A stretch of DNA of 64,000 nt. Source: an uncultured Gemmatimonadales bacterium. GTDB lineage: Bacteria; Gemmatimonadota; Gemmatimonadetes; Gemmatimonadales; GWC2-71-9. Positions within the stretch are counted from its first letter, which is position 1; the number at the start of each line of letters is the position of its first letter. The position numbers were made by a program, and so were the translations under genes. A model generated the notes under the pieces. The model saw only the letters and a list, made by a program, of their open reading frames with translations, made no database searches and was not told the origin of the DNA. Shown here piece by piece: positions 1-64,000 of the stretch. Location of the stretch: NCBI GenBank assembly GCA_963844035.1, contig CAWJMT010000009.1:1-64000 (forward strand), written 5' to 3'.

Positions 1-1304
1 TAGTACAGGAAGTGCCACTGGAGGTTCCAGCTCCAACCATTGCGCCAGTTCTGGTCGAGGCGCAGCGACTGGTTGTTGCTGAAGCCGAACTCCCAGGCAA
101 AGTTCATCGCCTGGCGATAGACGAGCAGCACGTTGTAGCCCAGATCCGACGGGATCGGGTGCACCACGCCGCTGGCATCCGTGAAGTCATACGTCAAGCG
201 CTTGTTGAGGCCGGCGTTGATGCCGTAGGTACGATCGTACCACACGCGCACCGTCGAGCCGATACCGACCAGCGTGCTGCCAGCGCCGTCGTTGTAGGTC
301 TCCTTGTTCCAGGAATAGCCCGTGGCCGAGTTGAAGCTCCAGTGGCCATGGTCCAGGAACCCGAACCGAACGTCAAACAGCGTCCGGGTCGCGTCGCCCA
401 TGCTCTGCGACGTGTAGCCAGCGCCACCCTTCGACAGGGCTGCGACACCAGGCGTACCGCCCGCCGTCGGGGCCATATCGTTGCCCGCCAACATCGAGAA
501 CGTGGGCATCAACCACATACCATCGGTGTTCATCGGCAGGAAGCCGAGCACAACACCGTAGGTCATGCGCTTGTAGTCCAGGTTATCCACGCCCGGGGCG
601 ACCGCGAGCTGTACGACCACGCGATCCTTGACCCATGCCGCAACACCGGTGTGAATGAACTGGCCCTGACCGCCGGCGGGGGTACCGCTGCCGAACGCCC
701 CGAAGAACGGCGAGGTCTGGCCCTGATTGTTGATGAACACCGAGACGATGTTACCGCCCTCGCCCGGGTTCCAGCCCATACGGACGTCGAACTCATCGTT
801 CCGGACCGCGCCGAACTGATTGCCGACGCTGCCGGCCCCGGTGGTCACCGGGTTGAAGTTCGTCGAATACCACTCCGTCCAGATACCGACGTTCTCGGCG
901 ATCGGGCCGGTGTAGTCCCACGCGAGGCTCGAGAACGGATTGCTCGTCACGGGCCCTGCGGTGGGCTCCGGAAGGGTCGGATCACTGGCACCCTTCGACT
1001 GCTGGAACAGGTTGGAACGCATGTGATAGCTCAGGTAGCCCGTCACGCCCAACAGCAGGCGACGGCCGCCCAACGCGCCTTCCTGACCTGCCTCGATCTT
1101 CTCAGCCACCCACGGCGTACGATAGCCGTTCATGCGGAACTTCACCGCGGTGAACGTCAAGTCAGGCGTCGGGGTCCAGGTCACGTGACACTGGTTGCAC
1201 ACCAAACCCGTCTGCCGTACGTACGCGGGGACGCGCGCGCTTGCTACCTGCGCGACGCCAACCCCGAGCGCTGCCAACACAACTGCTCCTCTTAACCAGC
1301 GCAT
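1..1304 (-). CDS. cyc2: Cyc2-like fused monoheme cytochrome c / outer-membrane beta-barrel, copy 1 (apparently intact, ~434 aa; last base of stop codon lies just outside the window)
   Basis: Not in the ORF track; read manually. ATG at 1304 with AAGGAGG SD, then a signal peptide, VPAYVRQTGLVCNQCH...PDL...KFRMNGY (Cyc2-type PxFxRQTG-CxxCH-PxL-FxxxGY pattern) and a C-terminal beta-signal WNLQWHFLY. Confidence 0.75.
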   Translation of the reverse strand, partial: MRWLRGAVVLAALGVGVAQVASARVPAYVRQTGLVCNQCHVTWTPTPDLTFTAVKFRMNGYRTPWVAEKIEAGQEGALGGRRLLLGVTGYLSYHMRSNLFQQSKGASDPTLPEPTAGPVTSNPFSSLAWDYTGPIAENVGIWTEWYSTNFNPVTTGAGSVGNQFGAVRNDEFDVRMGWNPGEGGNIVSVFINNQGQTSPFFGAFGSGTPAGGQGQFIHTGVAAWVKDRVVVQLAVAPGVDNLDYKRMTYGVVLGFLPMNTDGMWLMPTFSMLAGNDMAPTAGGTPGVAALSKGGAGYTSQSMGDATRTLFDVRFGFLDHGHWSFNSATGYSWNKETYNDGAGSTLVGIGSTVRVWYDRTYGINAGLNKRLTYDFTDASGVVHPIPSDLGYNVLLVYRQAMNFAWEFGFSNNQSLRLDQNWRNGWSWNLQWHFLY

Positions 1305-1401
1305 CTAATCCTCCTTGCGTCAGGGAACTTCGGGAACACAAGAAAACAGCAACTGCAACTTACTTCTCCTTCTCCTGAACCACTCTTCACTATCCACTTC
1401 A

Positions 1402-1774
1402 CTACGGCTTGGGATTCTCGGCAAAGTAGGCGATCAGCGACGCAATGTCGGAAGCCCCCAATTTCATGTTCGGCATCTTGACGTTCTTGTTTTCGGCCAA
1501 GATCGCATCCGCGGTCGAGTCGTTTCCGAACATCGCGGTGGGATCCTTGAGCCAGCGCTGCAACCACTCGTTGCTTCGACGTTGCGTAACGCCGCCCAGG
1601 TCCGGGCCCGCCATCTTGCTGGCGGGCTTATTGACTGCGTGGCAAGCACCGCAGCCCTTATTGGCGAAAACGGTCTTGCCCTTCTTCGCATCCTGCGCCT
1701 GAGCGACCGAGGCACTCAATCCGAGAGCCGCTACGACGACCGCGCAAAGCCCGAGCTTTGGAAATACGAATCAT
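1402..1774 (-). CDS. Periplasmic class I monoheme cytochrome c (frameshift in signal peptide)
   Basis: CGACH, GPDL and a distal MPNM motif. Removing one base near 1760 joins ATG 1774 (MIRISKLGLCAVVVAALGL...) to ORF 1402..1719. Confidence 0.85.
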
Positions 1775-2247
1775 GGAGTCGACACCCTTGAAGAGTATGT
1801 TAGGACGTCAAACCGTAACGGGAAACACCGTCCTCAAACTACCCCGTACTCCATAGAATAGCACTAGCCCCGGGCTCAACGCTCGTAGGGCTGCGAGGGT
1901 ACAGTGTCGGTCCCGCAGAACCACTTGTCAATCACCCGTTTGGGCGGGCAAGGACACCGTCTCCATGCCTGCGTCGACCGGGAGATCATAAGCGATTGCT
2001 GGGTAATGATTTAACCACAAGAACCGGGGGTCGGACGAAATGCTTCACTCACCGGTCAAGGATCACCGTGTTGGTGGTCATCCTGGCTTGCGGCTGACCA
2101 CGCCCTCATGCGTCAGGCGTGGCTTCGCATCATCACGCACGGCGAAAGATGCGCAGCAAAGAGCGCATGTCAAGCACTCGTTTCAATTGAATTTCGAATT
2201 TCGCAGCGCTTGCCCGCGTCATTGGGCGCGCGTAGCTTGCGCACCCC

Positions 2248-2978
2248 TTGAGCAGCTCAATGGCAACACCCGCGGTCCGTGTGGTTGGCCTTGCCAAGCG
2301 GTACGGGCACAACTGGGCGCTGCGCGGGCTCGACCTGACAGTGGCGCCTGGCGATGCGGTCGCGCTGCTCGGGCCGAACGGATCGGGCAAGAGCACGCTG
2401 TTTCGGATCCTCGTGACGGCCGCCCGTCCGACGTTCGGCGACGTGCAGGTGTGCGGCGTGCCGATCACCGACGGCGACGCAGTGCGCCGCCACGTCAGCA
2501 TTCTCTCGGATCGCCCTCCCGTTTACAGCGAATTGACGGCCCTCGAGAATCTCAAGTTTGCCGCAGCGATGTACGGGCTGGAATCCTCAGAGAGCGAGCT
2601 GCGAGATGCGCTCGCCGCTGTTGGACTTGCTCGAGCGGCCGATGCCCGGGTCGGCACGTTCTCCCAGGGAATGGGACAGCGTCTCTCGCTGGCGCGGGCA
2701 ACGTTGCAGAACCCCGACCTGATACTGCTCGACGAGCCGTACAACGCCCTCGATGCGGAGGGGCTGCGGCTCGTGGACCAGCTGCTCGCCAGAGTGCGCG
2801 CGGCGGGGAAGACCGCGATCCTGGCCACCCATCATATCGCGAAGGGCCTGGCGTTGTGCGACCGGGTGATCGCGCTGCAAGACGGGCGCGTGGCGTTCGA
2901 TGGGCCGACCGCGGCGTTTTGCCGCGTCGCCACTGGCGCAGGAAGCGGGGGCGTGGGCATGACGCCCTGGCGGCGTGA
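2248..2978 (+). CDS. ccmA: Heme exporter ATP-binding protein CcmA (3' end uncertain, probable frameshift)
   Basis: Walker A GPNGSGKST, FSQGM signature, LLDEP; lies directly upstream of ccmB. Confidence 0.85.
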
Positions 2979-3674
2979 GCTGGCGGCGTGCCTTGGCGGT
3001 CGCGCGCAAGGACCTGTTGATCGAGCGGCGGGCCAAGGCGGCGTTCAATTCGATGGCGTTCTTCGCCGGGATGGTATTGCTCACGTTCGGCTTCGCCCTC
3101 GGCCCCGACGTGCCCGCGGGCGCGGCGCGCGAGGGGACGCTGTTGCAGCAGCTCGCGCCGGGACTCCTCTGGGTGACGATCTTGTTCGCCGGCGTCCTGG
3201 CCCTCGATCGCTCCTTTCAGGTGGAGACTGGAGCGCGGCGGCCTCGACGCCCTGCGGCTCTATCCGGGTGACCGCAAGGCCATCTACCTCGGCAAGTTGA
3301 TCGCCAACGTGACGATCATGTTGATCATGGAGGCGCTGGTCTGCCCCTTCGCCGGCGATCCTCTACAGTCTGGACCTCTGGGGCAAGCTGCCGGGCCTCG
3401 CAGGCGTCGCCATTCTCACCACGATCGGGTTCGCCACCATGGGCACGTTCTACGCGGCCCTCACGGCGAATCTGCGGGCGCGCCAGGTGCTGTTGCCCCT
3501 CCTCATGTTCCCGGTGCTCATTCCGGTGATTCTGGCCGCAGTGAAAGCCACGGGCTGGTCCTGCACGGTGACCCGATGGGCGAGATCGGGTCGTGGGTCA
3601 AGCTCCTGGGCGCCGTAGACATCCTGTTCTTCACCACCTGCCTGCTCGTGTTCGAGTACGTGCTCGAAGAATAG
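2975..3674 (+). CDS. ccmB: Heme exporter permease CcmB (several frameshifts)
   Basis: ARKDLLIERR start, PGLLWV, IYLGK and LLPLLMFPVLIPV segments are spread over ORFs 2975..3271 and 3297..3674. Confidence 0.8.
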
Positions 3675-3707
3675 GGAACGCAGCAGGAGATGGGGAACCA
3701 GAGAACA

Positions 3708-3741
3708 CGAAGCGCACTGGGAAGGAGACCAGTGCGCTTCG
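3708..3741 (-). terminator. Hairpin terminator downstream of cyc2 copy 2 (also faces ccmB)
   Basis: 13-bp inverted repeat CGAAGCGCACTGG/CCAGTGCGCTTCG, followed by TGTTCTC on the minus strand. Confidence 0.65.
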
Positions 3742-3829
3742 GCTTATGCTCCCGGGAGTTCCCTGACGAAGCCCCGGTTCCTACACCTGCACTAGTGCCA
3801 ACGTCACACCAGACCTGCGTGGAGCGGGA

Positions 3830-5135
3830 CTAGTACAGGAAGTGCCACTGCAGGTTCCAGCTCCAACCATTGCGCCAGTTCTGGTCGAGGCGCAGCGACT
3901 GGTTGTTGCTGAAGCCGAACTCCCAGGCAAAGTTCATCGCCTGGCGATAGACGAGCAGCACGTTGTAGCCCAGATCCGACGGGATCGGGTGCACCACGCC
4001 GCTGGCGTCCGTGAAGTCATAACTCAAGCGCTTGTTGAATCCGATGTTCGCCCCGTAGGTGCGATCGTACCACAGGCGCACCGTCGTGGCGATACCCGTC
4101 AACGTGCTGCCAGCGCCGTCGTTGTAGGTCTCCTTGTTCCAGGAATAGCCCGTGGCCGAGTTGAAGCTCCAGTGGCCATGGTCCAGGAACCCGAACCGAA
4201 CGTCAAACAGCGTCCGGGTCGCGTCGCCCATGCTCTGCGACGTGTAGCCTGCGCCGCCCTTGGACAGCGCTGCGACGCCCGGCGTACCGCCCGCCGTCGG
4301 GGCCATGTCGTTCCCCACCAACGCCGAGAACGTGGGCATCAGCCACATACCGTCGCTGTTCATCGGCATGACGGCGAGCACCACACCGTAGTTCATCCGC
4401 TTGTAGTCGAGGTTATCCACGCCCGGGCCGACCGAGAGCTGCACGGCCGCGCGATCCTTCACCCATGCCGCGAGACCGGTGTGGATGAACTGGCCCTGAG
4501 CGCCGGAGGGAACGCCGCTACCGAACGCCCCGAAGAACGGCGCGCTCTGGCCCTGATTGTTGATGAACACCGAGACGATGTTACCGCCCGTGCCCGGGTT
4601 CCACCCCATGCGGACGTCGAACTCATCGTTCCGGACGGCGCCGAACTGATTGCCGACGCTGCCGGCCCCGGTGGTCACCGGGTTGAAGTTCGTCGAATAC
4701 CACTCCGTCCAGATACCGACGTTCTCGGCGATCGGGCCGGCGTAGTCCCACGCGAGGCTCGAGAACGGATTGCTCGTCACCGGACCAGCGTCGGGCTCCG
4801 CCAAGCGTCGGATCACTCGCACCCTTCGACTGCTGGAACAGGTTGGAGCGCATGTGATAGCTCAGGTAGCCCGTCACGCCCAACAGCAGCCGACGGCCGC
4901 CCAGCGCGCCTTCCTGGCCTGCCTCGATCTTCTCAGCCACCCACGGCGTGCGATAGCCGTTCAGCCGGAACTTGGTCCCGGTGAACGTCAGATCCGGGTT
5001 AGGGGTCCAGGTCACGTGACACTGGTTGCACACCAAACCCGTCTGCCGGACGAACGCAGGAACGCGCGCGCTTGCGATCTGCGCCACGCACACGCCGAGC
5101 ACCGCCAACACGACTGCTCCTCTTAACCAGCGCAT
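3830..5135 (-). CDS. cyc2: Cyc2-like cytochrome-porin, copy 2 (+1 frameshift near 4800)
   Basis: ORFs 4623..5204 (VPAFVRQTGLVCNQCH...TGTKFRLNGY) and 3830..4822 (barrel, ends WHFLY). Span is 1306 nt, one base longer than copy 1. Confidence 0.75.
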
Positions 5136-5434
5136 CGCTACCTCCTTCTGCGCAGCTAAGGGAACTAGGGAACAGCCCACCTCACTGCGTCCTCTCCCTC
5201 CCAACGACCGGACAACTGCCTGAGGAAGGGGAGGAGCCCTTCCTGCACCACCGACCTTCGGTGCTGAAGAGCGGGGCTACAGTCGAACGCCGCGATCCCT
5301 TAGCGTGGGAGGCGACGGTCGACTCCACCCCACTACTGTTGCTACGCGCAACGTCGGGGGAACATTACCGGAAGTGTTGCAGCGTGGAACGGTCTCATAG
5401 TGAGGCGGATCGGCGCAGATCGTTCCCGAAAACA

Positions 5435-5468
5435 CGAAGCGCCTTGGGGCCTAACCCAAGGCGCTTCG
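5435..5468 (-). terminator. Hairpin terminator downstream of cyc2 copy 3
   Basis: 13-bp inverted repeat CGAAGCGCCTTGG/CCAAGGCGCTTCG, followed by TGTTTT on the minus strand. Confidence 0.65.
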
Positions 5469-5556
5469 GCTCATGCTCCCGGGAGTTCCCTGACGAAGCC
5501 CCGGTTCCTACACCTGCGCTAGTGCCAACGTCACACCAGACCTGCGTGGAGCGGGA

Positions 5557-6862
5557 CTAGTACAGGAAGTGCCACTGCAGGTTCCAGCTCCAACCATTGC
5601 GCCAGTTCTGGTCGAGGCGCAGCGACTGGTTGTTGCTGAAGCCGAACTCCCAGGCAAAGTTCATCGCCTGGCGGTAGACGAGCAGCACGTTGTAGCCCAG
5701 ATCCGACGGGATCGGGTGCACCACGCCGCTGGCGTCCGTGAAGTCATACTTCAAGCGCTTGTTGAGGCCGGCGTTGATGCCGTAGGTACGATCGTACCAC
5801 ACGCGCACCGTCGATGCCGATACCGACCAGCGTGCTGCCAGCGCCGTCGTTGTAGGTCTCCTTGTTCCAGGAATAGCCCGTGGCCGAGTTGAAGCTCCAG
5901 TGGCCATGGTCCAGGAACCCGAACCGAACGTCAAACAGCGTCCGGGTCGCGTCGCCCATGCTCTGCGACGTGTAGCCAGCGCCGCCCTTGGACAGCGCCG
6001 CAACGCCAGGCGTACCGCCCGCCGTCGGGGCCATGTCGTTACCCACCAACACCGAGAACGTGGGCATCAGCCACATACCATCGGTGTTCATCGGCAGGAA
6101 GCCGAGCACAACACCGTAGTTCATCCGCTTGTAGTCCAGGTTGTCCACGCCCGGGGCGACCGCGAGCTGTACGACCACGCGATCCTTGACCCATGCCGCA
6201 ATACCGGTGTGGATGAACTGGCCCTGACCGCCGGCGGGTGCGCCGCTACCGAACGCCCCGAAGAACGGCGAGGTCTGGCCCTGATTGTTGATGAACACCG
6301 AGACGATGTTACCGCCCTCGCCCGGGTTCCAACCCATGCGGACGTCGAACTCATCGTTCCGGACGGCGCCGAACTGATTGCCGACGCTGCCGGCCCCGGT
6401 GGTCACCGGGTTGAAGTTCGTCGAATACCACTCCGTCCAGATGCCGACGTTCTCGGCGATCGGGCCGGTGTAGTCCCACGCAAGGCTGGAGAACGGATTG
6501 CTCGTCACGGGACCCGCGGTGGGCTCCGGAAGCGTCGGATCACTCGCACCCTTCGACTGCTGGAACAGGTTGGAGCGCATGTGATAGCTCAGGTAGCCCG
6601 TCACGCCCAACAGCAGGCGACGGCCGCCCAACGCGCCTTCCTGACCTGCCTCGATCTTCTCAGCCACCCACGGCGTGCGATAGCCGTTCATGCGGAACTT
6701 CACCGCGGTGAACGTCAAGTCAGGCGTCGGGGTCCAGGTCACGTGACACTGGTTGCACACCAAACCCGTCTGCCGCACGAACGCAGGAACGCGCGCGCTT
6801 GCTACCTGCGCGACGCCCACGCCGAGCGCTGCCAACACAACTGCTCCTTTTAACCAGCGCAT
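5557..6862 (-). CDS. cyc2: Cyc2-like cytochrome-porin, copy 3 (+1 frameshift near 5815)
   Basis: ORFs 5744..6862 and 5557..6003; nearly identical to copy 1, with one extra base in the GIGSTVRV region. Confidence 0.75.
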
Positions 6863-7353
6863 CTAATCCTCCTTACGGCTACAGGGAACTGAAGGGACAG
6901 CCTACCTCACTCCTTCTGTTCTTCTGCTTCTTCTGACTCTCCCGAACAGCGAACAACTGTGGTGCGGAGAGCAGACCCTTTGCCGCGTGAGCGGCCACCG
7001 GTGATATCACGAAGGCGTACCGCAGACGACCGCACCCCACGACGTGGGACGCGATCGTCGGCTTCCCCCACTACTTGAGCTACGCGCAGGCTCGGTGAGA
7101 AATTCAAATGGCGTTTCAGAATGAAAGGTGCAACATGGAACGGTGAATTAGGGGCTCACCGAGGGTTCGCTAACGGGGAAGGCGCGCTTGGCGGTGGTTC
7201 TGCGACGGTGGTTGGTAGCGGCTGCTGGGCGTTGCTTTCTTCGGCCGCGCGACGCTCGGCCAGCTCACATGACAAAACACAAGCGCACCGTGGGACTCCC
7301 CACGGTGCGCTTGTTGTTATTTCAAGAAACGACTAACGACGCCAAACCAAGCG

Positions 7354-7761
7354 TCACGGAGCGCGGAACTGACCCATGTAGGCGATGAGCGACTCGATCT
7401 CGCCCGGGGCCAACCGCAGGTTCGGCATCTTGACGTACTTGTACTGGACCAACATCGCGTCCGCGATGTCGTCGGACCCAAACATTGCCATCGGGTCCTT
7501 CAGCCACTGCTTAAGCCACTCGTGGGTGCGGCGGTCAGTGACACCGGCCAGATCCGGGCCTTCAGCCGTGCGCTCTTCCTTCCTGCCGATGGTATGGCAG
7601 AAATTGCAGCCGCGGTTGACGAAGACCTTCCTGCCCTGCTCCGCCTGCGCCGGATCGACACGCGAGTTAGCCTGCGCGAGACTCTGACGCGCGCCGAGGG
7701 TCAGTGCGAACATGGCCACGGCACCGCCACACAGTACCAAACGCGAGATAGGTTTGAACAT
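7354..7761 (-). CDS. Periplasmic class I monoheme cytochrome c, paralog of 1402..1774
   Basis: Signal peptide, CNFCH, GPDLAGVT, WLKDP, VKMPNL. Confidence 0.85.
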   Translation of the reverse strand: MFKPISRLVLCGGAVAMFALTLGARQSLAQANSRVDPAQAEQGRKVFVNRGCNFCHTIGRKEERTAEGPDLAGVTDRRTHEWLKQWLKDPMAMFGSDDIADAMLVQYKYVKMPNLRLAPGEIESLIAYMGQFRAP

Positions 7762-8063
7762 GGAAGTAGGTTTCAATTTGAAGGACGCTTTCATGGGGCC
7801 ACATACCCCCTCAGAGAATGTGGAACGGCCAACACAGCCAACAACGCCATGCAAACATACGCGGTCGGGCACAGAGTGCTAGACCCCGATCGCCCATATG
7901 CTACCCCCTAGACCCCCTCCCGGCAACCTTGCCCGGCCGGCTTGGGGGTCCGTTGAAGGAGTGTCTCGCGGGGGTTAAGTTGCTGGGGGCCTCAGATCTA
8001 CAAGGTTCTTGACCAGCTACGCCCTGGCGCGGGACCGCCGACCGGGGACGGAAAGGTATTGAC

Positions 8064-8759
8064 GTGAGCACGAAATGGCTGGGCTTTGAACCCCTGGGGC
8101 GGCTCGCAGGCATCCTGGCCATCCCGATCCTCGCCGTGGGGCTGTACCTGGGCCTCGTGTGGGCGCCGACGGACGCGATGATGGGAGACGTCCAGCGGGT
8201 GATGTACGTCCACTTCCCCAGCTGGATCGCGACCGCGCTCGCGTACACGACGGCCTTCGTCTGCAGCGTGCTCTACCTCGCCCGCCGGAGGGAGACCCTG
8301 GACCACGTGGCCCAGGCAGGCGTCGAGGTAGGCGTCCTTTTCAACACGACCGGCCTGATTACCGGCTCGATCTGGGGCCGTCCGACGTGGGGGGTCTGGT
8401 GGACCTGGGACCCGCGCCTGACCACCACCGCAATCATGCTTATCATCTTTGTGGGGTATCTCCTGGTGCGGGCGTTCCTGGACGACCCGGATGCTCGTGC
8501 CCGGGTGGGTGCCCTGGTGGCAATCATGGGGTTCATCACGCTCCCGATCGTGTATTACTCGGTGCAATGGTGGCGGACTCTCCACCAGCCACAGTCGAGT
8601 CCGAACACGGTGGATTCGCGGATGGTCGTCGCGCTGCGCGTCATGATGATCGCATTCACGCTCGTCACCATCTATCTCATGTCGCGACGCGCCGAGGTCG
8701 CCCGGCTGGAGGCGGCCGCGGAGCGGTCGCTGCTCGAGCCCGGAGTGAGCGATGGATAA
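8064..8759 (+). CDS. ccmC: Heme exporter / cytochrome c biogenesis protein CcmC
   Basis: WWD motif WGRPTWGVWWTWDPRL, YVH and LHQ histidines. Confidence 0.93.
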   Translation: MSTKWLGFEPLGRLAGILAIPILAVGLYLGLVWAPTDAMMGDVQRVMYVHFPSWIATALAYTTAFVCSVLYLARRRETLDHVAQAGVEVGVLFNTTGLITGSIWGRPTWGVWWTWDPRLTTTAIMLIIFVGYLLVRAFLDDPDARARVGALVAIMGFITLPIVYYSVQWWRTLHQPQSSPNTVDSRMVVALRVMMIAFTLVTIYLMSRRAEVARLEAAAERSLLEPGVSDG

Positions 8760-8895
8760 CGGGGGATTCGTCTTGGCCGCGTACATCGTTACCGCGGTCC
8801 TGGTCGGTGGGTACACCTGGCGGCTGACACGGCGCCTCGGCCACGCACGGATGGCCGCGAACGGTAAGCCACGGGGGCTTGGGGGCAAACTATGA
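8752..8895 (+). CDS. ccmD: CcmD-like small membrane protein (47 aa)
   Basis: Manual read MDNGGFVLAAYIVTAVLVGGYTWRLTRR...; one TM helix plus a basic tail; overlaps both ccmC and ccmE. Confidence 0.7.
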   Translation: MDNGGFVLAAYIVTAVLVGGYTWRLTRRLGHARMAANGKPRGLGGKL

Positions 8896-9347
8896 AATGG
8901 AACGGGCGTAAGACAACCGTCGCCATCGGCAGCGGCGTGGTCTTGTTGACGTTCGCATACCTGGTCTGGGGCGGTATCGGCAACAACCTCGTCTACTTCC
9001 TGACGCCGACCGAGCTCCTCGCGAAGGGCTCCGCGGTGTATGGGACGAGCGTCAGACTCGGCGGCATCGTGGAAGCCGGCAGCATTCGCTGGGACGCGGA
9101 CAAGCGAGAGCTGCGGTTCCGCCTCGAGGACGACAATGCCCACACGGTCGAGGTCGTGAGCACGGGTGTCCCGCCGCAGATGTTCAACGGCGGCATCGGG
9201 GCGGTGGTCGAAGGAGTCTGGTCGCCTGACGGCGTCTTCCGGTGCCACAACCTGATGGTCAAGCACTCGAACGAGTACAAGGCGCCCATGCCCGGCGACA
9301 AGCCTCCCGCGTACTACCGCGAGCTGTTCCGGAAGCAGCAGTCATGA
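8892..9347 (+). CDS. ccmE: Heme chaperone CcmE
   Basis: YFLTP, VRLGG and the heme-binding KHSNEY (HxxxY) motif. Confidence 0.93.
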   Translation: MKWNGRKTTVAIGSGVVLLTFAYLVWGGIGNNLVYFLTPTELLAKGSAVYGTSVRLGGIVEAGSIRWDADKRELRFRLEDDNAHTVEVVSTGVPPQMFNGGIGAVVEGVWSPDGVFRCHNLMVKHSNEYKAPMPGDKPPAYYRELFRKQQS

Positions 9348-11377
9348 ACGGCGTAGTCGGGCATGCAGCAACCCTGAGCGCCCTGGCGCTCTCGGTCTTC
9401 GGGGTGGTCGTTGCATTCGTTGGTGGGCGGCGGCGCGACGCCCGGTATGTCATCGCCGCCCAGCGGGCCGGGGTGGGCGTCTTTGCCCTCGTTGTGCTGG
9501 CATTCGTGATGATGGAGCGGGCGCTGATCACGCATGACTTCAGCGTCAGTTACGTCGCCCAGGTGGGCAGCCGGGCCACACCACTCTTCTACACGATCAT
9601 TTCGGCGTGGAGCGCACTCGAGGGTTCCATCCTTTTGTGGGCGCTCATCCTCGCGACATACACGGCGCTGCTGGCGCTCTGGACCCGACGTCAAGGCGAC
9701 CCCCGCGCCGGCGTCGATCCGCAGCTGCCCTATGCTCTGGGAACCCTGTTTTTCGTCAATATCTTCTTCCTCCTCCTCATCTCGTGGCCTGCGAATCCGT
9801 TCCGCGCCATGAGCCCGATTCCACCGGACGGCCCGGGGCCGAACGCACTGCTGCAGAACAGCCCCTTCATGGGCGTTCATCCCCCGCTCCTCTATATCGG
9901 ATACGTGGGCATGTCGGTGCCGTTCGCGCTGGCGACGGGCGCGCTGCTCGCTGGCCGCCTGAATCCCGATTGGCCGAAGGTGATCCGGCGCTGGACGATG
10001 ATACCGTGGACCTTCTTGTCGCTTGGCATCGTGGCCGGCGCCTGGTGGTCGTACGAGGTCCTCGGATGGGGCGGGTACTGGGCCTGGGACCCGGTCGAGA
10101 ACGCCTCCTTCATGCCGTGGCTCACCGCCACGGCGTTTTTGCACTCGGTGATGGTGCAAGAACGGCGGGGAATGCTGAAGACATGGACGATCACGCTGAT
10201 CGTGTCCACGTTCCTCCTGACGGTGCTGGGCACGTTCCTCACGCGCAGCGGAGTACTCGCCAGCGTGCATGCCTTCACGCAGAGCCCGATCGGCCCGTTC
10301 TTCCTGACCTTCCTCGGGATCGTGCTGCTGGCCTCACTGACGTTGCTGGCGTGGCGCAGTGAGGCGTTGAGCAGCGAGGGACGGTTCGATGCCGCGCTGT
10401 CGCGCGAGTCGGCGTTCATGATCAACAACCTGCTGTTCGCCGGCTTCACGTTCGTCGTGCTGCTCGGCACGATGTTCCCCCTGATCGCTGAAGCCGCGCG
10501 GGGAGTCAAGGTCAGCGTCGGCGGCCCGTACTTCAACCAGATGAGCGTGCCGATCGCCCTGATGCTCATTTTCCTGGCGGGCGTGGGACCGGCCCTCCCC
10601 TGGCGCAAAGGCTCGCTCGAGCTGTTGCGGGGCAAGTTCCGCTGGCCGACGATCGCCGCCCTGGCAGCGGGCGTGGTGCTCGCCGTCGCGGGCGTGCGTG
10701 CCCCGCTCGCCTGGCTGGCGTTCGTGCTTGCGGTGTTCTCGACGGGGCTCTTGGCCGTGGAATTCCTCGGCCCGGCGCGCGCCCGCCGCTCGACCACCGG
10801 CGAGTCGTGGCCGCTGGCGCTGTGGCGGGTGTGCGCGAGCAATCGCCGCCGCTACGGCGGGTACGTCGTGCACGGGGGCATCCTGGTGCTCGCGGTTGGA
10901 GTCGCTTCGTCCGCGACGTTCCGGAAAGAGCAGGAGTGGAATCTGGAGCGGGGCCATACCGAGGCGTTCGGACGCTACCAGATCCGCTTGGACTCGGTCT
11001 GGGCCGTCCATGAATCGAACCGGGACGGAGTGATCGCGGCCACCACGGTAACAGTGGGTGGCAAGGTCCTGACCCGTCTATCTCCCCGTCTCAACTACTA
11101 CAAATCGGCCATGGAGCCGATCGGCACGCCGGCGGTGCGGGAGAGTCTGCGGGAGGACATCTACCTCGTGCTGATGGCGTACACCGCCGACGGGTCGCAC
11201 GCCACGATCAAGGCGATCGCGAGTCCGCTCGTGGCGTGGATTTGGCTTGGGGGGGGCATCGTGGGGCTGGGAGCACTGTTCGCTCTTTGGCCTGGCGGGG
11301 CTGGAGCGACGCGCCGCGACCCGATTCCAGAGCCGGGTCGCGCCCGGGCCCGTCCCGTAAGTGAGGCGAGGGTATGA
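9344..11377 (+). CDS. ccmF: Cytochrome c heme lyase CcmF
   Basis: HPPLLY, WGGYWAWDPVEN, TRSG..SVHAF. Confidence 0.95.
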   Translation: MNGVVGHAATLSALALSVFGVVVAFVGGRRRDARYVIAAQRAGVGVFALVVLAFVMMERALITHDFSVSYVAQVGSRATPLFYTIISAWSALEGSILLWALILATYTALLALWTRRQGDPRAGVDPQLPYALGTLFFVNIFFLLLISWPANPFRAMSPIPPDGPGPNALLQNSPFMGVHPPLLYIGYVGMSVPFALATGALLAGRLNPDWPKVIRRWTMIPWTFLSLGIVAGAWWSYEVLGWGGYWAWDPVENASFMPWLTATAFLHSVMVQERRGMLKTWTITLIVSTFLLTVLGTFLTRSGVLASVHAFTQSPIGPFFLTFLGIVLLASLTLLAWRSEALSSEGRFDAALSRESAFMINNLLFAGFTFVVLLGTMFPLIAEAARGVKVSVGGPYFNQMSVPIALMLIFLAGVGPALPWRKGSLELLRGKFRWPTIAALAAGVVLAVAGVRAPLAWLAFVLAVFSTGLLAVEFLGPARARRSTTGESWPLALWRVCASNRRRYGGYVVHGGILVLAVGVASSATFRKEQEWNLERGHTEAFGRYQIRLDSVWAVHESNRDGVIAATTVTVGGKVLTRLSPRLNYYKSAMEPIGTPAVRESLREDIYLVLMAYTADGSHATIKAIASPLVAWIWLGGGIVGLGALFALWPGGAGATRRDPIPEPGRARARPVSEARV

Positions 11378-12003
11378 AATGGAAGCAGTGGGCGATTCCG
11401 GCTAGCGGTGTACCGGTCGTCGCCTTCCTTGCCTGGGGACTCACCCAGGACCCTCATACGATTCCCTCTCCCCTGCCCGGCAAGCCCGCACCGGAGTTTG
11501 CACTCGAGACACTCAACGGTGACTCGCTGCGGTCGGATGCCCTCAAGGGGCACGTCGTACTGGTGAACTTCTGGGCGTCATGGTGCCTCGCCTGCCGTGC
11601 CGAGCATCCCGTCCTGGTGGAAGCGGCCAAGCGCTACCACGACCAGGGGCTGCGGGTGGTGGGGGTGGTGTATGAAGACTCGCGCGACAACGCCCGGGCC
11701 TGGATCGCCGAACGGGGTGGGGATTGGCCCAACGTGCTCGACGTGGGGAGTCACACAGCGATTGCGTATGGGTTGTTCGGGGTGCCGGAGACTTTCTTCG
11801 TTGGTCGCGATGGCCGCATCCTCTACAAGCAGATTGGTCCGCTGGACAAGGAAGTGATCGACCAGTGGGTGCCCAAGCTCCTCGCGGCCGGGGCTGAGGC
11901 CGCGGCTGCGCCGGCTGACACCTTTGCCGAGGGCCGGAGTGCAGGGCACGTGCGGGCTTCCCCTGAGTTCCCGACGGCGCGCGGGACCGCGCGCCCCAAG
12001 TAG
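11374..12003 (+). CDS. ccmG: Thiol-disulfide oxidoreductase CcmG/DsbE
   Basis: NFWASWCLAC, GVPETF. Confidence 0.9.
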   Translation: MKWKQWAIPASGVPVVAFLAWGLTQDPHTIPSPLPGKPAPEFALETLNGDSLRSDALKGHVVLVNFWASWCLACRAEHPVLVEAAKRYHDQGLRVVGVVYEDSRDNARAWIAERGGDWPNVLDVGSHTAIAYGLFGVPETFFVGRDGRILYKQIGPLDKEVIDQWVPKLLAAGAEAAAAPADTFAEGRSAGHVRASPEFPTARGTARPK

Positions 12004-12005
12004 CC

Positions 12006-13322
12006 ATGCGGTTCCAATCGCCCATCATCGCCGTGCTGACGTGGTGGCTCGCCGCAGCCGCCCCGCTCGCGGCGCAGGCGCGGCCCGATTCCGTGGTGAT
12101 CCCCAAGGACGCCGCGTTCGAAGCGAAGGTACGGGACGTGGCATTGTCGTTGCGATGCCCGGTGTGCCAAAACAATTCCATCGAAGAGTCCCCGCGGTCC
12201 TCGCGCAGGACATGAAGCGGGAAGTCCGGCAGCGCCTCGCCGCGGGTGAGTCGCCGGACGAGATCCGCCGCTACTTCGTCTCGCGCTACGGTGAATGGGT
12301 GCTCACCAAGCCTCGCGCCGCGGGCGTCAACCTTTCGGTCTGGCTGCTACCGGTGGTCGCGCTGTTTGCGGGCGCTCTCGTGGTCTGGAGCGCCGTACGC
12401 CGTTGGGTACGGCAGGGCGACGCCGCACGCGTTCAGGCCGCGGTCCCGGCGGCGCCGTCCGTCACGGAGCCCGTGGCCGCGCTCGATGCGGGCGAACTCC
12501 GCGCCCGCAAGGCGACGCTCCAGGCATCGCTCCAGGAGCTCGCCTCGGAGTTCGAGGCCGGGCGGCTCGACGCCCGCGACCTGGCGATCCTCAAGGAGCG
12601 TGACGAAGCCGAGCTGGCCAAAGTGGTGGAGTCTCTGAAGCGGCTGAAGAAAGAGACCGCGGATGCCGGCAAGACCCGCGCCGAGGCCCGCCCCGCAACG
12701 GCGGGGCCCGGCGGAGTCTGGCTCGCGACGGCTCGGCTGGAGCGTCGGGCTCGCGGGGTTCGCGCTGATCCTGGTGCTGACGCTACGGGGCTCGGTCGCG
12801 GCCCGACCCGAGGGAGCGGTGATCACCGGGTCGCAGGTGGCCAGCGTGGCGCCGGTCGACATGGAGCTTCAGAAGATTGGTCCCCTCGACTCGCTGCGCA
12901 TCGCGCAGCTGGAGGCGAAGGTCGCCGGGGATTCGACGAACGTACCGGCGCTGATCGAGCTGGGGCACCTCTATCTCGCGCAGGGATTGATCGAGAAAGC
13001 GACATTGGTGGATACGCTTGCGATCCGGTTGCAGCCGGATGCGCCGAGCAGCGCCGAGGCATTCGCGCACCTCGGCATGATTCTGTGGGGCACGGGCGAG
13101 ACCGAGGGCGCGCTTCAGTCGCTCGACAAGGCAGTGTTCCTGCGTCCGGAGCTGCCCGAAGCATTGCTGTACCGCGGGATCATTTTGTTTCAGGGGATGC
13201 AAGACATGGCGGCCGCCGCCGACGCATTCGATCACTACCTCGCTGTGGCGCCACCGGATGCCAACACCGGACGCATACGGGCCCTGCGCGATGCCGCACG
13301 GCAGGCAGCCACCGGGAGCTAG
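12006..13322 (+). CDS. ccmH: CcmH fused to or followed by a CcmI-like TPR region (frameshifts near 12195 and 12700)
   Basis: LRCPVCQN, YFVSRYGEWVL.KP; downstream TM segment and TPR-like helices in ORF 12663..13322. Confidence 0.8.
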
Positions 13323-13421
13323 AACGACAGAGCTCGCAAGCAGCTACCGTTGCGTCCGAATCAGCACTCCTGCAGCAGGTCGCCGTACCCGTCGTCCCGC
13401 TTGACGCGCTCCGGCGACCGA

Positions 13422-13874
13422 TCAGCATACCCGTCCGTTCCGCAGCCCCTCCAGGCCTTCGGCAGTCCTGGATCGGGTCTCCATTGTGGTCGAGTCCACA
13501 GTTTCTTCGTGTCCATTCGGCCCGGCGTCAGAAATGAGCCCAAAGTAGAGCCCAGCAACCGTGGCGACTCCCAGCGTGGTAAGCAGGATCGCCGTCCTGG
13601 TGCCATCGTGGACCTTCGCTTCGACGCTGCTGATCTCGCCGAGCGGAATCTTGACGCGTGCCCCGTCGAGCACACCTCGCAACGTGTCCCGCCTGACCTC
13701 GGGCTCGCCGACCGAAACGACGGTGTTGTTCTTGTAGGTCACCAACACGAAGGGGGGAGCGTTGTCTTGGAGGTAGGAAACGGGCTCGATGCGCCGAACC
13801 GACTTGCAGGAGGCCACGGCCGCGACTTCCAGGACAGCGCCGACCATCGCGATACGACGGTTGCGCACCATCAT
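13422..13874 (-). CDS. Tandem-array lipoprotein-like paralog A
   Basis: VASC lipobox-like site, PPFVLVTY..VGEPEVRRDTLRG..KIPL core, C-terminal hydrophobic helix; CGLDHNGDPIQDC in an adjacent frame. Confidence 0.65.
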   Translation of the reverse strand: MMVRNRRIAMVGAVLEVAAVASCKSVRRIEPVSYLQDNAPPFVLVTYKNNTVVSVGEPEVRRDTLRGVLDGARVKIPLGEISSVEAKVHDGTRTAILLTTLGVATVAGLYFGLISDAGPNGHEETVDSTTMETRSRTAEGLEGLRNGRVC

Positions 13875-13932
13875 CAGGCGTCCCTCGGAGATCGTGGGAG
13901 CATGCTTGACCATACAGTGGCACGGACAAGAT

Positions 13933-13966
13933 AAGGCGGGCGTAGTCACTCCGCTACGCCCGCCTT
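13933..13966 (-). terminator. Hairpin after array gene B
   Basis: AAGGCGGGCGTAG/CTACGCCCGCCTT inverted repeat. Confidence 0.55.
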
Positions 13967-14008
13967 TGACTCACCCGACGCCCGCTGGTGCGATTGGCAG
14001 GCCGAGCT

Positions 14009-14435
14009 TCACTCGGGGTCTAGCGGACAACAGTAGCCGGTCGGGGTGCCCTTTCACGACCGGACAACCAGTGAAGTTCGGGTCCCCGCCGTTACCAGCC
14101 GTCGAGATGGTGTACGCCACGCCCACGGTGGCCGCGGTCAGCACGGTCGCCAGCAGAATGGTCCTCTTCGGCGACGGCATCTTGGCCTGGACGGTCTGGA
14201 TCTCCGTCAGATGAAATCGCGACCGGCTCCGCGAGCCCCTGCCACGTGCCCAGCAGGCTGTCCCCGACGATCTTCGGGTCCGGACGACGGGAACGAATGA
14301 GTTGTCGGTGTAGGTGACCCACACGATGGGCGGGTTGTGCTCCGGGATGTACACGGTGGGCTGCACCGGCTTGACCACGTGACAGCCGGCGACGGCGACG
14401 ACCAGCCCAGCCAATGCGACGCTGTTCAGTTTCAT
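14009..14435 (-). CDS. Tandem-array lipoprotein-like paralog B (frameshifted)
   Basis: MKLNSVALAGLVVAVAGC lipobox; PPIVWVTYTDNSFVPV; tail GCPVVKG.PTGYCCPLDPE. Confidence 0.65.
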
Positions 14436-14689
14436 AACCTCGTGTCCTCTCGAGGGGTGTAGATTTGCAGACTCTACGTTCGCAGCTTGAAGCGTCCCTG
14501 GGGAATTGTCAAGGGTCGGCGGGTCGTCCCAAGGCAAATCGTTGCATTTAGCAAGACGGGTGTGGCACCCACAGGACTGGGGGTTCGCTTCGAAGCTAGA
14601 TAACGGAAGCACGAAGGTGGCGTAGCGATCACCGTTACGCCACCTTCCACAACCTGCTCGGCCGTGTGCCGTCAACAGCTTCGTGTTTC

Positions 14690-15107
14690 TCTCCGGGGTC
14701 AAGCGGACAACAGTAGCCGGTCGGTGTGCCCTTCGTAGCGACGACGGTGAAGTTCGGGTCCCCCGCTCCCAGCCGTCGAGATCTGTATAGGCCACGCCGA
14801 CGGCCGCCGGTTACGACGGTGGCCAGTAGCACGGTCCGCTTCGGGACGGCATCTTGGCCTGGACGGTCTTGATATCCGATCAGAGAATCGCGACGGGTTC
14901 CGCGAGCCCCTGCCACGTGCCCATCAGGCTGTCGCCGACGATCTTCGGCTCGGACACGGGAACGAATGAGTTGTCGGTGTACGTCACCCACACGACGGGT
15001 GGGTTCTGCTCCGGGATGAACACGGTGGGCTGAACGATTCCTGACCACGTGACAGCCGGCGACGGCGACGACCAAGCCCAGCGCACGGCGACGCTGTTCA
15101 GCTTCAT
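14690..15107 (-). CDS. Tandem-array lipoprotein-like paralog C (frameshifted, 3' end approximate)
   Basis: MKLNSV..VAVAGCHVV, PPVVWVTYTDNSFVPVSEPKIVGDSL, tail KGTPTGYCCPLDP. Confidence 0.6.
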
Positions 15108-15339
15108 AGACTGCCATCCTCTCGAGGGGTGTACCTCTACACGGTTGCTACGTGTCAGGCTCGAAGCCTCCCGTAGGGAATTTGTTCAGGAGCCGATACA
15201 GAACCGTTCCAACGAGCAAGTACGGGACGGCACGGCCATGAGGACAAGAAAGAAAGGCGGGCGTGGTCACCGCTTCACCACGCCCGCACCTTCTGTCGGA
15301 CCCGGCGGTCGCTGAACGGAACGCGCCGGCGGGGTTCTC

Positions 15340-15780
15340 TTACGCCGCTCGACGGCGCTCGGATCCACTGCGGACAATGCCGGAGTCGGCGTACCCTTCA
15401 CGACGCGGACAGCCGGAGAAGTTCGGGTCCCCGCCGTTGCCGGCCGTCGAAATGGTGTAGGCAACGCCTACGGTGGCCGCGGTCAACACGGTGGCCAGCA
15501 GAATGGTCCGCTTCGGCGACGGCATCTTGGCCTGGACGGTCTTGATCTCGCTCAGGTGAAATGGCGACCGGCTCCGCGAGCCCCGACCACGTGCCCATCA
15601 AGCTGTCCCCGACGATCTTCGGCTCTGACACTGGAACGAAGGAGTTGTCGGTGTAGGTCACCCACACGACGGGTGGGTTATGCTCGGGGATGATACACGC
15701 GTGGGCTGAACCGGCTTGACCACGTGACAGCCGGCGACGGCGACAACCAACCCCGCCAACACGACGTTGTTCAGTTTCAT
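15340..15780 (-). CDS. Tandem-array lipoprotein-like paralog D (frameshifted)
   Basis: MKLNNVVLAGLVVAVAGCHVVKPV; core as in B and C (ORFs 15398..15667 and 15340..15525). Confidence 0.6.
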
Positions 15781-15957
15781 AACCTGTCCTCTCGAGGGGT
15801 GTGCTCTACAGTCTACGTGTACCTTGAGGCGTCCGTTGGGAATTGCAAGGGGGGCCGTTTCAATCTAGCAGGAGGGTTGCTTGATTGTACCCGCCAGACG
15901 CCGATTGGGTTCGGTGCCGTCGCTACAGGCATCCCCAACCGCTAGGACGAGCTGCAG

Positions 15958-16365
15958 CTAGCAATACATGGAGGGGAAACCCCCGCACGTCGTACCCGCA
16001 GGTCGTACCTGGGTTCGAGCCAGCCTTCGAAATGGAGCCAAAATAGAGCGCCGACACGCGCCGCCACTCCCAGCGAGCCGACCAAGAGGGCCGTCTTGGT
16101 GTGGTCCTTGACCTTCGCCTCTACGCTCTGGATCTCGGACCAGAGGAATCCTCACCGGAGATCCCTGCACCGTTCCCCGCAACGTGTCCCGTCGGACCTC
16201 GGCTTCGGCGACCGCAACGACGATGGTGTCGCGATAGGTCACCCATACCAATCGAGGGGCGTGATCTTCGAGGTACGTCGTCGGGTAGATGGGCCGTACC
16301 GACGTACAGCGCGCCGACGCCAACAAGTCCGCAGCACAGACCGACAAGGCGACCCGGTCGAGCAT
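15958..16365 (-). CDS. Tandem-array lipoprotein-like paralog E (frameshifted, start uncertain)
   Basis: CTSVRPIYPTTYLEDHAPRLVWVTY..EVRRDTLRG; tail CGYDVRG...MYC. Confidence 0.6.
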   Translation of the reverse strand: MLDRVALSVCAADLLASARCTSVRPIYPTTYLEDHAPRLVWVTYRDTIVVAVAEAEVRRDTLRGTVQGSPVRIPLVRDPERRGEGQGPHQDGPLGRLAGSGGACRRSILAPFRRLARTQVRPAGTTCGGFPSMYC

Positions 16366-16410
16366 CCTGCCGGAGCCGGCGACGCAGCGAGCATGACGCC
16401 ATCCCGGGGG

Positions 16411-16825
16411 CTACATGCACTGCGGACTTCGCCTCGGGGTGTTCTTCCACGGCGTCGTTGGCGCAGTCGATGGTCACTCCCTCGGTCCCGACTGCGAAAT
16501 CCACAGGCGACGTAGATCGCCGGAAACAGCACCTACCCCCAGGGTAGCGAGCACAGAGCCCGTCTTGGTACCGTCCCGCACCTTCGCCTGGACGCTCTGA
16601 ATCGTCCGCCAGCGGAATCTTTACGCGAGCCCCTTCCAACGTTCCCCGCAGGGTGTCCCGCCGCACTTCAGGCTCGGCGACCGAAACCACCGTGTCGTTG
16701 TGGTAGGTCACCCACACCACCGGGGGGGCGTTCTCCTCGAGGTACGTCGTGGGATGGATGGGCCGTACCGACGTGCAGGCGCCGACCGTCACGAGTCCCA
16801 GGAGCAGACCGGCCACGGGCAACTT
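16411..16825 (-). CDS. Tandem-array lipoprotein-like paralog F (frameshifted, start uncertain)
   Basis: VGACTSVRPIHPTTYLEENAPPVVWVTY; tail CANDAVEEHPE..PQCM. Confidence 0.6.
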
Positions 16826-16836
16826 GTGGAGGGAGG

Positions 16837-17250
16837 TCAGCAATAGAGTTCGTTCCTCCCCCTCTTGTCGACCCCACAGTAGACGCGTCTCCGCCGCCGT
16901 TCGAAGACCCCGCCTGCGAAATGAGCCCGACGTAGAGAGCCGACAGCGCCGCCACTCCAAGGGTGCCGACCAACAGCGCCGTCTTCCCACCGTCGTGCAC
17001 CTTCGCCTGGACGGTCTGGACGTCTGCGAGCGGAATCTTTACGCGAGCTCCGTCCAGCGTTCCGCGCAGGGTGTCCCGCCGCACTTCGGGCTCGGTTGAC
17101 CGGAACCACCTTGTTGTCGTTATACGTCACCCACACGACCGGGGGGGCGTTGACTTCGAGGTACGTGGAGGGATGGATCGGCCGTACCGACGTGCAGGCG
17201 GCGGCGACGGCGCAGAATACTCCGACCAGTGCTACCCGGTTGTGCATCAT
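16837..17250 (-). CDS. Tandem-array lipoprotein-like paralog G (frameshifted)
   Basis: MMHNRVALVGVFCAVAAACTSVRP; tail CGVDKRGRNELYC. Confidence 0.65.
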   Translation of the reverse strand: MMHNRVALVGVFCAVAAACTSVRPIHPSTYLEVNAPPVVWVTYNDNKVVPVNRARSAAGHPARNAGRSSRKDSARRRPDRPGEGARRWEDGAVGRHPWSGGAVGSLRRAHFAGGVFERRRRRVYCGVDKRGRNELYC

Positions 17251-17336
17251 GTTCGCTTGTCCCCAGAAGTTTGGAAATTTCATGTGCAAGGCACATACCA
17301 GCGACCGCCGCGCGGCGACCGGTCCAGGACCCTCAC

Positions 17337-17753
17337 TCAGAATTCGCATTCCGGATGCTCATCGGGGTGCTTCGTGACCTCGTCGCCGGTGCAGTCCACG
17401 CCGACCTTGCTCGTCCCACCCGACACGAAGGCGAAGTACATGGTCGTGAGTGACCCCCGCCCCCACGCCGACCGCCAGGAGGGCCGTCCCGGTCTGGTTC
17501 GGCACCTTGGCCTCGACGGTGCGGATTTCCGACAAGGGAATCTTGATCCGCGCCCCCTGCAGCAATCCCCGCAGCGTATCCCGTTTGACTTCAGGCTCGG
17601 CAACGGGAACGACCGTGTTGTTTGCTGTAGGTCACCCACACCACCGGGGGGGCGTGCGTCTTCGAGGTATACCGCGGGTGGGACCGACCGCACGCTCGTG
17701 CAGGCGGCTACGCCGATGAGCAAACCCGCCGCGGCGAATCGACCACACCACAT
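17337..17753 (-). CDS. Tandem-array lipoprotein-like paralog H (frameshifted)
   Basis: LLIGVAACTSVRSVPP; RIKIPLSEIRTVEAKV; tail CTGDEVTKHPDEHPECEF. Confidence 0.65.
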   Translation of the reverse strand: MWCGRFAAAGLLIGVAACTSVRSVPPAVYLEDARPPGGVGDLQQTTRSFPLPSLKSNGIRCGDCCRGRGSRFPCRKSAPSRPRCRTRPGRPSWRSAWGRGSLTTMYFAFVSGGTSKVGVDCTGDEVTKHPDEHPECEF

Positions 17754-17853
17754 GGTCCGGAAGCCCCCGAGAGTAAAGAAGGACAGCTACGGCAACATTG
17801 ACCTGCCCCCAGGCGGCGTGTCAAGCTCGCGAGCGTGGTGGTGCTGCAAACTG

Positions 17854-18568
17854 TTACCGCGGCCGCCGGAACAACCGGTTCCAGCGAATCCGGAATGGAT
17901 CCGTGGCGACGCTCATATAGATGAAGAGGGTGCGCCCCAGGATGTGCGACCGGGGGAGGAATCCCCAGTAGCGACTGTCGTACGACTCGTCCCGGTTGTC
18001 CCCCATGACCCAGTACATGTCCTGCGGGAACAACGATCGGGCCCCAATCATGGGTGGTGGGACGGTAGTTCGCCGCGTCGCGCCCCACATAGTGGGGCAG
18101 GTGCAACGCACGGATCTGCTGGAGACGGAATCCTTCATCGGTGGCCGTGCCGCTGCCGAGGTGCAGGGTGTAGGGCTCGTCCAAGCGCCGACCGTTGCGA
18201 AACACCGTGTCGTGCACCATCCGCAGCGTGTCGCCCGGCGCGCCGATAACGCGCTTCACGATGTCGAGGTTCGGAGTGGAGTCCTCAACCGATCGAAAGA
18301 TGACGACGCGATCGCGCTGCGGCTCGGCGTATCCGGGGACGTGGAGGAAGCGAAGGCCGGTCAGCGGGATCTCGAGCTCGCCGCCGTAGGCCGCCTTGTT
18401 GACGAACAGGAAATCGCCCACGAGGAGCGTGTTTTCCATGCTGGCGGACGGAATGCGGAATGCCTCGACGACGTACGACCGGAGGAGAATCCAAATGACC
18501 AGGGCCGCGCCGATCGACTTAGCCCAGCCGAGCGCCCACTCCCGAAAGCTTTGTGGCGTCTGGCTCAG
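17854..18568 (-). CDS. lepB: Signal peptidase I (frameshift near 18020; start approximate)
   Basis: FRIPSASMENTL (catalytic Ser), IVKRVIG (Lys), MGDNRDESYDSRYWG. Confidence 0.9.
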
Positions 18569-19587
18569 GGGTGCTCGACCCAGTCGGCGATGAAGACGTT
18601 GGTTTCGCGGGGCTCTTTGCGCCCGCGGCCCGAGACCCACATCAGCTGCTTGCCGTCAGGCGAGAACATAGGGAACGCATCGAACTGACTGGATGTGGTA
18701 ACACGCTCGAGGCCCGTTCCGTCCAGGTTGACCAGGAACAGATCGAAGTCGTAGCCCTCGGGGTGGAGATAGTTGGACGCAAAGATGATACGCTTGCCAT
18801 CCGGGTGGAAATAGGGTGCGAAGCTCGGGCCGGCGAAGTGGATCACCATGCGCTGGTTCGAGCCGTCGGCGTTCATGACCCAGATGTCCACGTCCCACGG
18901 TTTCACGAGGGGGGGCCGCTCGGCCAGCCGCGAGGCATACTGAACGGAGTCCGCGCCGTGGGGATGGAAAGCGCGATACACGATCATCTTGCCGTCGGGC
19001 GAAAACGCGGGGCCGCCGTCGTACCCGAGCGTGTGCGTCAGGCGGCGGACGTTCGACCCGTCGATCTTCATCGTGTAGATCTCGAGATCGCCGTCCCTCA
19101 GCGACGTATAGACGATCGTCTTACCATCCGGTGAGACCGTGGCTTCGGCCGTATAGACCGAGTCTCTGGTCAAGGCGCGCTTGTCCGAGCCGTCGGCCTT
19201 GGCCGTATAGATGTTGTACGGGTACAGCGCCCACACGTAGCCCTTGGAGTGGTCCGGTGGCGGTGGGCAGGCCGAGTCGGCTGCTTCGGTACTGGCGTAG
19301 AGGATGCGATTGCCCTTCTGGTAGAACCACCCACACGTATTACGCCCGCGACCGCTCGAGACACGCCGCATCCCCGAGCCGTCCACCCCCATGGTGTACA
19401 TCTGGTCGCACTTCTCGTCGGGCCCGGTTCGCTGGAAGATGATCTGCTTTCCTGAGGCGGAGAAATAGGCCTCGGCGTTCTGGCCCCCATGGGTCAACTG
19501 CCGGATATTGCGAAGGTGGACCTCGCCCGAGTCTGGGCGCACGGCGCCCTGAGCGAGGGTCAGCAGCAGGAGTGCAGTCGCGCTCAT
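18565..19587 (-). CDS. Secreted TolB-like beta-propeller (PD40 repeat) protein
   Basis: Signal peptide and repeated SPDGK / P.FSPDG motifs. Confidence 0.85.
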   Translation of the reverse strand: MSATALLLLTLAQGAVRPDSGEVHLRNIRQLTHGGQNAEAYFSASGKQIIFQRTGPDEKCDQMYTMGVDGSGMRRVSSGRGRNTCGWFYQKGNRILYASTEAADSACPPPPDHSKGYVWALYPYNIYTAKADGSDKRALTRDSVYTAEATVSPDGKTIVYTSLRDGDLEIYTMKIDGSNVRRLTHTLGYDGGPAFSPDGKMIVYRAFHPHGADSVQYASRLAERPPLVKPWDVDIWVMNADGSNQRMVIHFAGPSFAPYFHPDGKRIIFASNYLHPEGYDFDLFLVNLDGTGLERVTTSSQFDAFPMFSPDGKQLMWVSGRGRKEPRETNVFIADWVEHP

Positions 19588-19684
19588 AGGGCTGGGAAGC
19601 TAGAGAACACGGGGAGTTTGGGCAACGGGCGGCGGGTTCCCCTGCGCCCGTTTGGAGCCAAATCCTAGTATAATTGTGGCTTCC

Positions 19685-20002
19685 ATGAGCGATCTGAACG
19701 CCCGCCGTCCCCGCGCGCCGTTACTGGACGCGCTCGGCAAGATGTGCGTCGAGGGCAAGCAGCTGGCAGAGTACTTGTGGCAGGTGCCGGATGACGCCGG
19801 GGCACGCCAGCAGATCGTCGCGCTGCTCGACAAGATCGCCGCCGAGGGCACAAAGCAGGGCCGGAAGGAAATGCCCCGCATCTGCGAGGAGCTGTCCCTC
19901 GCGGCGAAAGCGACAGCCAGTCCCCAGCAGGTCGATTTGTTGGTGAACGGTTTCGACCGGCTGTACCAGTTGTGGCAGGCCGCCAAGTCCGGCCTCCTTT
20001 GA
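19685..20002 (+). CDS. Hypothetical helical protein
   Basis: Clean 105-aa ORF with good codon pattern, preceded by TATAAT and lying upstream of tkt. Confidence 0.65.
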   Translation: MSDLNARRPRAPLLDALGKMCVEGKQLAEYLWQVPDDAGARQQIVALLDKIAAEGTKQGRKEMPRICEELSLAAKATASPQQVDLLVNGFDRLYQLWQAAKSGLL

Positions 20003-20026
20003 CCCGCTGACCGGAGATCAACAAGA

Positions 20027-22051
20027 ATGACGCAAGGTGTCGCTGCCAAACCCATGAGCCTGGACCTGCTCTGCATCAACACCGTCCGTGCGTTGTCGAT
20101 GGACGCGGTGCAGAAGGCGAACTCGGGCCATCCCGGTACCCCGATGGCGCTGGCCCCGGTCGCCTACGTCCTGTGGCAGCGCCACATGCGCTACAACCCG
20201 GCGAATCCCGCGTGGGCGGGGCGAGACCGGTTCGTGCTGTCCTGCGGTCACGCGTGCATGCTGCAGTATGCCGCGCTCTACCTCACCGGCTACGATCTCT
20301 CGCTCGACGATCTGAAGCAGTTCCGGCAGTGGGGGAGCCACACGCCCGGCCACACGGAGTACGGGCACACCCCCGGGGTCGAGGTCACGACCGGGCCGCT
20401 GGGTCAGGGCATTGCGAATGCCGTAGGGATGGCGCTGGCGGAGGCCCATCTGGCCGCGACGTTCAACCGCCCCGGGCATGCCGCCGTCGACCACTACACG
20501 TACTTCCTGTGCTCCGACGGCGACTTGATGGAAGGTGTGTCGCACGAGGCCTGCTCCTTCGCCGGGCACTTGAAGCTGGGCAAGTTGATCGGGATGTACG
20601 ACGACAATCACATCACGATCGACGGCAAGACGGAAATCACGTTCTCGGACGACACCGCCAAGCGGTTCGAGAGCTATGGGTGGCACGTGCAGCGGGTGGC
20701 CGACGGCAACGATATCGCGGCGATCGATGCGGCCCTCGTGGCGGCGCGCCGCGTGACCGACAAGCCGTCTCTCATCATCCTGCGGACGCACATCGGGTTC
20801 GGGAGCCCCAACAAGCAGGACACCCCGGGCGCCCATGGCGCTCCTCTGGGAGAGGAGGAGGTCAAGCTGACCAAGCAGAACCTCGGCTGGCCAAGCCTCG
20901 AGCCATTCCACGTGCCCGAAGAGGCGCTCGCGCACTGGCGCCAGGCGAAGGCACGCGGCGCGCAGCTCGAAGCCGAGTGGAACAAGAAGGCCGCCGCCTA
21001 TCGTCAGGCCCATCCCGACCTCGCAGCCGAGCTGGAGCGCAGGCTTGCCGGCCGGTTGCCCGACGGCTGGGATGCCGACCTCCCTGTGTTCACGCCCAAG
21101 GATGCGCAGGCGACGCGGGCGGCGTCCGGAAAAGTCCTGGCGGCGATCGCGGCCAAGGTCCCCGAGTTGATCGGCGGATCGGCGGATCTCGCGGAGTCGA
21201 CGAACGTCGTGTTCCACAAGGCGGGCGAGCTCGAGCCCGGGAATCTGGCGGGCCGGAACATGCACTTCGGCATCCGCGAACACGGCATGGGCGCGATCAT
21301 GAACGGCATGGCATTGCACGGAGGCGTCCGACCACTCGGTTCGACGTTCTTCATCTTCTCGGAGTACATGCGGCCCCCGATCCGGCTGGCGGCGTTGTGC
21401 AACCTGCCGGTGATCTACGTGTTCACCCATGACTCGATTGGGCTCGGCGAAGACGGGCCGACACATCAGCCGATCGAGCAGCTCGCCTCGATGCGCGCCA
21501 TCCCGAATCTTCTGGTGCTCCGGCCGGCGGACCCGACCGAAGTGGTCGAAGCGTGGCGGGTGGCCCTCACCCATCGGACTGGGCCGGTCGCTCTGGTGCT
21601 CACGCGCCAGAAGCTGCCTGTGATCGATCGCGCCAAGTATCCGCCCGCGAGCGGGCTGCGGCAGGGCGCATACGTAGTCGCCGATGCCCAGGGAGGCGAT
21701 CCGGCCGTGATCCTGATGGGGTCCGGCTCGGAGGTCGAGCTGGTGATGGGCGCCTACGAGAAGCTCACGGCCGAGGGCATCAAGACACGCGTGGTAAGCG
21801 TGCCGTCAATGGAGCTGTTCGCTCAGCAGCCCCAGAAGTACCGCGACACGGTGCTCCCACCGGCGGTACGGACCCGGGTCGCCGTCGAGGCGGCCATCGC
21901 CCAGCCGTGGTACCGGTGGCTCGGGGATCGCGGTGTAATGTTGGGAATCGAGCGGTTCGGTGCCTCGGCGCCGGCTCCACGGATCTACCAGGAGTTCGGC
22001 CTGACCGTCGATAACGTCGTGAAGAAAACGAAGGAACTGCTGGGGAAGTAG
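20027..22051 (+). CDS. tkt: Transketolase
   Basis: [37 protein letters not shown]. Confidence 0.97.
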
Positions 22052-22052
22052 G

Positions 22053-22076
22053 CGGTTAGACGGTTAGACGGTTAGA
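22053..22076. repeat. Tandem octamer (CGGTTAGA)x3
   Basis: Read directly, immediately after the tkt stop codon. Confidence 0.85.
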
Positions 22077-22100
22077 CCGCGGCAAGACGCTAGAGGCACA

Positions 22101-22128
22101 GTAGGGGCACGACATGTCGTGCCCCTAC
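22101..22128. repeat. Perfect 28-bp GTAG-type REP-like palindrome
   Basis: GTAGGGGCACGACA|TGTCGTGCCCCTAC, between convergent tkt and hemY. Confidence 0.7.
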
Positions 22129-22134
22129 GTCGTT

Positions 22135-23209
22135 TCAAGCGTGTTGCATGGCGCCGATCCGTCCCAGCACCGTGCGCGCGGCCTCGCGCCCAGATCGGAC
22201 GCATGCCGATACTCCCGCGCCGTCCACCCCCGCTCCTGCGATTGCGATGGGCGCCAGCGTGGCGAGGGTGCGACGCAAAACGGCAACCTGCTCGGCGTGT
22301 CCAGGTTTGTAGCGCGGGAGTCCCTTCACCCAAGAAAAGACACGAGCCCACAGGGGCTGGCCCGCGACGTTGAGCATCTGCGCGAGCTGCGCGTGAGCTG
22401 CGGCGGCCGGGTCACCCTCGCCCGGCGTGAGGAAGGCCCGCAGGAGCACCGATCCTGCCGGGGCGCGGCCCGGAAATTTTTGCGACGCGTACGTGCACGC
22501 CCGCACGACGCCCCCGGCTTCGGGGCTCGCAACGAATCCCGTTCCCGAGAGCGAACCCGGGACCTGGTCGCGCCGATAGGCCAGCGACACGGTCAGGCTC
22601 GGGTGGTAGACGACGTCCTCCAACACGCGCGCTGATGGAACGCCGATGCCGGTCAGCAGGTGCGCGGCGACCCACGCCGGCGCTGCAAGGATCACCCCGT
22701 CCACGTCGAGGTTCGACCCACCTACCAGCGTGAGGCGATACCGGCTCCGCAGCGGCGCAATGGCTGTAACGCCGGTCGCGAACCGTACCGCGGATCCGAC
22801 TCGAGCCGCGACGGCGTCGATGATGTCCGCCATGCCGCTCGCGAAGCTGCGGAACCCCTTGTGAAGCTCCTCCTGAGCGATTCCCGTGATTCCGAGCACG
22901 ACGGCGGCCTGACCCTCGGCGAGAGGCTCGAGCTGCGTGCCCGGTCCACAGGAACGAGCCTCGCGTCGTCTGGTCGACCAACCGGTCCGCGATTCCGACT
23001 TCGTCGGCAAGCCGCTGCAGCTCGGGCTCGGCGGCGAGGAACCCATCCGGTCCCCCTTCGATCACGAAACCCTCGCGCCGCTCCGTGACGATGACACCGC
23101 CCGCGTGCTGCTCGGTCTCCAGCACCACGGCCTCGGCGCCGCCCTTGGTCAGCTCCCATGCCGCGGCGAGTCCGGTAAGGCCCGCTCCCACGACCGCGAC
23201 GCGTGTCAC
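22135..23209 (-). CDS. hemY: HemY/CgoX-family (copro/proto)porphyrinogen oxidase (frameshifted near 22940-23050)
   Basis: VAVVGAGLTGLAAA FAD motif, IEGGPDGF, SQKFPGRAP, LPRY..GH; adjacent to hemE. Confidence 0.85.
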
Positions 23210-24243
23210 GGCACCGCTGCGCGCTGGTGCACGATTTCCACGACGGCTTGCAGCGCCTCGACCGGCGTCTCGGGGAGCACGCCGTGGCCCAGATTGAAGA
23301 TGTGCCCGGGCCGCCCGCCGGCCTGGGTGAGCACGTTGCGGACCCGGGCCTCGAGGACGGCGCGGGGCGCGAGCAGCAGGGTCGGATCGAGGTTTCCTTG
23401 AATCGCGCGCCCGGGACCGATCCGTTGCCACGCGACATCGAGCGGGATCCGCCAGTCCACGCCAATCACGTCGCCGCCGGCGGCGGCAAAGTCTTCGAGG
23501 AACCCGGCGGTGTCGGTGGCGAAATGGATCACGGGCACACCCCCGGCGCGCGCGAGCTCGAGCGCGCGGCGGCTGTAGGGCTGCACGTGCTCGCGGTAGT
23601 CCTCCGGGGTCAGGCAGCCCACCCAGCTGTCGAACAGCTGCAGCGCGCGCGCGCCGGCGGCCGCCTGCGCGGCCAGGTACCGTCCGACCAGTTCGGCGAA
23701 CCGGCTCATCAGAGCGTGCCAGGCCGCGGTCTCGGTATGCATGAACTGCTTGGTGACCGCGAAGCTCCGGGTGGCACCGCCCTCGATCGCGTAGCTCGCC
23801 AGCGTAAACGGCGCGCCGGCGAAGCCGATGAGCGGAATGCCGGGGGGCAGTGCCCGGACGGCGAGGCGCACTGCCTCGAGCACGTACCCGAGGTCATGCG
23901 CGGGCTCCACCGGCGGCAGGGCGGAGACGTTGGCGGCGCTCCGGATCGGATGTGCGATGCGCGGCCCCTCGCCGGCCTCGAACGACAGACCGAGGCCCAA
24001 CGGCTCGAACGGCAGCAGGATGTCGGCGAAGAGGATCGCGGCATCAACGCCCAGCCGCGCGATGGGCTGCAGCGTCACCTCAGCGGCAAGCTCGGGGTGG
24101 TGGCACAGCTCGAGGATGGTGTGTTTCTGCCGCAGGGCGCGGTACTCGGACATGTAGCGGCCCGCCTGCCGCATGAACCAGACGGGTGTTACGTCGGTCC
24201 GTTCCCGGCGGCACGCCTGCAGGAAACGGCTGTCAGCCGGCAA
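23206..24243 (-). CDS. hemE: Uroporphyrinogen decarboxylase
   Basis: PVWFMRQAGRY, IGFAGAPFTLASY, QGNLDP, FNLGHG. Confidence 0.97.
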   Translation of the reverse strand: MPADSRFLQACRRERTDVTPVWFMRQAGRYMSEYRALRQKHTILELCHHPELAAEVTLQPIARLGVDAAILFADILLPFEPLGLGLSFEAGEGPRIAHPIRSAANVSALPPVEPAHDLGYVLEAVRLAVRALPPGIPLIGFAGAPFTLASYAIEGGATRSFAVTKQFMHTETAAWHALMSRFAELVGRYLAAQAAAGARALQLFDSWVGCLTPEDYREHVQPYSRRALELARAGGVPVIHFATDTAGFLEDFAAAGGDVIGVDWRIPLDVAWQRIGPGRAIQGNLDPTLLLAPRAVLEARVRNVLTQAGGRPGHIFNLGHGVLPETPVEALQAVVEIVHQRAAVP

Positions 24244-25309
24244 CCGTCGGCTCGCGTGCCTCGGCGGAAGCGATGAGGATGGTGTCCCCTTCGAGCTTCA
24301 CCCGATAGGTGACGACCGGCAGCGCGGGCGGTCCGTCCAGCACCTGCCCGGACTCGAGCGAGAACACCCCTGCGTGCCAGGGGCACGTGACCGCGCAGCG
24401 CGCGGGGTCGACGGTGCCCTCGCTCAGGGACGCGCGTGCATGCGAGCAGCGGTTGGCGATCGCGTAGACCGTTCCGTTGACGTTGAACAAGGCGACGGCT
24501 TCGCTCGAGGCATACACCCGCTTGGAGGCGCCCGGGGGGAGATCCGCGAGCGTGGCAACGGGCGTGTAGCCGTCGGCGCGCGCCGCGCGCCGCGAGACGG
24601 CCTGCGTCGACCCCGCGCCGCCGAGCGTGTCCAGCATGTCCCACAGCGACATCTGGACGCAGGTGAACGTCGGCGTGTCCTTGGACGTGTACGAGGAGGC
24701 CTTGCTCTCGCGCAGCTCCATGACCAGGTCGAGGAACTCGCCGGGTTTGTCGCCTTCGAAGGCGACGATGAACTCCTGGTCGTCGAGCCCGTAGGAGTAG
24801 GTGGTGTTGAGCCGGATGGTCGGATACTTGCGTCCGATCCGCACGTGTTCGTCCATCATCACCTGTCGCTCCGGCTTGGGGAGCAGGTACCAGGCGCGCG
24901 ACTTGATGAACGGGTAGACGAACAGGTAGCGGGCGTCGCTCGGCTTGATCACGAGACGGGACGCGTGGTTCGGATCGTCGGGGAACTCGTAGATCGACCG
25001 CCGCGTCATCGCGAGGTAGCTGAACGGCACCGAGAGGTACGCCCCGAAATCGGTCCGGTTGAGCGCAGTCTGCAGAGCGACGAGGGAGTCGAGATCTTCC
25101 GCGACCTGCCAGAGGAGGAAGTCGCAGTCCCCGCGGATGCCGACCAACCCGTACGGGCGGAGCAGCAGGTGTCCGTTGAAACCTTCGATCGTCTCGCCGA
25201 ACTCTATTTGCGAGCTCGCCTGCCGCTCGGCGGAGAGACGACGCCAGGCGGGGTCGAGTTTGTAGAAGGCGAAACGGACGACTTGGCGTCGTTCAATAGG
25301 CTGGGTCAT
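24233..25309 (-). CDS. hemQ: Chlorite dismutase/coproheme decarboxylase (ChdC/HemQ) family protein fused to a C-terminal Rieske ferredoxin
   Basis: FVYPFIKSRAWYLL..ERQ.MMDEH...YSYGLDDQEF; C-terminal NRCSH...CPWH Rieske motifs in the same frame. Confidence 0.8.
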   Translation of the reverse strand: MTQPIERRQVVRFAFYKLDPAWRRLSAERQASSQIEFGETIEGFNGHLLLRPYGLVGIRGDCDFLLWQVAEDLDSLVALQTALNRTDFGAYLSVPFSYLAMTRRSIYEFPDDPNHASRLVIKPSDARYLFVYPFIKSRAWYLLPKPERQVMMDEHVRIGRKYPTIRLNTTYSYGLDDQEFIVAFEGDKPGEFLDLVMELRESKASSYTSKDTPTFTCVQMSLWDMLDTLGGAGSTQAVSRRAARADGYTPVATLADLPPGASKRVYASSEAVALFNVNGTVYAIANRCSHARASLSEGTVDPARCAVTCPWHAGVFSLESGQVLDGPPALPVVTYRVKLEGDTILIASAEAREPTVAG

Positions 25310-25380
25310 GGTCTAGGTTCCAATCTAACCTGGAAAAGCGGCGGTTCAGAGCCCCGCAGGTCCGGAGACAGTGCGCGTCA

Positions 25381-25569
25381 TCATCGACCGAGGAACCGCT
25401 TGAGGTGACGTAAGTAGTACGTAAGCCCAATAGCCGCTGCTGCGAAGGCCACCGTCGCGGCCAGCGTGCCGATATTGCGGGACTGGCGGAAATCCCAACC
25501 GCACCAGACGGCGAATCCCGCACAGAAGAAGATAGCTGTAGTGATGAGCAGGCGATGAAACGGGATCAT
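25381..25569 (-). CDS. Small two-TM membrane protein
   Basis: 62 aa, MIPFHRLLITTAIFFC..., in operon after ctaB. Confidence 0.6.
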   Translation of the reverse strand: MIPFHRLLITTAIFFCAGFAVWCGWDFRQSRNIGTLAATVAFAAAAIGLTYYLRHLKRFLGR

Positions 25570-25576
25570 CCCCGCC

Positions 25577-26428
25577 TCAGGCCACCATCTTGTCGACCAC
25601 CATCAGGGTCAGCAACGCCGGCAGGTACACGACCGACACCAGGAACACGCGCCACGCCCGTGCGGTGGTGACCGCCCGCGTCATCGCGGCCGCCGCCACG
25701 GTGTAGGCGACACCGAGCACGAGGGCACCGAAGAAGTACCACGCGCCGGTTACGCCGAGGACAGTCGGGAGCAGGCTGACCGGAACCAGGGCGAGGGCAT
25801 ACAGCAGCGCCATCGAGCCGGTTTGCCGTCCGTCCGGGTCCTGGACGGCGAGCATCGCGAAGCCGCCGCGGCGGTAGTCCTCGCGGTAGATCCACGCCAG
25901 GGCAAGGAAGTGCGGCAGCTGCCAGAGGAACAGGATCCAGAACAGCGCGAGCACCGCGGGGCCGAGCGCGCCTCCTGCGGCCGTCCATCCCCCGACGATC
26001 GGGAGCGCTCCCGGGACCGCTCCAATCAGCGTGTTGAGCGACGTGGTGCGCTTGAGGGGCGTGTACAGCAGGACGTAGCTCGCGAGCGTGAGCGCCGCGA
26101 GCCCGGCGGTCAGGAAGTTGACCGCCACCGCGAGGTAGACGACGCCGGCGAACGAGATGACGCCGGCGAACACGCCGGCCGCACGTGGGCTCACCCGCCC
26201 CGACGGCAACGGCCGGCCGCGCGTGCGATGCATGCGCGCGTCCAGGTCCCGCTCGCGGAGCTGGTTGAACGCATTGGTCCCCGCCGCGACGAGCGCGGTG
26301 CCCAACAGTGTATGGACCAACAAGCCCAAGTCCACCGCGCCGCCGGCTCCGAGATAGAAGCCTGCGGCGGCGGTGAGGAGCACCAACTGGGTGATGCGCG
26401 GCTTGGTCAGCTCAAGAAAGGCTACCAA
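25577..26428 (-). CDS. ctaB: Heme o synthase (protoheme IX farnesyltransferase)
   Basis: LTKPRI, ERDLDARMHRTRGRPLPSG, YTPLKR, FLWQLPHF. Confidence 0.95.
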   Translation of the reverse strand: MVAFLELTKPRITQLVLLTAAAGFYLGAGGAVDLGLLVHTLLGTALVAAGTNAFNQLRERDLDARMHRTRGRPLPSGRVSPRAAGVFAGVISFAGVVYLAVAVNFLTAGLAALTLASYVLLYTPLKRTTSLNTLIGAVPGALPIVGGWTAAGGALGPAVLALFWILFLWQLPHFLALAWIYREDYRRGGFAMLAVQDPDGRQTGSMALLYALALVPVSLLPTVLGVTGAWYFFGALVLGVAYTVAAAAMTRAVTTARAWRVFLVSVVYLPALLTLMVVDKMVA

Positions 26429-26697
26429 ATACTCTCCGACATCCCTGCAAAGAGCAGGATCAGGGCCAGCGGGATCGGGATGATCGCCAGCATCCGCAGG
26501 TTCCATTTCTCGAACTTCAGGTGCATGAAGTACAACCCCACCAGCAGCGCTTTCCAGACCGCCAGGAAGAGGAGGAGCGCAAGCTTCACGTTCGCCGTGA
26601 TCGGCAACTCGAAGGCGAGCCCCAGCTCGGCGGCCGTGAGGACCGCAAGGTAGATCCAGATGAGGATGTAGTTGGGACGCTTGTGCGCAGTCTCCAT
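26422..26697 (-). CDS. ctaF: Cytochrome c oxidase subunit IV
   Basis: LAVLTAAE..KALLVGLYFMHLKFE. Confidence 0.88.
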   Translation of the reverse strand: METAHKRPNYILIWIYLAVLTAAELGLAFELPITANVKLALLLFLAVWKALLVGLYFMHLKFEKWNLRMLAIIPIPLALILLFAGMSESIW

Positions 26698-26704
26698 GTG
26701 GTCC

Positions 26705-27376
<672 letters not shown>

Positions 27377-27396
27377 CGGATCGGTCCCTTTCGGCG

Positions 27397-29163
27397 TCAG
27401 TGGCCAGCGGCCGGCGTCAACACCGGATCGCGGTCAGTGGGCAACTTGAGATTCTGTGGCAGATAGTCCTTGCTCGCCCCGGGCGCGCTGAACTCGTACG
27501 GACCACGGTACACCGTGGGCAGCGTCTCCCAGTTTCCGTGCGGCGCAGGGGACGGGCAGGACCACTCGAGCCCGTTGTCCTCCCACGGATTCTCCGACGC
27601 CTTCTTCCCCTTGAACAGGCTATACCAGAAGTTCACGAAGAAGATGATCTGCGAACCGTACAGCAGGAACGCGTTGATCGAGATGAACTCGTTCATCGGC
27701 TGCCACGGCTTCAAGAAGTCGTAGATCGTCGGGTCGTACAGCCGGCGCATGTGCCCCGCCATGCCGATGATATGCATGGGGAAGAAACAGCCGTTGTAGA
27801 AGATGAACGTGAGCCAGAAGTGGACCTTGCCCCACCCCTCGTTCATCATGCGGCCGAACATCTTGGGGAACCAGAACACGATGCCGCCGAAGATGGCGAA
27901 CAGGCTGCCGCCGAACAGCACGTAGTGGATGTGGGCCACGATGAAGTACGTGTCGTGGATGAACATGTCCACCGGCGTGGCAGCCATGAAGATTCCCGAC
28001 AGGCCGCCGATCGTGAACATCGCGACGAACGCGATGCCGTGCAGCATCGGCACGTGGAACCGCAGGTTCCCTCGCCACATCGTCCCCATCCAGTTGAACA
28101 CCTTGATGGCCGAGGGCACGGCGATCAGCAGGGTCGACACCATGAAGGACGACCCCAGCGTCGGGTTCATCCCGCTGACGAACATGTGGTGGCCCCAGAC
28201 GATCCAGCCGAGGAAGGCGATCCCGGCGATCGCGAACACCATCGAGTGGTATCCGAAGATCGGCTTGCGGCTGCCGTTGGCGACGAGCTCCGACACAATG
28301 CCCATCGCGGGCAGAATCAGGATGTAGACCTCGGGATGCCCGAAGAACCAGAACAGGTGCTGCCACAGGATCGGCTGGCCGCCGGCGGCCGGATCGAAGA
28401 AGTGGGTGCCGAGGATCTGCTCGAACAGCAGCATGATCGCCGCGCCCGCCAGGACCGGGACCGCGAGCAGGCCGAGGATGGCCGTGATGAACAGCGCCCA
28501 CACCGACAGCGGCATCCGGAACCAGGTCATGCCGGCGGTGCGGTTGTTGATCACCGTCGTGATGTAGTTGAGCGATCCGAGAATCGACGACAGACCGAAC
28601 AGGATGATCGAGATCGACCACATCTCCTGTCCAAAGGACGCTCCCGAGTAGTCATGCCGCGCCGAGAGGGGCGCGTACATCGTCCATCCGGCACGGGACG
28701 AGCCGTCCTCCACGAACAGGCTCGCGAGCATCACGGCACCCGACGCAAACGCCGACCAGAAGGAGGCCATGTTGATACGCGGGAACGCCATGTCGTGCGC
28801 GCCGATTTTCAGCGGAATCAGGAAGTTCGCGTACACGCCGACGAGCAGCAGCATGATCGCGAAGAACACCATGAACGTCCCGTGCATGGTGACGAGCTGC
28901 AGGTAGTACTCCGGCAGGAGTACCCCGCCGGGGGCCATGGTCTCGGGGAGCAGGCTGCCACCCGGCATCGGCTTGCCCGGGTACGCCAGCTGCCAGCGGA
29001 TCTGCATGGCGAGCAATCCGCCGATGGCCAGGAAGAACAGAGTCAGGAACAGGAACTGAATCCCGATGACCTTGTGGTCGGTCGAGAAGATGTACTTCTG
29101 GATAAAGCTCCTGTCGTCGTGATGCGCGTGAGTAGCGTGCGCTGTTGCGGCGACGGTCGTCAT
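27397..29163 (-). CDS. ctaD: Cytochrome c oxidase subunit I, A-family (A1-type)
   Basis: STDHK, TMHG, WFFGHPEVYI, VWGHHM, HDTYFIVAHIHY. Confidence 0.97.
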   Translation of the reverse strand: MTTVAATAHATHAHHDDRSFIQKYIFSTDHKVIGIQFLFLTLFFLAIGGLLAMQIRWQLAYPGKPMPGGSLLPETMAPGGVLLPEYYLQLVTMHGTFMVFFAIMLLLVGVYANFLIPLKIGAHDMAFPRINMASFWSAFASGAVMLASLFVEDGSSRAGWTMYAPLSARHDYSGASFGQEMWSISIILFGLSSILGSLNYITTVINNRTAGMTWFRMPLSVWALFITAILGLLAVPVLAGAAIMLLFEQILGTHFFDPAAGGQPILWQHLFWFFGHPEVYILILPAMGIVSELVANGSRKPIFGYHSMVFAIAGIAFLGWIVWGHHMFVSGMNPTLGSSFMVSTLLIAVPSAIKVFNWMGTMWRGNLRFHVPMLHGIAFVAMFTIGGLSGIFMAATPVDMFIHDTYFIVAHIHYVLFGGSLFAIFGGIVFWFPKMFGRMMNEGWGKVHFWLTFIFYNGCFFPMHIIGMAGHMRRLYDPTIYDFLKPWQPMNEFISINAFLLYGSQIIFFVNFWYSLFKGKKASENPWEDNGLEWSCPSPAPHGNWETLPTVYRGPYEFSAPGASKDYLPQNLKLPTDRDPVLTPAAGH

Positions 29164-29909
29164 GACGTGGGTTCTCCTTGTGCCTTCGCGGTACGCTCCT
29201 GCAGCCAGGCGTCGTAATCGGCCTGCGTGTGAACGGTGACCACCGCCCGCATCTTATAGTGACCGAGCCCGCACAGCTGCGAGCAGCCGACCTCATAAGT
29301 CCCGGGAACCGTCGCCTCGAACCACGACTTGATCTCCATGCCCGGCACGACGTCTTGCCGCACGCGGAACTCAGGCACGTAGAACGAATGAATGACGTCC
29401 TCCGCTGTCATGATCGCGACGACGGGGCGGTTGACCGGCACGTGCAGCTGGTTGCGGACGACGATGTCGTCCGTGCCCGCGGGGTCGGCGGGATCGCGAC
29501 CCGTGGGGTTCGAAGTCTTGTCGACGAGCGACGGGGACACGCGGCCGAGCTTGCCGTCGGCACCGGGATACGTGAACCACCACTCGAACTGTTTCGCGTA
29601 GACCCCGATCGGGTACGCGTTCGCCGGCACGCTGTTGCGGCCCTTGATCTTGACCCAGAGGCCGTTACTCATGAGGCCCAGGATGACCATCGTGACCGCC
29701 GGGATGGCGGTCCAGATAACCTCGGCGGTCGTACTGCCGTGGGTATAAAAGGCCTTCCGCCCCGGGCGTTCCCGGTACGCGAAGAGGAACCAGATCAGCC
29801 CCACCTCGACGAGCACGAACGTGATCCCGGTGATGATCAGGATCCACGTAAACATGGTGTCGATCGGTTGGGCGAAGGTCGAGCCTTGGGGCGGAAGCCA
29901 CCAGTGCAT
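29160..29909 (-). CDS. ctaC: Cytochrome c oxidase subunit II (CuA, no fused cytochrome c)
   Basis: EVIWT, DVIHSF, CSQLCGLGHYKM. Confidence 0.95.
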   Translation of the reverse strand: MHWWLPPQGSTFAQPIDTMFTWILIITGITFVLVEVGLIWFLFAYRERPGRKAFYTHGSTTAEVIWTAIPAVTMVILGLMSNGLWVKIKGRNSVPANAYPIGVYAKQFEWWFTYPGADGKLGRVSPSLVDKTSNPTGRDPADPAGTDDIVVRNQLHVPVNRPVVAIMTAEDVIHSFYVPEFRVRQDVVPGMEIKSWFEATVPGTYEVGCSQLCGLGHYKMRAVVTVHTQADYDAWLQERTAKAQGEPTS

Positions 29910-29919
29910 GAGCGTCTCC

Positions 29920-30652
29920 CTATTTCGCCGTGAACGTGAAGTCTGCGGTCTTCGTATCGCTGCCGGTCACCGTCACCGTCGCCGTCTGCACGCCGTACTT
30001 CTCATGCCACGCTTCGAGCGTGTACGTCCCCGCCGGCAAGCCGGTGATGCTGAACGTGCCCTCGGCGCCCGTGGATGCGAAGAAGGGGTGGGGCAATACG
30101 CCGATATAGGCGTGCATCCATCCATGCACGTTGCACTCAACCGGGATCGGCACTTCCACCGCGGTGAACGTCCGAGTCGTTTTCATCCCGGCGGTGGGCT
30201 GGCTGATGTTGAACGGGCGATTCTTCTTGCCCAGCGCCTTGATGTTGTGCAGTAGCGGGTCGCTGTTCTTGATGTCGAGATTCTGGCCGACCTGGATGCC
30301 GAGGGTGCGCGGATGGTAGGTGCAGCCGTTCTGGTCGATCTCGACGGGGGTGGTGGGCGCCGGGTACTTCGCATCGGCAGCAAGGCCCGTCTTCACATAG
30401 ACGAACACGTTGCCCAACGTCCCGTTCTTGTTCGCCATGACGACCTGTTCCGTCGGCGTCGTCGTGTACTTCGCCTTGCACTTGGGCTCTTCGCTCATGT
30501 CGATCGCCGGATTGGCAGGCGCTTTGCCGACAAATTTCACCTTCCCGGTGACCGTGGACCCGGCGAGTGCCGCGCCGCCCCGGTTGCTGAATCCGAAGCG
30601 CCAGGGCCAGGAGACCCGCTCCGACCACCGCGACTGAACTGAGTCTGCGCAT
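29920..30652 (-). CDS. Exported cupredoxin-like / carboxypeptidase-regulatory-like domain protein (N-terminal frameshift)
   Basis: DQNGC.Y.P, NSDPLLHNI, CNVHGWM and GTYTLEAWHE motifs; signal peptide MRRLSSVAVVGAGLL. Confidence 0.75.
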
Positions 30653-30687
30653 CGTCCCTCCTCTAGGGTTCTTCGCGAATTCCACGC

Positions 30688-32289
30688 TCATCCTCGCCCG
30701 CCTCGCTGCCGCTTTTGGGCCCGCCCCGCAACCAGGAAGCCCAGACCCAGCGTGATCAACATCGCGATCACGGGAGAAATGAATGCCCCGGGCGGCGTGG
30801 GTTGATCGAGTGCAAGGAAGTACCAGGTACTGACGGCCATCCGTCCACCCCGCTCGGCGTTGGACCCGTCCCACGCGAACAACGCGAGCGGGATAGGCCG
30901 GCCAAGAGCGAACTGAAGTTCGTTGGCAGAGTCGGCGGTCGCAAGGGCGCGGGTAAAGGTCACACGCCACTGCCCATGGTCAAATACCGCCTGGGTCGCC
31001 GGTGCTTTGGCGGTGGGGAGCGTGTCAAACCGCTCAATCCCCCGGGCCGTGCCCGCAATTCCGCGCCGGGGGGCACTCGACCAGCGCCACTGATAGACCG
31101 GGTCGGAGCTGCCACCCATCAGGAAGTAGGGTCGCTCGGTCCCCTCAGGGACCTTCATGGGGAACTGGACCGCCACCTGGTCAGGCCACTGTCCCACTAC
31201 GGCGGGGACCGAATCGTCGCTCATCATCCCGGCCAGGATCGCGCTTGGTGAACTGATTCCAGGCCGTGTCCGGGCTCTGCGAGCGGTCATCCCAGGTCAC
31301 CCGCATGGCGATCGACTTGCCGTCATGGACGGCCTGCACCCAGACCGCGGTCACCGCCGGCGCGAACCAGCGCGGCTTCCGGATGATCTGTCCCACGAGC
31401 GGGACGTAGTAGCTCTCGACGTGGCTCCACGCGGAGTCGTCCGGGGACTCGGGCAGTGCGCCCGTCATCTGGCGGGCGTGAATCACGTCTTTCACCTCGG
31501 GCGGCTTTTCGGGCGACAGGCTCCGGACGTACTTGGCGCCCCGCCACATCTCGTCCTCGGTGATGAACTTTTGGTCGAGCAGATCGGAGAACGAGGGCAT
31601 CGGCGTGCCGTCGACGCCCGTACGCAGCCGGTGGTAGATGTCCTCGGCGGTCGGGACCGCCGCGGAACAGCCAGTTCTGATGCAGGTTCGCCGCGAAAAT
31701 CGCGTGGCCGGCATCGTCCTTGAGCGTCGGGGCCGAGGGCCCGTCGCCGCGTCCCTGGTCGCCGTGACACTTCCGGCACTTGATCGAGTCGGCTATCTGT
31801 TGCCCGATCTTCAGCGCTTCTTCGCGCGAGCCACTCGCCGCCCGGCTCCGAGGCGAACTTCAACGGCTCCACGTGCTGGCTCGTGTCGGCAAAGAACGAG
31901 GAGAACGTCTTGATGTACGCCACGAGGTCGCGGCGTTCGCCGTCCGACAGGCGCTCCTTCCAGGCCGGCATCGCCGTCCCGGGAAGGCCCTCGTCGATCG
32001 CGCGCAGGATGTCGGCATCGGTCGGGATCTGGCCGCTCGCGGTCGTACGGATCTTGTAGATCGCACCCGTGAAGTCGCGGGGACGCGGCTGCATGTACGT
32101 CGCCGCGTAGCCCTGTCCATCCCCGGCGTCGCCATGGCAGCCAGCACACCAGCTGACATAGACGGCTTTGCCCTTCGTCGTGTCCTGGGCCGCGAGGGCG
32201 GGCGAGGACGCGAACAGCAACGCCGCGCCGAGGCCGACCGCCCAACCGCCCAGCCGCCTAGTGGCCGCCACTTTTCTCTCCTCCCTCAT
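30688..32289 (-). CDS. Diheme cytochrome c fused to an ethylbenzene-dehydrogenase-gamma-like (DOMON-like heme b) domain with C-terminal TM (several frameshifts)
   Basis: CAGCH and CRKCH (manual read near 31770), PRPRDF, GTAMP/GTPMP; HDGKSIAM..TWDD, DQVAVQFP, PYFLMG, FAWDGSN.ER. Confidence 0.75.
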
Positions 32290-33064
32290 GCTCCTCCTCC
32301 ATGACCCGCGGCTTCCACCCTGTCTGCTGGTAGATGAAAATGATCACCTGCCAGATCTCGCGCTCGGTGAGGAAATCTTCCCACTTCGGCATCGCCGAGT
32401 TCCAGGGCGTGGCCTCGCGCGGCAGTCCGGGGCCGCCCTTCGCCACGCGCCAGAAAACGAAGCTCTCGCTGAGCTGGGCGATGGTGCCGTTGTCCTGGAA
32501 GTTTGCCGGGAGCGGATTGAAGCCGTGCGCATAGTGGCCCAGTCCATCCAGGTGGTCGCCATGGCACGCCATGCAGTTCTGATAGTAGATGCGCTTGCCT
32601 GCTTCGGTATGCGCGGCGAGCGACTCGGCATGTTCCCGCAGGGGGTTCTTGAGCGCCTTCATGTTGAGCGACTTGCCGCGGAAGGTGATCTCGGTCGGCG
32701 GCGCCGGGTGAATCGAGCGCAGGTTGGGCGGCGCGGACACGGTCGTGCGGGCCTGCGCCAGGGTGATCCACCCGATCAACAACGTCAAGACCCCGAGCAC
32801 GCCGCCGCGCAGCATCCGGAGCCGGGGCTCGATCAGCAGCGCGGCGATCGGCTCCTGGAAACGCGCCCAGCGGTCCTCGCTGTCGCTGACGTAGATCAGC
32901 ACGCCCACCAGGACGGTCAACATGTACTGCAGGGCGACGCTCTTCGGGACGATCGCGCTCCCGGGAAGTGCGGGAACGAGCACTTCGATTACGAGGAAGG
33001 CAAGCACCATGATCCCCAAGGCCTGCCAGAACGGATGAGCGAGGTAGCCTCGGTTCTTGGTCAT
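32286..33064 (-). CDS. Membrane-anchored monoheme cytochrome c
   Basis: Three N-terminal TM helices, RSIHPAPP, CMACHG, WNSAMP. Confidence 0.88.
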
Positions 33065-33858
33065 TTGTGACTCGCTAGGTAGGCAACCAGCGCCTCGAGC
33101 TGCGTCGCGTTCATCCGGGTTCCGAAGTCCTTGGGCATGACGCCCGCCATGGTTTCGAAGCCTTTCGTGATGGACCACTCCGGGTCGAGGATCTTGTGGC
33201 GGATCGACGCCGCATCGCGTCGCGCGCCGAGGTGGGCCAGGTCGGGACCGAGCTCACCACCCTCACCGTCGACCTTGTGGCAGTTACCGCACTCCGCCTC
33301 TTTGATGATCGCTTTGGGATCGGTGCTGCCACCGGCAAACGCGGCCGGTGCGCCCCCTGCTGCCGGAGCTGCCCCACCAGCCGGCGCAGCGGACTCGAAG
33401 TCCGCGGCAGTCACGTCCACGGTGCCCCCGAGCGACTCGAGGTACGCGACCAGGGCCCAGATCTGCTCGGGAGGCATGAGCTTCGTGATCACCGGCATGA
33501 TCGGCTGGTAGCCTGGTACGACATAATCCGCGGGCTCGGCCAGCGATTCGTACAGATACTTCTTGCAGTTCTCTCCCGATTCGCGCTTGCCGCAGCGCGC
33601 GCCGATCGGCCCGGTGCCCTTTTCGTCAGTGAGCAGGTTCGGAGCGCGCGACCCGAGGCCGTGACACGCGGTACAGCCACCGACGCCGTTGAACACCTTC
33701 TCTCCCGCAGCGGCAAGCTGCTCGGGGGTGGCGTTCGCACCGAGGCTCAGCTTCTGCGGCACCTCGGACTGCATCTGCGGAATCTTGTTGCAGATCAGCG
33801 TATACACGAACAGCGTGCCGAGCACGACGCCGATCACCTTCAGGTTAGTGGCCCACAT
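33061..33858 (-). CDS. Membrane-anchored diheme cytochrome c
   Basis: CTACH and CGNCH, each with a downstream MP. Confidence 0.9.
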   Translation of the reverse strand: MWATNLKVIGVVLGTLFVYTLICNKIPQMQSEVPQKLSLGANATPEQLAAAGEKVFNGVGGCTACHGLGSRAPNLLTDEKGTGPIGARCGKRESGENCKKYLYESLAEPADYVVPGYQPIMPVITKLMPPEQIWALVAYLESLGGTVDVTAADFESAAPAGGAAPAAGGAPAAFAGGSTDPKAIIKEAECGNCHKVDGEGGELGPDLAHLGARRDAASIRHKILDPEWSITKGFETMAGVMPKDFGTRMNATQLEALVAYLASHK

Positions 33859-35554
33859 TGCTGCCTCCCTTCCCTGCGGTGCCGAACGTGGACTTTTCGG
33901 CGAGCCCGCCGAGCCAGAACACGAAGCCGACCAGGCTGAGGAAGATCAGCACGCTGAGGCTGATCATCTTGGAGGCGTAGCCGAGCGCGGGTGTCGCCGC
34001 ATACTTGCTCGTGTCTTCCATCACCTGCCACACGTGCCAATACTGCCGGATCCCCGAGCGGGCGAAGCCCATGAGCGCCATGAGCCACGTGAACGTGACG
34101 GCGAGGATGAAGAGTGCATACTGGGACCGTGCGGGCATCTTGCCCCACTGGATTTCGCCGGCCGACTTGGCGCCGCGTCCCATCATGCTGTCGATCACGG
34201 TGACGAACACGATGCAGCACAGCACCGCGCCCACCTGGTAGACGCTATAGCCGATCCGGACGATCGCCTCGACGAAGTAGCCCCGGATCCCGTAGAAGAG
34301 CACGATCGCGGCGGCGATGGCAAACATGGCGCCCTGAATCTTGGTCCCCGTTTTCTCCCATGGCACGACGAGCTGTTTGTTGCCGCGGCGATACATGAGG
34401 AACGAGAGGAACGTCGCCAGGATCATCAGATTGACGGCGGTGTTCTTGGCGCTCATCACGCCGAGCGCGCCGAGCAACGGATGGTGCGAGCCCCCCATCG
34501 CGGCGAGCTCCTTGGTGTCCGCGATCATCGTATGCGGTGTTCCCCACACGATCGCGCCGAGCACGAGCACGATGAGCAGATACTTGATGTACGGGCGGAA
34601 CCGCTCGGCGCCTGGGATACGGCCCATGCCGATCCAGAGGTAGTAATTGCCGGCCAGGAACAGCACAGCGATGAGGAACGCCTGGACCACCCAGAGCCAG
34701 CTCATGAAGCCGCCCATCATGGTGATGCCCATCGACTGATCGTACATGTAGATCTCGCGGCCCAGCCAGTACCCGGCGAAGGGCAGGACGATCAGGGCGG
34801 CCATGGCGATGAAGTTGCCGACGTAGCCCATCCAGTCGTAGTGCGCGCGCTCTTCGTCGGTCTTGGCGGCGAGGAACCGATAGCTTGCATACGCCGCCGC
34901 GATCGCGCCGCCGAACACGACGTTCGCAATGATCCGGTGGATGTTGATCGGCATCCAGCTCGCGTTGGCGATGGCGTGCCAGAGTTTGATCGTGGTGGGG
35001 TCGGTGCTCGCGTCGATGTCGCGCGGGGGCGTCATCATGTAAGTGAGCCACGAATTCGCGATGAGCATCACGACCGTGCCCCACACGTTGAGCATGATGC
35101 CGAGCACCCAGTGCACGATCTTGGCGCGGCCGTACTTCCAGCGGTCCCACCCGTAGTAGTACAGGTAGAGGGTGAAGGACTCGAAGAAGAACAGCCCGGC
35201 GTACAGCCACATCGACGGTCCGAAGATCGTCGTCAGGTACGCCCAGAACTTGGCGTACAGGGTGGCGAGCAGGAACACGAGGATCGCCCCCCAAATCGCG
35301 GTGGCGCTGTACGCCACCAGCAACAGGCGGGTGAATTCCTTCGCGAGGCCGTCGTACTTCGATTCGCCGCCGAAAATCCCGATCGCCTCCGCCACGACGG
35401 CAAACATCGGCACGCCGAGGACGAAGGCGGCGAACATCAGGTGCACCTGGGCAGCGATCCAGATCGCTCCCCGTGACCCGACCACCGGGAACTCCCCGTA
35501 GGAGCGGATCGAATCCGCGACCGCGGTGATCATCAATAGGCCGTCAGCCATCAA
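33845..35554 (-). CDS. Cytochrome bd-like (CydA superfamily) membrane protein
   Basis: QVHLMFAAFVLGVP, FFFES..LY.YYYGW, IANSW..YMMTP, PINIHR, MGFARS; about 13 TM helices; no adjacent cydB. Confidence 0.75.
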   Translation of the reverse strand: MMADGLLMITAVADSIRSYGEFPVVGSRGAIWIAAQVHLMFAAFVLGVPMFAVVAEAIGIFGGESKYDGLAKEFTRLLLVAYSATAIWGAILVFLLATLYAKFWAYLTTIFGPSMWLYAGLFFFESFTLYLYYYGWDRWKYGRAKIVHWVLGIMLNVWGTVVMLIANSWLTYMMTPPRDIDASTDPTTIKLWHAIANASWMPINIHRIIANVVFGGAIAAAYASYRFLAAKTDEERAHYDWMGYVGNFIAMAALIVLPFAGYWLGREIYMYDQSMGITMMGGFMSWLWVVQAFLIAVLFLAGNYYLWIGMGRIPGAERFRPYIKYLLIVLVLGAIVWGTPHTMIADTKELAAMGGSHHPLLGALGVMSAKNTAVNLMILATFLSFLMYRRGNKQLVVPWEKTGTKIQGAMFAIAAAIVLFYGIRGYFVEAIVRIGYSVYQVGAVLCCIVFVTVIDSMMGRGAKSAGEIQWGKMPARSQYALFILAVTFTWLMALMGFARSGIRQYWHVWQVMEDTSKYAATPALGYASKMISLSVLIFLSLVGFVFWLGGLAEKSTFGTAGKGGSNVGH

Positions 35555-36828
35555 CCGTTAGCCTCCGTGAAGAACGGCCGCCGCTTGGAGAAATCAATCG
35601 GCATCGCGCTGCGTACCTCCGCCAACATGTCGAGCGTGATTTCGCGCACGCCCTGCTTGCGCGCAAAGTCTTCCATCCGCTGCATCACGACGCCGCGCAC
35701 GAACGAGGGAATGCGCTGCATGCGCTCCCGCGCCGCCGGGCTCCAGGCGAGTACCGGCTCGAAGTCCGCCCCGTACATCACGGCCCGTGCCGGCTCGATC
35801 AGCGTCGCGCCGGGCCGCGGCTCGTAGTCGCACGACGGATCCTCGGCCAGCACATCACCGGTGACTGCAAATGCGCGCGCGCGGCAACCGCCGCATACCT
35901 GCCGGTATTCGCAGCTGCCGCACTTCCCACCCAGGGTGCCCTCGCGCAGCTGGCGGAACAGCGGCGACGCGCGCCAGATCTCGGCGAACGACCGCGTGCG
36001 CAGGTCCCCGGCGACCTCCGGCATGTAGGGACAGGGCGTGAGCTTGCCGTCGGGGGTGATGCGGCAATACTGCGTCCCGCACGGGCAGCGCGTCTCGTAA
36101 TTGAGGACCGGCGACTCGGGGTCCGCCTGGTGGACGTGCCGCATGAAATGCGGCGCGCACTTCGAGCGGACCAGCATGCGGCCGCGGAAGTCGCGCTGCC
36201 AGCGGGCCAGGTCGGCGAGCACGGACTCGTATTCGGAGGGCGAGAGGTCGGTCAGTCCCGCTCCCCGCCCCGTCGGCACCAGGAAATAGCAATTGAAGGC
36301 GACCGCCCCCTGCTCGGCCGACCATTGCACCAACCGCGACAGCTCATCGCGATTGCCCTTGGTGACGGACGTCTGAATGATGAAGTCGAGCTTGTGCGAG
36401 CGGAGCCGGCCCAGAGCCGCCTGCGTATCCGCGAGCGATCCCTTGAGGTGGCGAAAGTTGTCGTGATACGACGGGCGCAGCGAGTCGACGCTCACCGCAA
36501 CGCCGCGTACGCCAGCCTCCTTGAGGGCGGCGATCCGCTCGTCGGTGAGCAGCGTGCCGTTCGTCCCCACCACGACCGTCGCGCCCCGCTCGGAGGCGCG
36601 CCGGGCGATCACGGTCAGATCGTCGCGCAGCAACGGCTCGCCGCCGGAGAGGATCAGCAGGGGGGAGGGATTCACCGCGAGCAGCTCGTCAACGATGCGC
36701 AAGCAGGTCGCCGTGTCGAGCTCCGACGTCGCCTGCTCCGTCGGGCCGGCGGAGATATAGCAGTGGGCGCACTCGAGATTGCAGCGACGAGTGAGATTCC
36801 ACGCAACTACGTGCGGTACGAAGTCCAC
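35551..36828 (-). CDS. Radical SAM/SPASM protein (AhbC/AhbD/NirJ-like) with C-terminal PCP_red-like domain
   Basis: VAWNLTRRCNLECAHC, SGGEP, CPCG..YCRI...PCPY, KCGSC...CGGCRARA; tail WS..ARERMQRIPSFVRG. Confidence 0.85.
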   Translation of the reverse strand: MDFVPHVVAWNLTRRCNLECAHCYISAGPTEQATSELDTATCLRIVDELLAVNPSPLLILSGGEPLLRDDLTVIARRASERGATVVVGTNGTLLTDERIAALKEAGVRGVAVSVDSLRPSYHDNFRHLKGSLADTQAALGRLRSHKLDFIIQTSVTKGNRDELSRLVQWSAEQGAVAFNCYFLVPTGRGAGLTDLSPSEYESVLADLARWQRDFRGRMLVRSKCAPHFMRHVHQADPESPVLNYETRCPCGTQYCRITPDGKLTPCPYMPEVAGDLRTRSFAEIWRASPLFRQLREGTLGGKCGSCEYRQVCGGCRARAFAVTGDVLAEDPSCDYEPRPGATLIEPARAVMYGADFEPVLAWSPAARERMQRIPSFVRGVVMQRMEDFARKQGVREITLDMLAEVRSAMPIDFSKRRPFFTEANG

Positions 36829-38844
36829 TCAGTCGCCCGCCTGCTCCTGCAGCATCCGCTCCATGGCTTCCTTCGCCTCTTCCGGCTTCATCCCCTTGAA
36901 CTCGACCGGACACTTGCCGGCCTTTTCTTCGATGTCCCGGATGGGGCAGCGCGTGATCCCCTGCGCCTTGGCTTCTTCGATGAAGGCCCGCATCTCGGGC
37001 GTCATGCCGTCGCGTCCCTCGGCTTCGGCGCGGATCTGCTTGGCGCGGAGCTCGGTGAACATGACCATCATCGTCTCGACGTCGAACTCGTCGGCCTCGA
37101 TCATCTTCTGCTTGTTTTCGTCCATCACCATGGTGGTGACGCGCCAAATGTCGTGGCTGCGTGCGAACCGCTCGACGGTGTTGCGCGCCAGCGGCCGCGC
37201 GATCAGCGGAACCGCCTGCAGGCGCTGCCACCCTTCCTCCGTCCAGATGATCGGATCGGTGGCCACGCGCGCCCGCCGGCTCACGTTTCCGGTCACCGGA
37301 CACTTCACCTCAATCTCCGCGGTGGCCGGCACGAGATCGCTGTCGTGCCCCTGGACCTTGGTGGTCTGGAGCTGCTCGGTCGCCTTCTCCTCCGCGAGCA
37401 CGATCTCCTCTGCCGTGCCGATGCCCATGATGAGCTGCATATGGGTCGGCAGCAGCTTCTTGATCGCTTCGTCGAGCCACTTGTTGGTGATGATGGTTGC
37501 GGCCCCGCCGGTCTGCTCGAGCGTGTACTCCTCGACGGCGCGCCGCGCGATGCCCTGCGCGAACGGCGGCACGCGAAGGATGCGCACTTCGGCATCGGGC
37601 GCCCACGGCATGCCCGCCTGGCCATCTTCTTCAATCCAGGGAATGTCTTCCGGACGGATGCCCACGGTGCCGATCATCAGGGTGTTGCACGGCGCGAGAC
37701 GAACCAGGTTCTCCGCCTGCGAGCCCAGCTGGGTGTTTTCGATCCGGTGCGCTCCATGGCGCGACAGGACGAGCAGTGACGGCTTGATCTCCTCCGCCCA
37801 CTGCATCACCACCTGGAAGGGCTTCCCAACGAGGATCTGCGTCTTGATGGGAACGTCGGGGAACTCCTGGGCCATCACCTCGGCGCGCTTCAGGTTCGCC
37901 TGGCAGAGCTTGAGCAGCCCCTTGTCGATGATGTTGTTGTGGAGCTCCTCCTGCTCCTCGAACTTGAACACCTTCGAGGCCTGGTAGGACAGCACGTCTT
38001 TGATGTTGTTGAAGACGACGTGGTGATACTCCACGTCGAATGCGCTGCAGACATAGAGCGAGCCGCCGAACTCCTTGGCCAGCTCGAGTGCGACGCGCAT
38101 CGCCTTGTAGCTGTAGGACGAGCCGTCCACGCACACCATGTAGCGACCATCCGCGAACGGCTTGTCGTCGCGGACGATCAGCAGATCCTTTTCGATGCCG
38201 CGCAGGATGCGCGCCACGACCCCACCGAGCTGCGAGAACGGCTGACGGCCGAGGCCGTGCGCGCCGATCGTGAGCAGGTCATACTGGCGACCCGACGTCC
38301 CCACGAGACGCGCCGCGGTGTCTTCCTCCTCCGCGATGAGCCGGCCGTTTTCGCCGACCTGGACGTCGCTGCGCACGGTGGCGCCGCCGTCGTATGTGGC
38401 GGCGCGATTTGGATCGAACCCGATCAGCCCGGGCAAGCGGCCCGCGCCGCGGTTCACTTCCGCGACGATTTCCTCATAGTTGATCCCCTCGAGCAGCTGG
38501 CGCGTCAACGCCACGCCCGCCGCCTCGCACCGCTTCCCGACCTGATCAAGGAAGCTGTCGGCGATGAGCTGCAGGCCCTTCTCGATCAGCTTGTCGTGGA
38601 TCTTGCGCTGCTTCTTGATTTCTTCCGGCGTCTGAAACTGCGCGGGGAGACCGGTCTCGAGTTGGCGGAAGCGAACGTCGTGGAGGCGTGCGGCGTAGAC
38701 ATGGTTACCGGTGATGCGCCCGCCGGACTGACGACACAGCTCAAGCGCCCGATCAATCGCCCAATCCGAATGCTGTGAATTGTCGACGGGCGCAAATATC
38801 TCGCGATACACCGGCACCTCGGGCGCTAGAGTCATGTCGGGCAC
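36829..38844 (-). CDS. Tandem universal-stress-protein domains plus two PCP_red-like domains
   Basis: PVDNS.HS, IGAHG, CVDGS..SY, LSRHG; WAPDAEVRILRVPPFAQG and WTEEGWQRLQAVPLIARP repeats. Confidence 0.8.
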   Translation of the reverse strand: MPDMTLAPEVPVYREIFAPVDNSQHSDWAIDRALELCRQSGGRITGNHVYAARLHDVRFRQLETGLPAQFQTPEEIKKQRKIHDKLIEKGLQLIADSFLDQVGKRCEAAGVALTRQLLEGINYEEIVAEVNRGAGRLPGLIGFDPNRAATYDGGATVRSDVQVGENGRLIAEEEDTAARLVGTSGRQYDLLTIGAHGLGRQPFSQLGGVVARILRGIEKDLLIVRDDKPFADGRYMVCVDGSSYSYKAMRVALELAKEFGGSLYVCSAFDVEYHHVVFNNIKDVLSYQASKVFKFEEQEELHNNIIDKGLLKLCQANLKRAEVMAQEFPDVPIKTQILVGKPFQVVMQWAEEIKPSLLVLSRHGAHRIENTQLGSQAENLVRLAPCNTLMIGTVGIRPEDIPWIEEDGQAGMPWAPDAEVRILRVPPFAQGIARRAVEEYTLEQTGGAATIITNKWLDEAIKKLLPTHMQLIMGIGTAEEIVLAEEKATEQLQTTKVQGHDSDLVPATAEIEVKCPVTGNVSRRARVATDPIIWTEEGWQRLQAVPLIARPLARNTVERFARSHDIWRVTTMVMDENKQKMIEADEFDVETMMVMFTELRAKQIRAEAEGRDGMTPEMRAFIEEAKAQGITRCPIRDIEEKAGKCPVEFKGMKPEEAKEAMERMLQEQAGD

Positions 38845-39010
38845 ACACCGCTCTCTCGCCGAGCTCCAGACGAACTCGGTCCTGACAGAGATCCAGCAGC
38901 TGTGTGCTCAACCGCGTCGACCCGTGGGCCGCCGCATGAGCTATGGTTCGATTTTGACCGCCGCGAGTATGCTCCGTGCAGCCTGACCTGTCAAGGCTCG
39001 CGTCCGCGGT

Positions 39011-39256
39011 TCATTTGGGGACGATCTGGCTCCCGGATTCGTCCCACACGGTGATCGCATCCACCGGACACGAATCGCAGGCGCGCAGCAGGCGCTCCCG
39101 CTCGACGGCCTCAGGATCTGTGAAGACAGCGATCGTATCTTCATCCAACTTGAATGCTTCGGGTGCTTCCTTCACACAATCCCCGAAGCCCACACACTGC
39201 TCGCGGTCGATCACTACCCGGAGGCCGTGCACCACGCGCTCGACCAGCTGGCTCAC
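39011..39256 (-). CDS. Small ferredoxin (single cluster, 3Fe-4S/4Fe-4S type)
   Basis: IDREQCVGFGDC..APEAF...ACDSCPVDAI. Confidence 0.88.
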   Translation of the reverse strand: MSQLVERVVHGLRVVIDREQCVGFGDCVKEAPEAFKLDEDTIAVFTDPEAVERERLLRACDSCPVDAITVWDESGSQIVPK

Positions 39257-39699
39257 ATCCCCTCCAGGCCGAGCTCCGTGCGCGCGGTGTCCATCACCGC
39301 CGGTGTGATCTCGGTGATCCCGTGGTCCCGGGCGTATTCCGTGTAGATCCGCTTCACCATACCCTTCACGAAGTTCGGTACCTTGGCCAGCCGCTCCACG
39401 GCATCCGCGGACCACGTCACGCCCAAGACGGTTTCCGGCCCCCGGCTCTCGCCGAACGCGTTGTCCTTTCCGGTCGCGACGGTGCTGCGGACCATTTCCA
39501 TCGGTTGCTCGGGCACCGTGCGGCCGCCGATCACCACGCCGAGGGAGCTGACCAGCTGGGTCTCGAACGGGTTCGTGAGCATGCCGACCCGGCGACCGCA
39601 GCCGGGACAGGAGAATGCGATCGCGAGCGTGCCGTCCCCCGGGAGCTCGCGCTCCTCGAACGTCATCTGCCGGTCGCACTCAATGCAGAGAAATTTCAC
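39253..39699 (-). CDS. CxxC/CxxC zinc-ribbon plus PCP_red-like domain protein
   Basis: CIEC...CPGC, MLTNPFETQ, WSADAVERLAKVPNFVKGM. Confidence 0.8.
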   Translation of the reverse strand: MKFLCIECDRQMTFEERELPGDGTLAIAFSCPGCGRRVGMLTNPFETQLVSSLGVVIGGRTVPEQPMEMVRSTVATGKDNAFGESRGPETVLGVTWSADAVERLAKVPNFVKGMVKRIYTEYARDHGITEITPAVMDTARTELGLEGM

Positions 39700-40478
39700 A
39701 GGCGTGCTGCGAGGTCGGACCAGACGGCATCCGACGGGTGAAACGGGATGCGGGCCAGGACCGGGATAGCGAACTCCGCTGCCAGCGAATCGGCGGCATC
39801 GCCCCGAAACTGCTCCCCGACCATGTTCTCGACGATGCCGAGCGCCGGTGCGCCGCGGTCCACCGCCGCCCGCAACGCGCGCCGCACGGCGTCAGCCGAC
39901 TCCGGGGTCGGAATCGTCACGGTGACCACCGCCGGGGCGGTCGGCAACAGGGTGGCGAGCTCCGCGAACCGCGCGATTCCGGGCGGCAAGTCGACGAACA
40001 GCACATCGAGCGCCCCCCACGCAACGTCCGACAAGAACTCCCGCAGCGCGGCCACCTCCTGGGCTCCGCGCCAAATGAAGTTTTCGGCCTCCGGGCCGCG
40101 AAACGCCAACGGGCGGCCGTCCTCCACGAGCTGCGCCATCGAGATCAGGCGTACCCCATCCGCGGCCGTCGCTGGAACCACGGCATCGTCACGCACGGTC
40201 AGCGGGATCCGGGGCGCGTCGAGCAGGCGTGCGGCGGTGGGGCCATTCAGGTCGGCATCGAGCACCCCGACCGCGCGCCCGGCGCGTGCGCAGGCACGGG
40301 CCAAGTGGGCCGTCACAAAGCTCTTGCCCACGCCACCCTTGCCGCTCATGACGGCCACGACACGGCCCACACCGACCAGCCGGGCGCCAACCCTGGCCCG
40401 TTGGGCCACGACCTGGTCCAGCAGCCCCGATGCGTCCGGGTCGGTCAGATCGTGATAGGTGCGAATATTGAGTGGCAT
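39696..40478 (-). CDS. mrp: Mrp/ApbC/NBP35-family P-loop ATPase (Fe-S carrier-like)
   Basis: SGKGGVGKS, LDADLNGP, WG.LD.L.VDLPPG, GIVENM. Confidence 0.85.
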   Translation of the reverse strand: MPLNIRTYHDLTDPDASGLLDQVVAQRARVGARLVGVGRVVAVMSGKGGVGKSFVTAHLARACARAGRAVGVLDADLNGPTAARLLDAPRIPLTVRDDAVVPATAADGVRLISMAQLVEDGRPLAFRGPEAENFIWRGAQEVAALREFLSDVAWGALDVLFVDLPPGIARFAELATLLPTAPAVVTVTIPTPESADAVRRALRAAVDRGAPALGIVENMVGEQFRGDAADSLAAEFAIPVLARIPFHPSDAVWSDLAARL

Positions 40479-40515
40479 AATCCGCCAATTATGCCTAGGT
40501 TCTCCCCTTCCCGCT

Positions 40516-41016
40516 ATGCTCGACGAACTCAAGAACAAACTCCAAGCCGAAGTCGAGCGGCTCAATCACGAGATCAATTTCATCCTCCCCAAGGAAATTG
40601 AGAAGGCTCGTGCGCACGGTGACCTGCGCGAGAACTCGGAATACAAGGCCGCACTCGAGCGCCAGCAGTTCACCCAGGCCCGCGTGCATCACCTCCGACT
40701 GCGGCTCTCCAAGTTGTCCAGCGTCTCGGAGAAGGACATTCCGCGCGACCGCGTGGGATTCGGGTCGCGCGTGACGGTGCAGGACCTCGACACCAAGAGC
40801 ACCGAGATCTACGCGCTCACGCTCGGAGAATTCGTCGAAGGCGGCGAAGAAGACGGCCAGGAGATCCATGTGTCCATGGCGTCGCCGCTCGGCAAGGCGC
40901 TGCTCGGGTGCAAGAAGGGTGAAACCGTGAACCTCGCGCTCCCGGTGGGGAAGCGACGTCTCAAGATCATGCAGGTCCTCACCGTACACGACTTGGCGGC
41001 CGGCCATCGGGACTGA
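40516..41016 (+). CDS. greA: Transcription elongation factor GreA/GreB family
   Basis: ARAHGDLRENSEY, SMASPLGKALLG. Confidence 0.92.
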   Translation: MLDELKNKLQAEVERLNHEINFILPKEIEKARAHGDLRENSEYKAALERQQFTQARVHHLRLRLSKLSSVSEKDIPRDRVGFGSRVTVQDLDTKSTEIYALTLGEFVEGGEEDGQEIHVSMASPLGKALLGCKKGETVNLALPVGKRRLKIMQVLTVHDLAAGHRD

Positions 41017-41086
41017 AGCGCCCAGGAACAGGGAAATTCCCGCCTCTTGACTAAGCCGTTTGCCCGGTGTCACTTAGTTGCGACAA

Positions 41087-41959
41087 ATGTCATCATTGGC
41101 GGAGCGTAGCTCCGCACGTCGTAACGCCGGGGTCCATTTGGCAGCGCACACTGAGACGAGCGAAGAGCGGTTTTCTTTCACTCCCTTCACGCGGCACGCA
41201 TTCTTCACTGACGTCAACCGTTGGATTGTGGAACGGGTTATCAGCCCGGGCCGACGTACTATCGTGGACCTGGGGTGCGGCCCCGGCGCGGTTACGCAAC
41301 TCATCGTTGATCAGTTGGGAAAGCGGGCCGATGCGCGCGTCATCGGCGTGGATCCGTCCCCTTCAGCACTCGAGAAGGCGCGCGTTGCGGTCACGTCCCG
41401 CGTCGCCGAGTTCGTGGAGGGCAGTGCCGAATGGGTGTCGCGCCTGGTGCCATCGGCCGATGCTGTCATTTTCTGCAACGCGATCCATCTTGTCCCGGAC
41501 AAGGCGAAGGTCATCGGCGAGATCCGCAAAGTCCTGAAGCGCGGTGGCGTGCTGGCCTTCAATTCCACCTTCTTCAACGGTGCCTACGTCGAGGGCACGA
41601 CCGGGTTCTGGCGGCGCTGGGTGGTGCGTGCCGTACAGGTACTGCGCGAGCGCGGGATTGCGGTCAACCACCAGGAACGGGCGACGGCGCGAGAGTTTCT
41701 GACCGCCGAAGACTACGCCAACCTCTGCGTGCAGGAGGGGTTCCGGCGCCCGACCGTCGAACTGCTCCGTGTGGAGATGACGCCCGAGAGCTTGGAAGAC
41801 ATCGGACGGTTCTCGCTCTTCATTGAGGGTGCCCTCCCGGGCGTACCCCTCGAGCAGGGTGCCGACGCACTGAGCGAAGGGCTGCGAAGAGCGCTCGATG
41901 AGACCGGGTTCAGTGGCGTGCCCCGCAACTGGCTCGAGTGCGTGGCGGTCGCGGCTTAA
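41087..41959 (+). CDS. Class I SAM-dependent methyltransferase
   Basis: IVDLGCGPG, IGVDPS, LKRGG. Confidence 0.85.
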   Translation: MSSLAERSSARRNAGVHLAAHTETSEERFSFTPFTRHAFFTDVNRWIVERVISPGRRTIVDLGCGPGAVTQLIVDQLGKRADARVIGVDPSPSALEKARVAVTSRVAEFVEGSAEWVSRLVPSADAVIFCNAIHLVPDKAKVIGEIRKVLKRGGVLAFNSTFFNGAYVEGTTGFWRRWVVRAVQVLRERGIAVNHQERATAREFLTAEDYANLCVQEGFRRPTVELLRVEMTPESLEDIGRFSLFIEGALPGVPLEQGADALSEGLRRALDETGFSGVPRNWLECVAVAA

Positions 41960-43227
41960 CTCAGGACGAATCGCAGCCGGCGGTGCGATTCCCGTAACGC
42001 CGCTTCGACCTGCTCCGGACGGTCACCCCGCGCGAAAATGAATCCCGGATAGCGAGCCCCCTCAGGCAGCGGCACCAAACGTTGCCCGCGGTGGGCCGTG
42101 ATCACTACCGCCTCGACCAGCGGCACCGCACGCGCTTCGTCCAATCCCTCCACCTCGCGCAGTTCCCCTGCCCCGGGAACCGGAATCATCATGACCCCGG
42201 ACGCCTGATCCTCTCGTCGTAACGCCGGCAGGTCCATCGCGAGGGCGTGACACACGATCAGCTCCTCCAGCGACGACCCTTCTTCTTTTCCACTTCCCTC
42301 TTCCCCGACGTTGAATCGAAGCGCCGCGCTGCAGCGCCCGCCGATGGGACGAGCCGCCAGCTCGATCAGCCAGGGACCCCGATCGTTGTGTCGCAGCTCC
42401 GCATGCACCGGACCCTCGACCAGACCCAGCGCCGTCACGGCCGCCTGCGCGGTCGCCGCGATCGCACGCAGCGCACCATCCCCCAGGCGCGACGGGGTTA
42501 CGTAGATCGTCTCCTCGAAGAACGGCCCGTCGAGCGGATCGGGCTTGTCGAACACCGCGAGCACCTGCAGGCGCCCACTGACCAACAATCCTTCGAGTGC
42601 GACCTCGGGTCCCGGGATGAAGTCTTCGACCAGCATGCGCCGCGCGGGCTCACCGCATGCCGCGACTTCGGGGGCGGCCAGGATGGCACACAGGCGGCGG
42701 AACGCGGCCGTGAACCCGGTGGGCGTGTCGGCGCGGATGACGCCACGCGAGGCGGACAGACGCAGCGGCTTGAGCACGCACGGGTAGGCGACTTGGCGCG
42801 CGAGCGCCTCGGGATCGGCGTCGCTCGGGAACACGGCGAAGCGCGGCACGGGGACGCCGGCCGCGGCGAGCCGCTCGCGCTGCTGGTGCTTGTCACGCGC
42901 CGCGAGCGCCGCCTGCACCGGATTGCCGCGCAACTCGAGCCGGGCTGCGACCGCCGCCGCAACGATCGCGGTGTCGTCGTCCACGCCGACCACTCCGGCG
43001 ACCGGATGCTCGAGCGCAAAGGCGCCCGCTTGCTCCGCGGCGCGAGCGGGGTCGGCGAACGCGAGGGTGAGCAGGCCGCTCGGCTGCGCGCTCTCGAACG
43101 TACTGGGGAACTCGGAGGCCACGGTCAACTCGACACCGAGCCGCCTGGCGGCTTCGACGAACGCTGTGGCGCGGTACGTGGTGGTGGGCAACAACAACAG
43201 CAGGCGAGGCGAATCGGGGCGCGCCAT
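41956..43227 (-). CDS. ATP-grasp domain protein
   Basis: ARDK..QR, PCVLKP..SASRGV, VEDFIPG.E, VHAELR, IELAARPIGG. Confidence 0.88.
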   Translation of the reverse strand: MARPDSPRLLLLLPTTTYRATAFVEAARRLGVELTVASEFPSTFESAQPSGLLTLAFADPARAAEQAGAFALEHPVAGVVGVDDDTAIVAAAVAARLELRGNPVQAALAARDKHQQRERLAAAGVPVPRFAVFPSDADPEALARQVAYPCVLKPLRLSASRGVIRADTPTGFTAAFRRLCAILAAPEVAACGEPARRMLVEDFIPGPEVALEGLLVSGRLQVLAVFDKPDPLDGPFFEETIYVTPSRLGDGALRAIAATAQAAVTALGLVEGPVHAELRHNDRGPWLIELAARPIGGRCSAALRFNVGEEGSGKEEGSSLEELIVCHALAMDLPALRREDQASGVMMIPVPGAGELREVEGLDEARAVPLVEAVVITAHRGQRLVPLPEGARYPGFIFARGDRPEQVEAALRESHRRLRFVLS

Positions 43228-43235
43228 AGCGCGCG

Positions 43236-43844
43236 CTACTTCTTGGCGGAGGCGAAGTAGGGGTTGGAGCCGGAGGAGTGGTCGGTCACGTCGACCAACC
43301 CTTTCACTGCGGGCGCGTGCTCATGCAGCATCGCTTCGATGCCCTGGCGGAGCGTTACGTCGGCCATGCCGCATCCCTGGCACCCGCCACCCATCCGCAG
43401 CATGACCACCCCGTCCTGAACGTCGATCAGTTCCACGGCACCGCCGTGGCGTGCGACCATCGGGTTCACCTTGGTCTCGAAGATCTGGGCGACCTGCTCG
43501 TACAAGGCGTCATCGTCCGTCGATGCCGCCGCTGTCTCGCGGGGCGTGACGGCGGGAGCGCTGGTCGAGAGCGCCGCGCGAATCGCCGCGCCGACCGACT
43601 TGCCGATGGCGGTCCAGGGGGTGGGGCTGCGCTTGACGACGGTGACCAGGTTGCCCGACACAACGACCTCGGCAACCCCCGCCGCTGGGATGCCGAAGAT
43701 CGCCGCCGCGAGCGGCGAGCCGGCCGCTTCGTCGGCCGAGGCAAAGCGCCGCACCCCGCCCGCGTGCACCGGCTGGCTGACGAGGAACTTGCAGCGATCG
43801 TTGTCGATCGGCTCGGCGGTAATCTTTACGTCGGGACCGCTCAT
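43236..43844 (-). CDS. nfuA: NifU/NfuA Fe-S cluster biogenesis protein
   Basis: VNP.VA.HGG, GGCQGC, DVTDH.SG.NPYF. Confidence 0.88.
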   Translation of the reverse strand: MSGPDVKITAEPIDNDRCKFLVSQPVHAGGVRRFASADEAAGSPLAAAIFGIPAAGVAEVVVSGNLVTVVKRSPTPWTAIGKSVGAAIRAALSTSAPAVTPRETAAASTDDDALYEQVAQIFETKVNPMVARHGGAVELIDVQDGVVMLRMGGGCQGCGMADVTLRQGIEAMLHEHAPAVKGLVDVTDHSSGSNPYFASAKK

Positions 43845-43895
43845 ATAGCGAAGTATGCCCGCCCAGTGTGAAGCGGTCAACGGCGCGGACTGCGC

Positions 43896-46190
43896 TCAAT
43901 CCGCGGGCGCCTTGCTCCCGGTCCGGAGCCGGCGGGCCGCCTCGACCATGTTCCGCAGGGAAGGCAATGTCTCTTCCCACCCGCGCGTTTTGAGGCCGCA
44001 GTCCGGATTCACCCAGATCTGCTGGCGATCGAGTACGTCCCGCATCCGGTTCAACGCATCCACGATTTCGGTCGTGCTCGGAACGCGGGGGGAATGGATA
44101 TCGTAGACGCCCGGTCCGATCTCGTTCGGATACTTGTACTCCTTGAACGCCTCGAGCAGCTCTGAGCCCGAGCGTGCGCTCTCGATCGAAATCGCATCCG
44201 CGTCCATTCGCTCGATCACGCGGATGACGTCGTTGAACTCGCTGTAACACATGTGGGTGTGGATCTGCGTCTCATCCTTGACGCCGGCGGTCGCGAGGCG
44301 GAATGCGTTGACCGCCCACTCGAGATACCCGGCCCACTCGGCCCGTCGCAGCGGCAGCCCTTCCCGTATCGCAGGCTCGTCGATCTGGATCACCCGGATC
44401 TTGGCGGTCTCGAGGTCGCGCACTTCGTCGCGGATCGCGAGCGCGAGCTGTTTCGCGGTCTCCGACCGGGGCTGATCATCCCGCACAAACGACCACTGCA
44501 GGATCGTCACCGGACCGGTCAACATGCCCTTGACCGGCTGGCTGGTTTGCGACTGGGCGTACGAGGTCCACCGCACGGTCATCGCCTTGGGGCGCGACAC
44601 GTCGCCGAAAATGATCGGCGGCTTGACGCAGCGGGTGCCGTACGACTGCACCCAGCCGTACTCCGTGAACGCGAACCCCTGCAGCTGCTCGCCGAAGTAT
44701 TCCACCATGTCGTTGCGTTCGAACTCCCCGTGGACCAGCACGTCGAGTCCGATCTCCTCCTGCACCTTCAATGTCTTACGGATCTGCTCCTCGATGAACG
44801 TGTCGTATACGGCGGGCGTCATCTTGCCGTCGGTCAGCTGGCGGCGCGCGTTGCGCACCTCGGCGGTCTGCGGGAACGAGCCGATCGTCGTGGTCGGGTA
44901 GAGTGGAAGCGCGACCTGCGCGCGGCGCCGCGTGGCGAACGGCGACGTCCTGCGGTAGTCGGGTTCGGCGACCGCCGCCGCGCGCTGCTTCACGGCCGCG
45001 TTATGGATCCGGGTCGACGTACGCCGTCCGGCGATCGCTTTGGCGTTGGCCTCGAGCTCGGCCGCCACTGTGGCGCGACCTTTTCCCACCGCGCGGGTCA
45101 GCGTGGCTACTTCGGTCAGCTTCTGCTTTGCGAACGCCAGCCAGCCTTTGAGTTCGGGATCGAGCTTCTGCTCCAGGTCGAGGTCGACCGGGACATGCGC
45201 CAGCGAGCTGGACGGCGCCACCCACAGATGTTCGGCTCCAGCCTTCGCCTGGCCGCGCTCCAGCAAACTGAGTGCGGCGCCGAGATCGCCCTTCCAGATG
45301 TTGCGCCCATCGATCACGCCCAGCGACAGCACGCGGCCGGAGGGCCACGCCGCCAGCAGCGCGTCGAGCTGCCGTGGCGCGCGCGTGAGATCCACGTGCA
45401 GTCCGGCAGCCGGCAGCGCGAGCGCGGTGCTCAGGTTGTCGTCCAGACCGCCGAAGTACGTCGTCAACAGGATTTTCGCCTTCGGAGCCCGCTCCGCCAG
45501 CAGCGTGTACGCCCTGCGATAGGCGTCCCGTTCCGCCGCCGTCCGATCGAGCACCAGGCAGGGTTCGTCCAGCTGCACCCAGGTTGCTCCCGCCGCAACG
45601 AGGCCGTTCAGCACCTCGACGTAGATCGGCAGCAGGCGGTCCAGCAGCTCGAGACGATCGAACCGCGCGCCGCGGCTCTTCCCGAGGAGCAGGTAGGTCA
45701 TCGGTCCGACGAGCACCGGCTTCGTGGTGATGCCCAGCGCCTTTGCCTCCCGGAACTCGTCGATCGGCTTGGTGGACGCCAGGCTGAACTTCTGGTCGCG
45801 GTCGAACTCGGGCACGATGTAGTGGTAGTTGGTATCGAACCACTTCGTCATTTCCATCGCGATGACGTCGCGCCCCGCCCGCTGCGCGCCGCGCGCCATT
45901 GCGAAATACGTGTCCAGGTCCACCTTGCCGCCCGTCCACCCGTAGCGCTCGGGGACTGCCCCGACCAGCGCGCTCGTATCGAGGACGCGGTCGTAGAACG
46001 AGAAGTCATTCGACGGAACCAGGTCGATTCCCGCCGCCTGCTGGAGGCGCCAGTGCGCCGCGCGCAATTCGGATCCCGCTCGCAGCAAGTCCGCCTGGGA
46101 CGCTTTGCCGCTCCAATAGCTTTCGGTGGCGCGCTTTAGCTCGCGTTTCGCGCCGATCGACGGGAACCCGAGTGTGTGAGAGGTTGGCAT
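43896..46190 (-). CDS. metE: Cobalamin-independent methionine synthase
   Basis: KWFDTNYHY, HGEFERNDMVEYF, HTHMCY, VNPDCGLKTR. Confidence 0.97.
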   Translation of the reverse strand: MPTSHTLGFPSIGAKRELKRATESYWSGKASQADLLRAGSELRAAHWRLQQAAGIDLVPSNDFSFYDRVLDTSALVGAVPERYGWTGGKVDLDTYFAMARGAQRAGRDVIAMEMTKWFDTNYHYIVPEFDRDQKFSLASTKPIDEFREAKALGITTKPVLVGPMTYLLLGKSRGARFDRLELLDRLLPIYVEVLNGLVAAGATWVQLDEPCLVLDRTAAERDAYRRAYTLLAERAPKAKILLTTYFGGLDDNLSTALALPAAGLHVDLTRAPRQLDALLAAWPSGRVLSLGVIDGRNIWKGDLGAALSLLERGQAKAGAEHLWVAPSSSLAHVPVDLDLEQKLDPELKGWLAFAKQKLTEVATLTRAVGKGRATVAAELEANAKAIAGRRTSTRIHNAAVKQRAAAVAEPDYRRTSPFATRRRAQVALPLYPTTTIGSFPQTAEVRNARRQLTDGKMTPAVYDTFIEEQIRKTLKVQEEIGLDVLVHGEFERNDMVEYFGEQLQGFAFTEYGWVQSYGTRCVKPPIIFGDVSRPKAMTVRWTSYAQSQTSQPVKGMLTGPVTILQWSFVRDDQPRSETAKQLALAIRDEVRDLETAKIRVIQIDEPAIREGLPLRRAEWAGYLEWAVNAFRLATAGVKDETQIHTHMCYSEFNDVIRVIERMDADAISIESARSGSELLEAFKEYKYPNEIGPGVYDIHSPRVPSTTEIVDALNRMRDVLDRQQIWVNPDCGLKTRGWEETLPSLRNMVEAARRLRTGSKAPAD

Positions 46191-46280
46191 AGGGGGGAGA
46201 ATCTACCTAGGGGGTGAAGTGGGGGAAACCGGTTATCTTCCCCGCCAGGCCCGGAACGACATTCTCGACACGGAGGATTT

Positions 46281-46646
46281 GTGCGTCTTGCTACACTCGC
46301 GATAGCGGCCGTCGTGGCCGCCTGGGGATGCGCCTCGACGTCAACCGCGAGCAAGTCGGCGGTGATCGTCAATGCTCCCAAGCCCAGCAGTCCAGAAGAA
46401 ATCATCATCTATGAGTACAAATACGTCCCGTCGACCCTGACCGTCCCGGTCGGCACGACCGTCACATGGGTCAACTACGACGTCGCGCCCCACACCGCCA
46501 CGTACCGGAGCTTCACCGACGAGGCCTTCGATACGGGCAACATGGCGGCCAATGCGCTCTATCGCCACAAGTTCCGTACGGCCGGGACCTACGGCTACAT
46601 CTGCGTCTACCACCAGGGGATGCGCGGAACCGTCGTCGTTCAATAG
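46281..46646 (+). CDS. Cupredoxin (amicyanin/plastocyanin-like) lipoprotein
   Basis: AWGC lipobox-like site, GTTVTWVN.D.APHT, YICVYHQGM type-1 Cu ligands. Confidence 0.88.
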   Translation: MRLATLAIAAVVAAWGCASTSTASKSAVIVNAPKPSSPEEIIIYEYKYVPSTLTVPVGTTVTWVNYDVAPHTATYRSFTDEAFDTGNMAANALYRHKFRTAGTYGYICVYHQGMRGTVVVQ

Positions 46647-46663
46647 TCCCGCCCGCGGCGACT

Positions 46664-47116
46664 CTACCGCCGCCGCATCACGAAGTTGACGGTATCGACG
46701 ACCCACGGCTGCAGCGCGACGTGGTCCGCATCGGCCAGCACTGCGATCAAGCGATGGGGCCCGTTCGCCACACCTTCGAACGTGTACTCCGATTGTCCCT
46801 TGCCGAGGTGCACGATGTAGGGATTCCCTGAGGGGATGCCCTGGTCGGGCTTGGTCACATCGACGTCGAGGAACAGATGGTGGTGCGCCGTTCCCGCGCG
46901 ATGCTCGGCCGCGGGGGCGATCTCTACACCCTCGGCTTCGAGCTTCACGAGAACGCTGCTGCCGGTGATGGTGTCGTTTTCAGCCGGCTGGACGATCCGC
47001 ACCTTCGGAGCGTGGGCCGCGTGCGGGGCAGCCTGGGCTGCGGCAGCGCCGAACCCCGACGCGACCAGCGCAACAGCGCCGACACCACTGGCCAGTGTGC
47101 ACATCCTGCTCATCAT
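46664..47116 (-). CDS. Secreted DUF4399-like protein
   Basis: Signal peptide, GTAHHHLFLD, IVHLGKGQ, G.H.L..VLAD..H. Confidence 0.75.
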   Translation of the reverse strand: MMSRMCTLASGVGAVALVASGFGAAAAQAAPHAAHAPKVRIVQPAENDTITGSSVLVKLEAEGVEIAPAAEHRAGTAHHHLFLDVDVTKPDQGIPSGNPYIVHLGKGQSEYTFEGVANGPHRLIAVLADADHVALQPWVVDTVNFVMRRR

Positions 47117-47277
47117 AGAGAGATGACCCCCGTCCGAAGGGTGTGATAGGTTGATCGCGGAACGAGCGCCCGCGGCATTGTCAGGAAACATACCCGGTGA
47201 ACGGGGACCCCGGAGCACCCAGGGCGCCAGGGCCGTTCCACTGTGGAGCGCCCCCCGGGTTGAGTCGACCAACACTG

Positions 47278-48117
47278 TCAGCCGATCATGCCGAGTTTGC
47301 GCTCGAGCGCCTGGTGCCGTGATCGACTGACCTTTAACCGCGTGCCCGATTTGAGCTGCACTTCGTAGTCGCCGCCGGGCCGCCGCCGCAAGGAATCCAC
47401 CAGGTCCAGCCGGACGATCCGCGAGCGATGGATGCGCATGAATCGCTCCGGGTCGAGTTGCTCCTCTAGCGTCTGCATCGAAACACGGATGATGTAGCGC
47501 TGATCGACTACGTGTAGCCGCGCATACGGTCCGCTCGCGGCGATGAACTCGATCTCCGCCACCGGTACGACGCGCGTCTGGCCGGCGAGTGTCACCGGAA
47601 TCCGTTCGATGTACCGCTTCCCGGTGGCGGATGCCGACGGTGTGACCGCAGCCGCTGTCGCTTCTGCCGTCGGACCGCGCGGCATGCCCGGGCTCTGGAG
47701 CACCGTAAGAAGCCGGTCACGCAGCTGGCCGATCTCCTCATAGGCGATCAGGCGTCTAGCCCGGCGGAAGGCTTGCTCGAAGCGCTCATCATCGAAGGGT
47801 TTCACCAAGTAGTCCACTGCCGCCACATCGAAGGCCTGCAGGGCGTATTGATCGCCGGCCGTCACAAAGACGGTAGCCGGCATTGCGACCGGTCCGATTT
47901 CGCGCACGACGTCGAGCCCGGTCTTGCCCGGCATTTGGACGTCTAGGAAGACGAGGTCTGGGCGGAGCGTGCGTATCGCTTCGACGGCGGCGGCGCCATC
48001 GCCTGCCGTGCCCACCACTTCGACTCCCTCTTCGTGTGCGAGCAGATCTTCGACCCGCATGCGTCCCAAGGGCTCGTCGTCCACGACCACTACGCGGAAT
48101 ACGCGATCAGTGGGCAT
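47278..48117 (-). CDS. LytTR-family response regulator
   Basis: VVDDEP, FLDVQMP, DYLVKP, FMRIHRS. Confidence 0.92.
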   Translation of the reverse strand: MPTDRVFRVVVVDDEPLGRMRVEDLLAHEEGVEVVGTAGDGAAAVEAIRTLRPDLVFLDVQMPGKTGLDVVREIGPVAMPATVFVTAGDQYALQAFDVAAVDYLVKPFDDERFEQAFRRARRLIAYEEIGQLRDRLLTVLQSPGMPRGPTAEATAAAVTPSASATGKRYIERIPVTLAGQTRVVPVAEIEFIAASGPYARLHVVDQRYIIRVSMQTLEEQLDPERFMRIHRSRIVRLDLVDSLRRRPGGDYEVQLKSGTRLKVSRSRHQALERKLGMIG

Positions 48118-49289
48118 GACTCATCGCTTCCATTGGGGCGGGCGTGGTCAACGCCACGCGTTGCGGAACGCGCACTTCGGCGATCATCCCTCCGCCTGCC
48201 TGCGGGACCAGCCTGAATCGGCCCGCCGTGCCGTGCAGCTGCTCCAGACGCGCCACAGTGTTGCGGAGTCCGATGCCGCTGCGACGCGCGGGTTCCTCAC
48301 CCACAGCCGGCGTCGACATGCATGGCGAGGTCTCAACGGGCCCATTGTCTCGCACCCGCAACACGAGCTCCGTACCCTCCAGCCTCGCCTCGATATCGAT
48401 CCGTCCAGTGTCGGTCAAGCGCTCCACGCCGTGCGTGATCGCATTCTCCGCAAGCGGCTGTAGGATCAAGGTCGGCACTAACAGGTCGAGCGCGCGTGTC
48501 TCCGCGTCGATCTCGACCTGTAGTCTGTTCTGAAAACGCACCTGCATGATGTCCAGGTAGTGCCGGAGTAGCACCAGTTCCTGCCGCAGCGGAATTTCAG
48601 GGGCGTCGGCCCCCTCCAAGCTGAAGCGCAGTAGCTCACTGAGACGGGCAATCATCCGCCGCACGACTTTGGGGTCGCGCTCCACCATCGAAGCGATGGC
48701 GTTCAACGTGTTGAAGAGGAAGTGAGGATCGAGCTGGCGCCGCAGCGCGTCGAGGCGAGCTTGCGCGAGTCGGGCCTGAAGGTGGGCCGTCTGTGCTTGG
48801 CGTGCCCGGTAGCGCAGCGAATAGGCCCGCGCGAGCCCCGCAGCGACAACCCCGAGATAGAGGCCCAAAGCGTTCATGAAGCCGAACCAAAACGGCGGGG
48901 GCAGCCGCCGCATCCCGAGTGGTGGCTTGAAGGCTATCTCGCGGAGTGCCGTTCCTAACTCGGCGAGCCCTCCAGCGATGAGCGCGCCAAGGGCCGTGAA
49001 CAACAACAGCTGTCCAGCAGGACTCCGACCTTCACTGCTCGCACGGCCGGTGATCCAGAAGAGAAGAGGGGTAAGCAGAGCCCAGCAGAGCGACTCGACC
49101 ACGGCGATCAGCACCGGCCCCGATGCCAAATCGAATCGCGCGCCGGCCCAACCCACGCCGAACACCCGATTCGCGACGGTCAGGAAGGCGTACAACGTCC
49201 AGAACGCGGCGATAAACGCCAGCTCGCGCCGGGTGAGCGGAAGCTGTTCCGTCGGTGCTATGCCGCCACGTGCATCGGATCCGCGCATG
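48107..49289 (-). CDS. LytS/YehU-family sensor histidine kinase (start approximate)
   Basis: QLDPHFLFNTLN, LQPLAENAI.HG, GIGL.N. Confidence 0.9.
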
Positions 49290-49576
49290 CCCTGCCGTAG
49301 TGAAAGGTCCCCTTCAGCATACCCGCACCAGCGCGGCTTGCCTAGGAATTCTATCACTGCTGGCACAGCCGGCCGCCCGTCCCGCGCCGAGTCTGCGGAG
49401 CAGGGTATTCCAGCGCTCCATTCGTTTCACGCACGTGCCGTTCGCGACAGCCGCGTGCAAGTCGTGACAAGACAAACACTTCGGGTCCTGCTCCGCGGTA
49501 TGTTCGTCTCAGGCGGTCGCGTTGCAGGGTGGCGGACTAGCAGTCAGCGCAGTGCCGCCTCGAATGTGAGGACACG

Positions 49577-50037
49577 ATGATGATGAAGCAGCGAATCATG
49601 GCCGCGACAGCGGTCATCGGTAGTAGCGCCTTGGGGCCTGGGGATATCAGCGCGCTGAGGCGAACACGGAGCCGACCTACCGTCTCGCTCCCGTCGAGCG
49701 CGGTACGCTGCAGTGGACGGTCGAAGTTGGCACGCAGGTGTCCGGACAGGTGTCAGCAATCCACGCCGACTATAACGACACAGTGAAACAAGGGCAGCTC
49801 TTGGCGCGCATCGACCCAACGCTGCAGCACCAGGCGGCGCAGGACGCGCAGCCTGGCGTTGCCCGCGCGCAGGCGCAGCTCACGCAGGCACAGCCGGAGT
49901 ACGAGCGGACGAAGACGCTGCACGATCAGAAGATCCTCACCGACACCGAGCTCAACACGGCTGCCTCCAACTATGCGGTGGCACAGGTGGATGCAACCGT
50001 CGGCCCGCTCGATGCCGAGTGTTGCACGGCATGGTAA
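49577..50037 (+). pseudogene. Truncated RND/MFP efflux adaptor remnant
   Basis: EVGTQVSGQVSAIHADYNDTVKQGQLLARID plus a coiled coil; broken N-terminus and no C-terminal half. Confidence 0.65.
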
Positions 50038-50041
50038 CGCG

Positions 50042-50452
50042 ATGACCGAGCCACCTGCCGCGTCCCCCGGGCGCCCGTCCGCACGGGTGTTCGCCAGTCT
50101 CGTCCTGGCGTTGGCCTTGGCGGTCGGGGTGCTAGCAGGGATCGCGCTCGACCGTCTCGTGCTACTCCCCCGGCCGTTCCGTGGCGTCATGCGGCCTCCC
50201 GGCTGGGTTGGCGGGCCACCGCGAGGCGGTCCTGAGCTCCTGGGAGGTCCCGCGCCGGAGCGCGACGACGTCACGCGTCGCTTTCTCGGGGAGCGCTTGG
50301 CGCGGGAACTCGAGCTCACGCCGGCGCAGCGCGTCCTACTCGATTCGATCGTGGCGCGGCAAGTGACGGAGCTGACCGCGTTCCGGAACGACGTTCAGCG
50401 ACGGCTCTGGCGCAGGTTCGAGTCTTGCCGCGATACCCTGGAGGCGATCTGA
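50042..50452 (+). CDS. Hypothetical membrane-anchored periplasmic protein (Spy/heavy-metal-sensor-like)
   Basis: TM helix ending GIALDR, then LARELELTPAQR; 3' end probably frameshifted. Confidence 0.55.
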   Translation: MTEPPAASPGRPSARVFASLVLALALAVGVLAGIALDRLVLLPRPFRGVMRPPGWVGGPPRGGPELLGGPAPERDDVTRRFLGERLARELELTPAQRVLLDSIVARQVTELTAFRNDVQRRLWRRFESCRDTLEAI

Positions 50453-50597
50453 CGCCCGAGCAGAGGCGCGCTTCCGCCTGCTGCGCAAACGAGAATGGTT
50501 CGGCGAGTAGTGGTGGTATCGTGCCCTGTGACCCCCACTGGTGCAGTTTCCAAGTCACGATCAACAACAAATGATGAACAACAAATAAGGAGGAAGT

Positions 50598-51146
50598 GTG
50601 CGTACACGGACTGTGGCTCTGTTCTTTGCCGCGCTACTCGTGGTCGCAACCGCTGCCGAAGCTCAAGGAGGCGGTTCTGGGGGCGGCATGGGCGGTGGCG
50701 GCATGGGCGGTGGCGGCATGGGAGGCGGAGGGATGGGTCGGCCGATGGGACCACCCCGGGGCGAACATCCTGATCCCCTGCTCCTCGAAGGGCCACCGGC
50801 ACCCAAGGAGATGGGGACGATCGTCACCCTCGACACCACCCAACGAGCTCGATACGCGACGCTCTACGAAAACTTCATGAAGGACACTAAGGCCGATCGC
50901 GAAGAACTGCGCAATCTCCACCAGCAGATGCGGGAGGCTATGGAGAATCAAGACCGGTCCAGCGGCATGCGGTTCATGGAGACGACGCGGGAGCTGACCG
51001 ATCGTCTTCACACGGGACAGGAGGCGTTCGACAAGAGCCTGAAGTCGCTCTTGAGCAAAGAGCAGTGGAAGACGTACGACAAGTGGCGAAAGGATACCCG
51101 GAAGAAGATGGAAGACGCGCATGGCCCGCAGCGAGGGCACCCGTAA
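50598..51146 (+). CDS. Secreted hypothetical protein with (GGGGM)n tract and Spy/CpxP-like helical domain
   Basis: AAGGAGG SD, signal peptide AEA-Q, LLSKEQWKTY. Confidence 0.65.
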   Translation: MRTRTVALFFAALLVVATAAEAQGGGSGGGMGGGGMGGGGMGGGGMGRPMGPPRGEHPDPLLLEGPPAPKEMGTIVTLDTTQRARYATLYENFMKDTKADREELRNLHQQMREAMENQDRSSGMRFMETTRELTDRLHTGQEAFDKSLKSLLSKEQWKTYDKWRKDTRKKMEDAHGPQRGHP

Positions 51147-51276
51147 GTGGGACGGCGTTCTGGCTGATGCCTTGCCCGTGCTTGACGCGGGCCGTCCGTC
51201 TCGCCGCCGGGGGACAATAGGGGACAATGCGCCAAAACGACGGGATGCGCTCTTCGCTAACTGCTTGTGCGACAAG

Positions 51277-51349
<73 letters not shown>

Positions 51350-51404
51350 GGGCTATGCAGGGGAAGAACTTAGCGGGCTGCGGGGTGCGGTGGGAGTGCT
51401 GGTG

Positions 51405-53279
51405 CTAGTGTGCCGGCGTATACCAGATCGGGCTGGTATAGGCCCGCTCCTGGAGGGTGCGCGCCAGGTTGGCCGGCGCCGCCAGGCCGGTGCGGAGGTG
51501 CTCCCAGGTACTCCAGCGGCAGGTCGGGTCCTCAAGCACGCGTACGTAGTAGAAAGCGCTCTGCGCGCCATCGAATGAGGGGTCGGTCCAGAACGCGGCC
51601 AGCTCGGCGTCGCCCTTCTCCTGCGAGAAGGCACAGTTCGTCGTGTCCACGGTGGCGCCGTTGTCGGGGCAGCGATTGGTGCCGGCGGCCGGCCGGCCGC
51701 CGTCGGCGCAGGCCACATCGAACACCCGCTCGTGCGTCTGTCCCGACGCATCGAGCCAACCCTTGATGATCTGCGCGCGCTGGAGCGGTGCGCTGTTCGG
51801 ATCGCGCGCGGCCCACAGCATGAACGTCGGGGCGCCGGTGCCGGCGCGGGCCGGCAGGTCGCTGCCCATGGGAACGCCGCCATGATAACCACGCTGTACC
51901 ATATCGGCTGCCGCGGCGTCAGCGGCCGAGTATGACCAGCCGCCGAAAAAGCGGACCCGGATGCGCGGGCCGGTGGTGCCGAAGGTCTCTCGGCGCGCCA
52001 TCGCGTCGAACAGCGACTCGCGGGTGTTCTCCTCGGCCCACACACCGGCCAGCCCGGCCGCACCGTAGGACCTGAATATGTTGCCCACCAGACTCGAGTC
52101 GCCGAGACGCACCTGCGGGGTGTCATCCTTTCGTCCGAGCATCCCGAAGTAGTTGCTCTCCTCGTATGGGCCGGCCGCGTTGTGCGTGTCGGAGGAACCG
52201 ACCACGCCGAACTTGAACGGATTCACCCCCACGCGAGCTTCGACCGCAAGGCCGGTACGAAGCGCTTCGCGCACGTAGCTGCCCGACGACCGGCCGTGCA
52301 CGGTGCCGGTCTGTTTCACCGGCCGGGATGAAGTCCGAGATCTCGGCACTGGCAAATTCATCGTTGGGCGAGAGGGCCGGGTGCGTTTCCGACCAGCCCT
52401 TGATCTGCGCGATCTCGACCAGCGGCTCGTTGCGGATGCGCGACTCCGCGTAGGCGCGGTCGATCGGGCGACCTTCCGAGTTGGCGTCGGGGAACATCAG
52501 CCCGTCGCTGAAATTGGAGTTGTGTGGAATGGCCAGCAACTGGATGCCGCGGGCCCGCGCGGCATCCATGTAGCGCCACAGGTCCTCGGGGCGCCGGGAG
52601 TCGAACGCCGTGAACGGGACCTCAGTGACCTGGTTTCCCCGAAACAGCACGTTGCGGTGCAGGTTGCGGTTCTTGAAATTCGAAGTCCATTCGTACCCAA
52701 TGAACGTCGTGAACCTTCCCGGGCGGTTGTAGCGTTCGGCCGTCTCCTGGATCCGCTGCCACGCCTGCCGCACCAGCGCGGGGGCCATCAAGGCGGGATC
52801 GGTTTGGCGGAGACGATGCTACCGCTGATCCGCTGCAGGGCTTGCTGCTGGCGCTCGGCGTCGCCGCTGTTCAGGTCGATTGCGATGGGGTGCCGCGCGA
52901 GCGGGTTCGCCGAGTCGAGCATGTCCGGCAGCACGCTCATGTACTCGGAGTGGTCGGTGACGGCGTAGAAGTCGAGCGGGCCACCGTGCAGGCGCACGTA
53001 CCCGGTGCCGACGTGCGGGATAGAATCGCCCAGGGCGTAGTGATACGCATCGTCCGGCGTCACGCGCACGTTGCTCATGAACGCATCCGGCGACCAGCTC
53101 GTATGCACGTGAGTATCGCCGAAATAGGCGTTCCGCAGGGGGTTTCTGGCCGGGCGGTCGGCCTGCCCGGGCGGGCCGCCGCTCGTCACGGAGGCCGACC
53201 TCTCCGGGCGACTTGTGCATGCGGCAAGTGCCACGAGTAGCGCGACGGCGAGTGTGGCGCGTGGAATCGGGAAGCGCAT
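51405..53279 (-). CDS. DUF3604 (PHP-like metallohydrolase) lipoprotein (frameshifts near 52790 and 52330)
   Basis: YFGDTHVHTSWS.DA, LDFYAVTDHSE, GYEWTS, NLHRNV, IPHNSN.SDG, QERAYTSPIWY. Confidence 0.85.
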
Positions 53280-54280
53280 CACCACGGGGTCCAGAACGAG
53301 ACGGTGCGTTGCACGGCCCAGAATGCCGCCGTGGTGCCGATGCCGTAGGCCGGCAGGCGCCATGCCCGGGCAGGCAACGGCACCGCGAGGCGACGGGCCA
53401 ACGCCGACACGGCGAGCACCGCCGCCACGAACAGCAGCTGGCCTAGTTCAACCCCAATGTTGAACTGGAGCAGCGCCAAAGGGATCTGCCCCTCCGGCAA
53501 ACCGATCTCGGCGAGCGCGCCGGCGAACCCCAGACCGTGCAGCAGCCCAAAGGTGAACGCCACCACCCAGGGCGCCCGGCTGGTGAGTCCGGGCCGGCCT
53601 TGCTTGAGATACGCCAGCTCCGCGGCCAGGAACACCACGCTCAGCGCGATCGTGGCCTCTACCGGCCGGCCGGGCACGTGCACGGCCCCCAGCGTGGCCA
53701 GCGCCAGCGTCATGCTGTGGGCCACGGTGAATGCGGTGATGGTCTTCAGCAGCACCACGCGGGTGGGCACGATGAGTATCAGCGCCAGCACGAACAGCAG
53801 GTGGTCCACGCCGCCCAGGATGTGCTCAACGCCCAGCATGAGATACGTGCGCGCCACCTGCCAGGCGCTCGGCACGGCGGGCACGACGAGCGAGGGTGCC
53901 GTCGGCTTGACGCGCTGGATGATCGTGCGGCCGTCGCGCGTCTCGATGCGCACCAGGACCTCGATCAACGTACCGGAGAGACCCTGGATGGAGATGGTCT
54001 GGCCCGCCAGCGAACTGGCGCAGGCCACGGTCCAGCGCTCGAGAACAGCGGTCTGTGTTTCGTAGGTCGTCGCGGGACCCTGGGAGCGACACCCGGCCGG
54101 CAGCACGGGCCGCAGGTTGAACCGCATGCCGCCGAGCATCGGCATCTTGAACAGCACTTCGAACACCCCGGGCGACGCCTCCCGCAGCTCGAGATAACCC
54201 GGTCGGACTTCGTGGGCACTCGCCGCCCCGGCGGCGAGCAACAGCGCCGCTGCCAGCAGCGGCGCGGGTGCGACCCTCAT
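53279..54280 (-). CDS. HupE/UreJ family protein
   Basis: AHEVRPGYL, GVEHIL.G.DHLLF, TAFTVAHS.TL, FGLLHGLGFA, FNIGVELGQ. Confidence 0.88.
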   Translation of the reverse strand: MRVAPAPLLAAALLLAAGAASAHEVRPGYLELREASPGVFEVLFKMPMLGGMRFNLRPVLPAGCRSQGPATTYETQTAVLERWTVACASSLAGQTISIQGLSGTLIEVLVRIETRDGRTIIQRVKPTAPSLVVPAVPSAWQVARTYLMLGVEHILGGVDHLLFVLALILIVPTRVVLLKTITAFTVAHSMTLALATLGAVHVPGRPVEATIALSVVFLAAELAYLKQGRPGLTSRAPWVVAFTFGLLHGLGFAGALAEIGLPEGQIPLALLQFNIGVELGQLLFVAAVLAVSALARRLAVPLPARAWRLPAYGIGTTAAFWAVQRTVSFWTPW

Positions 54281-55179
54281 CGCGTGTTCCCGCCGAGGCT
54301 GAGACCCCGAAACGCGGCGCTGTCGATGGTCACCGTGTAGCGGCGCCGCAGCGACGCGTAGCGCTGGGCGTTGCCGTCGTTGCGGCGCTGGAGGTCGTAG
54401 TCCTGGGTCACCAGCGCCGCGACTTCGTCGAGTGCGGGCAGGCGCCCCGGAGTGCGCCCGATGACGCGGACCAGGTGCAGGCCGAAGCTGGAGGTCACCG
54501 GGCCCTGCCATCCCGGAACCTGCGGCAGTGCGAACAGCGATTCGGCGAACATGCCGCCGAACAATTGGGCGATCTCGTCGGGCGAGCGCTCGGCGAAGTC
54601 GTACTGGAGCATGAACCGGTCGCCCAGGTCCGGGGCCCGGGCTGGCGCACCGGCGCGGCGCAGCCCGGCCAGGGCGCGCTCGGCATCAGCGCGGGCCGCG
54701 CCGCCGCGCCGATCGGTGCTGAAGTAGACGTGGGTGAAAGTGAGTCTCAGCGGCAGCCGGTAGCGTTCCTGGTTCGCCGCGAAGAACCGCTCCAGCTCCT
54801 GACGCGTCGGGGGCCGCTGTGTGGCCACGTCTTCGGTGAGGAACCCCATCTTCTGCACCATGCGGCGCTTGACGATGATGTCGTCGCGGTCCAGGTGCAT
54901 CGCGAGAGCCTCGCGATACAACACCTCTTCGCGCACGTAGTCATCGACCAGACCGCGGAGCTCCGAGTCGGTGGGGGGCCGGCGATACTGCTGGAGCCAC
55001 GTCGTGGCCATCCACGCCAATTCGTCCGGGCCGACGTCGATCCGGGTGGTGCGGCGGCCAATTGCCAGGGGGTTGACCAGCGCCTGGAGCACGAACAGCC
55101 CGGCCCCAAGGACGATGAAGTGCACGAGTGGCTCACGGACGAGGCGACCCAGGAGGCCGCGCCCTGAGTGTTCCGTCAT
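54277..55179 (-). CDS. PpiC-type peptidyl-prolyl isomerase-like protein
   Basis: REPLVHF, REEVLYREA..L...D.IV.RR, WQGPV.SSFGLHLV. Confidence 0.82.
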   Translation of the reverse strand: MTEHSGRGLLGRLVREPLVHFIVLGAGLFVLQALVNPLAIGRRTTRIDVGPDELAWMATTWLQQYRRPPTDSELRGLVDDYVREEVLYREALAMHLDRDDIIVKRRMVQKMGFLTEDVATQRPPTRQELERFFAANQERYRLPLRLTFTHVYFSTDRRGGAARADAERALAGLRRAGAPARAPDLGDRFMLQYDFAERSPDEIAQLFGGMFAESLFALPQVPGWQGPVTSSFGLHLVRVIGRTPGRLPALDEVAALVTQDYDLQRRNDGNAQRYASLRRRYTVTIDSAAFRGLSLGGNTR

Positions 55180-55190
55180 GTCGCCGCCCG

Positions 55191-56361
55191 TCAGGACGCG
55201 CGCAGCGCTCCCACGATGCTCAGGCGCGCGGCACGAATCGCGGGGAAAAATCCGCCCACCACACCCATGATCACCGCAAACGCCAGCGCGCCAAAGACGA
55301 CTTCCGGCGACATCGAGAAGCCGAACGCGATCTCCGAGAACGAGGTGAAATTCACGGTCGAGACGCGCGCGAACGAAAGCAGCGACGCCAGCCCCACGCC
55401 GATGCCGCCGCCGATCACGGCCAGGACCATCGACTCCACGAGGAACGCGGCCAGCACGCTCCGGCGGTGGAACCCCAACGCGCGCAGCGTGCCGACCTCC
55501 ACCACCCGGTTCGCCACGGCGGCGTACATCGTGATCATGGCGCCGATCATCGCCCCGACGCTGAAGATGATGGTGACCATCAATCCCATGATGCGAATGA
55601 ACGTGGCCAGGGCCTGCGACTGCTCGTTGTAGTAGGTCCGCTCGGGCTTGAGTTCGATGTACTGCGTCCGGGGATCGGCTTGCATGCGCGCTTTGAGACC
55701 GTCGAACTGGGCGCCATTGCGCAGCCGCAACGTGACCGACGAGTACGAGGGGCGTCCGAACGATTGCATCAGCTGGTCCACGTCGCCCCAAATTTCTGAA
55801 TCGAACCCGGTGCCCCCTGCGTCGAACAACCCGACCACCGTCCAGCGATCGCCGGCGAATGACAGCTCCGCGCCAAGCGCCACTCCCTGAAACCGCCGGG
55901 CGATGTTGCTGGCCACGACCACTTCGTGAGTGCCGAACTGGAAGGGGCGTCCGGCGGTGACATGCACTCCCGGTCGCAGCTCGAAGCGCCCGCGGCGATA
56001 CGCCGCGAATCGACACGTTGCCGAGCCCATTCGTCTGCTTGCGGTACAGCCCGGCCACGAGCATCAGCTCTTTCGAGATGAGCGGCCGGCCGTCGGCTGC
56101 CGCCGCCACCTCCGGTTGCGATTCCAGAATGGCGGCAGACTCCCGATCGACCTGACTCACCAGCTCCGATGTCGCCGAGCGGCGCAACACGATGACGTTG
56201 TCCGGCGCCCCCGTCTCAACCAGTGTTTCCCGGAGGCCGCGAGCAAGCATCAGGACGCCCGCGAACACGAACACCACCAGCGACACGCCGCCGATGGTCA
56301 GGGCCGTGGTCAGGCGGCGCGCCCACAGGCTGCGCCAGATGTATGAGAAGGGAATGCGCAT
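55191..56361 (-). CDS. MacB/FtsX-like ABC permease (frameshift near 55985)
   Basis: EVGTLRALGF, GGFFPAIRAAR. Confidence 0.85.
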
Positions 56362-56370
56362 GGCCCCGCC

Positions 56371-57539
56371 CTAGCCGATCATCCGGAGCCCGGACACGAT
56401 CGGTGTCCGGAGCGCCCGCACGGTAGGAACAGCCGCCGCCGCCAGGCCTGAGAGCAGCGCAGCGCCGAGCGCCAGAACGATCGTAAGCGGTTCCACACGG
56501 ACGATCGGGAAGAACCCCGGCAGCGCCGCGCCAAAGCCGCCCACGATCGGGAACGTGAGCGCCAGCCCGAGCAACCCGCCGCACACCGCGATCAGCAGCG
56601 ATTCCCCGATGATGAAGCCGGCGATGTGGCGCCCCTGAAATCCCAGGGTCTTCAGGACCGCGTACTCCCGGGTCCGCTCGCGCGCCGTCATCAGGATCGT
56701 GTTGGCCAGCACCAGCAGGATGATGCCCACGATGACGAACGAGACCACCTTGAGCGACGTGATGATGGCGCTCGACATCGACACGAAGCTCTGCTGGAAC
56801 TCGCGCTCACTTTCCGTCTTGGTCGGGGCGCGCGAGTTCGTGAACAGGCTGTCCACCGCTGCGCCGATGCGCGCCATGTCTGCCAGGGCCGCCCACCCGC
56901 AACACGAAGAATCCCGCTTCGGTCGACCGTCCCGGCTCCCGCTGCTTGACCTGCTCGTACAGATACTCCCAGTGGAAGAACATCTGCGTCTCGTCCACCG
57001 CCGGGTCCCGACCCGTGTAGATACCGCGCACCACGAACTGCCAGGGACCGGGATAGATGTCCCCTTCCATCGTGATCACGTCGCCGATCTTGAAGCCGTG
57101 GTCCGTCGCGACCTTGCGCGCCGAGGATGCACGCGCTGCGCTCCTTGCGGAACGCGGCGAGCTGGTCGGGAGGCACCACGAACTCAGGGTAAAGCCCGAA
57201 GTAGGATTCGGCGTCCACCGCGAACCGCGGCCAGAAGTTCTTGAAATCGCTCGGGTCGCCGTACACGCCGCCGAACCAGTTCGCCCAGGAGACTCCGGTC
57301 ACGCCGGGGATCCGGCCGATCGCGTCGCGGTCGACGAGCGGGACGGGAAAGATGATCGAGACCTTGTGACGGGTGATCATGCGGTTCGCGGCCGAGGCCT
57401 CGACCCCTGCGTTCCACGCCGTGACGATCGTGCGGATCAAGCCGAACGCCATCACCGCCGTCGCGATCCCGACCATGGTGAGAATGGTGCGCAGCCGGTG
57501 CCGGAACGCGTTTCGCAAGACGATCTTGACGATGGCCAT
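56371..57539 (-). CDS. MacB/FtsX-like ABC permease (frameshifted)
   Basis: [30 protein letters not shown]. Confidence 0.85.
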
Positions 57540-57551
57540 CGCTCCCCCGTC

Positions 57552-58226
57552 CTACTGCAGCTCACCCTTGTCGAGGTGCCGCACCGTGTGCGCCCGCTCG
57601 GCCGCGTGCGGGTCGTGCGTCACCATGACAATGGTCTTGTGGAACTCGCGATTGAGCCGCTCGAGCAGCGTCAACACCTCGTCCGCAGCCTGCCGGTCGA
57701 GGTCGCCGGTGGGCTCGTCAGCCACGATGATCGTGGGATCGGGCACGATCGCCCGCGCGATCGCGACGCGCTGCTCCTGTCCACCGGAGAGCTGGCGGGG
57801 GTAGTGATGCATCCGGTCCGCGAGGCCCACCAGACTCAGCGCCGCTTCGACGTGCTGCTTGCGATCGGCCTTGGACAACGGCGTCAGGAGCAGCGGCAGC
57901 TCGACGTTCTCGTACGCCGTGAGGACCGGGAGCAGGTTGTAGAACTGGAACACGAAGCCGATGTGCCGTGCCCGCCATTTGGCGAGGTCGGACTCGCCCA
58001 GGCGAGTGACGTCGGTTCCGCCCACCGTGACGCTCCCCGCGTTCGGGCGATCGATCCCGGCGATGAGATTGAGCAGGGTCGTCTTGCCGGAGCCGGAGGG
58101 GCCCATGAGGGCGATGAACTCTCCGTCCGGGATGTCGAGCGTGATGTCGTGCAGCACCGGGATCGCGAGGCTATCGCGACGGTACGATTTGGCGACGCCG
58201 CGAATTTGAATGATCGGACTGGTCAT
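57552..58226 (-). CDS. ABC transporter ATP-binding protein (LolD/MacB-like)
   Basis: [23 protein letters not shown]. Confidence 0.93.
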
Positions 58227-58236
58227 GGAGGATTCC

Positions 58237-59427
58237 TTACCGGACCGTGACTTTGACACCGGGCTGCACACGGTCGCTGATGCTGTCGATCACCAGCGCA
58301 CCGGGCGCGAGGCCCTGAAGAATGCTGACGGCACTTCCCAGCCGCTTGCCGGTGGCGACCGGTATCTCGGCCGCCCGGCCCCCGTTCACCATATAGACGA
58401 CGGTGCGCCCGCCGCGGTCCGCCACCGCGCTCGCGGGCACGGTCAGGACGGACTGCGTATCCGCCTCCGTCGCTTGGACCGATGCCGGGAGAAAGTGCAC
58501 CTTGGCGGCCATTTCTGGCAACACGCGCGCATCGTAGGAGCGGAACGCCACCTTCACCTGGACCGTAGCCTTCGCACGATCCGCGGTGGGCACGATCATC
58601 GCGACCGATGCGGGATACCGCTGGTCCGGGTAGGCATCGAGCACGATCTCGCTGGGCTGCCCGACGGCGACTCCTTCAAGATTCGACTCCGAAACATCCG
58701 CCTCCACCTCGAGCGAGCGCAGGTCTGCAATCGACACCACGGCCGCTTTGGAAAACGCGCTCGCGGCGAGTGGCGCAACCACTTCGCCCACGTCGGCGTC
58801 CTTGGTCAGGACCGTCCCGTCGAACGGGGCACGGATGACCGTGTTCTCCAACGCCACCTCCGCGCCCTCGACCATCGCCTGGGCTACCGCGATCCCGCTC
58901 TTCACCTGGAGATAGCGCGCTTCCGCCGAGTCGACGCTCGCCGACGTGGTGTACCCGCTGTCCTTCAGCACCCGCGCACGCGACAGCGACTGCTCCACGT
59001 TGTGAAGATCGGCCTGGCTGAGCTGCAGGTTCGCGCGGGCCTGCGCGAGCTGCGCTCGAACATCCGCGTCCTCGAGCCGCGCGATCACCTGGCCCTTTCG
59101 GACCCGGTCCCCTTCCACCACGCCCAGATAGACGAGCCGCCCGGTGCCCTTCGACGCCACCGCCGCGCGGCGCTGCGCCACGACGTAGCCGCTGGCCACG
59201 AGCGTCGCGCCAAGTCGCCTCGGGGAGACCATGGTTGCAGGAGCCATGCGCACTTCGAGTGTGGAGTGGAACATGCCACGAGCGAGGAGGACCAAAGCGA
59301 CGAGGAGCACTGCGCTCCCTGCCATGATCGCCATGCTCCCCCGCTGCCGCGCGGGAGCGGGTGCGGCCGTCGGCTCGGCACCCCGGTTGATCCGCAGCGC
59401 GGAGAGATCTGCGTTCTTGGCATCCAT
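58237..59427 (-). CDS. Efflux membrane-fusion (MacA-like) adaptor
   Basis: ASGYVVA, EGDRV.KGQ, IRAPFDG, P.ADR.KATV.V. Confidence 0.9.
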
Positions 59428-59539
59428 ATTCAATCAGCGCTGGCTCTGAATCCGGGGTGGCCGGGCTGGTGAAGATAGGCCGGACGCACGGGGACGCCAA
59501 GTGTGGCGTCGTCGAGGCACGGCGCATAGGTTCTCGCGC

Positions 59540-60187
59540 ATGCCGCACGTGGACTTCCCGAACCTCACCGTTTTGAACCACCCCCTGATCCAACACAAAC
59601 TCACCATTCTGCGCGACAAGCGAACGGGCACGCGCGATTTCAGGCAGCTTGCCGGTGAGATCGCGATGCTCATGGCGTACGATGTGACGAAGGACCTGGA
59701 CCTGGAGCCGCTCGAGATCGAAACACCCCTCGAATCGATGCGCGGCGTCGAGGTGGCAGGGAAGAAGCTCACCCTGGTGCCGATCCTCCGGGCCGGGCTC
59801 GGCATGGTGGACGCAATCTCGCAGCTCATCCCTTCGGCTCGCGTCGGTCACATCGGTCTCTACCGCGACCATGAGAGTCTTCGCCCCGTGGATTACTACT
59901 TCAAGATCCCCGGGAGCGAGCAGGATCGCACCTTTTTCGTGCTCGACCCGATGCTTGCGACCGGAGGCTCGGCGGTCGCGGCAACGACCGCGCTCAAGCA
60001 CGCCGGCGCGCGGCGGATTCGCTTCCTGTGTCTGGTCGCGGCCCCTGAAGGCGTACGGCGCATGCTCGCCGCCCACGCCGACGTGCCGCTATACGCCGCC
60101 GCGCTCGATCGCCAGCTCAACGAACACGGCTACATCCTTCCCGGCCTCGGTGACGCGGGCGATCGGTTGTTCGGCACGGGGCGGTGA
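59540..60187 (+). CDS. upp: Uracil phosphoribosyltransferase
   Basis: [32 protein letters not shown]. Confidence 0.97.
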
Positions 60188-60238
60188 CGCTGGCGCGCGA
60201 CACCTCGGAGCGGTTCCCCCAGTCTCTATATTCCCCCC

Positions 60239-60841
60239 ATGACGTTCTGGACCGTACGCCGGCGACTGTTCGTCACCGCCGTACTCGCGGTGCTGCTGCT
60301 CATGGGCTGGGCCGCCCTGATCATTGCCGTCTCAGTCACTGGCGAACGCGATCAGGCGACCACCACCGACGCGATTGCGGTCCTCGGCGCCGCCCAATAC
60401 AACGGACGGCCCTCTCCAGTGTTTCGGGCCCGGCTCGATCACGCGGCGGCCCTGTATCAGCGGGGGTACGCACCGGTCGTATTGGTGACGGGGGGTGTCG
60501 GCTCCGGGGAGACCCAGAGCGAGTCCGACGTCGGCCGGCGCTATCTGCTCAAGCTCGGGCTCCCCGACCATAGCCTCGTCGCCCTCAATGCGGGCTCGAG
60601 TACGTATTCGTCGTTGGTGAGCGTGGCGGGTTGGTTTCGCGACAAGCAGAGTCGCCGCACGTTGCTGGTGAGCGACGGGTTCCATATGCTCCGACTCAAG
60701 ATCATCGCCGCACGCCTAGGCCTCGTCCCCTTCACATCGCCCGTCCCGAATTCGCCGATCGGCGCGAATCCCCGGCTCCACGCCAGTTACCTGCTGCTCG
60801 AGGGCCTCAAGGTCCCCGTGACCTGGCTCTTTCAACACTAG
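60239..60841 (+). CDS. YdcF/DUF218 family protein
   Basis: VLGAA, RLDHA, VTGG, VSDGFHM.R. Confidence 0.88.
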   Translation: MTFWTVRRRLFVTAVLAVLLLMGWAALIIAVSVTGERDQATTTDAIAVLGAAQYNGRPSPVFRARLDHAAALYQRGYAPVVLVTGGVGSGETQSESDVGRRYLLKLGLPDHSLVALNAGSSTYSSLVSVAGWFRDKQSRRTLLVSDGFHMLRLKIIAARLGLVPFTSPVPNSPIGANPRLHASYLLLEGLKVPVTWLFQH

Positions 60842-60852
60842 GGAGGAAGCGC

Positions 60853-61392
60853 ATGCTGCTCGACACCCGCCGAGTGTACACCGGAAAGGTCGTGCGCTTG
60901 GATGTGGACACGGTGGGCTTTCCCGACGGATCGACGGGGGACCTCGAGCTCATCCGGCACCCCGGCGCGGCGGCCGTCATCCCCTGTGCGAGCGATCCCG
61001 CTGGGGGGGACCCGAGCATTCTGATGATCAGACAGTTTCGCCATGCGGCCGGTGGCCCGCTGTGGGAGATCCCTGCCGGGACTCTCGCCCCGGGCGAGAC
61101 GCCCGAAGCGTGTGCGCACCGCGAACTGCGGGAGGAGACGGGCGTTGTGGCCGAACGAGTCGAGCGGCTCACCTCGATCTACACCACCCCGGGATTCACT
61201 GACGAAGTGATTCACCTGTTCTGGGCCCAAGGCCTGACGATGGGGGAGGCGGCGCGCGAGCGGGACGAGTTTATCGAGGTGGTGCCACAGCCCCTGTCCC
61301 AAGTCCTGGCGGGCATTCGTGGGGGGGAAATCCGCGACGCGAAAACGGTAGTCGCTATCCTTTATATGGCGGGATTCATTTTGGGTGTGTAG
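60853..61392 (+). CDS. NUDIX hydrolase (ADP-ribose pyrophosphatase-like)
   Basis: HPGA, QFR, EIPAG...ACAHRELREETG. Confidence 0.9.
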   Translation: MLLDTRRVYTGKVVRLDVDTVGFPDGSTGDLELIRHPGAAAVIPCASDPAGGDPSILMIRQFRHAAGGPLWEIPAGTLAPGETPEACAHRELREETGVVAERVERLTSIYTTPGFTDEVIHLFWAQGLTMGEAARERDEFIEVVPQPLSQVLAGIRGGEIRDAKTVVAILYMAGFILGV

Positions 61393-61589
61393 AGCCACAG
61401 GTGTAGCCCGAGGGGGACAGGCCCCCTCCCACCCTCCGAGGGAACAATCGTAAGTCGTTCCCAGTTAATAACCTTAAAGTGGGCTGCGACGGGTACGGTT
61501 CCTGCCGTATCTATACATATGGAGGGGCTGGTCAGGATGTGCCGGTAAGTTTCTTTCTGCAACGCGGGAGTCGCCATGCGAACGGTCCT

Positions 61590-62222
61590 ATGAAGAGCAA
61601 GTCGCAGCCGGTTGAAAGCCCACGTGCGGTGGAGCGCCAGACGCTCCATGAACTCGACGACAGTCAGCTCGTACAACGCCATCTGAGCGGTGACGCCCAG
61701 GCCTTTGGCGCTGTGGTCGACCGGTACCAGACCAGGTTGCTGAACTTCATCAATCGGACGATCGGGGATCGCGAGCGCTCGGAAGACCTCGTACAAGAGG
61801 TCTTTATCCGGGTGTTCCGGCATCTGCACCGCTTCGATCAGACGAAGAAGTTCTCGACGTGGATCTACACCATTGCCTCGAACCTCGGCAAGAACGAGTT
61901 GCGGAATCGGAGTCGCAATCCCTTGGTCCTGTTTCAGACCATCAAGAAGAACTGGGAGGCAGACCACCGACCGCTGCAGTTCGAAGACACGGCGGCACGG
62001 CCCGACGACCTGTACCGCAAACGGTTTCTCAAAGAGGCCGTCGATCAGTGTGTCGGGCAGCTCCCGGTCCATCACCGGGCCGTCTTCGTACTCCGCGAGC
62101 TCGAGGGAAAGAGCTACGCCGAGATCGCCGACATCACCGGCTGCAACCTCGGCACGGTGAAAAGCCGGCTGAATAGGGCCCGGAACAGCTTCGCGCAAAC
62201 GATAGCACCGCTGCTCGAATAG
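61590..62222 (+). CDS. ECF RNA polymerase sigma factor (RpoE-like)
   Basis: EDLVQEVF, FSTWIYTIA.N, SYAEIA...GTVKSRLNRAR. Confidence 0.92.
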   Translation: MKSKSQPVESPRAVERQTLHELDDSQLVQRHLSGDAQAFGAVVDRYQTRLLNFINRTIGDRERSEDLVQEVFIRVFRHLHRFDQTKKFSTWIYTIASNLGKNELRNRSRNPLVLFQTIKKNWEADHRPLQFEDTAARPDDLYRKRFLKEAVDQCVGQLPVHHRAVFVLRELEGKSYAEIADITGCNLGTVKSRLNRARNSFAQTIAPLLE

Positions 62223-62265
62223 CCCCCTCCCGCCCCTCCCCCCCTACACCGGGGCGGGAGGGGGG
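62223..62265 (+). terminator. GC-rich hairpin between the ECF sigma and anti-sigma genes
   Basis: CCCCCTCCCGCCCC/GGGGCGGGAGGGGG 14-bp inverted repeat; no U tract. Confidence 0.4.
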
Positions 62266-62309
62266 CGGGGAACCCCACGCCGATCCGTATGGTAGTACAT
62301 TTCCCAGCC

Positions 62310-62801
62310 ATGACTTGCGCAGAGTTTCTACACCGCTACACGGAGTTCCGTGACGGCCTCCTGACCAGCCCAGGGGAGGCACGGCGCTTCGGACGCCACT
62401 TGGCGGAATGTCCCAACTGCCGCAACTACGAAGGGACGCTACGACGCGGCGTGCAGGCGCTGCAGACGGTGGAGGTCCTGGTGCCGTCCGCGGACTTCCG
62501 TGCCCGTTTGGACTCGCGGTTGCGGAGCGAGGGGCTAGGGTCGGGACCGAAGCCGTCGGCGCGCACCGGCGTCGCCGCGGCGCTGTTCATCGCGGTCGCG
62601 ATTGCGCTCCTGGCCCTCGCCGGAGTGAAGCGGGTCGGGGTGGCCCACGCACCGATGCTCCCTCCAGTGCCGTTCCCCAAGCCGGTCGCACAGGCCGGGG
62701 TTCCGTTCGTCACATTCCAGGATCCCCGCGCGAGCGTGGTAATCAGCAACCCCAATCCCTACGGCACCGCTCTCGTCGAGCCTGCCGTCGCACGACGTTA
62801 G
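62310..62801 (+). CDS. Zinc-finger (ZAS, HxxxCxxC) anti-sigma factor
   Basis: MTC...HLAECPNC, single TM helix, downstream of the ECF sigma. Confidence 0.85.
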   Translation: MTCAEFLHRYTEFRDGLLTSPGEARRFGRHLAECPNCRNYEGTLRRGVQALQTVEVLVPSADFRARLDSRLRSEGLGSGPKPSARTGVAAALFIAVAIALLALAGVKRVGVAHAPMLPPVPFPKPVAQAGVPFVTFQDPRASVVISNPNPYGTALVEPAVARR

Positions 62802-62854
62802 CGACCGCTCCCGCACTTTCTTCGAACCCGTCGCAGCGATAACTTCCGCCGCGT

Positions 62855-63907
62855 ATGGGAGCTCTCACCTTCGACGCGCTCCTTCGGGGCCTCAAACGCA
62901 GCACGCCCGATCCCGTCTACTATCTCCATGGTGACCAGGACGTCCTGAAGGACGAAGCGATCCGGGCGCTGCTCGATCGAGCACTCGAGCCCGGGGCACG
63001 TGATTTCAATCTTGATAACCGCAGCGCCGCGAGCCTGGACCCGGAGGCGTTTCACGCCCTCGTCAACACTCCCCCGATGCTCGCCCAAACGCGCGTGGTC
63101 ATCGTCCGGGGGGTGGAGCAGGTCAAGAAGGCGTCCGCGCTCTACAAGGAAATGACTCGCTACTTGGCCGCTCCGAATCCCACCACTGTGCTGATCCTCG
63201 TTCAAGGTGCCGGCGAAAGTCCTGATGGAGGCTTCGTCAAGGAAGCAACTTCGGTCGCGGTGGAGCCCCTGCCTCCGGAGCGGGTCGCCAAATGGATGGC
63301 GCGCAAAGCAGCTGAATTGCGGCTGGCATTGGAGCCCGACGCCGGTACGCTGCTGCTTGATGTCGCGGGACACGATCTAGGGTTCCTCGGGCAGGAGCTC
63401 GAGAAACTTGCAGTCCTGACCGGCGGCCGGCCGGGGACGAGCGCGGACGTCGCGGCGCTGGTTGGGGTGCGGCACGGTGAAACGTTGGCCGACCTGGTCG
63501 AGGCCGCGCTCGCGCGTCGCGGTCCCGCAGCCGCGCGGCTCGTCGAGCCGGTGCTCCAGCAGTCTGGGATGTCGGGGGTTCGCGTGGTGACCGCCCTGGG
63601 AACGGCGTTGGTGGGGACTGCCCTGGCCCGGGCCGAGCTGGACCGGGGGGTGGGAGCGGCCCGGCTTGCCGACGTCCTGTTCCGCCACATCGTCGCGGCC
63701 CGGCCGTTTGGTCTCGGCAACTGGAAAGAAGAAGCGGCACGGTGGGCCCGCTGGGCTACCGGATGGCAGCTGGCCGGGCTGCAGCGGGCGCTCCGTCGCA
63801 CGCTGGCCGCCGACGGTGCACTGAAGACGTCAACCGTGAGCGACGAGGGGGCGATCGTGATGGAGCTGCTGCTCACGTGGGCGGTGCCGGAACGGGAGGC
63901 CGCGTGA
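62855..63907 (+). CDS. holA: DNA polymerase III delta subunit
   Basis: PVYYLHG, DFN, PM...RVVIV, QELEKL, AD..LK. Confidence 0.85.
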   Translation: MGALTFDALLRGLKRSTPDPVYYLHGDQDVLKDEAIRALLDRALEPGARDFNLDNRSAASLDPEAFHALVNTPPMLAQTRVVIVRGVEQVKKASALYKEMTRYLAAPNPTTVLILVQGAGESPDGGFVKEATSVAVEPLPPERVAKWMARKAAELRLALEPDAGTLLLDVAGHDLGFLGQELEKLAVLTGGRPGTSADVAALVGVRHGETLADLVEAALARRGPAAARLVEPVLQQSGMSGVRVVTALGTALVGTALARAELDRGVGAARLADVLFRHIVAARPFGLGNWKEEAARWARWATGWQLAGLQRALRRTLAADGALKTSTVSDEGAIVMELLLTWAVPEREAA

Positions 63908-64000
63908 GAACAGCGGCGGTCGGGCGGTCGGCCGGTCAGGCGGTCGGGCTCGCGTTGATGCTGTTGACCGGCGGACCGCCTGACCGCCTGACCGCTCAAC
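63904..64000 (+). CDS. 5' end of a secreted protein (partial)
   Basis: GTGA overlap with holA; reads MRTAAVGRSAGQAVGLALMLLTGGPPDRLTAQ, signal-peptide-like. Confidence 0.5.
   Translation, partial: MRTAAVGRSAGQAVGLALMLLTGGPPDRLTAQ

Follow-up and report, generated by a model that had tools for sequence, protein, structure and literature searches.

The rus operon of Acidithiobacillus ferrooxidans comprises Cyc2, a cytochrome c, a cupredoxin (rusticyanin) and an aa3 oxidase. The Gemmatimonadota are abundant in soils and have mostly been treated as heterotrophs. Within this phylum Cyc2 has been reported (PMC9769843 and PMC11316326, in the accessible parts), and the Calvin cycle has been reported apart from Cyc2 (PMC9802188). 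In the Mn(II)-oxidising Manganitrophus both Cyc2 and TO_1 are considered candidates for Mn lithotrophy (10.1101/2021.11.15.468770, accessible part). Our literature search, which stopped short of the Murali supplements (these may list the operon), returned no paper joining Cyc2 and the Calvin cycle with an OR-N/aa3 operon of the kind described here.

The window and its Cyc2-like module

The window is a stretch of 64,000 nucleotides from an uncultured Gemmatimonadales bacterium, whose genome is called G000; other G numbers denote compared Gemmatimonadota genomes. Every part named in the original prediction (Cyc2-like porins, soluble cytochromes, Ccm proteins, heme genes, bd-like protein, cupredoxin-like protein and A-family oxidase) is present in positions 1–40478. 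They form two separable modules which, as had been recognised, are divided by a lepB/tkt housekeeping block. In module A, genes for a bd-like protein, three c/b-type cytochromes, a cupredoxin and an aa3 oxidase are packed into one run; module B combines three Cyc2-like cytochrome-porins with a second Ccm set and a pair of soluble cytochromes. The features are as follows:

3..1304, minus: Cyc2-like fused monoheme cytochrome-porin, copy 1, 434 aa (CxxCH at 36–40 after PAYVRQT; AF2 model)
1402..1774, minus: soluble monoheme cytochrome c upstream of copy 1 (PF00034, E 8e-10)
2248..3674, plus: ccmA and frameshifted ccmB (PF00005, PF03379)
3830..5135, minus: Cyc2-like copy 2, one frameshift near 4801 (91–93% aa and 92.0% DNA identity to copy 1)
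5557..6862, minus: Cyc2-like copy 3, one frameshift near 5812 (98% aa, 96.6% DNA identity)
7354..7761, minus: second soluble monoheme cytochrome c (PF00034, E 3e-9)
8064..13322, plus: ccmC, D, E, F, G and H/I, second, Cyc2-associated cytochrome c maturation set (Pfam/NCBIfam; ccmD by inspection)
17854..22051, no strand assigned: housekeeping block of lepB, TolB-like, 105-aa protein and tkt genes, the anchor between modules A and B
22135..25309, minus: hemY-like (frameshifted), hemE and hemQ-Rieske fusion
25577..26428, minus: cyoE/ctaB heme o synthase (TIGR01473 above cut-off)
26422..29909, minus: A-family cytochrome c oxidase coxB, coxA, coxC and coxD (TIGR02866 above cut-off; TIGR02891, 629 bits)
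29920..30652, minus: predicted type-1 copper cupredoxin, C-terminal beta-sandwich (His98, Cys136, His139, Met142)
30688..32289, minus: diheme cytochrome c fused to an EB_dh/NxrC-type heme b domain, C-terminal anchor (PF09459; TIGR03477 E 3e-22, below cut-off)
32258..33064, minus: monoheme cytochrome c with three N-terminal membrane helices
33061..33858, minus: membrane-anchored diheme cytochrome c
33845..35551, minus: bd-like (OR-N-type) membrane heme protein, 568 aa, no CydB partner (PF01654, E 5e-21, N-terminal half only)
35551..40478, minus: conserved accessory genes for an AhbD/NirJ-like radical SAM-SPASM protein, Usp-Usp-PCP_red, ferredoxin, PCP_red protein and Mrp ATPase

The assembly carries many single-base frameshifts; those at 1756/1760, 4801 and 5812 are likely sequencing errors, since soil contigs lack the extra base, and the first of these interrupts the signal peptide of the soluble cytochrome at 1402..1774. 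The copy 1 reading frame is intact as far as the contig end. An Rfam scan of 1–42000 gave 0 matches, and a scan of 1–8100 found promoters at no more than chance level and three strong hairpin terminators between genes. The DNA identities among the window copies are 92.0–96.6%, and a fourth copy (42% identical) on contig C5 brings the genome total to four. By Pfam, the system I Ccm genes include ccmA, B, C, E, F, G, H and a TPR (CcmI-like) part; the other set of this genome lies on C4/C31, and cyc2 also adjoins a ccm cluster in G004, G009, G071 and G366.

The predicted structure of copy 1 (AF2 on an alignment, pLDDT 82.5; a single-sequence fold reached only 29) has 16 long strands, and structure comparison with PorB, OprP and OprO gave Z scores of 21.5–22.6 (OprP 21.6, rmsd 3.4, 302 aligned; OprO 21.5). 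The model thus fits the 16-strand OprO/OprP-like barrel of Cyc2, for which OprO and OprP are the named templates (10.1101/228056, accessible text). Its length (434 aa, against at least 365) and the single N-terminal CNQCH at 36–40 also fit Cyc2, and its signal peptide was judged from the sequence together with the N-terminal helix of the model. In place of the strict AxPxFAR[Q/K][T/Y] motif the window copies have PAYVRQT or PAFVRQT, and their PxL lies six residues after CxxCH rather than four, so we call them Cyc2-like; among the 79 family members with the heme motif, 8 have FARQT, which is also seen in genus-g39 members. The Cyc2-like profile had 0 matches in a PDB sequence search, and the proteins match no Pfam or NCBIfam model. 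They are candidate Fe(II)/Mn(II) oxidases, predicted to belong to a group, divergent Cyc2, whose function is called least certain in the part of 10.1101/228056 available to us. In soil RNA contigs from three studies the summed depth over cyc2 copy 1 was 307–3752, against 0–14 over ccmC–I; over copy 1 one DNA run gave 1.6–2.3. These values are only a hint of expression; contig depth sums organisms and repeats and cannot rank genes, and porins are often strongly expressed. For module A, the runs looked at contain a fraction of 0.00–0.18 of the words of its stretch, a coverage that says nothing about its expression.

Distribution of the modules and of carbon-fixation genes

We give even chances to modules A and B acting in series as an electron-uptake respiratory chain in this organism. 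Gene content, order, residues and distribution were observed directly, and from them we infer the following electron flow. At the outer membrane, a reduced metal in solution (most likely Fe(II), next Mn(II)) would be oxidised by the Cyc2-like cytochrome-porins; the neighbouring soluble cytochromes c, with the extra Ccm set serving their maturation, would ferry electrons across the periplasm; and the anchored cytochromes and cupredoxin of module A would collect them for the CuA centre of the proton-pumping aa3 oxidase, with the bd-like protein as a second cytochrome c-fed heme site rather than a quinol oxidase. A bc complex or alternative complex III (ACIII), with complex I, all encoded outside this locus, would push some electrons uphill for the Calvin cycle. 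We regard the whole as a candidate chain for facultative autotrophy on Fe(II)/Mn(II) oxidation, in which known parts are combined in a new way. The downhill path from Cyc2-like protein through cytochrome c to aa3 that was originally proposed remains the best reading, and is strengthened by the Calvin cycle, the bc complex, ACIII and the co-occurrence described next.

Among 301 Gemmatimonadota genomes sampled across the phylum, 86 carry the module A marker, and the Cyc2 family is rare (8/301, and 19/401 in a family-level sample). The term supercluster, used in the original prediction, is not supported, as 78 of the 86 module A genomes have the bd-like/aa3 operon without the Cyc2 family and the Cyc2 pair follows lepB/tkt. 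It had been supposed that an operon universal in relatives without cyc2-like genes, and not co-regulated with them, would speak against a link; the observations go half of the way, the operon being widespread without Cyc2, yet not universal. The modules occur together in 14 of the 19 Cyc2-family genomes (5/19 lack module A); Cyc2 keeps company with lepB/tkt and not with the oxidase. An arrangement in which Cyc2 is nested wholly within module A genomes appeared at first (8/8) and was given up in the larger sample (14/19); five genus-g39 genomes (82–94% complete) have Cyc2 and no bd-like gene. In G317 the Cyc2 pair lies beside lepB/tkt with the bd-like/aa3 operon 82 kb distant, and in G469 it lies there with the operon not found; the closeness of modules A and B is therefore largely inherited position. 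In 80 loci the 10 kb around the bd-like gene held no cyc2, a result given no weight because so short a flank does not reach the cyc2 site. The Cyc2 tree came with warnings of long branches and left out 3 of its 17 rows. Many Gemmatimonadota have module A as a general respiratory unit, to which module B adds an accessory input in some lineages.

It is rather unlikely, in our estimate, that the modules are mere inherited neighbours, module A being an ordinary organotrophic or H2-fed chain, the Cyc2-like module serving metal detoxification or uptake or as a minor lithoheterotrophic supplement, and the Calvin cycle running on H2, methanol or formate or as an electron sink. The absence of Cyc2 from most module A genomes and its position in G317 and G469 favour this explanation, as do the N-terminus-only Cyc2-like matches, which show no association with the bd-like gene (22/79, against 86/301 overall), the presence of a hydrogenase in 6 of 7 genomes of the genus, and the reported occurrence of Cyc2 in heterotrophic Gemmatimonadota MAGs (PMC9769843, accessible part). 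It is opposed by G002, where one cyc2 lies directly behind hemY and co-directional with module A, by the failure of the hydrogenase to track with RuBisCO, and by the distribution of RuBisCO itself.

The wider genome had been named as the place to look for bc1/ACIII and carbon fixation, and G000 does encode a bc complex, ACIII and, for the Calvin cycle, form I cbbL, cbbS, cbbX and two PRK genes. Its RbcL is frameshifted, is intact in 7/7 relatives and adjoins cbbX; its top PDB matches, which we take to be red-type RuBisCO, score 551–592 bits before a drop to about 500. Form I RbcL occurs in 6/8 Cyc2-family genomes of the phylum sample against 2/293 others, counts in which kin are not independent; the Fisher P values calculated for such associations take no account of kinship, and we place no reliance on them. 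RbcL of at least 87% identity occurs in eight genomes of the family sample, and all eight carry the Cyc2 family and the bd-like gene, including G086, the sole one of eight genus-g30 genomes with either the RbcL or the Cyc2 trait. These RbcL/Cyc2/bd-like genomes fall in three places on the bd-like tree (a quick, unfinished search), and the larger sample gave no further double-positive genus. No RbcL was found in 11/19 Cyc2-family genomes, 6 of the 14 RbcL genomes in the family sample lack the Cyc2 family, and G287 (RbcL 82–85%) has neither module. Searches of G071 (99% complete) and G086 (97%), both of which have RbcL and PRK, turned up neither a NiFe hydrogenase nor SoxY, and neither a photoreaction centre nor an above-cut-off CoxL. 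Of 22 genomes tested, all but G000 have matches to PQQ alcohol dehydrogenase (21, of which 19 above cut-off); together with the uptake-type NiFe hydrogenase of G000, these matches mean that H2 or methanol could feed the Calvin cycle. Cyc2 electrons need not reach module A, since G000 possesses another aa3 oxidase and also a canonical bd. We put forward only tentatively the broader proposal that this soil Gemmatimonadales genus and at least two other lineages may be facultative Fe(II)/Mn(II) chemolithoautotrophs that rely on amplified Cyc2-like genes, on a terminal supercomplex of hybrid OR-N/aa3 type and on a Calvin cycle of the red type.

Module A and its bd-like protein

From Usp through hemY the intergenic gaps are −29 to +58 bp, and the eight genes that run from the diheme cytochrome as far as coxD are complete in 51/51 loci with at least 9 kb downstream (the other 29 of 80 loci were left out of this count for short downstream sequence); of the accessory genes, radical SAM is found in 79/80 loci and Usp in 77/80. 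The oxidase has HPEVY, the CuA motif, D- and K-channel motifs and six His ligands, patterns that mark the A-family, and the heme A synthase gene lies outside the locus in 5/5 genomes. The cupredoxin, frameshifted after its signal peptide, has no Pfam cupredoxin match, and its His...Cys-x2-His-x2-Met motif is kept in 61/62 homologues. The diheme c/heme b fusion at 30688..32289, a fourth redox subunit that had been overlooked, is frameshift-broken here and a single ORF in 5/5 relatives examined. A 755-aa bd-like/diheme fusion (P0058) was set aside as a likely assembly artefact, having one member and lacking the cytochrome's anchor.

In a profile alignment with 10 canonical CydA proteins (probability 99.6), quinol-site Lys252 and Glu257 are replaced in the bd-like protein by Met274 and Met279, the latter invariant across 61 homologues. 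His37 and His205, which align with His21 and His186 of 5DOQ, are also invariant in 61 sequences, as is Glu124; Tyr117 stands in place of Glu99, no Glu445 equivalent was seen in the alignment, the module A operon map has no CydB, and the subunit has no CxxCH. A canonical bd quinol oxidase was rejected on the absence of the quinol residues, Glu99, Glu445 and CydB, and the quinone-linked branch once suggested for this module is unsupported because the quinol-site residues are missing. Their loss is described for cytochrome c-fed OR-N enzymes (Murali, Gennis and Hemp; 10.1101/2021.01.16.426971, accessible part), with which the protein agrees in lacking Lys252/Glu257, CydB and CxxCH and in keeping the His19-type active-site ligand (His37); a simple hydropathy scan gave 12 helices, against 14 in the OR-N1/N2 definition. 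Its nearest Atlas clusters are mostly from Nitrospirota (score 0.94–0.97). It would be a second heme site fed by cytochrome c, likely an O2 reductase at low oxygen.

ACIII often shares one operon with aa3. The invariant operon that the bd-like protein shares with aa3 could accordingly be read as an ACIII in which it and the cytochromes, through a new quinone site, feed aa3 from quinol or run uphill from Cyc2, which corresponds to the quinone-linked branch of the original prediction. Such a role is proposed, conditional on an alternative quinol site, for a Nitrospina protein (PMC3578206, accessible part), and Tyr117 and the missing Glu445 weaken the O2-reductase reading too. We judge this improbable in view of Met274/Met279 at the quinol site, the invariant His37 and Glu124, and the bc complex and ACIII already in the genome. 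Electron export by the Cyc2-like proteins (Fe(III) or humic reduction at low oxygen), unrelated to the O2 end, is highly improbable: G000 does have clusters that pair porins with multiheme proteins of 16 and 20 hemes, and one bc complex of this genome lies next to a barrel and a 7-heme protein, and direction is not readable from annotation (PMC11316326, in part), but characterised Cyc2 proteins are oxidases (10.1101/228056 and PMC13647500, accessible parts), a single periplasm-side heme fits dissolved substrates, and Cyc2 co-occurs with O2 reductase and RuBisCO.

Comparison with known systems

Were the series chain correct, Fe(II)/Mn(II) oxidation coupled with dark CO2 fixation in soil could be assigned to one particular genus and set of genes; under the broader proposal, a major soil phylum would join the metal-oxidising autotrophs. 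To our knowledge there is no biochemistry for this Cyc2 subfamily or for OR-N proteins, and no OR-N module has been purified; here the module would have a donor open to assay (Cyc2) on one side and an oxidase of standard type on the other, making its function testable.

The locus shares with the rus operon Cyc2, a cytochrome c, a cupredoxin and an aa3 oxidase within one organism. It differs in not being one operon (divergent ccm, lipoprotein and tkt genes separate the modules), in having no rusticyanin match, in the extra OR-N module and in halves that segregate independently across genomes. With the Cyc2 family of Keffer et al. (10.1101/228056, accessible text) it shares the N-terminal CxxCH, a length of >365 aa, the 16-strand OprO/OprP-like barrel and a related upstream motif; here the motif is P-x-[FY]-V-R-Q-T, PxL lies two residues further downstream, and there are four copies with their own Ccm set. 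The OR-N1/OR-N2 families (10.1101/2021.01.16.426971, accessible part) and the NXR-linked bd-like clusters of Nitrospina, Nitrospira and Kuenenia (PMC3578206, in part) similarly lack quinol residues and CydB and keep the His19 ligand, and as in module A they are encoded with a cupredoxin, an NxrC-like heme b protein and cytochromes c of the mono- and diheme kinds. In module A the one bd-like gene belongs to an operon that also holds the aa3 genes and a radical SAM/Usp/Mrp block; neither NXR nor a type II DMSO-reductase catalytic subunit was found in G000. Ca. Manganitrophus noduliformans, as far as the accessible part of 10.1101/2021.11.15.468770 goes, combines Cyc2 with TO_1 (a bd-like oxidase, two cytochromes c and a periplasmic CISM-type cytochrome b), and outer-membrane-to-O2 metal oxidation is proposed there likewise. 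All TO_1 parts are found in module A (the heme b domain below the TIGR03477 cut-off), but here they are merged with a cupredoxin into the operon of the aa3 oxidase, a diheme cytochrome c is the fusion partner of the heme b domain, the Calvin cycle replaces rTCA, complex I has three antiporter-type subunits and not extra ones, and the phylum is different.

Two modules and their possible linkage

The original prediction joined Cyc2-like proteins, cytochrome c and an aa3 oxidase in one "supercluster", with a bd-like protein as a quinone-linked branch. All of its listed genes are present in the window, with additions, and they form two modules:

1–13322: module B, with three Cyc2-like genes, two soluble cytochromes c and Ccm system I
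3708–3741, 5435–5468 and 7279–7314: strong terminator hairpins separating cyc2 copies and cytochrome genes
13422–17753: lipoprotein-like array of about eight small tandem paralogues, many of them frameshifted
downstream of module B and this array: block of lepB, a TolB-like gene, a 105-aa ORF and tkt
22135–40478, minus strand: module A, a single run
24233–25309: fusion of a HemQ/chlorite-dismutase and a Rieske domain, kept in close relatives
35551–40478: accessory block of AhbD/NirJ-like radical SAM, Usp-PCP_red, ferredoxin and Mrp

The best reading, held with moderate confidence, is a metal(II) to O2 chain in which the bd-like protein is a second site and electrons also flow uphill to the Calvin cycle. 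Its main competitor, that the modules are unlinked neighbors, is doubtful but a real possibility. Among 301 Gemmatimonadota genomes (counts that take in the unpublished G174 as one weak match), the bd-like gene is present in 86 and the full-length Cyc2 family in 8, all of which carry the bd-like gene; 78 bd-like genomes lack that family. Another 79 phylum genomes match the Cyc2 heme region only; the bd-like gene is present in 22 of these and so is not enriched among them. The Cyc2 family is present in 19 of the 401 family-sample genomes, 14 of them with the bd-like gene; the other five all belong to genus g39 and are 82–94% complete.

The cyc2 genes lie beyond lepB in seven genomes (G004, G091, G140, G086, G317, G346 and G469). 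G091 has the same layout as the window, with 22 kb between cyc2 and the bd-like gene; in G317 this distance is 82 kb, and in G469 no bd-like gene was found and cyc2 is still beyond lepB. A window-type cyc2 is missing from G074, G078 and G123, which do have module A and lepB. Thus, the anchor of cyc2 is the lepB/tkt housekeeping block, and "supercluster" overstates the arrangement. In G002, hemY is followed immediately by a divergent cyc2 in the same orientation as the operon, a pointer toward linkage.

The module A operon and its bd-like protein

Module A runs mrp, PCP_red, ferredoxin, Usp, radical SAM, bd-like, diheme c, monoheme c, diheme c/heme b, cupredoxin, coxBACD, cyoE, small ORF, hemQ-Rieske, hemE and hemY; intergenic distances range from −29 to +58 bp, the exception being 199 bp before Usp. 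Module A is a conserved unit: of 80 loci, 29 were too short and were left out, and 51 of 51 that extend 9 kb or more downstream have the full set of eight genes that starts with the diheme cytochrome and ends with coxD. The accessory block accompanies the bd-like gene (radical SAM at 79 of 80 loci, Usp at 77 of 80). Some genomes have a second bd-like module, about 52% identical (e.g., locus L217 on G147:C1), which has the same cytochrome partners and no aa3 genes seen adjacent.

The bd-like protein matches solved CydA structures along its N-terminal half. Global alignment with 10 canonical CydA proteins from relatives shows that His37 (His19/21), Glu124 (Glu107/108) and His205 (His186) are retained, and these are invariant across 61 homologs; Glu99 (here Tyr117), Lys252/Glu257 (Met274/Met279) and Glu445 are missing, and there is no CydB partner. 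By these residues and the lack of CydB, the protein fits the definition by Murali et al. (10.1101/2021.01.16.426971) of OR-N, the cytochrome bd superfamily groups without quinol-site residues. With Met274/Met279 at the Lys252/Glu257 positions, the quinone-linked branch is unsupported. OR-N enzymes are thought to be fed by cytochrome c (putatively; PMC10839748, PMC12342949). The accessory block may synthesize a modified heme used by OR-N, on which a literature search found no publication. That OR-N acts as an alternative complex III, which corresponds to the original quinone-linked branch, is unlikely; the genome has a separate ACIII.

Cyc2-like proteins and their neighbors

Neither Pfam nor NCBIfam has a model that matches the Cyc2-like proteins; 182 relatives came from a word search and 41 representatives, at E≤1e-30, from a profile search. 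A structure model from a 94-sequence alignment (pLDDT 82.5, pTM 0.79) has 16 long strands and is nearest to 16-strand porins, OprP and OprO among them (Z 21.5–22.6), the fold type assigned to Cyc2 by Keffer et al. (10.1101/228056). Upstream of the heme site they carry a variant form of the consensus motif given in the literature, hence "Cyc2-like". It is very improbable that these porin-like proteins move electrons outward. At 92.0–96.6% mutual identity, the three window copies are distinct genes. Assemblies of many relatives end at cyc2-like genes, as expected of repeats.

Further paralogs of the small lipoprotein-like genes lie on six other contigs, and similar genes adjoin cyc2 in G009 and G346. 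An uncharacterized secreted protein with a WWQ.DPHY.HLW.TTCP motif, sometimes accompanied by a TonB-receptor-like gene, adjoins cytochrome c/cyc2 in several genera (loci L145–L146, L148, L153, L229 and L232–L234); it is possibly an unrecognized member of the Cyc2 module.

In RNA-library contigs from three soil studies, summed depth was 307–3752 for cyc2 copy 1, 49–162 for soluble cytochrome bins and 0–14 for ccmC-I, and one DNA run gave 0–7 over the cyc2 and cytochrome bins; the runs were picked by matches to a different stretch than that measured, many contigs fit two places, and such depth cannot rank genes. The high copy 1 coverage is only a hint of expression.

Carbon fixation and the proposed chain

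The source genome (G000; 3.47 Mb, 39 contigs, 83.7% complete) was checked for bc1/ACIII and carbon fixation, as the original prediction had proposed, and a Rieske/cytochrome b-c complex, ACIII and prk-cbbL-cbbS-cbbX-prk are all present, as are a second aa3 oxidase, a canonical bd, a second Ccm set, a complex I with three antiporter-type subunits and an uptake-type NiFe hydrogenase. Additional loci are:

G000 C36:15636–24844 (L044): porin-multiheme cluster with 20- and 16-heme proteins
G000 C36:166558–175497 (L045): 7-heme protein and barrel adjoining the Rieske/cytochrome b-c complex
G000 C37:221396–226897 (L167): prk-cbbL-cbbS-cbbX-prk, with two phosphoribulokinases of PRK07429 type

L044 and L045 are candidate further extracellular electron conduits. 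Close homologs of window genes are labeled Gemmatimonadales/Gemmatimonadota, and soil runs contain near-identical contigs (4 differences over 714 bases in run X11). Single-base frameshifts are frequent in the assembly; three in the window are not present in soil contigs, and ORFs are intact in relatives where the G000 copies are frameshifted. An eno/septum gene/cupredoxin neighborhood is repeated on contigs C35, C3 and C28, and one cytochrome c locus is on both C13 and C32, which suggests strain-duplicated contigs in the bin.

Among the 301 phylum genomes, 8 have form I RbcL, and 6 of these also have the Cyc2 family (10 more matches at 29–32% identity were excluded as RuBisCO-like). Form I RbcL is present in 14 of 401 family-sample genomes: the eight at ≥87% identity all have the Cyc2 family and the bd-like gene, and none of the six at 59–70% has the Cyc2 family. 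No RbcL was found in 11 Cyc2 genomes of this sample. RbcL and the Cyc2 family occur together in 6 of 7 genomes of the window's genus (the remaining one, G005, is 71% complete). Outside it, they do so in the distant G071 and in G086, the only such genome of the 8 from g30; this distribution could reflect one gain with losses. G071 and G086 have PRK, and no hydrogenase, SoxY, photoreaction center or above-cut-off CoxL was found in them. G086 has formate-dehydrogenase-like genes and a PQQ alcohol dehydrogenase that scores above the cut-off, so methanol or formate is a possible alternative donor there.

In the metal(II) to O2 chain, electrons would pass from metal(II) through Cyc2-like proteins to soluble cytochrome c, and then through a hub of membrane cytochromes and the cupredoxin to aa3 and on to O2. 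OR-N would serve as a second site supplied by cytochrome c, and uphill electrons would reach the Calvin cycle through bc or ACIII and complex I. Metal-oxidizing autotrophy is a candidate lifestyle for soil Gemmatimonadales.

Literature searches found no description of an OR-N/aa3 operon in Gemmatimonadota or of the Cyc2, Calvin and OR-N/aa3 combination, although preprint supplements may bear on both; the available portions of PMC12638822, PMC13264449, PMC11312239 and PMC13647500 have no direct overlap. Each part of the chain is known in kind: Cyc2 (PMC9769843, PMC11316326) and the Calvin cycle (PMC9802188) are already described in Gemmatimonadota, and the result added here is the Cyc2-Calvin link. 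No NXR-type subunit was seen in G000, where the molybdopterin-family matches are ACIII ActB and NuoG. The Atlas clusters nearest the bd-like protein are mostly from Nitrospirota, and its partner set corresponds to those of the TO_1 complex of Manganitrophus and the NXR-linked cluster of Nitrospina.

Follow-up and report, generated by a model that had tools for sequence, protein, structure and literature searches.

A predicted 3'-UTR antisense element linking near-identical cyc2-like cytochrome-porin genes in an uncultured Gemmatimonadales bacterium

Three copies of a cyc2-like gene at the start of a contig from an uncultured Gemmatimonadales bacterium are flanked by complementary sequences, which raises the question of whether this complementarity closes a single mRNA or connects one copy with another. 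The window, i.e., the whole stretch of DNA analysed, comprised 64,000 nucleotides (GCA_963844035.1, contig CAWJMT010000009.1). The source habitat was soil. The five complementary motifs reported in an initial annotation of the window were all present, and the complementarity is real. On sequence grounds, it points to trans regulation rather than to a stem closing one mRNA, and suggests that the copies may lower one another's expression through RNA pairing.

Locus organisation and identity of the copies

Copy 1 (positions 1..1304, minus strand), the inferred target gene, is intact and encodes 434 amino acids. The contig ends one base short of the complete stop codon. Its Shine-Dalgarno sequence (SD) is located at 1310-1316, and the target site (1314..1339, minus strand) spans -35 to -10 of the gene, reaching into the first three nucleotides of the SD. 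A monoheme cytochrome c gene (1402 to ~1774, minus strand), with a one-base frameshift near 1756 relative to its relatives, lies immediately upstream; the sequence initially labelled as the 5' UTR of copy 1 is thus the spacer behind this gene. A ccmA-like ABC ATPase gene and an adjacent gene, which we take to be ccmB from its sequence type, follow on the plus strand (2248..3674), frameshifted in the window and convergent with copy 2.

Copies 2 (3830..5135) and 3 (5557..6862) are on the minus strand and each contain one frameshift, near 4805-4817 and near 5815, respectively; the latter was not present in the RNA contig of a relative. Both carry a predicted antisense element in the trailer. The copy 2 element (3746..3777, minus strand) consists of a pairing stretch (3746-3771) and a hairpin of its own (3752-3777), whose loop contains the seed CGUCA, and is followed by a terminator-like hairpin (3708..3741, minus strand). 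The copy 3 element (5473..5504, minus strand) has an identical core and a corresponding terminator-like hairpin (5435..5468, minus strand). The elements lie inside the ~130-nt 3' UTR of the mRNA and share its terminator, as expected for a 3'-UTR-derived small RNA. Remnants of the target motif with weak predicted pairing are present in leader 2 (8 nt, 5159..5166, minus strand; -9 kcal/mol) and leader 3 (9 nt, 6882..6890, minus strand; -11 kcal/mol). A second monoheme cytochrome c gene (7279..7872, minus strand), with its own terminator (7279-7314), is located upstream of the array. No sigma-70-like promoter was found on the minus strand.

The 3' UTR of copy 1 was identified at the start of another contig of the genome (C25), where a terminator occurs within ~75 nt and the antisense element is absent. 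Similarly, an element-free copy-1 trailer was seen on one contig in a 95%-identical locus (L053). The element is therefore missing from the 3' UTR of the very gene whose leader matches best, which speaks against the long-range stem closing the ~1.4-kb mRNA that had been proposed.

The designation cyc2-like holds, with one deviation in a motif. The heme motif CNQCH (residues 36-40 of 434) was invariant in 54 sequences and is the single N-terminal CXXCH, located behind a signal peptide (called by visual inspection and on the basis of the N-terminal helix in the structure model) in a protein longer than 365 amino acids. The C-terminal region was modelled as a porin beta-barrel (pLDDT 75), with PorB, Omp38, OprP and OprO as the best fold matches; sequence searches of Pfam and PDB gave no name for the porin. 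PDL occurs six residues after the heme motif (Cyc2 pattern PXL), and the family consensus VPSFVRQT has V in place of A when compared with the Cyc2 pattern AXPXFAR[QK][TY]. The signal peptide, the one N-terminal CXXCH and the C-terminal beta-barrel are shared with Cyc2 as described in 10.1101/228056, where the motif is PXFARQT rather than VPxFVRQT; iron oxidation, i.e., Fe(II) oxidation, is putative here. Tandem paralogues are likewise described for Sideroxydans ES-1, but those copies are 37-50% identical (PMC8788666), whereas the copies here are 91-98% identical.

Pairing of the trailer element with the copy 1 leader

At the mRNA level, leader 1 and the trailer element form 12 consecutive Watson-Crick pairs (1318-1329), followed beyond a 1x2 loop by nine more (1331-1339), in agreement with the 12-base match and further stretch noted initially. 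Three further pairs extend into the SD (1314-1316) past a one-base bulge, giving a duplex of ~24 bp with two G-U pairs counted. In the 3.47-Mb genome the 12-mer of leader 1 occurs three times, once in each of the two trailers and once in leader 1 itself. Among 9492 SD-preceded candidate starts, a 12-nt run to the element was found in two rows, both of which represented the leader 1 site; leader 1 ranked fifth by raw duplex energy. When the 400 best duplexes were re-scored with a correction for accessibility, it came first (-20.7 kcal/mol; runner-up -19.6 kcal/mol). Given this uniqueness and these energy ranks, the match exceeds chance for copy 1.

In copies 2 and 3, the match between trailer and own leader is only 8 and 9 nt long. 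The predicted binding energy to the window's element was -21.5 kcal/mol for leader 1, -11.0 for leader 3 and -9.2 for leader 2, and leader 3 ranked 1239th of the 9492 starts by raw duplex energy. The 8-mer AGTTCCCT occurred at 30 places genome-wide and is therefore not a dispersed repeat, a possibility that had been raised as a potential refutation. No Rfam covariance-model match was obtained up to an E value of 5 (window positions 1-9000).

Upon pairing, the computed cost of opening the -20..+10 region rose from 9-15 to 21-27 kcal/mol in all five strong targets tested, while it was barely altered for leaders 2 and 3. Two results for the window's clade count against a block of initiation by pairing: in whole-trailer folds the seed was partly hidden (unpaired probability of 0.02-0.34 at four of five positions), and pairing freed the core GGAGG (from 0.22-0.51 to 0.78 unpaired). 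The RNA runs covered were contigs, and the copies are not rankable by RNA depth.

The host RNA machinery was surveyed in seven genomes of the genus, four of them at least 90% complete. Neither Hfq nor ProQ was found in any of the seven (controls positive), which speaks against an Hfq- or ProQ-dependent sRNA class, although a search without a match does not prove absence. RNase III was found in none of the seven, nor in the own genome by a second model, which argues against the RNase III-type processing suggested initially. RNase E/G was found in five of the seven; in the own genome, the RNase Y N-terminal model gave no match and CsrA was not found.

The element in related loci

The motifs might have been missing from homologous loci; instead, of the 19 trailers examined from close homologues (identity of at least 74%) in related Gemmatimonadales, 14 contained the element. 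Among 39 trailers of more distant homologues, one matched the pattern, past the terminator and with 33 bits versus at least 90. The best-matching leader in related loci was again on the cytochrome-c-linked copy without the element. That the element is complementary to another gene's initiation region is a conserved feature. Element and target occurred together on six contigs (the window, L053, L059, L116, L064 and L070), with 21-27 Watson-Crick pairs in the best duplex.

In all ten element-carrying genes with both ends covered, the best energy of the leader against any tested element was -8 to -15 kcal/mol, compared with -19 to -31 in four of five element-free genes with a full leader (the fifth, L055, had -13). 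With a cut-off of 11 nt the split was weaker: a match was seen in four element-carrying and five element-free genes, and no match in six and zero, respectively (p = 0.044, with rows that are not independent). The trailer of L061 matched its own SD over 12 nt. Some trailers of one clade (L059, L061 and L101) have an extra anti-SD stretch, with an 11-nt match to a second class of copies.

The target and loop seeds were UGACG/CGUCA, UGAGA/UCUCA and UGAGU/ACUCA in three clades. The two variable loop letters fit the target inside each of these supported clades and not between them, while the leader of L113, whose own element lies outside the available sequence, has a mismatch at one seed position to the elements of its clade. 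The loop and target letters agree in the covariation check that had been proposed, but with only three clades, shuffled labels would match one time in six, and taken by itself the covariation does not reach significance. All 17 element cores tested fold as a hairpin on their own, with a stem register that shifts between clades.

In L064 and L070, the element and terminator are retained behind a six-codon stub (QWHFLY-stop) of a lost copy. This stub-borne element follows the terminator of another gene, with a matching target 0.9 kb downstream, and gives indirect support to a discrete short RNA.

Outside the close homologues, no antisense of at least 11 nt to the leader was seen in 54 of 54 more distant loci (many of them short), none above background in one further genome (G009), and no full element in six other genomes of the genus by RNA-model search (best 36 bits). 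Close loci were few in the genome collections: one search yielded one partial locus, and of 401 family genomes 20 had a homologue, with only G002 close and its copies split at contig ends. On viral contigs, two pattern matches to the element inside a phage ORF and two to the C-terminal pattern on the strand opposite a phage gene were judged to be due to chance, and no cyc2-like protein was found in a protein scan. Sigma-54 and CRP-like readings of conserved trailer words were dropped by eye, as the spacing varies, and a CsrA-like reading was dropped in view of the missing CsrA. The conserved trailer word UGCAGGA is accounted for by pairing with the last codons.

Predicted mechanism, alternatives and known systems

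The reading that we consider reasonably probable is that copies 2 and 3 encode, in their 3' UTRs, an antisense RNA that acts without a chaperone and represses the translation of sister copy 1. Cross-regulation of paralogues by a 3'-UTR-derived RNA, one of the options raised initially, is supported. The ~130-nt 3' UTR of the stand-alone copies (2 and 3) would encode a trans-acting antisense RNA directed at the translation-initiation region of the copy behind the cytochrome c gene. The element hairpin would present a 5-nt seed in its loop, which would meet the UGA(CG) of the target leader; from there, pairing would spread to ~24 bp over -35 to -10, beside and into the SD. Such a helix would block 30S loading and probably expose the copy 1 mRNA to decay, so that copy 1 would be turned down when a stand-alone copy is transcribed. 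The carriers would be mostly spared, as little of the match is left in their leaders, and the length of the match to copy 1 would make a chaperone unnecessary. RNase E/G is a candidate for release of the short RNA, or the whole mRNA could act instead. The sequences and where they lie, their specificity in the genome, their conservation, the matched letter changes and the survival of the element without its ORF are observed; in vivo RNA pairing, short-RNA release and repression as the sign are what we infer from them.

The same trans pairing with the opposite sign, in which the RNA activates copy 1 by freeing the SD or shields it from decay, is unlikely in our estimate. In a 60-nt context, a U-rich stretch farther upstream sequesters the SD of leader 1, binding lowers the SD opening cost (from 5.6 to 0.4 kcal/mol in the window, 6.6 to 0.4 in L053 and 5.7 to 0.8 in L064), and copy-1-type RNA contigs are common. 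However, the effect is smaller when 100 nt of context are included, the helix covers -20 to -10 in all cases, and in the second clade (L116 and the first element of L059) the SD itself lies inside the duplex.

A leader-trailer stem formed in cis, or carrier mRNAs that regulate themselves, of the icaR or hbs type, with the copy 1 match as a by-product of shared ancestry, has in our view a slim chance. The 8-9 nt matches of leaders 2 and 3 and the 12-nt match of L061 would fit it, but the carriers' own leaders and trailers bind with only +0.6 to -12 kcal/mol, the leader-trailer pair probability did not exceed 0.02 in whole-mRNA folds of copies 2 and 3 (where long-range prediction is weak), and the element survives without its gene in L064 and L070. 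The partners of the strong match are not on the same mRNA. RNase III reportedly cuts the 5'-3' UTR duplex of icaR, and the fact that it was not found in the seven genomes also counts against this reading.

We give a similarly slim chance to the trailer hairpin being a stabilising or protein-binding structure derived from an inverted leader copy, the leader motif being an RNA- or DNA-binding protein site and the complementarity a relic. Of 43 leaders from homologues with 40-73% identity, 30 contained the leader motif AGT[AT]C, often as a near-palindrome in distant element-free homologues; it is thus older than the element, and its conservation needs another cause too. The element also contains a palindrome of 10 nt and has a 5' arm similar to the leader. 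As CsrA was not found in the own genome, the binder of the leader motif would be some other protein. On the other hand, the letters that change in step sit in the loop, free of hairpin constraint, and a relic would be expected to decay over ~20% protein divergence.

Least likely, and very improbable, is a role of the inverted repeats in DNA, whether by inversion of the trailer-leader 1 segment (cytochrome c gene, promoter and ccmAB) toggling copy 1 or by inverted gene conversion keeping the sites alike: the copies are homogenised within genomes, so that recombination is active at the locus, and G-U pairs are too few (0-7 per duplex) to separate RNA from DNA pairing, yet the orientation was the same in all six loci with ccmAB beside a carrier (the window, L053, L054, L059, L067 and L116) and in L064 and L070, no strand-changing joint was seen in the contigs of four RNA runs, and the genome's three tyrosine recombinases (the type covered by the search) are on other contigs.

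The preferred trans-acting antisense RNA has several partial precedents. According to PMC3919588, s-SodF of Streptomyces coelicolor is a ~90-nt 3'-UTR RNA with two stem-loops and the seed in the first loop. Without Hfq, it targets a gene of redundant function through a near-perfect match of 16-19 nt that extends to the RBS, and one species has kept the match after a large coding-region deletion. The 3'-UTR origin, loop seed, match near the RBS, lack of Hfq and retention after gene loss are shared. Unlike sodF and sodN, which are different enzymes in that account, regulator and target here are homogenised paralogues with 94-97% identity, the target is an internal cistron, and the sequences are unrelated (no Rfam match). 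FlaX of Vibrio cholerae, a flaA 3'-UTR RNA that represses flaB translation at the RBS and stand-by sites and alters the make-up of a surface structure (PMC11879080), similarly directs one paralogue's RNA against another's initiation region; it needs ProQ and three separate sites, in contrast to the single ~24-bp helix and missing ProQ here, and the carriers here are the extra copies. OppZ, CarZ and MalH are 3'-derived RNAs acting on internal-cistron or porin mRNAs, but OppZ is Hfq-dependent and self-regulating, and the targets of MalH are unrelated porins (PMC9438474). In icaR and hbs the 3' UTR is complementary to the initiation region, as here, but the pairing is reported to occur within one gene's mRNA (PMC3868564, PMC5737220), whereas the best target here has no element.

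A wider reading, possible but doubtful as a whole, is an RNA-only paralogue-selection circuit. An inverted copy of the ancestral leader would have become a 3'-UTR hairpin, whose loop seeds would rank up to five near-identical outer-membrane cytochrome-porins so that the cell shows mainly one, with two tiers in one clade (the extra anti-SD stretch) and a free-standing RNA gene in another, all without Hfq, ProQ or RNase III.

Cyc2-like transcripts are taken to mark iron oxidation, and several copies of the gene are present in many organisms. If the trans antisense element is true, the copies would be wired together, and the protein level of the main copy would not have to follow that of its mRNA. 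For Gemmatimonadota, the locus would offer one of few predicted sRNA-target pairs, in a genus where searches for Hfq, ProQ and RNase III gave no match, together with three natural, swappable seed variants and a natural series in which a bacterial small RNA would be born from its target and then leave its parent gene.

Gene array and the 3′ end of copy 1

The source genome (3.47 Mb, 84% complete) carries three near-identical cyc2-like cytochrome-porin genes on the minus strand of contig C9 (CAWJMT010000009.1), at whose start the window lies. Read along this strand, the array starts with a cytochrome c gene and its terminator, followed by copies 3 and 2; further on come another cytochrome c gene and then copy 1, and convergent ccmA/ccmB-like genes lie between copy 2 and that second cytochrome c gene. 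Copy 1 is Cyc2-like, with one N-terminal CXXCH and the predicted fold of a porin barrel. In its family motif, valine replaces the alanine of the Cyc2 motif in the available part of preprint 10.1101/228056, where the cluster logos relevant to motif assignment are Fig. S8. Copies 2 and 3 each contain one frameshift, probably a sequencing error because the genes of near relatives are intact. One-base frameshifts relative to related sequences were present at window positions 1756, ~2960–3670, ~4810, 5815 and 7353, which suggests read errors of the assembly. A cytochrome c maturation cluster (window 8064–13322; assembly protein by Pfam) adjoins the array on the opposite strand; its genes are presumably ccmE/F/G/H. 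Short, similar putative lipoprotein genes stand in tandem near the locus (window 13422–16365; related metagenome loci L064:382–1282 and L070:175–2388), and the one examined matched no Pfam family.

The missing 3′ UTR of copy 1 was located at the start of contig C25 of the same genome, with L053, a metagenome locus 95% identical to the window, as the bridge (86% identity over 380 nt). We infer that C9 and C25 join through copy 1, with one base between the contig ends. The copy 1 trailer on C25 reaches its terminator within ~75 nt.

Predicted pairing of the trailer element with the leader of copy 1

The 3′ UTRs (trailers) of copies 2 and 3, the carriers, contain a hairpin element predicted to be antisense to the leader of copy 1. 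A sequence check placed the leader motifs (1318–1338, 5159–5174 and 6882–6890) and their trailer complements (3747–3768 and 5474–5495) where the initial annotation had put them. The element was absent from the copy 1 trailer at the start of C25. A fourth, distant paralogue (own genome, G000:C5:3257-4585; 44% identity) lacks both the element and an SD-like leader match, and is followed by a tRNA-like gene, recognised by eye.

With the copy 1 leader (−35 to −10), the element forms 12 consecutive Watson–Crick pairs, plus nine upstream and three into the SD. The 12-mer has three sites in the whole genome, and the leader 1 site is the sole 12-nt run among 9492 SD-preceded candidate starts. Ranked on raw duplex energy, this leader came fifth of the 9492; once the energies of the 400 best duplexes were corrected, it came first. 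Its predicted binding energy was −21.5 kcal/mol, compared with −11 for leader 3 (9-nt match) and −9 for leader 2 (8-nt match). The earlier proposal that a 3′-UTR RNA cross-regulates the paralogues is supported by the predicted pairing with copy 1; leaders 2 and 3 match over only 8–9 nt. At the level of sequence, the leader–trailer complementarity is real and conserved within one clade.

Element and predicted target in related loci

A metagenome scan confirmed 219 stretches, of which the best 80 (75 loci) were analysed; the related loci are therefore a sample. Within it, the element was present in 14/19 trailers of homologues with at least 74% identity, and 1/39 trailers of homologues below 74% matched its pattern. 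That lone distant match (33 bits) lay past the terminator and was rejected as false. An RNA model was built from 16 of these same trailers, and so matches them by construction; it was run on 100 of the available sources. In the remaining five close trailers, which have no element, the parent genes all have leaders of the target type (L051, L053, L055, L057 and L064). For all 10 carriers with both ends present, the best computed energy of the leader against the elements tested lay at −8 to −15 kcal/mol; four of the five element-free genes with a full leader gave −19 to −31 kcal/mol. At an 11-nt cut-off the split (match/element, match/none, no match/element, no match/none) was 4/5/6/0 (p 0.044, rows non-independent), weaker because some elements gained an anti-SD stretch. 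Of the leaders with an 11-nt match, 19/26 follow a cytochrome c gene, versus 3/8 of the leaders without such a match. Six contigs carried element and target together.

In two elements (L059:226–390 and L061:3653–3816), a pyrimidine stretch has been inserted, and it matches 11–12 nt of the SD region in other carrier copies (leaders at L059:1675, L101:4001, and L061:2369 and 4031). L101 and L061 overlap with 127/127 bases identical, indicating one genome with at least three carrier-side copies. The insertion might add a further layer of regulation between copies, or let a copy regulate itself. In relatives, some carrier copies are preceded by a ~340-aa gene of HTH_18 (AraC) type that falls short of the Pfam cut-off (L059:448–1494, L061:1155–2180, L063:1282–2292, L067:2269–3306); none was found between the copies in the window.

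In L064 and L070, near-identical strains counted as one event, element and terminator are preceded only by the codons QWHFLY-stop. This stub lies downstream of another gene's terminator, with a matching target 0.9 kb on, and it is these codons with which the trailer's conserved UGCAGGA is predicted to pair. Retention of the element without its gene agrees with an RNA working in trans.

In a tree of 36 coding sequences (L116 and other rows below 450 nt left out), copies clustered by lineage rather than position, indicating homogenisation. In each of three supported clades, the target has its own letters after UGA and the element has their complement: CG in clade 1 (window, L053, L067 and others), GA in clade 2 (L059, L089, L061 and L063, with L116 placed by its sequence) and GU in clade 3 (L064, L070, L071). 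Both variable positions pair inside clades and not across them, as in 11/12 clade-1 leaders (the twelfth mis-anchored), 3/3 clade-2 leaders and L064; the L113 leader is mismatched at one position with elements of its clade. The letters sit in the hairpin loop, and the hairpin is formed by 17/17 element cores. The covariation across homologous loci appears as a within-clade match that is not significant by itself: with three clades, label shuffling reproduces it 1 time in 6, so these changes support co-evolution and do not prove it.

Proposed mode of action and origin

That the element acts by trans pairing, whichever the sign, we regard as quite probable; that it is a trans antisense between near-identical paralogues is somewhat less so, yet still favoured. 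Trailer RNA would pair with the sister leader near its SD and repress initiation of copy 1. Repression is the more likely sign in these models: computed pairing doubles the opening cost of −20 to +10 in 5/5 strong targets. The main rival, activation of copy 1 by the same pairing, draws on clades 1 and 3, where the computed duplex frees the core GGAGG; however, it blocks the bases just upstream there, and in clade 2 covers the SD outright. The initially suggested stem closing a single mRNA is not supported, given the element-free copy 1 trailer and a cis leader–trailer pair probability of 0.02 or less when the complete mRNAs of copies 2 and 3 are folded; nor is RNase III-type processing, with RNase III found in 0/7 genomes of the genus. 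Hfq and ProQ were likewise found in 0/7; RNase E/G was found in 5/7, and not in the own, incomplete genome.

Parts of the window stretch were contained in 17 RNA runs. RNA contigs in two of three runs join the cytochrome c gene to the copy 1 start, both stopping at 1914; in the third, one contig spans 1761–2101. One RNA contig ends at 5470, just beyond the element. These contigs are weak hints of transcription of the locus.

The leader motif occurs in 30/43 distant leaders and, in this comparison, predates the element. As the motif is older and the 5′ arm of the hairpin resembles it, the element may plausibly have arisen through an inverted duplication of the leader. In distant homologues (L073–L110 group), whose trailers lack the element, the leader shows a near-palindrome or hairpin around GGAGUAC, 13–35 nt before the start codon, possibly a protein site.

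The mostly non-subscription literature yielded no such element for Cyc2 in Gemmatimonads, UTR-derived sRNAs in connection with paralogues and porins, Gemmatimonad small and antisense RNA, post-transcriptional control of cyc2, or origin by inverted duplication. In the accessible portions of the reports, the putative RNA resembles s-SodF (PMC3919588) in anatomy and, like FlaX (PMC11879080), has a paralogue as its predicted target; the element has no sequence in common with either. In Sideroxydans, tandem cyc2 copies respond differently, according to the available text of PMC8788666.

Follow-up and report, generated by a model that had tools for sequence, protein, structure and literature searches.

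A soil Gemmatimonadales bacterium carries, on the minus strand and flanked by ccmHI and a second gene for signal peptidase I, an array of eight paralogous genes (13462-17753) within the window, which is the 64,000-nucleotide stretch of DNA analysed as a whole. The products appear to be small lipoproteins that share one architecture and differ in a Cys-containing C-terminal tail. Three questions are raised by this locus, namely whether its frame-broken genes are functional, on which side of the membrane the tails lie, and what the tails are for.

Eight paralogs in a tandem array

A 34-nt core segment recurs eight times between 13729 and 17655 with spacings of 419-674 nt. Three-frame translation reveals in every copy a lipobox Cys, a PPxVWVTY...DTLxG...IPL core, a hydrophobic helix, a Gly/Ser linker and a Cys tail, and frameshift-aware alignment against intact homologues (134-152 aa) recovered all eight. 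These results confirm the eight lipoprotein-like paralogs proposed by a first-pass annotation of the DNA; the two subfamilies that it drew (B-D versus A and E-H) and its placement of the array between the ccm genes and lepB also hold.

Three copies, all on the minus strand like the rest, lie close to intact homologues: copy A (13462..13874; GD-class tail CGLDHNGDPIQDC; one frame break near 13502) is identical to P0001 at 127/136 positions, copy G (16837..17250; RG-class tail CGVDKRGRNELYC; two breaks) to P0167 at 127/136 and copy H (17337..17753; KHP-class tail CTGDEVTKHPDEHPECEF; three breaks) to P0253 at 127/137. At the position of its orthologues' stop, just after the last Cys, copy A has CGA. 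Copy E (15958..16365; RG-class tail CGYDVRGFPL.MYC; four breaks) shares 110/130 residues with P0193, and copy F (16411..16846; KHP-related tail CANDAVEEHPE..PQC; five breaks), whose TTG start and the end of copy G have 10 nt in common, shares 110/140 with P0012. Copies B (14009..14435; CPVVKG.PTGYCC...; three breaks), C (14672..15107; five breaks and one in-frame stop) and D (15340..15780; three breaks) are identical to a sister-genome copy at 84/133, 89/136 and 79/132 positions, respectively. The 3' end of B is uncertain, a TGA following CCPLDPE, and in this assembly B stops past the CC; C ends in ...ETRSC and a stop, its fourth Cys being reached only via a further frame change; and D has a degenerate tail and 3' end that lacks the YCC segment of B and C. 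The tails as first read for A, E, F, G and H equal those of intact orthologues, whereas those of B-D had been cut short and are of a C..CC..C type with four Cys.

Frame breaks in the array

Over ~3.4 kb the array contains 26 frame breaks and one stop, a density about 20 times that of a comparison set, which comprised 14 conserved genes from contigs C9, C11, C21 and C27 (5 breaks in 13.3 kb, 5 of the 14 genes being split). This excess, together with the YCC segment lost in D and the stop codon lost in A, is what would be expected if the copies in this genome were decaying pseudogenes with real frame breaks, an outcome that the first-pass annotation had named as fatal to its own reading. We consider it improbable. 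Copies A, G and H keep 93% amino-acid identity to intact orthologues on both sides of their breaks, and the syntenic array of the sister genome G002 has five unbroken copies. Furthermore, ccmH and lepB at the locus are broken too, as are conserved genes on three other contigs, and family copies elsewhere in the same genome are also split. The breaks themselves are single-base or two-base indels, some of them in non-repetitive context between near-identical copies, and indels of this kind are typical of an unpolished long-read consensus. Given the identity to orthologues, the unbroken sister array and the split conserved genes, the 26 breaks are most likely assembly errors. Some copies may nevertheless be truly decaying, namely D with its degenerate tail, B with an early stop and A with its lost stop.

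Locus history and family range

The neighbours at the locus are ccm genes, lepB, a gene for a PD40 (TolB-like repeat) beta-propeller and a transketolase gene. Directly upstream of the array lies lepB, a signal peptidase I (Peptidase_S26) paralog (17854..18640, minus strand, one frame break), and beyond it the PD40 propeller gene (18565..19587, minus strand); these two are the array's co-directional neighbours. At the other end ccmH, fused to a TPR (ccmI-like) part (12006..13322, plus strand, at least two frame breaks), is convergent with the array, and this adjacency is probably incidental. In another genus a single family copy directly follows the PD40 propeller gene and lepB is absent from the locus. 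The eight paralogs probably arose by tandem duplication of one ancestral gene downstream of the PD40 propeller gene.

A profile search returned 634 representatives, mostly from Gemmatimonadota, with 10-30 matches per genome in this genus versus 1-8 elsewhere; most copies are scattered, with no lepB nearby. The family is unmentioned in the searchable literature. Among 92 members searched against curated libraries, none matched Pfam, including LSM, Hfq, DUF903 and Poly_export or any other Wza domain, so that the characterised Pfam relative for which the first-pass annotation had allowed was not found. No member matched a named PHROGs family (two unnamed families matched one member each), and the only NCBIfam match was P2_Rz1 (Rz1-like) in 1/92 members at E 0.0017. 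The annotation had not recognised the family, and these searches bear it out: by sequence comparison a family is defined that has no entry in Pfam, NCBIfam or PHROGs. We regard the family, its architecture and its evolution as settled.

A predicted exported barrel and a hydrophobic helix

Across 222 proteins the N-terminus has the features of a lipoprotein (signal peptidase II substrate) signal, namely a positive n-region (mean K+R 1.48, D+E 0.14), a short uncharged h-region (mean 13.5 residues) and then a lipobox Cys after small residues. In A1 and A3 this Cys never varies. Even where the lipobox pattern failed, the conserved Cys was still present in 22/22 full-length sequences, the other 2 of the 24 printed being N-terminally truncated. 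The signal is therefore predicted to export the protein, with lipidation on the conserved Cys.

The core that follows was predicted confidently by AF2 (pLDDT 87-91) as one short helix and then five bent strands. Its best structural matches were the RimP C-domain and Hfq/Lsm, with Z 7.4-7.9 over 57-68 residues, values below 8 that may reflect only a common arrangement. The models show the exported part as a small Sm/SH3-like beta-barrel, compact, of roughly 60 residues and with short linkers. Sm/Hfq/Lsm proteins and the RimP C-terminal domain are, however, cytoplasmic and bind RNA or the ribosome, whereas the barrel of this family would be exported and lipid-anchored and shows no sequence similarity to them. 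The DUF903 (YgdI/YgdR) proteins, also small lipoproteins, have an SH3-like barrel as their mature part but lack the helix and the Cys tail; no family member matched their Pfam model and the fold matches were weak (Foldseek E 0.05-0.1 for PDB 2k57, 2rb6, 2ra2 and 3bdu, which we take to be of DUF903 / YgdI-YgdR type; Z 6.0 for 3bdu).

The hydrophobic helix is rich in small residues, with an invariant [R/K]-T in front and small residues such as S-Q-A-G-S behind. Its hydrophobicity is only marginal in the small family (mean simple-sum dG +0.78 kcal/mol; below 0 in 28% of 204); in several fused relatives the helix looks, by eye, clearly hydrophobic. Different relatives have Cys loops, a 380-residue domain or no tail at all behind the lipobox-barrel-helix module, and sequence comparison supports a module that stays constant while its C-terminal part can be exchanged.

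Tail classes

The tails of 120 close relatives fall into KHP (43), RG (39) and GD (30) classes, with 8 others, and the classes follow the core phylogeny. Loop identity within a class is 0.58-0.76 versus 0.62-0.67 for the barrel. The tails are thus a few discrete classes, as conserved among orthologues as the barrel, and the 'hypervariable' library of the first-pass annotation gives way, while the constant scaffold that was supposed to display it stands. The KHP class keeps the motif C-x2-D-x-V-x-[KE]-H-P-x-E-[HY]-P-E-C, and four-Cys C..CC..C frameworks recur in the family.

Tail Cys counts in 109 complete members were zero (18), one (1), two (75) and four (15), so that 90/91 Cys-containing tails have two or four; loop length ranges from 0 to 19 with a median of 11. 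Since the Cys counts are even and the loop lengths free, we favour disulfide over metal-binding loops. The genome has a VKOR and three DsbA-like genes. KHP-class loops, which hold Cys, His, Asp and Glu, could bind metal. Type IV pilins have a short two-Cys loop at the extreme C-terminus that varies between types and is used for binding; the likeness is an analogy only, between unrelated proteins on different scaffolds. A C-terminal sorting signal (PEP-CTERM, MYXO-CTERM, GlyGly-CTERM or similar), in which a signature motif precedes a TM helix and a terminal basic cluster, was rejected: the helix comes first, then an acidic or neutral tail (mean 25 residues), and no such NCBIfam model matched.

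On which side of the membrane does the tail lie?

Behind a cleaved N-terminal signal, a hydrophobic helix should normally work as a stop-transfer anchor and leave the tail in the cytoplasm, and an extracytoplasmic tail is in conflict with this ordinary topology. On Sec biology alone the default would be a bitopic inner-membrane lipoprotein with a periplasmic barrel, a stop-transfer helix and a cytoplasmic Cys tail that binds metal or a partner, the whole acting as a trans-membrane coupling device. The KHP motif is rich in metal ligands, and phage u-spanins, as described in PMC6139136, offer a precedent for a lipoprotein signal combined with a C-terminal TM domain. We nonetheless hold this arrangement to be somewhat unlikely. 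The charge bias is opposite to positive-inside, with K+R 2.9 and D+E 1.05 in the 12 residues before the helix against 1.4 and 2.6 in the tail. The even Cys counts, the recurrent C..CC..C frameworks and the loop spacings, which fit no fixed metal site, also argue against it.

A further indication comes from the domain fused to the same module. P0271 has a homologous module (E 7.8e-12) with a 380-aa domain directly after the helix, and this combination occurs in Gemmatimonadota, Acidobacteriota, Aminicenantes, Eisenbacteria and Zixibacteria. In a Dehalococcoidia protein the domain instead lies between NosD/beta-helix repeats with no helix before it, an N-terminal signal peptide ahead and a C-terminal TM+RRRR anchor behind, an arrangement by which it is predicted to be extracytoplasmic in this one protein (27/80 loci were inspected). 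By a weak match (TM about 0.2), the domain consists of beta-sandwiches that resemble the ones found in secreted enzymes. Three independent sequence signals would thus place the part after the helix outside the cytoplasm, though the part before it is also exported.

From the even Cys counts, the acidic tails and the extracytoplasmic 380-residue domain on the same module, we tentatively favour, at slightly less than even odds, a constant anchor with disulfide loops: functional, uncharacterised envelope-lipoprotein paralogs in which a barrel-helix anchor displays, outside the cytoplasm, a loop specific to each tail class, their frame breaks being assembly errors. In such a scheme a signal peptidase II-type signal would export each protein, the conserved Cys would be lipidated, and barrel and helix would form the constant anchoring module. 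The last 13-30 residues would be the variable working part, lying outside the cytoplasm, with paired Cys presumably closed into disulfides by the cell's VKOR/DsbA-type system. As for the helix, it may lie within the outer membrane or cross it, or it may pack with other helices in a bundle. The GD, RG, KHP and four-Cys tail classes would each be an old, conserved paralog lineage, and each may recognise a ligand or partner of its own, either within the envelope or on the cell surface.

A stronger version, which we think rather unlikely, has the module, as a widespread and so far undescribed device, put its cargo beyond the outer membrane: lipid and barrel would be periplasmic, the helix would cross, probably as a bundle, and the cargo would be surface-exposed. 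In the Gemmatimonadales paralogs that cargo would be a disulfide loop, and in several phyla a double beta-sandwich of 380 residues. Wza-type proteins have a lipid anchor, a periplasmic domain and a C-terminal helix across the outer membrane with the C-terminus outside, a part order that would resolve the topology conflict of the family. In Wza, amphipathic helices assemble into an octameric barrel; the family, however, lacks Wza domains.

Precursor and spanin readings

In this genus a second gene for signal peptidase I runs in the same direction as the array, which it abuts in G002, and this invites the idea that the helix is an internal signal and that the adjacent enzyme releases a disulfide-cyclised loop peptide as a signal or bacteriocin. 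The positive N-flank of the helix and the small residues behind it would suit such cleavage. We find this very improbable, and the released C-terminal peptide proposed by the first-pass annotation is unsupported, because cleavage would need the helix N-in/C-out whereas the N-terminal signal peptide, whose h-region is shorter than a TM helix requires, directs the barrel to the outside. In addition, lepB is missing from the locus in the other genus and from the surroundings of most family copies. Multi-copy RiPP precursors (NHLP/Nif11 leaders, prochlorosins) resemble the family in their many paralogs per genome, conserved long N-terminal part, Gly-rich junction and Cys-containing C-terminal segment. 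They are, however, cytoplasmic, have no signal peptides and lie near maturases or transporters, whereas the family has a lipoprotein signal and class-conserved tails, and no maturase, transporter or export genes were found at the array locus (neighbours at other loci were read as ORF lists).

The remaining candidates are relatives of phage unimolecular spanins, or envelope tethers, which would bridge the periplasm from a lipid in the outer membrane to a helix in the inner one. T1 gp11, as described in PMC6139136, has the same order of parts at a similar size (~130-140 aa), with a lipoprotein signal, a beta-rich periplasmic part of <100 residues and a C-terminal TM helix, and in the family no Asp directly follows the lipid Cys. 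The family differs in being chromosomal and in having its 20-30 copies per genome scattered, outside any lysis cassette or phage context at the locus, with no named PHROG and only the single Rz1-like match. Its predicted compact barrel with short linkers would be too short for a normal periplasm. It also has a conserved Cys-loop tail after the helix; in the survey reported in PMC6139136, 0/58 u-spanins had a periplasmic Cys. We judge spanin kinship highly improbable.

Implications

Gemmatimonadota are abundant in soil and their cell envelope is almost unstudied. The anchoring module described here is common to larger proteins in at least five phyla, and the discrete, conserved tail classes are ready-made probes for partners. 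If the part after the helix lies outside the cytoplasm, the usual topology rules are broken and alpha-helical outer-membrane anchoring would extend beyond Wza; if it does not, the family would represent a new class of inner-membrane protein, anchored twice and bearing conserved Cys motifs on the cytoplasmic side. Should the module indeed cross the outer membrane, the genus-specific expansion to 20-30 paralogs per genome would be a repertoire of surface ligands or receptors.

An array of eight paralogous genes between ccmH-TPR and lepB

Eight copies of one small gene, A (lowest coordinates) to H (nearest lepB), lie on the minus strand between 13462 and 17753, with a 34-nt core piece occurring eight times at spacings of 419-674 nt. 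The first-pass annotation had described an eight-copy array with shared parts, and three-frame translation together with frameshift-aware alignment bears this out. All copies share one order of parts: a signal peptide that ends in a lipobox Cys is followed by a conserved core (PPxVWVTY...DTLxG...IPL...V.AK), then by a hydrophobic helix and a Gly/Ser linker, and last by a Cys-bounded tail. Copy F starts with TTG and overlaps the end of copy G by 10 nt. On one side the array is flanked by a convergent ccmH-TPR gene and on the other, on the array strand, by genes for signal peptidase I (lepB) and a PD40 propeller protein.

In G002, a sister genome from the window's genus, the locus reads ccmC-E-F-G, ccmH-TPR, an array of five unbroken copies, lepB, the PD40 gene and transketolase. 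The order of tail classes is similar in the two genomes, being lepB-KHP-RG-KHP-RG-4C-4C-4C-GD in the window and lepB-KHP-KHP-(RG-like)-4C-4C in G002, where 4C is the four-Cys class of copies B-D. The same site in another genus holds just one copy, of the B-D type and with a two-Cys tail; it stands directly after the PD40 gene, lepB being absent, and the array hence expanded from one ancestral gene.

The window genome has two signal peptidase I genes, at 17854-18640 in the window and at 181291-181875 of contig C35; the array-adjacent gene is the lower-scoring of the two, and is found at the locus in the window genome and G002 but not in G009, a genome of another genus. An Rfam scan of 11000-20500 gave no match and a sigma-70 promoter scan gave 0 sites; terminator-like sites numbered 6 against 3.2 +/- 2.1 expected. 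A GC-rich hairpin seen by eye between copies B and A (12 bp, 8-nt loop, 13934-13965, minus strand), followed by TATCTTGT, was unflagged by the terminator scan. A conserved leader, CACCCCTCGAGAGGA, precedes the ATG by a few bases in copies B, C and D (14441-14470, 15113-15140 and 15786-15806) and probably holds the ribosome-binding site. Nearby, a 116-residue ORF between the PD40 gene and transketolase (19652-20002, plus strand) has 76% identity to its G002 counterpart and no Pfam match, and two small c-type cytochrome-like paralogs (1414-1764 and 7369-7743, minus strand) are ~50% identical to a G002 gene adjoining ccmC.

Frame breaks in the array

None of the eight copies is a single open frame. 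Alignment of each copy to its best intact homologue required 26 frame changes, at approximate positions, plus one in-frame stop (A 1, B 3, C 5 and the stop, D 3, E 4, F 5, G 2, H 3). Pseudogene decay, which the first-pass annotation had set against its own reading, would account for such breaks. The breaks are, however, probably not real, and appear to be mostly or wholly artefacts, given that 93% identity to intact proteins of other data sets extends over all frame segments of A (127/136), G (127/136) and H (127/137), that the G002 array is unbroken and that genes elsewhere in the assembly are split as well. Five of 14 conserved genes compared with relatives are divided by a frame change (5 changes in 13.3 kb; contigs C9, C11, C21 and C27), comprising lepB (17854-18640) and ccmH-TPR (12006-13322) in the window and three on C11, C21 and C27; ccmH-TPR has one more break by eye. 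Family copies elsewhere in the window genome are split too. The break rate is roughly twenty times higher in the array than elsewhere (~7.7 against ~0.4 per kb), and the obvious cause of this excess would be that similar paralogs lying in one block were poorly polished or given a poor consensus. Some true decay may accompany the artefacts, as the YCC segment typical of its class is missing from copy D, copy B stops right after CC and copy A has CGA at the position of its orthologues' stop. The frame-corrected tails originally read for A, G and H are exactly those carried by their intact homologues.

The family is unnamed and expanded in one genus

Searches of the window fragments against Pfam and NCBIfam gave nothing above threshold. 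Among 92 members, Pfam returned four families, each matched by one member only (E 0.0016-0.0087), PHROGs two unnamed families with one member each, and NCBIfam three stray matches. Hence the family, which the first reading did not recognise, has no characterised Pfam match and no NCBIfam or PHROGs family among these members. A PDB sequence search found only BamE, at E 0.5 over the signal-peptide region. Any name that a source gives to a member is 'hypothetical protein', the nearest ESM Atlas clusters of the small protein are unnamed and mostly from Gemmatimonadota, and literature listings and abstracts yielded nothing on the family.

A profile of 13 intact members matched 634 of 1.84 billion cluster representatives at E<=0.001, 110 of them at 1e-10 or better; a pattern search of genome contigs, derived from the family alignment A1, gave 25 pattern matches of which 0 were confirmed. 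All six other genomes of the window's genus have 10-30 matches each. Other genera of its family have 1-3 matches in 7 of 18 genomes, and the two other families of the order have matches in 1/8 and 0/8 genomes. A phylum-wide sample gave a match in 59 of 151 genomes, with at least 20-28 matches in three genomes of the window's genus (a lower bound, with 28 candidates per genome scored) versus 1-8 elsewhere. Eleven other contigs of the window genome itself carry about 22 more copies, partly as small tandem groups.

A lipobox, a predicted small barrel and a marginal helix

Of 163 family proteins, 109 passed a strict lipobox pattern with a hydrophobic helix at the expected distance. Inspection of 24 pattern failures found a Cys after the h-region in all 22 that were full-length, the other two being N-terminally truncated. 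Across 222 proteins the signal n-region averages 1.48 K+R and 0.14 D+E, and the uncharged h-region 13.5 residues, so that the N-terminal segment has the properties of a cleaved signal and not those of a membrane anchor. A reversed topology, with an N-out transmembrane N-terminal segment and a cytoplasmic barrel, was rejected on the same h-region length and on the n-region being the more positive flank.

The core is predicted by AF2 (pLDDT 87-91 over residues 41-80) to form one short helix and five strands, a fold resembling small Sm/SH3-like barrels and, weakly, small barrel lipoproteins. In structure it comes closest to the RimP C-domain and to Hfq/Lsm proteins (Z 7.4-7.9), values that may stem merely from the common small-barrel arrangement; Foldseek against PDB gave no match for the small protein at E<=0.001. 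A tandem pair of barrel domains precedes the helix in some relatives (proteins P0080 and P0125; loci L028, L086 and L088). Before the helix, R or K is present in 87/92 members and an invariant Thr in 92/92. The helix has 38-88% Gly/Ala/Ser/Thr at its central ten positions and is marginally hydrophobic, with a mean of +0.78 kcal/mol by a simple sum on the biological scale and 28% of 204 below zero. Homo-oligomer prediction with four copies of the mature protein scored 0.00, giving no verdict either way.

The nearest architecture is that of the phage unimolecular spanin, outlined in PMC6139136 as a lipoprotein signal, a beta-rich periplasmic part and a C-terminal TM segment. Identity with these spanins fails on genomic context, copy number and sequence. 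A C-terminal sorting signal would have the parts in another order and a basic cluster, which the family lacks, and a RiPP precursor family is contradicted by the signal peptide and by the absence of maturase genes at the locus.

Tails fall into a few conserved classes

Tails of the wide family vary greatly in sequence and length but follow a regular pattern of Cys content. In the set of 109 complete members, 18 have no tail Cys, one has one, 75 have two, none has three and 15 have four. Two-Cys loops span 0-19 residues (median 11), Cys is the final residue in 26 of the 75, and C..CC..C frameworks recur.

The tails had been called hypervariable, which does not hold among 120 close relatives of the array genes. 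These fall into discrete classes, KHP (43; DCTGDEVTKHPDEHPEC and relatives), RG (39; YC[PG]xD[VK]RGRxxx[FY]C) and GD (30; CGLDxxGDPIQDC), with 8 others. Within classes, mean pairwise identity is 0.62-0.67 for the barrel, 0.56-0.60 for the helix, 0.38-0.47 for the linker and 0.58-0.76 for the loop; hence constraint on the loop at least equals that on the barrel, and it is the linker that varies freely. On a tree of barrel plus helix alone, in which many forks are unresolved, 16 changes account for the five tail labels; shuffled labels take 64 on average, and none of 200 shuffles gave a value as low.

Whether the tails are under positive selection was considered with the one recent intact pair, the two four-Cys copies of G002 (p1/p2, locus L011:7631-8710). 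Here dS is 0.06 for the barrel and climbs to 0.51 for the tail, where dN/dS is about 0.47. The pattern suggests gene conversion or homogenisation confined to the 5' part, which it fits better than diversifying selection.

A fused relative carries a 380-residue domain

A search for longer relatives found one protein, P0271 (E 7.8e-12), in which an invariant SCP[FLT][VIF]Y motif and a 380-residue domain come immediately after the lipobox, barrel and helix. P0271 was matched in 45 of 201 Gemmatimonadota genomes, in about 14 along most of the protein. A scan that combined a pattern with tblastn gave 373 candidate stretches, of which 357 were confirmed, in Gemmatimonadota, Acidobacteriota, Aminicenantes, Eisenbacteria, Zixibacteria and others. 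The upstream region was inspected in 27 of 80 kept loci, with 150 residues viewed. A lipobox Cys lay within those residues in 17 of the 27, eight longer regions having N-termini beyond them, and a beta-rich part plus helix stood in frame directly before SCP in all but two; in one of these (L082) the barrel end is in another frame, and the other (L084) is described below. When fused sequences were filtered separately for a lipobox-like Cys and helix, 73 of 83 passed.

The domain (loci L016-L115, for example L020:841-1971) has no Pfam match, and follows the lipobox-barrel-helix module in at least five phyla. AF2 predicts beta-sandwiches (pLDDT 91.9), the best matches, all weak, are accessory domains of secreted glycosidases (E 2e-5, TM about 0.2), and the ESM Atlas returned unnamed clusters only. 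In an 834-residue Dehalococcoidia surface protein (L084, 937-3333) the domain lacks a preceding helix and sits between NosD/right-handed beta-helix repeats; with a signal peptide at the N-terminus and a TM helix with RRRR at the C-terminus, the domain is extracytoplasmic there. SCP as a second lipobox was rejected, the -2/-3 positions being mostly Q/E and K and the motif being kept in helix-less L084.

On which side does the tail lie?

The location of the tail would decide the mechanism, and the evidence on it conflicts. By Sec logic, a cleaved signal followed by one hydrophobic helix leads to stop transfer and a cytoplasmic tail. However, the even Cys numbers, free spacing and CC frameworks point to disulfide-closed loops and would be unexpected for a fixed metal site. 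Furthermore, the 12 residues before the helix average 2.9 K+R and 1.05 D+E and the tail 1.4 K+R and 2.6 D+E, the reverse of positive-inside for an out-to-in helix, and the fused family has the same charge bias across its helix. The window genome encodes a VKOR homologue adjoining a DsbA-like gene and two further DsbA-like genes; no DsbB was detected in the genome, which is 84% complete.

From the Cys counts, the charge bias and the fused relative we favour an extracytoplasmic, disulfide-closed tail. The helix may then be embedded in or span the outer membrane, for which we take Wza to be a precedent; alternatively, it may pack into a bundle. The mechanism that we infer depends on this extracytoplasmic topology of the tail.

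In place of the proposed library of hypervariable loops stand a few conserved loop classes of old origin, carried by a constant anchoring module that occurs in several phyla; the family itself is real, unnamed and lineage-expanded.
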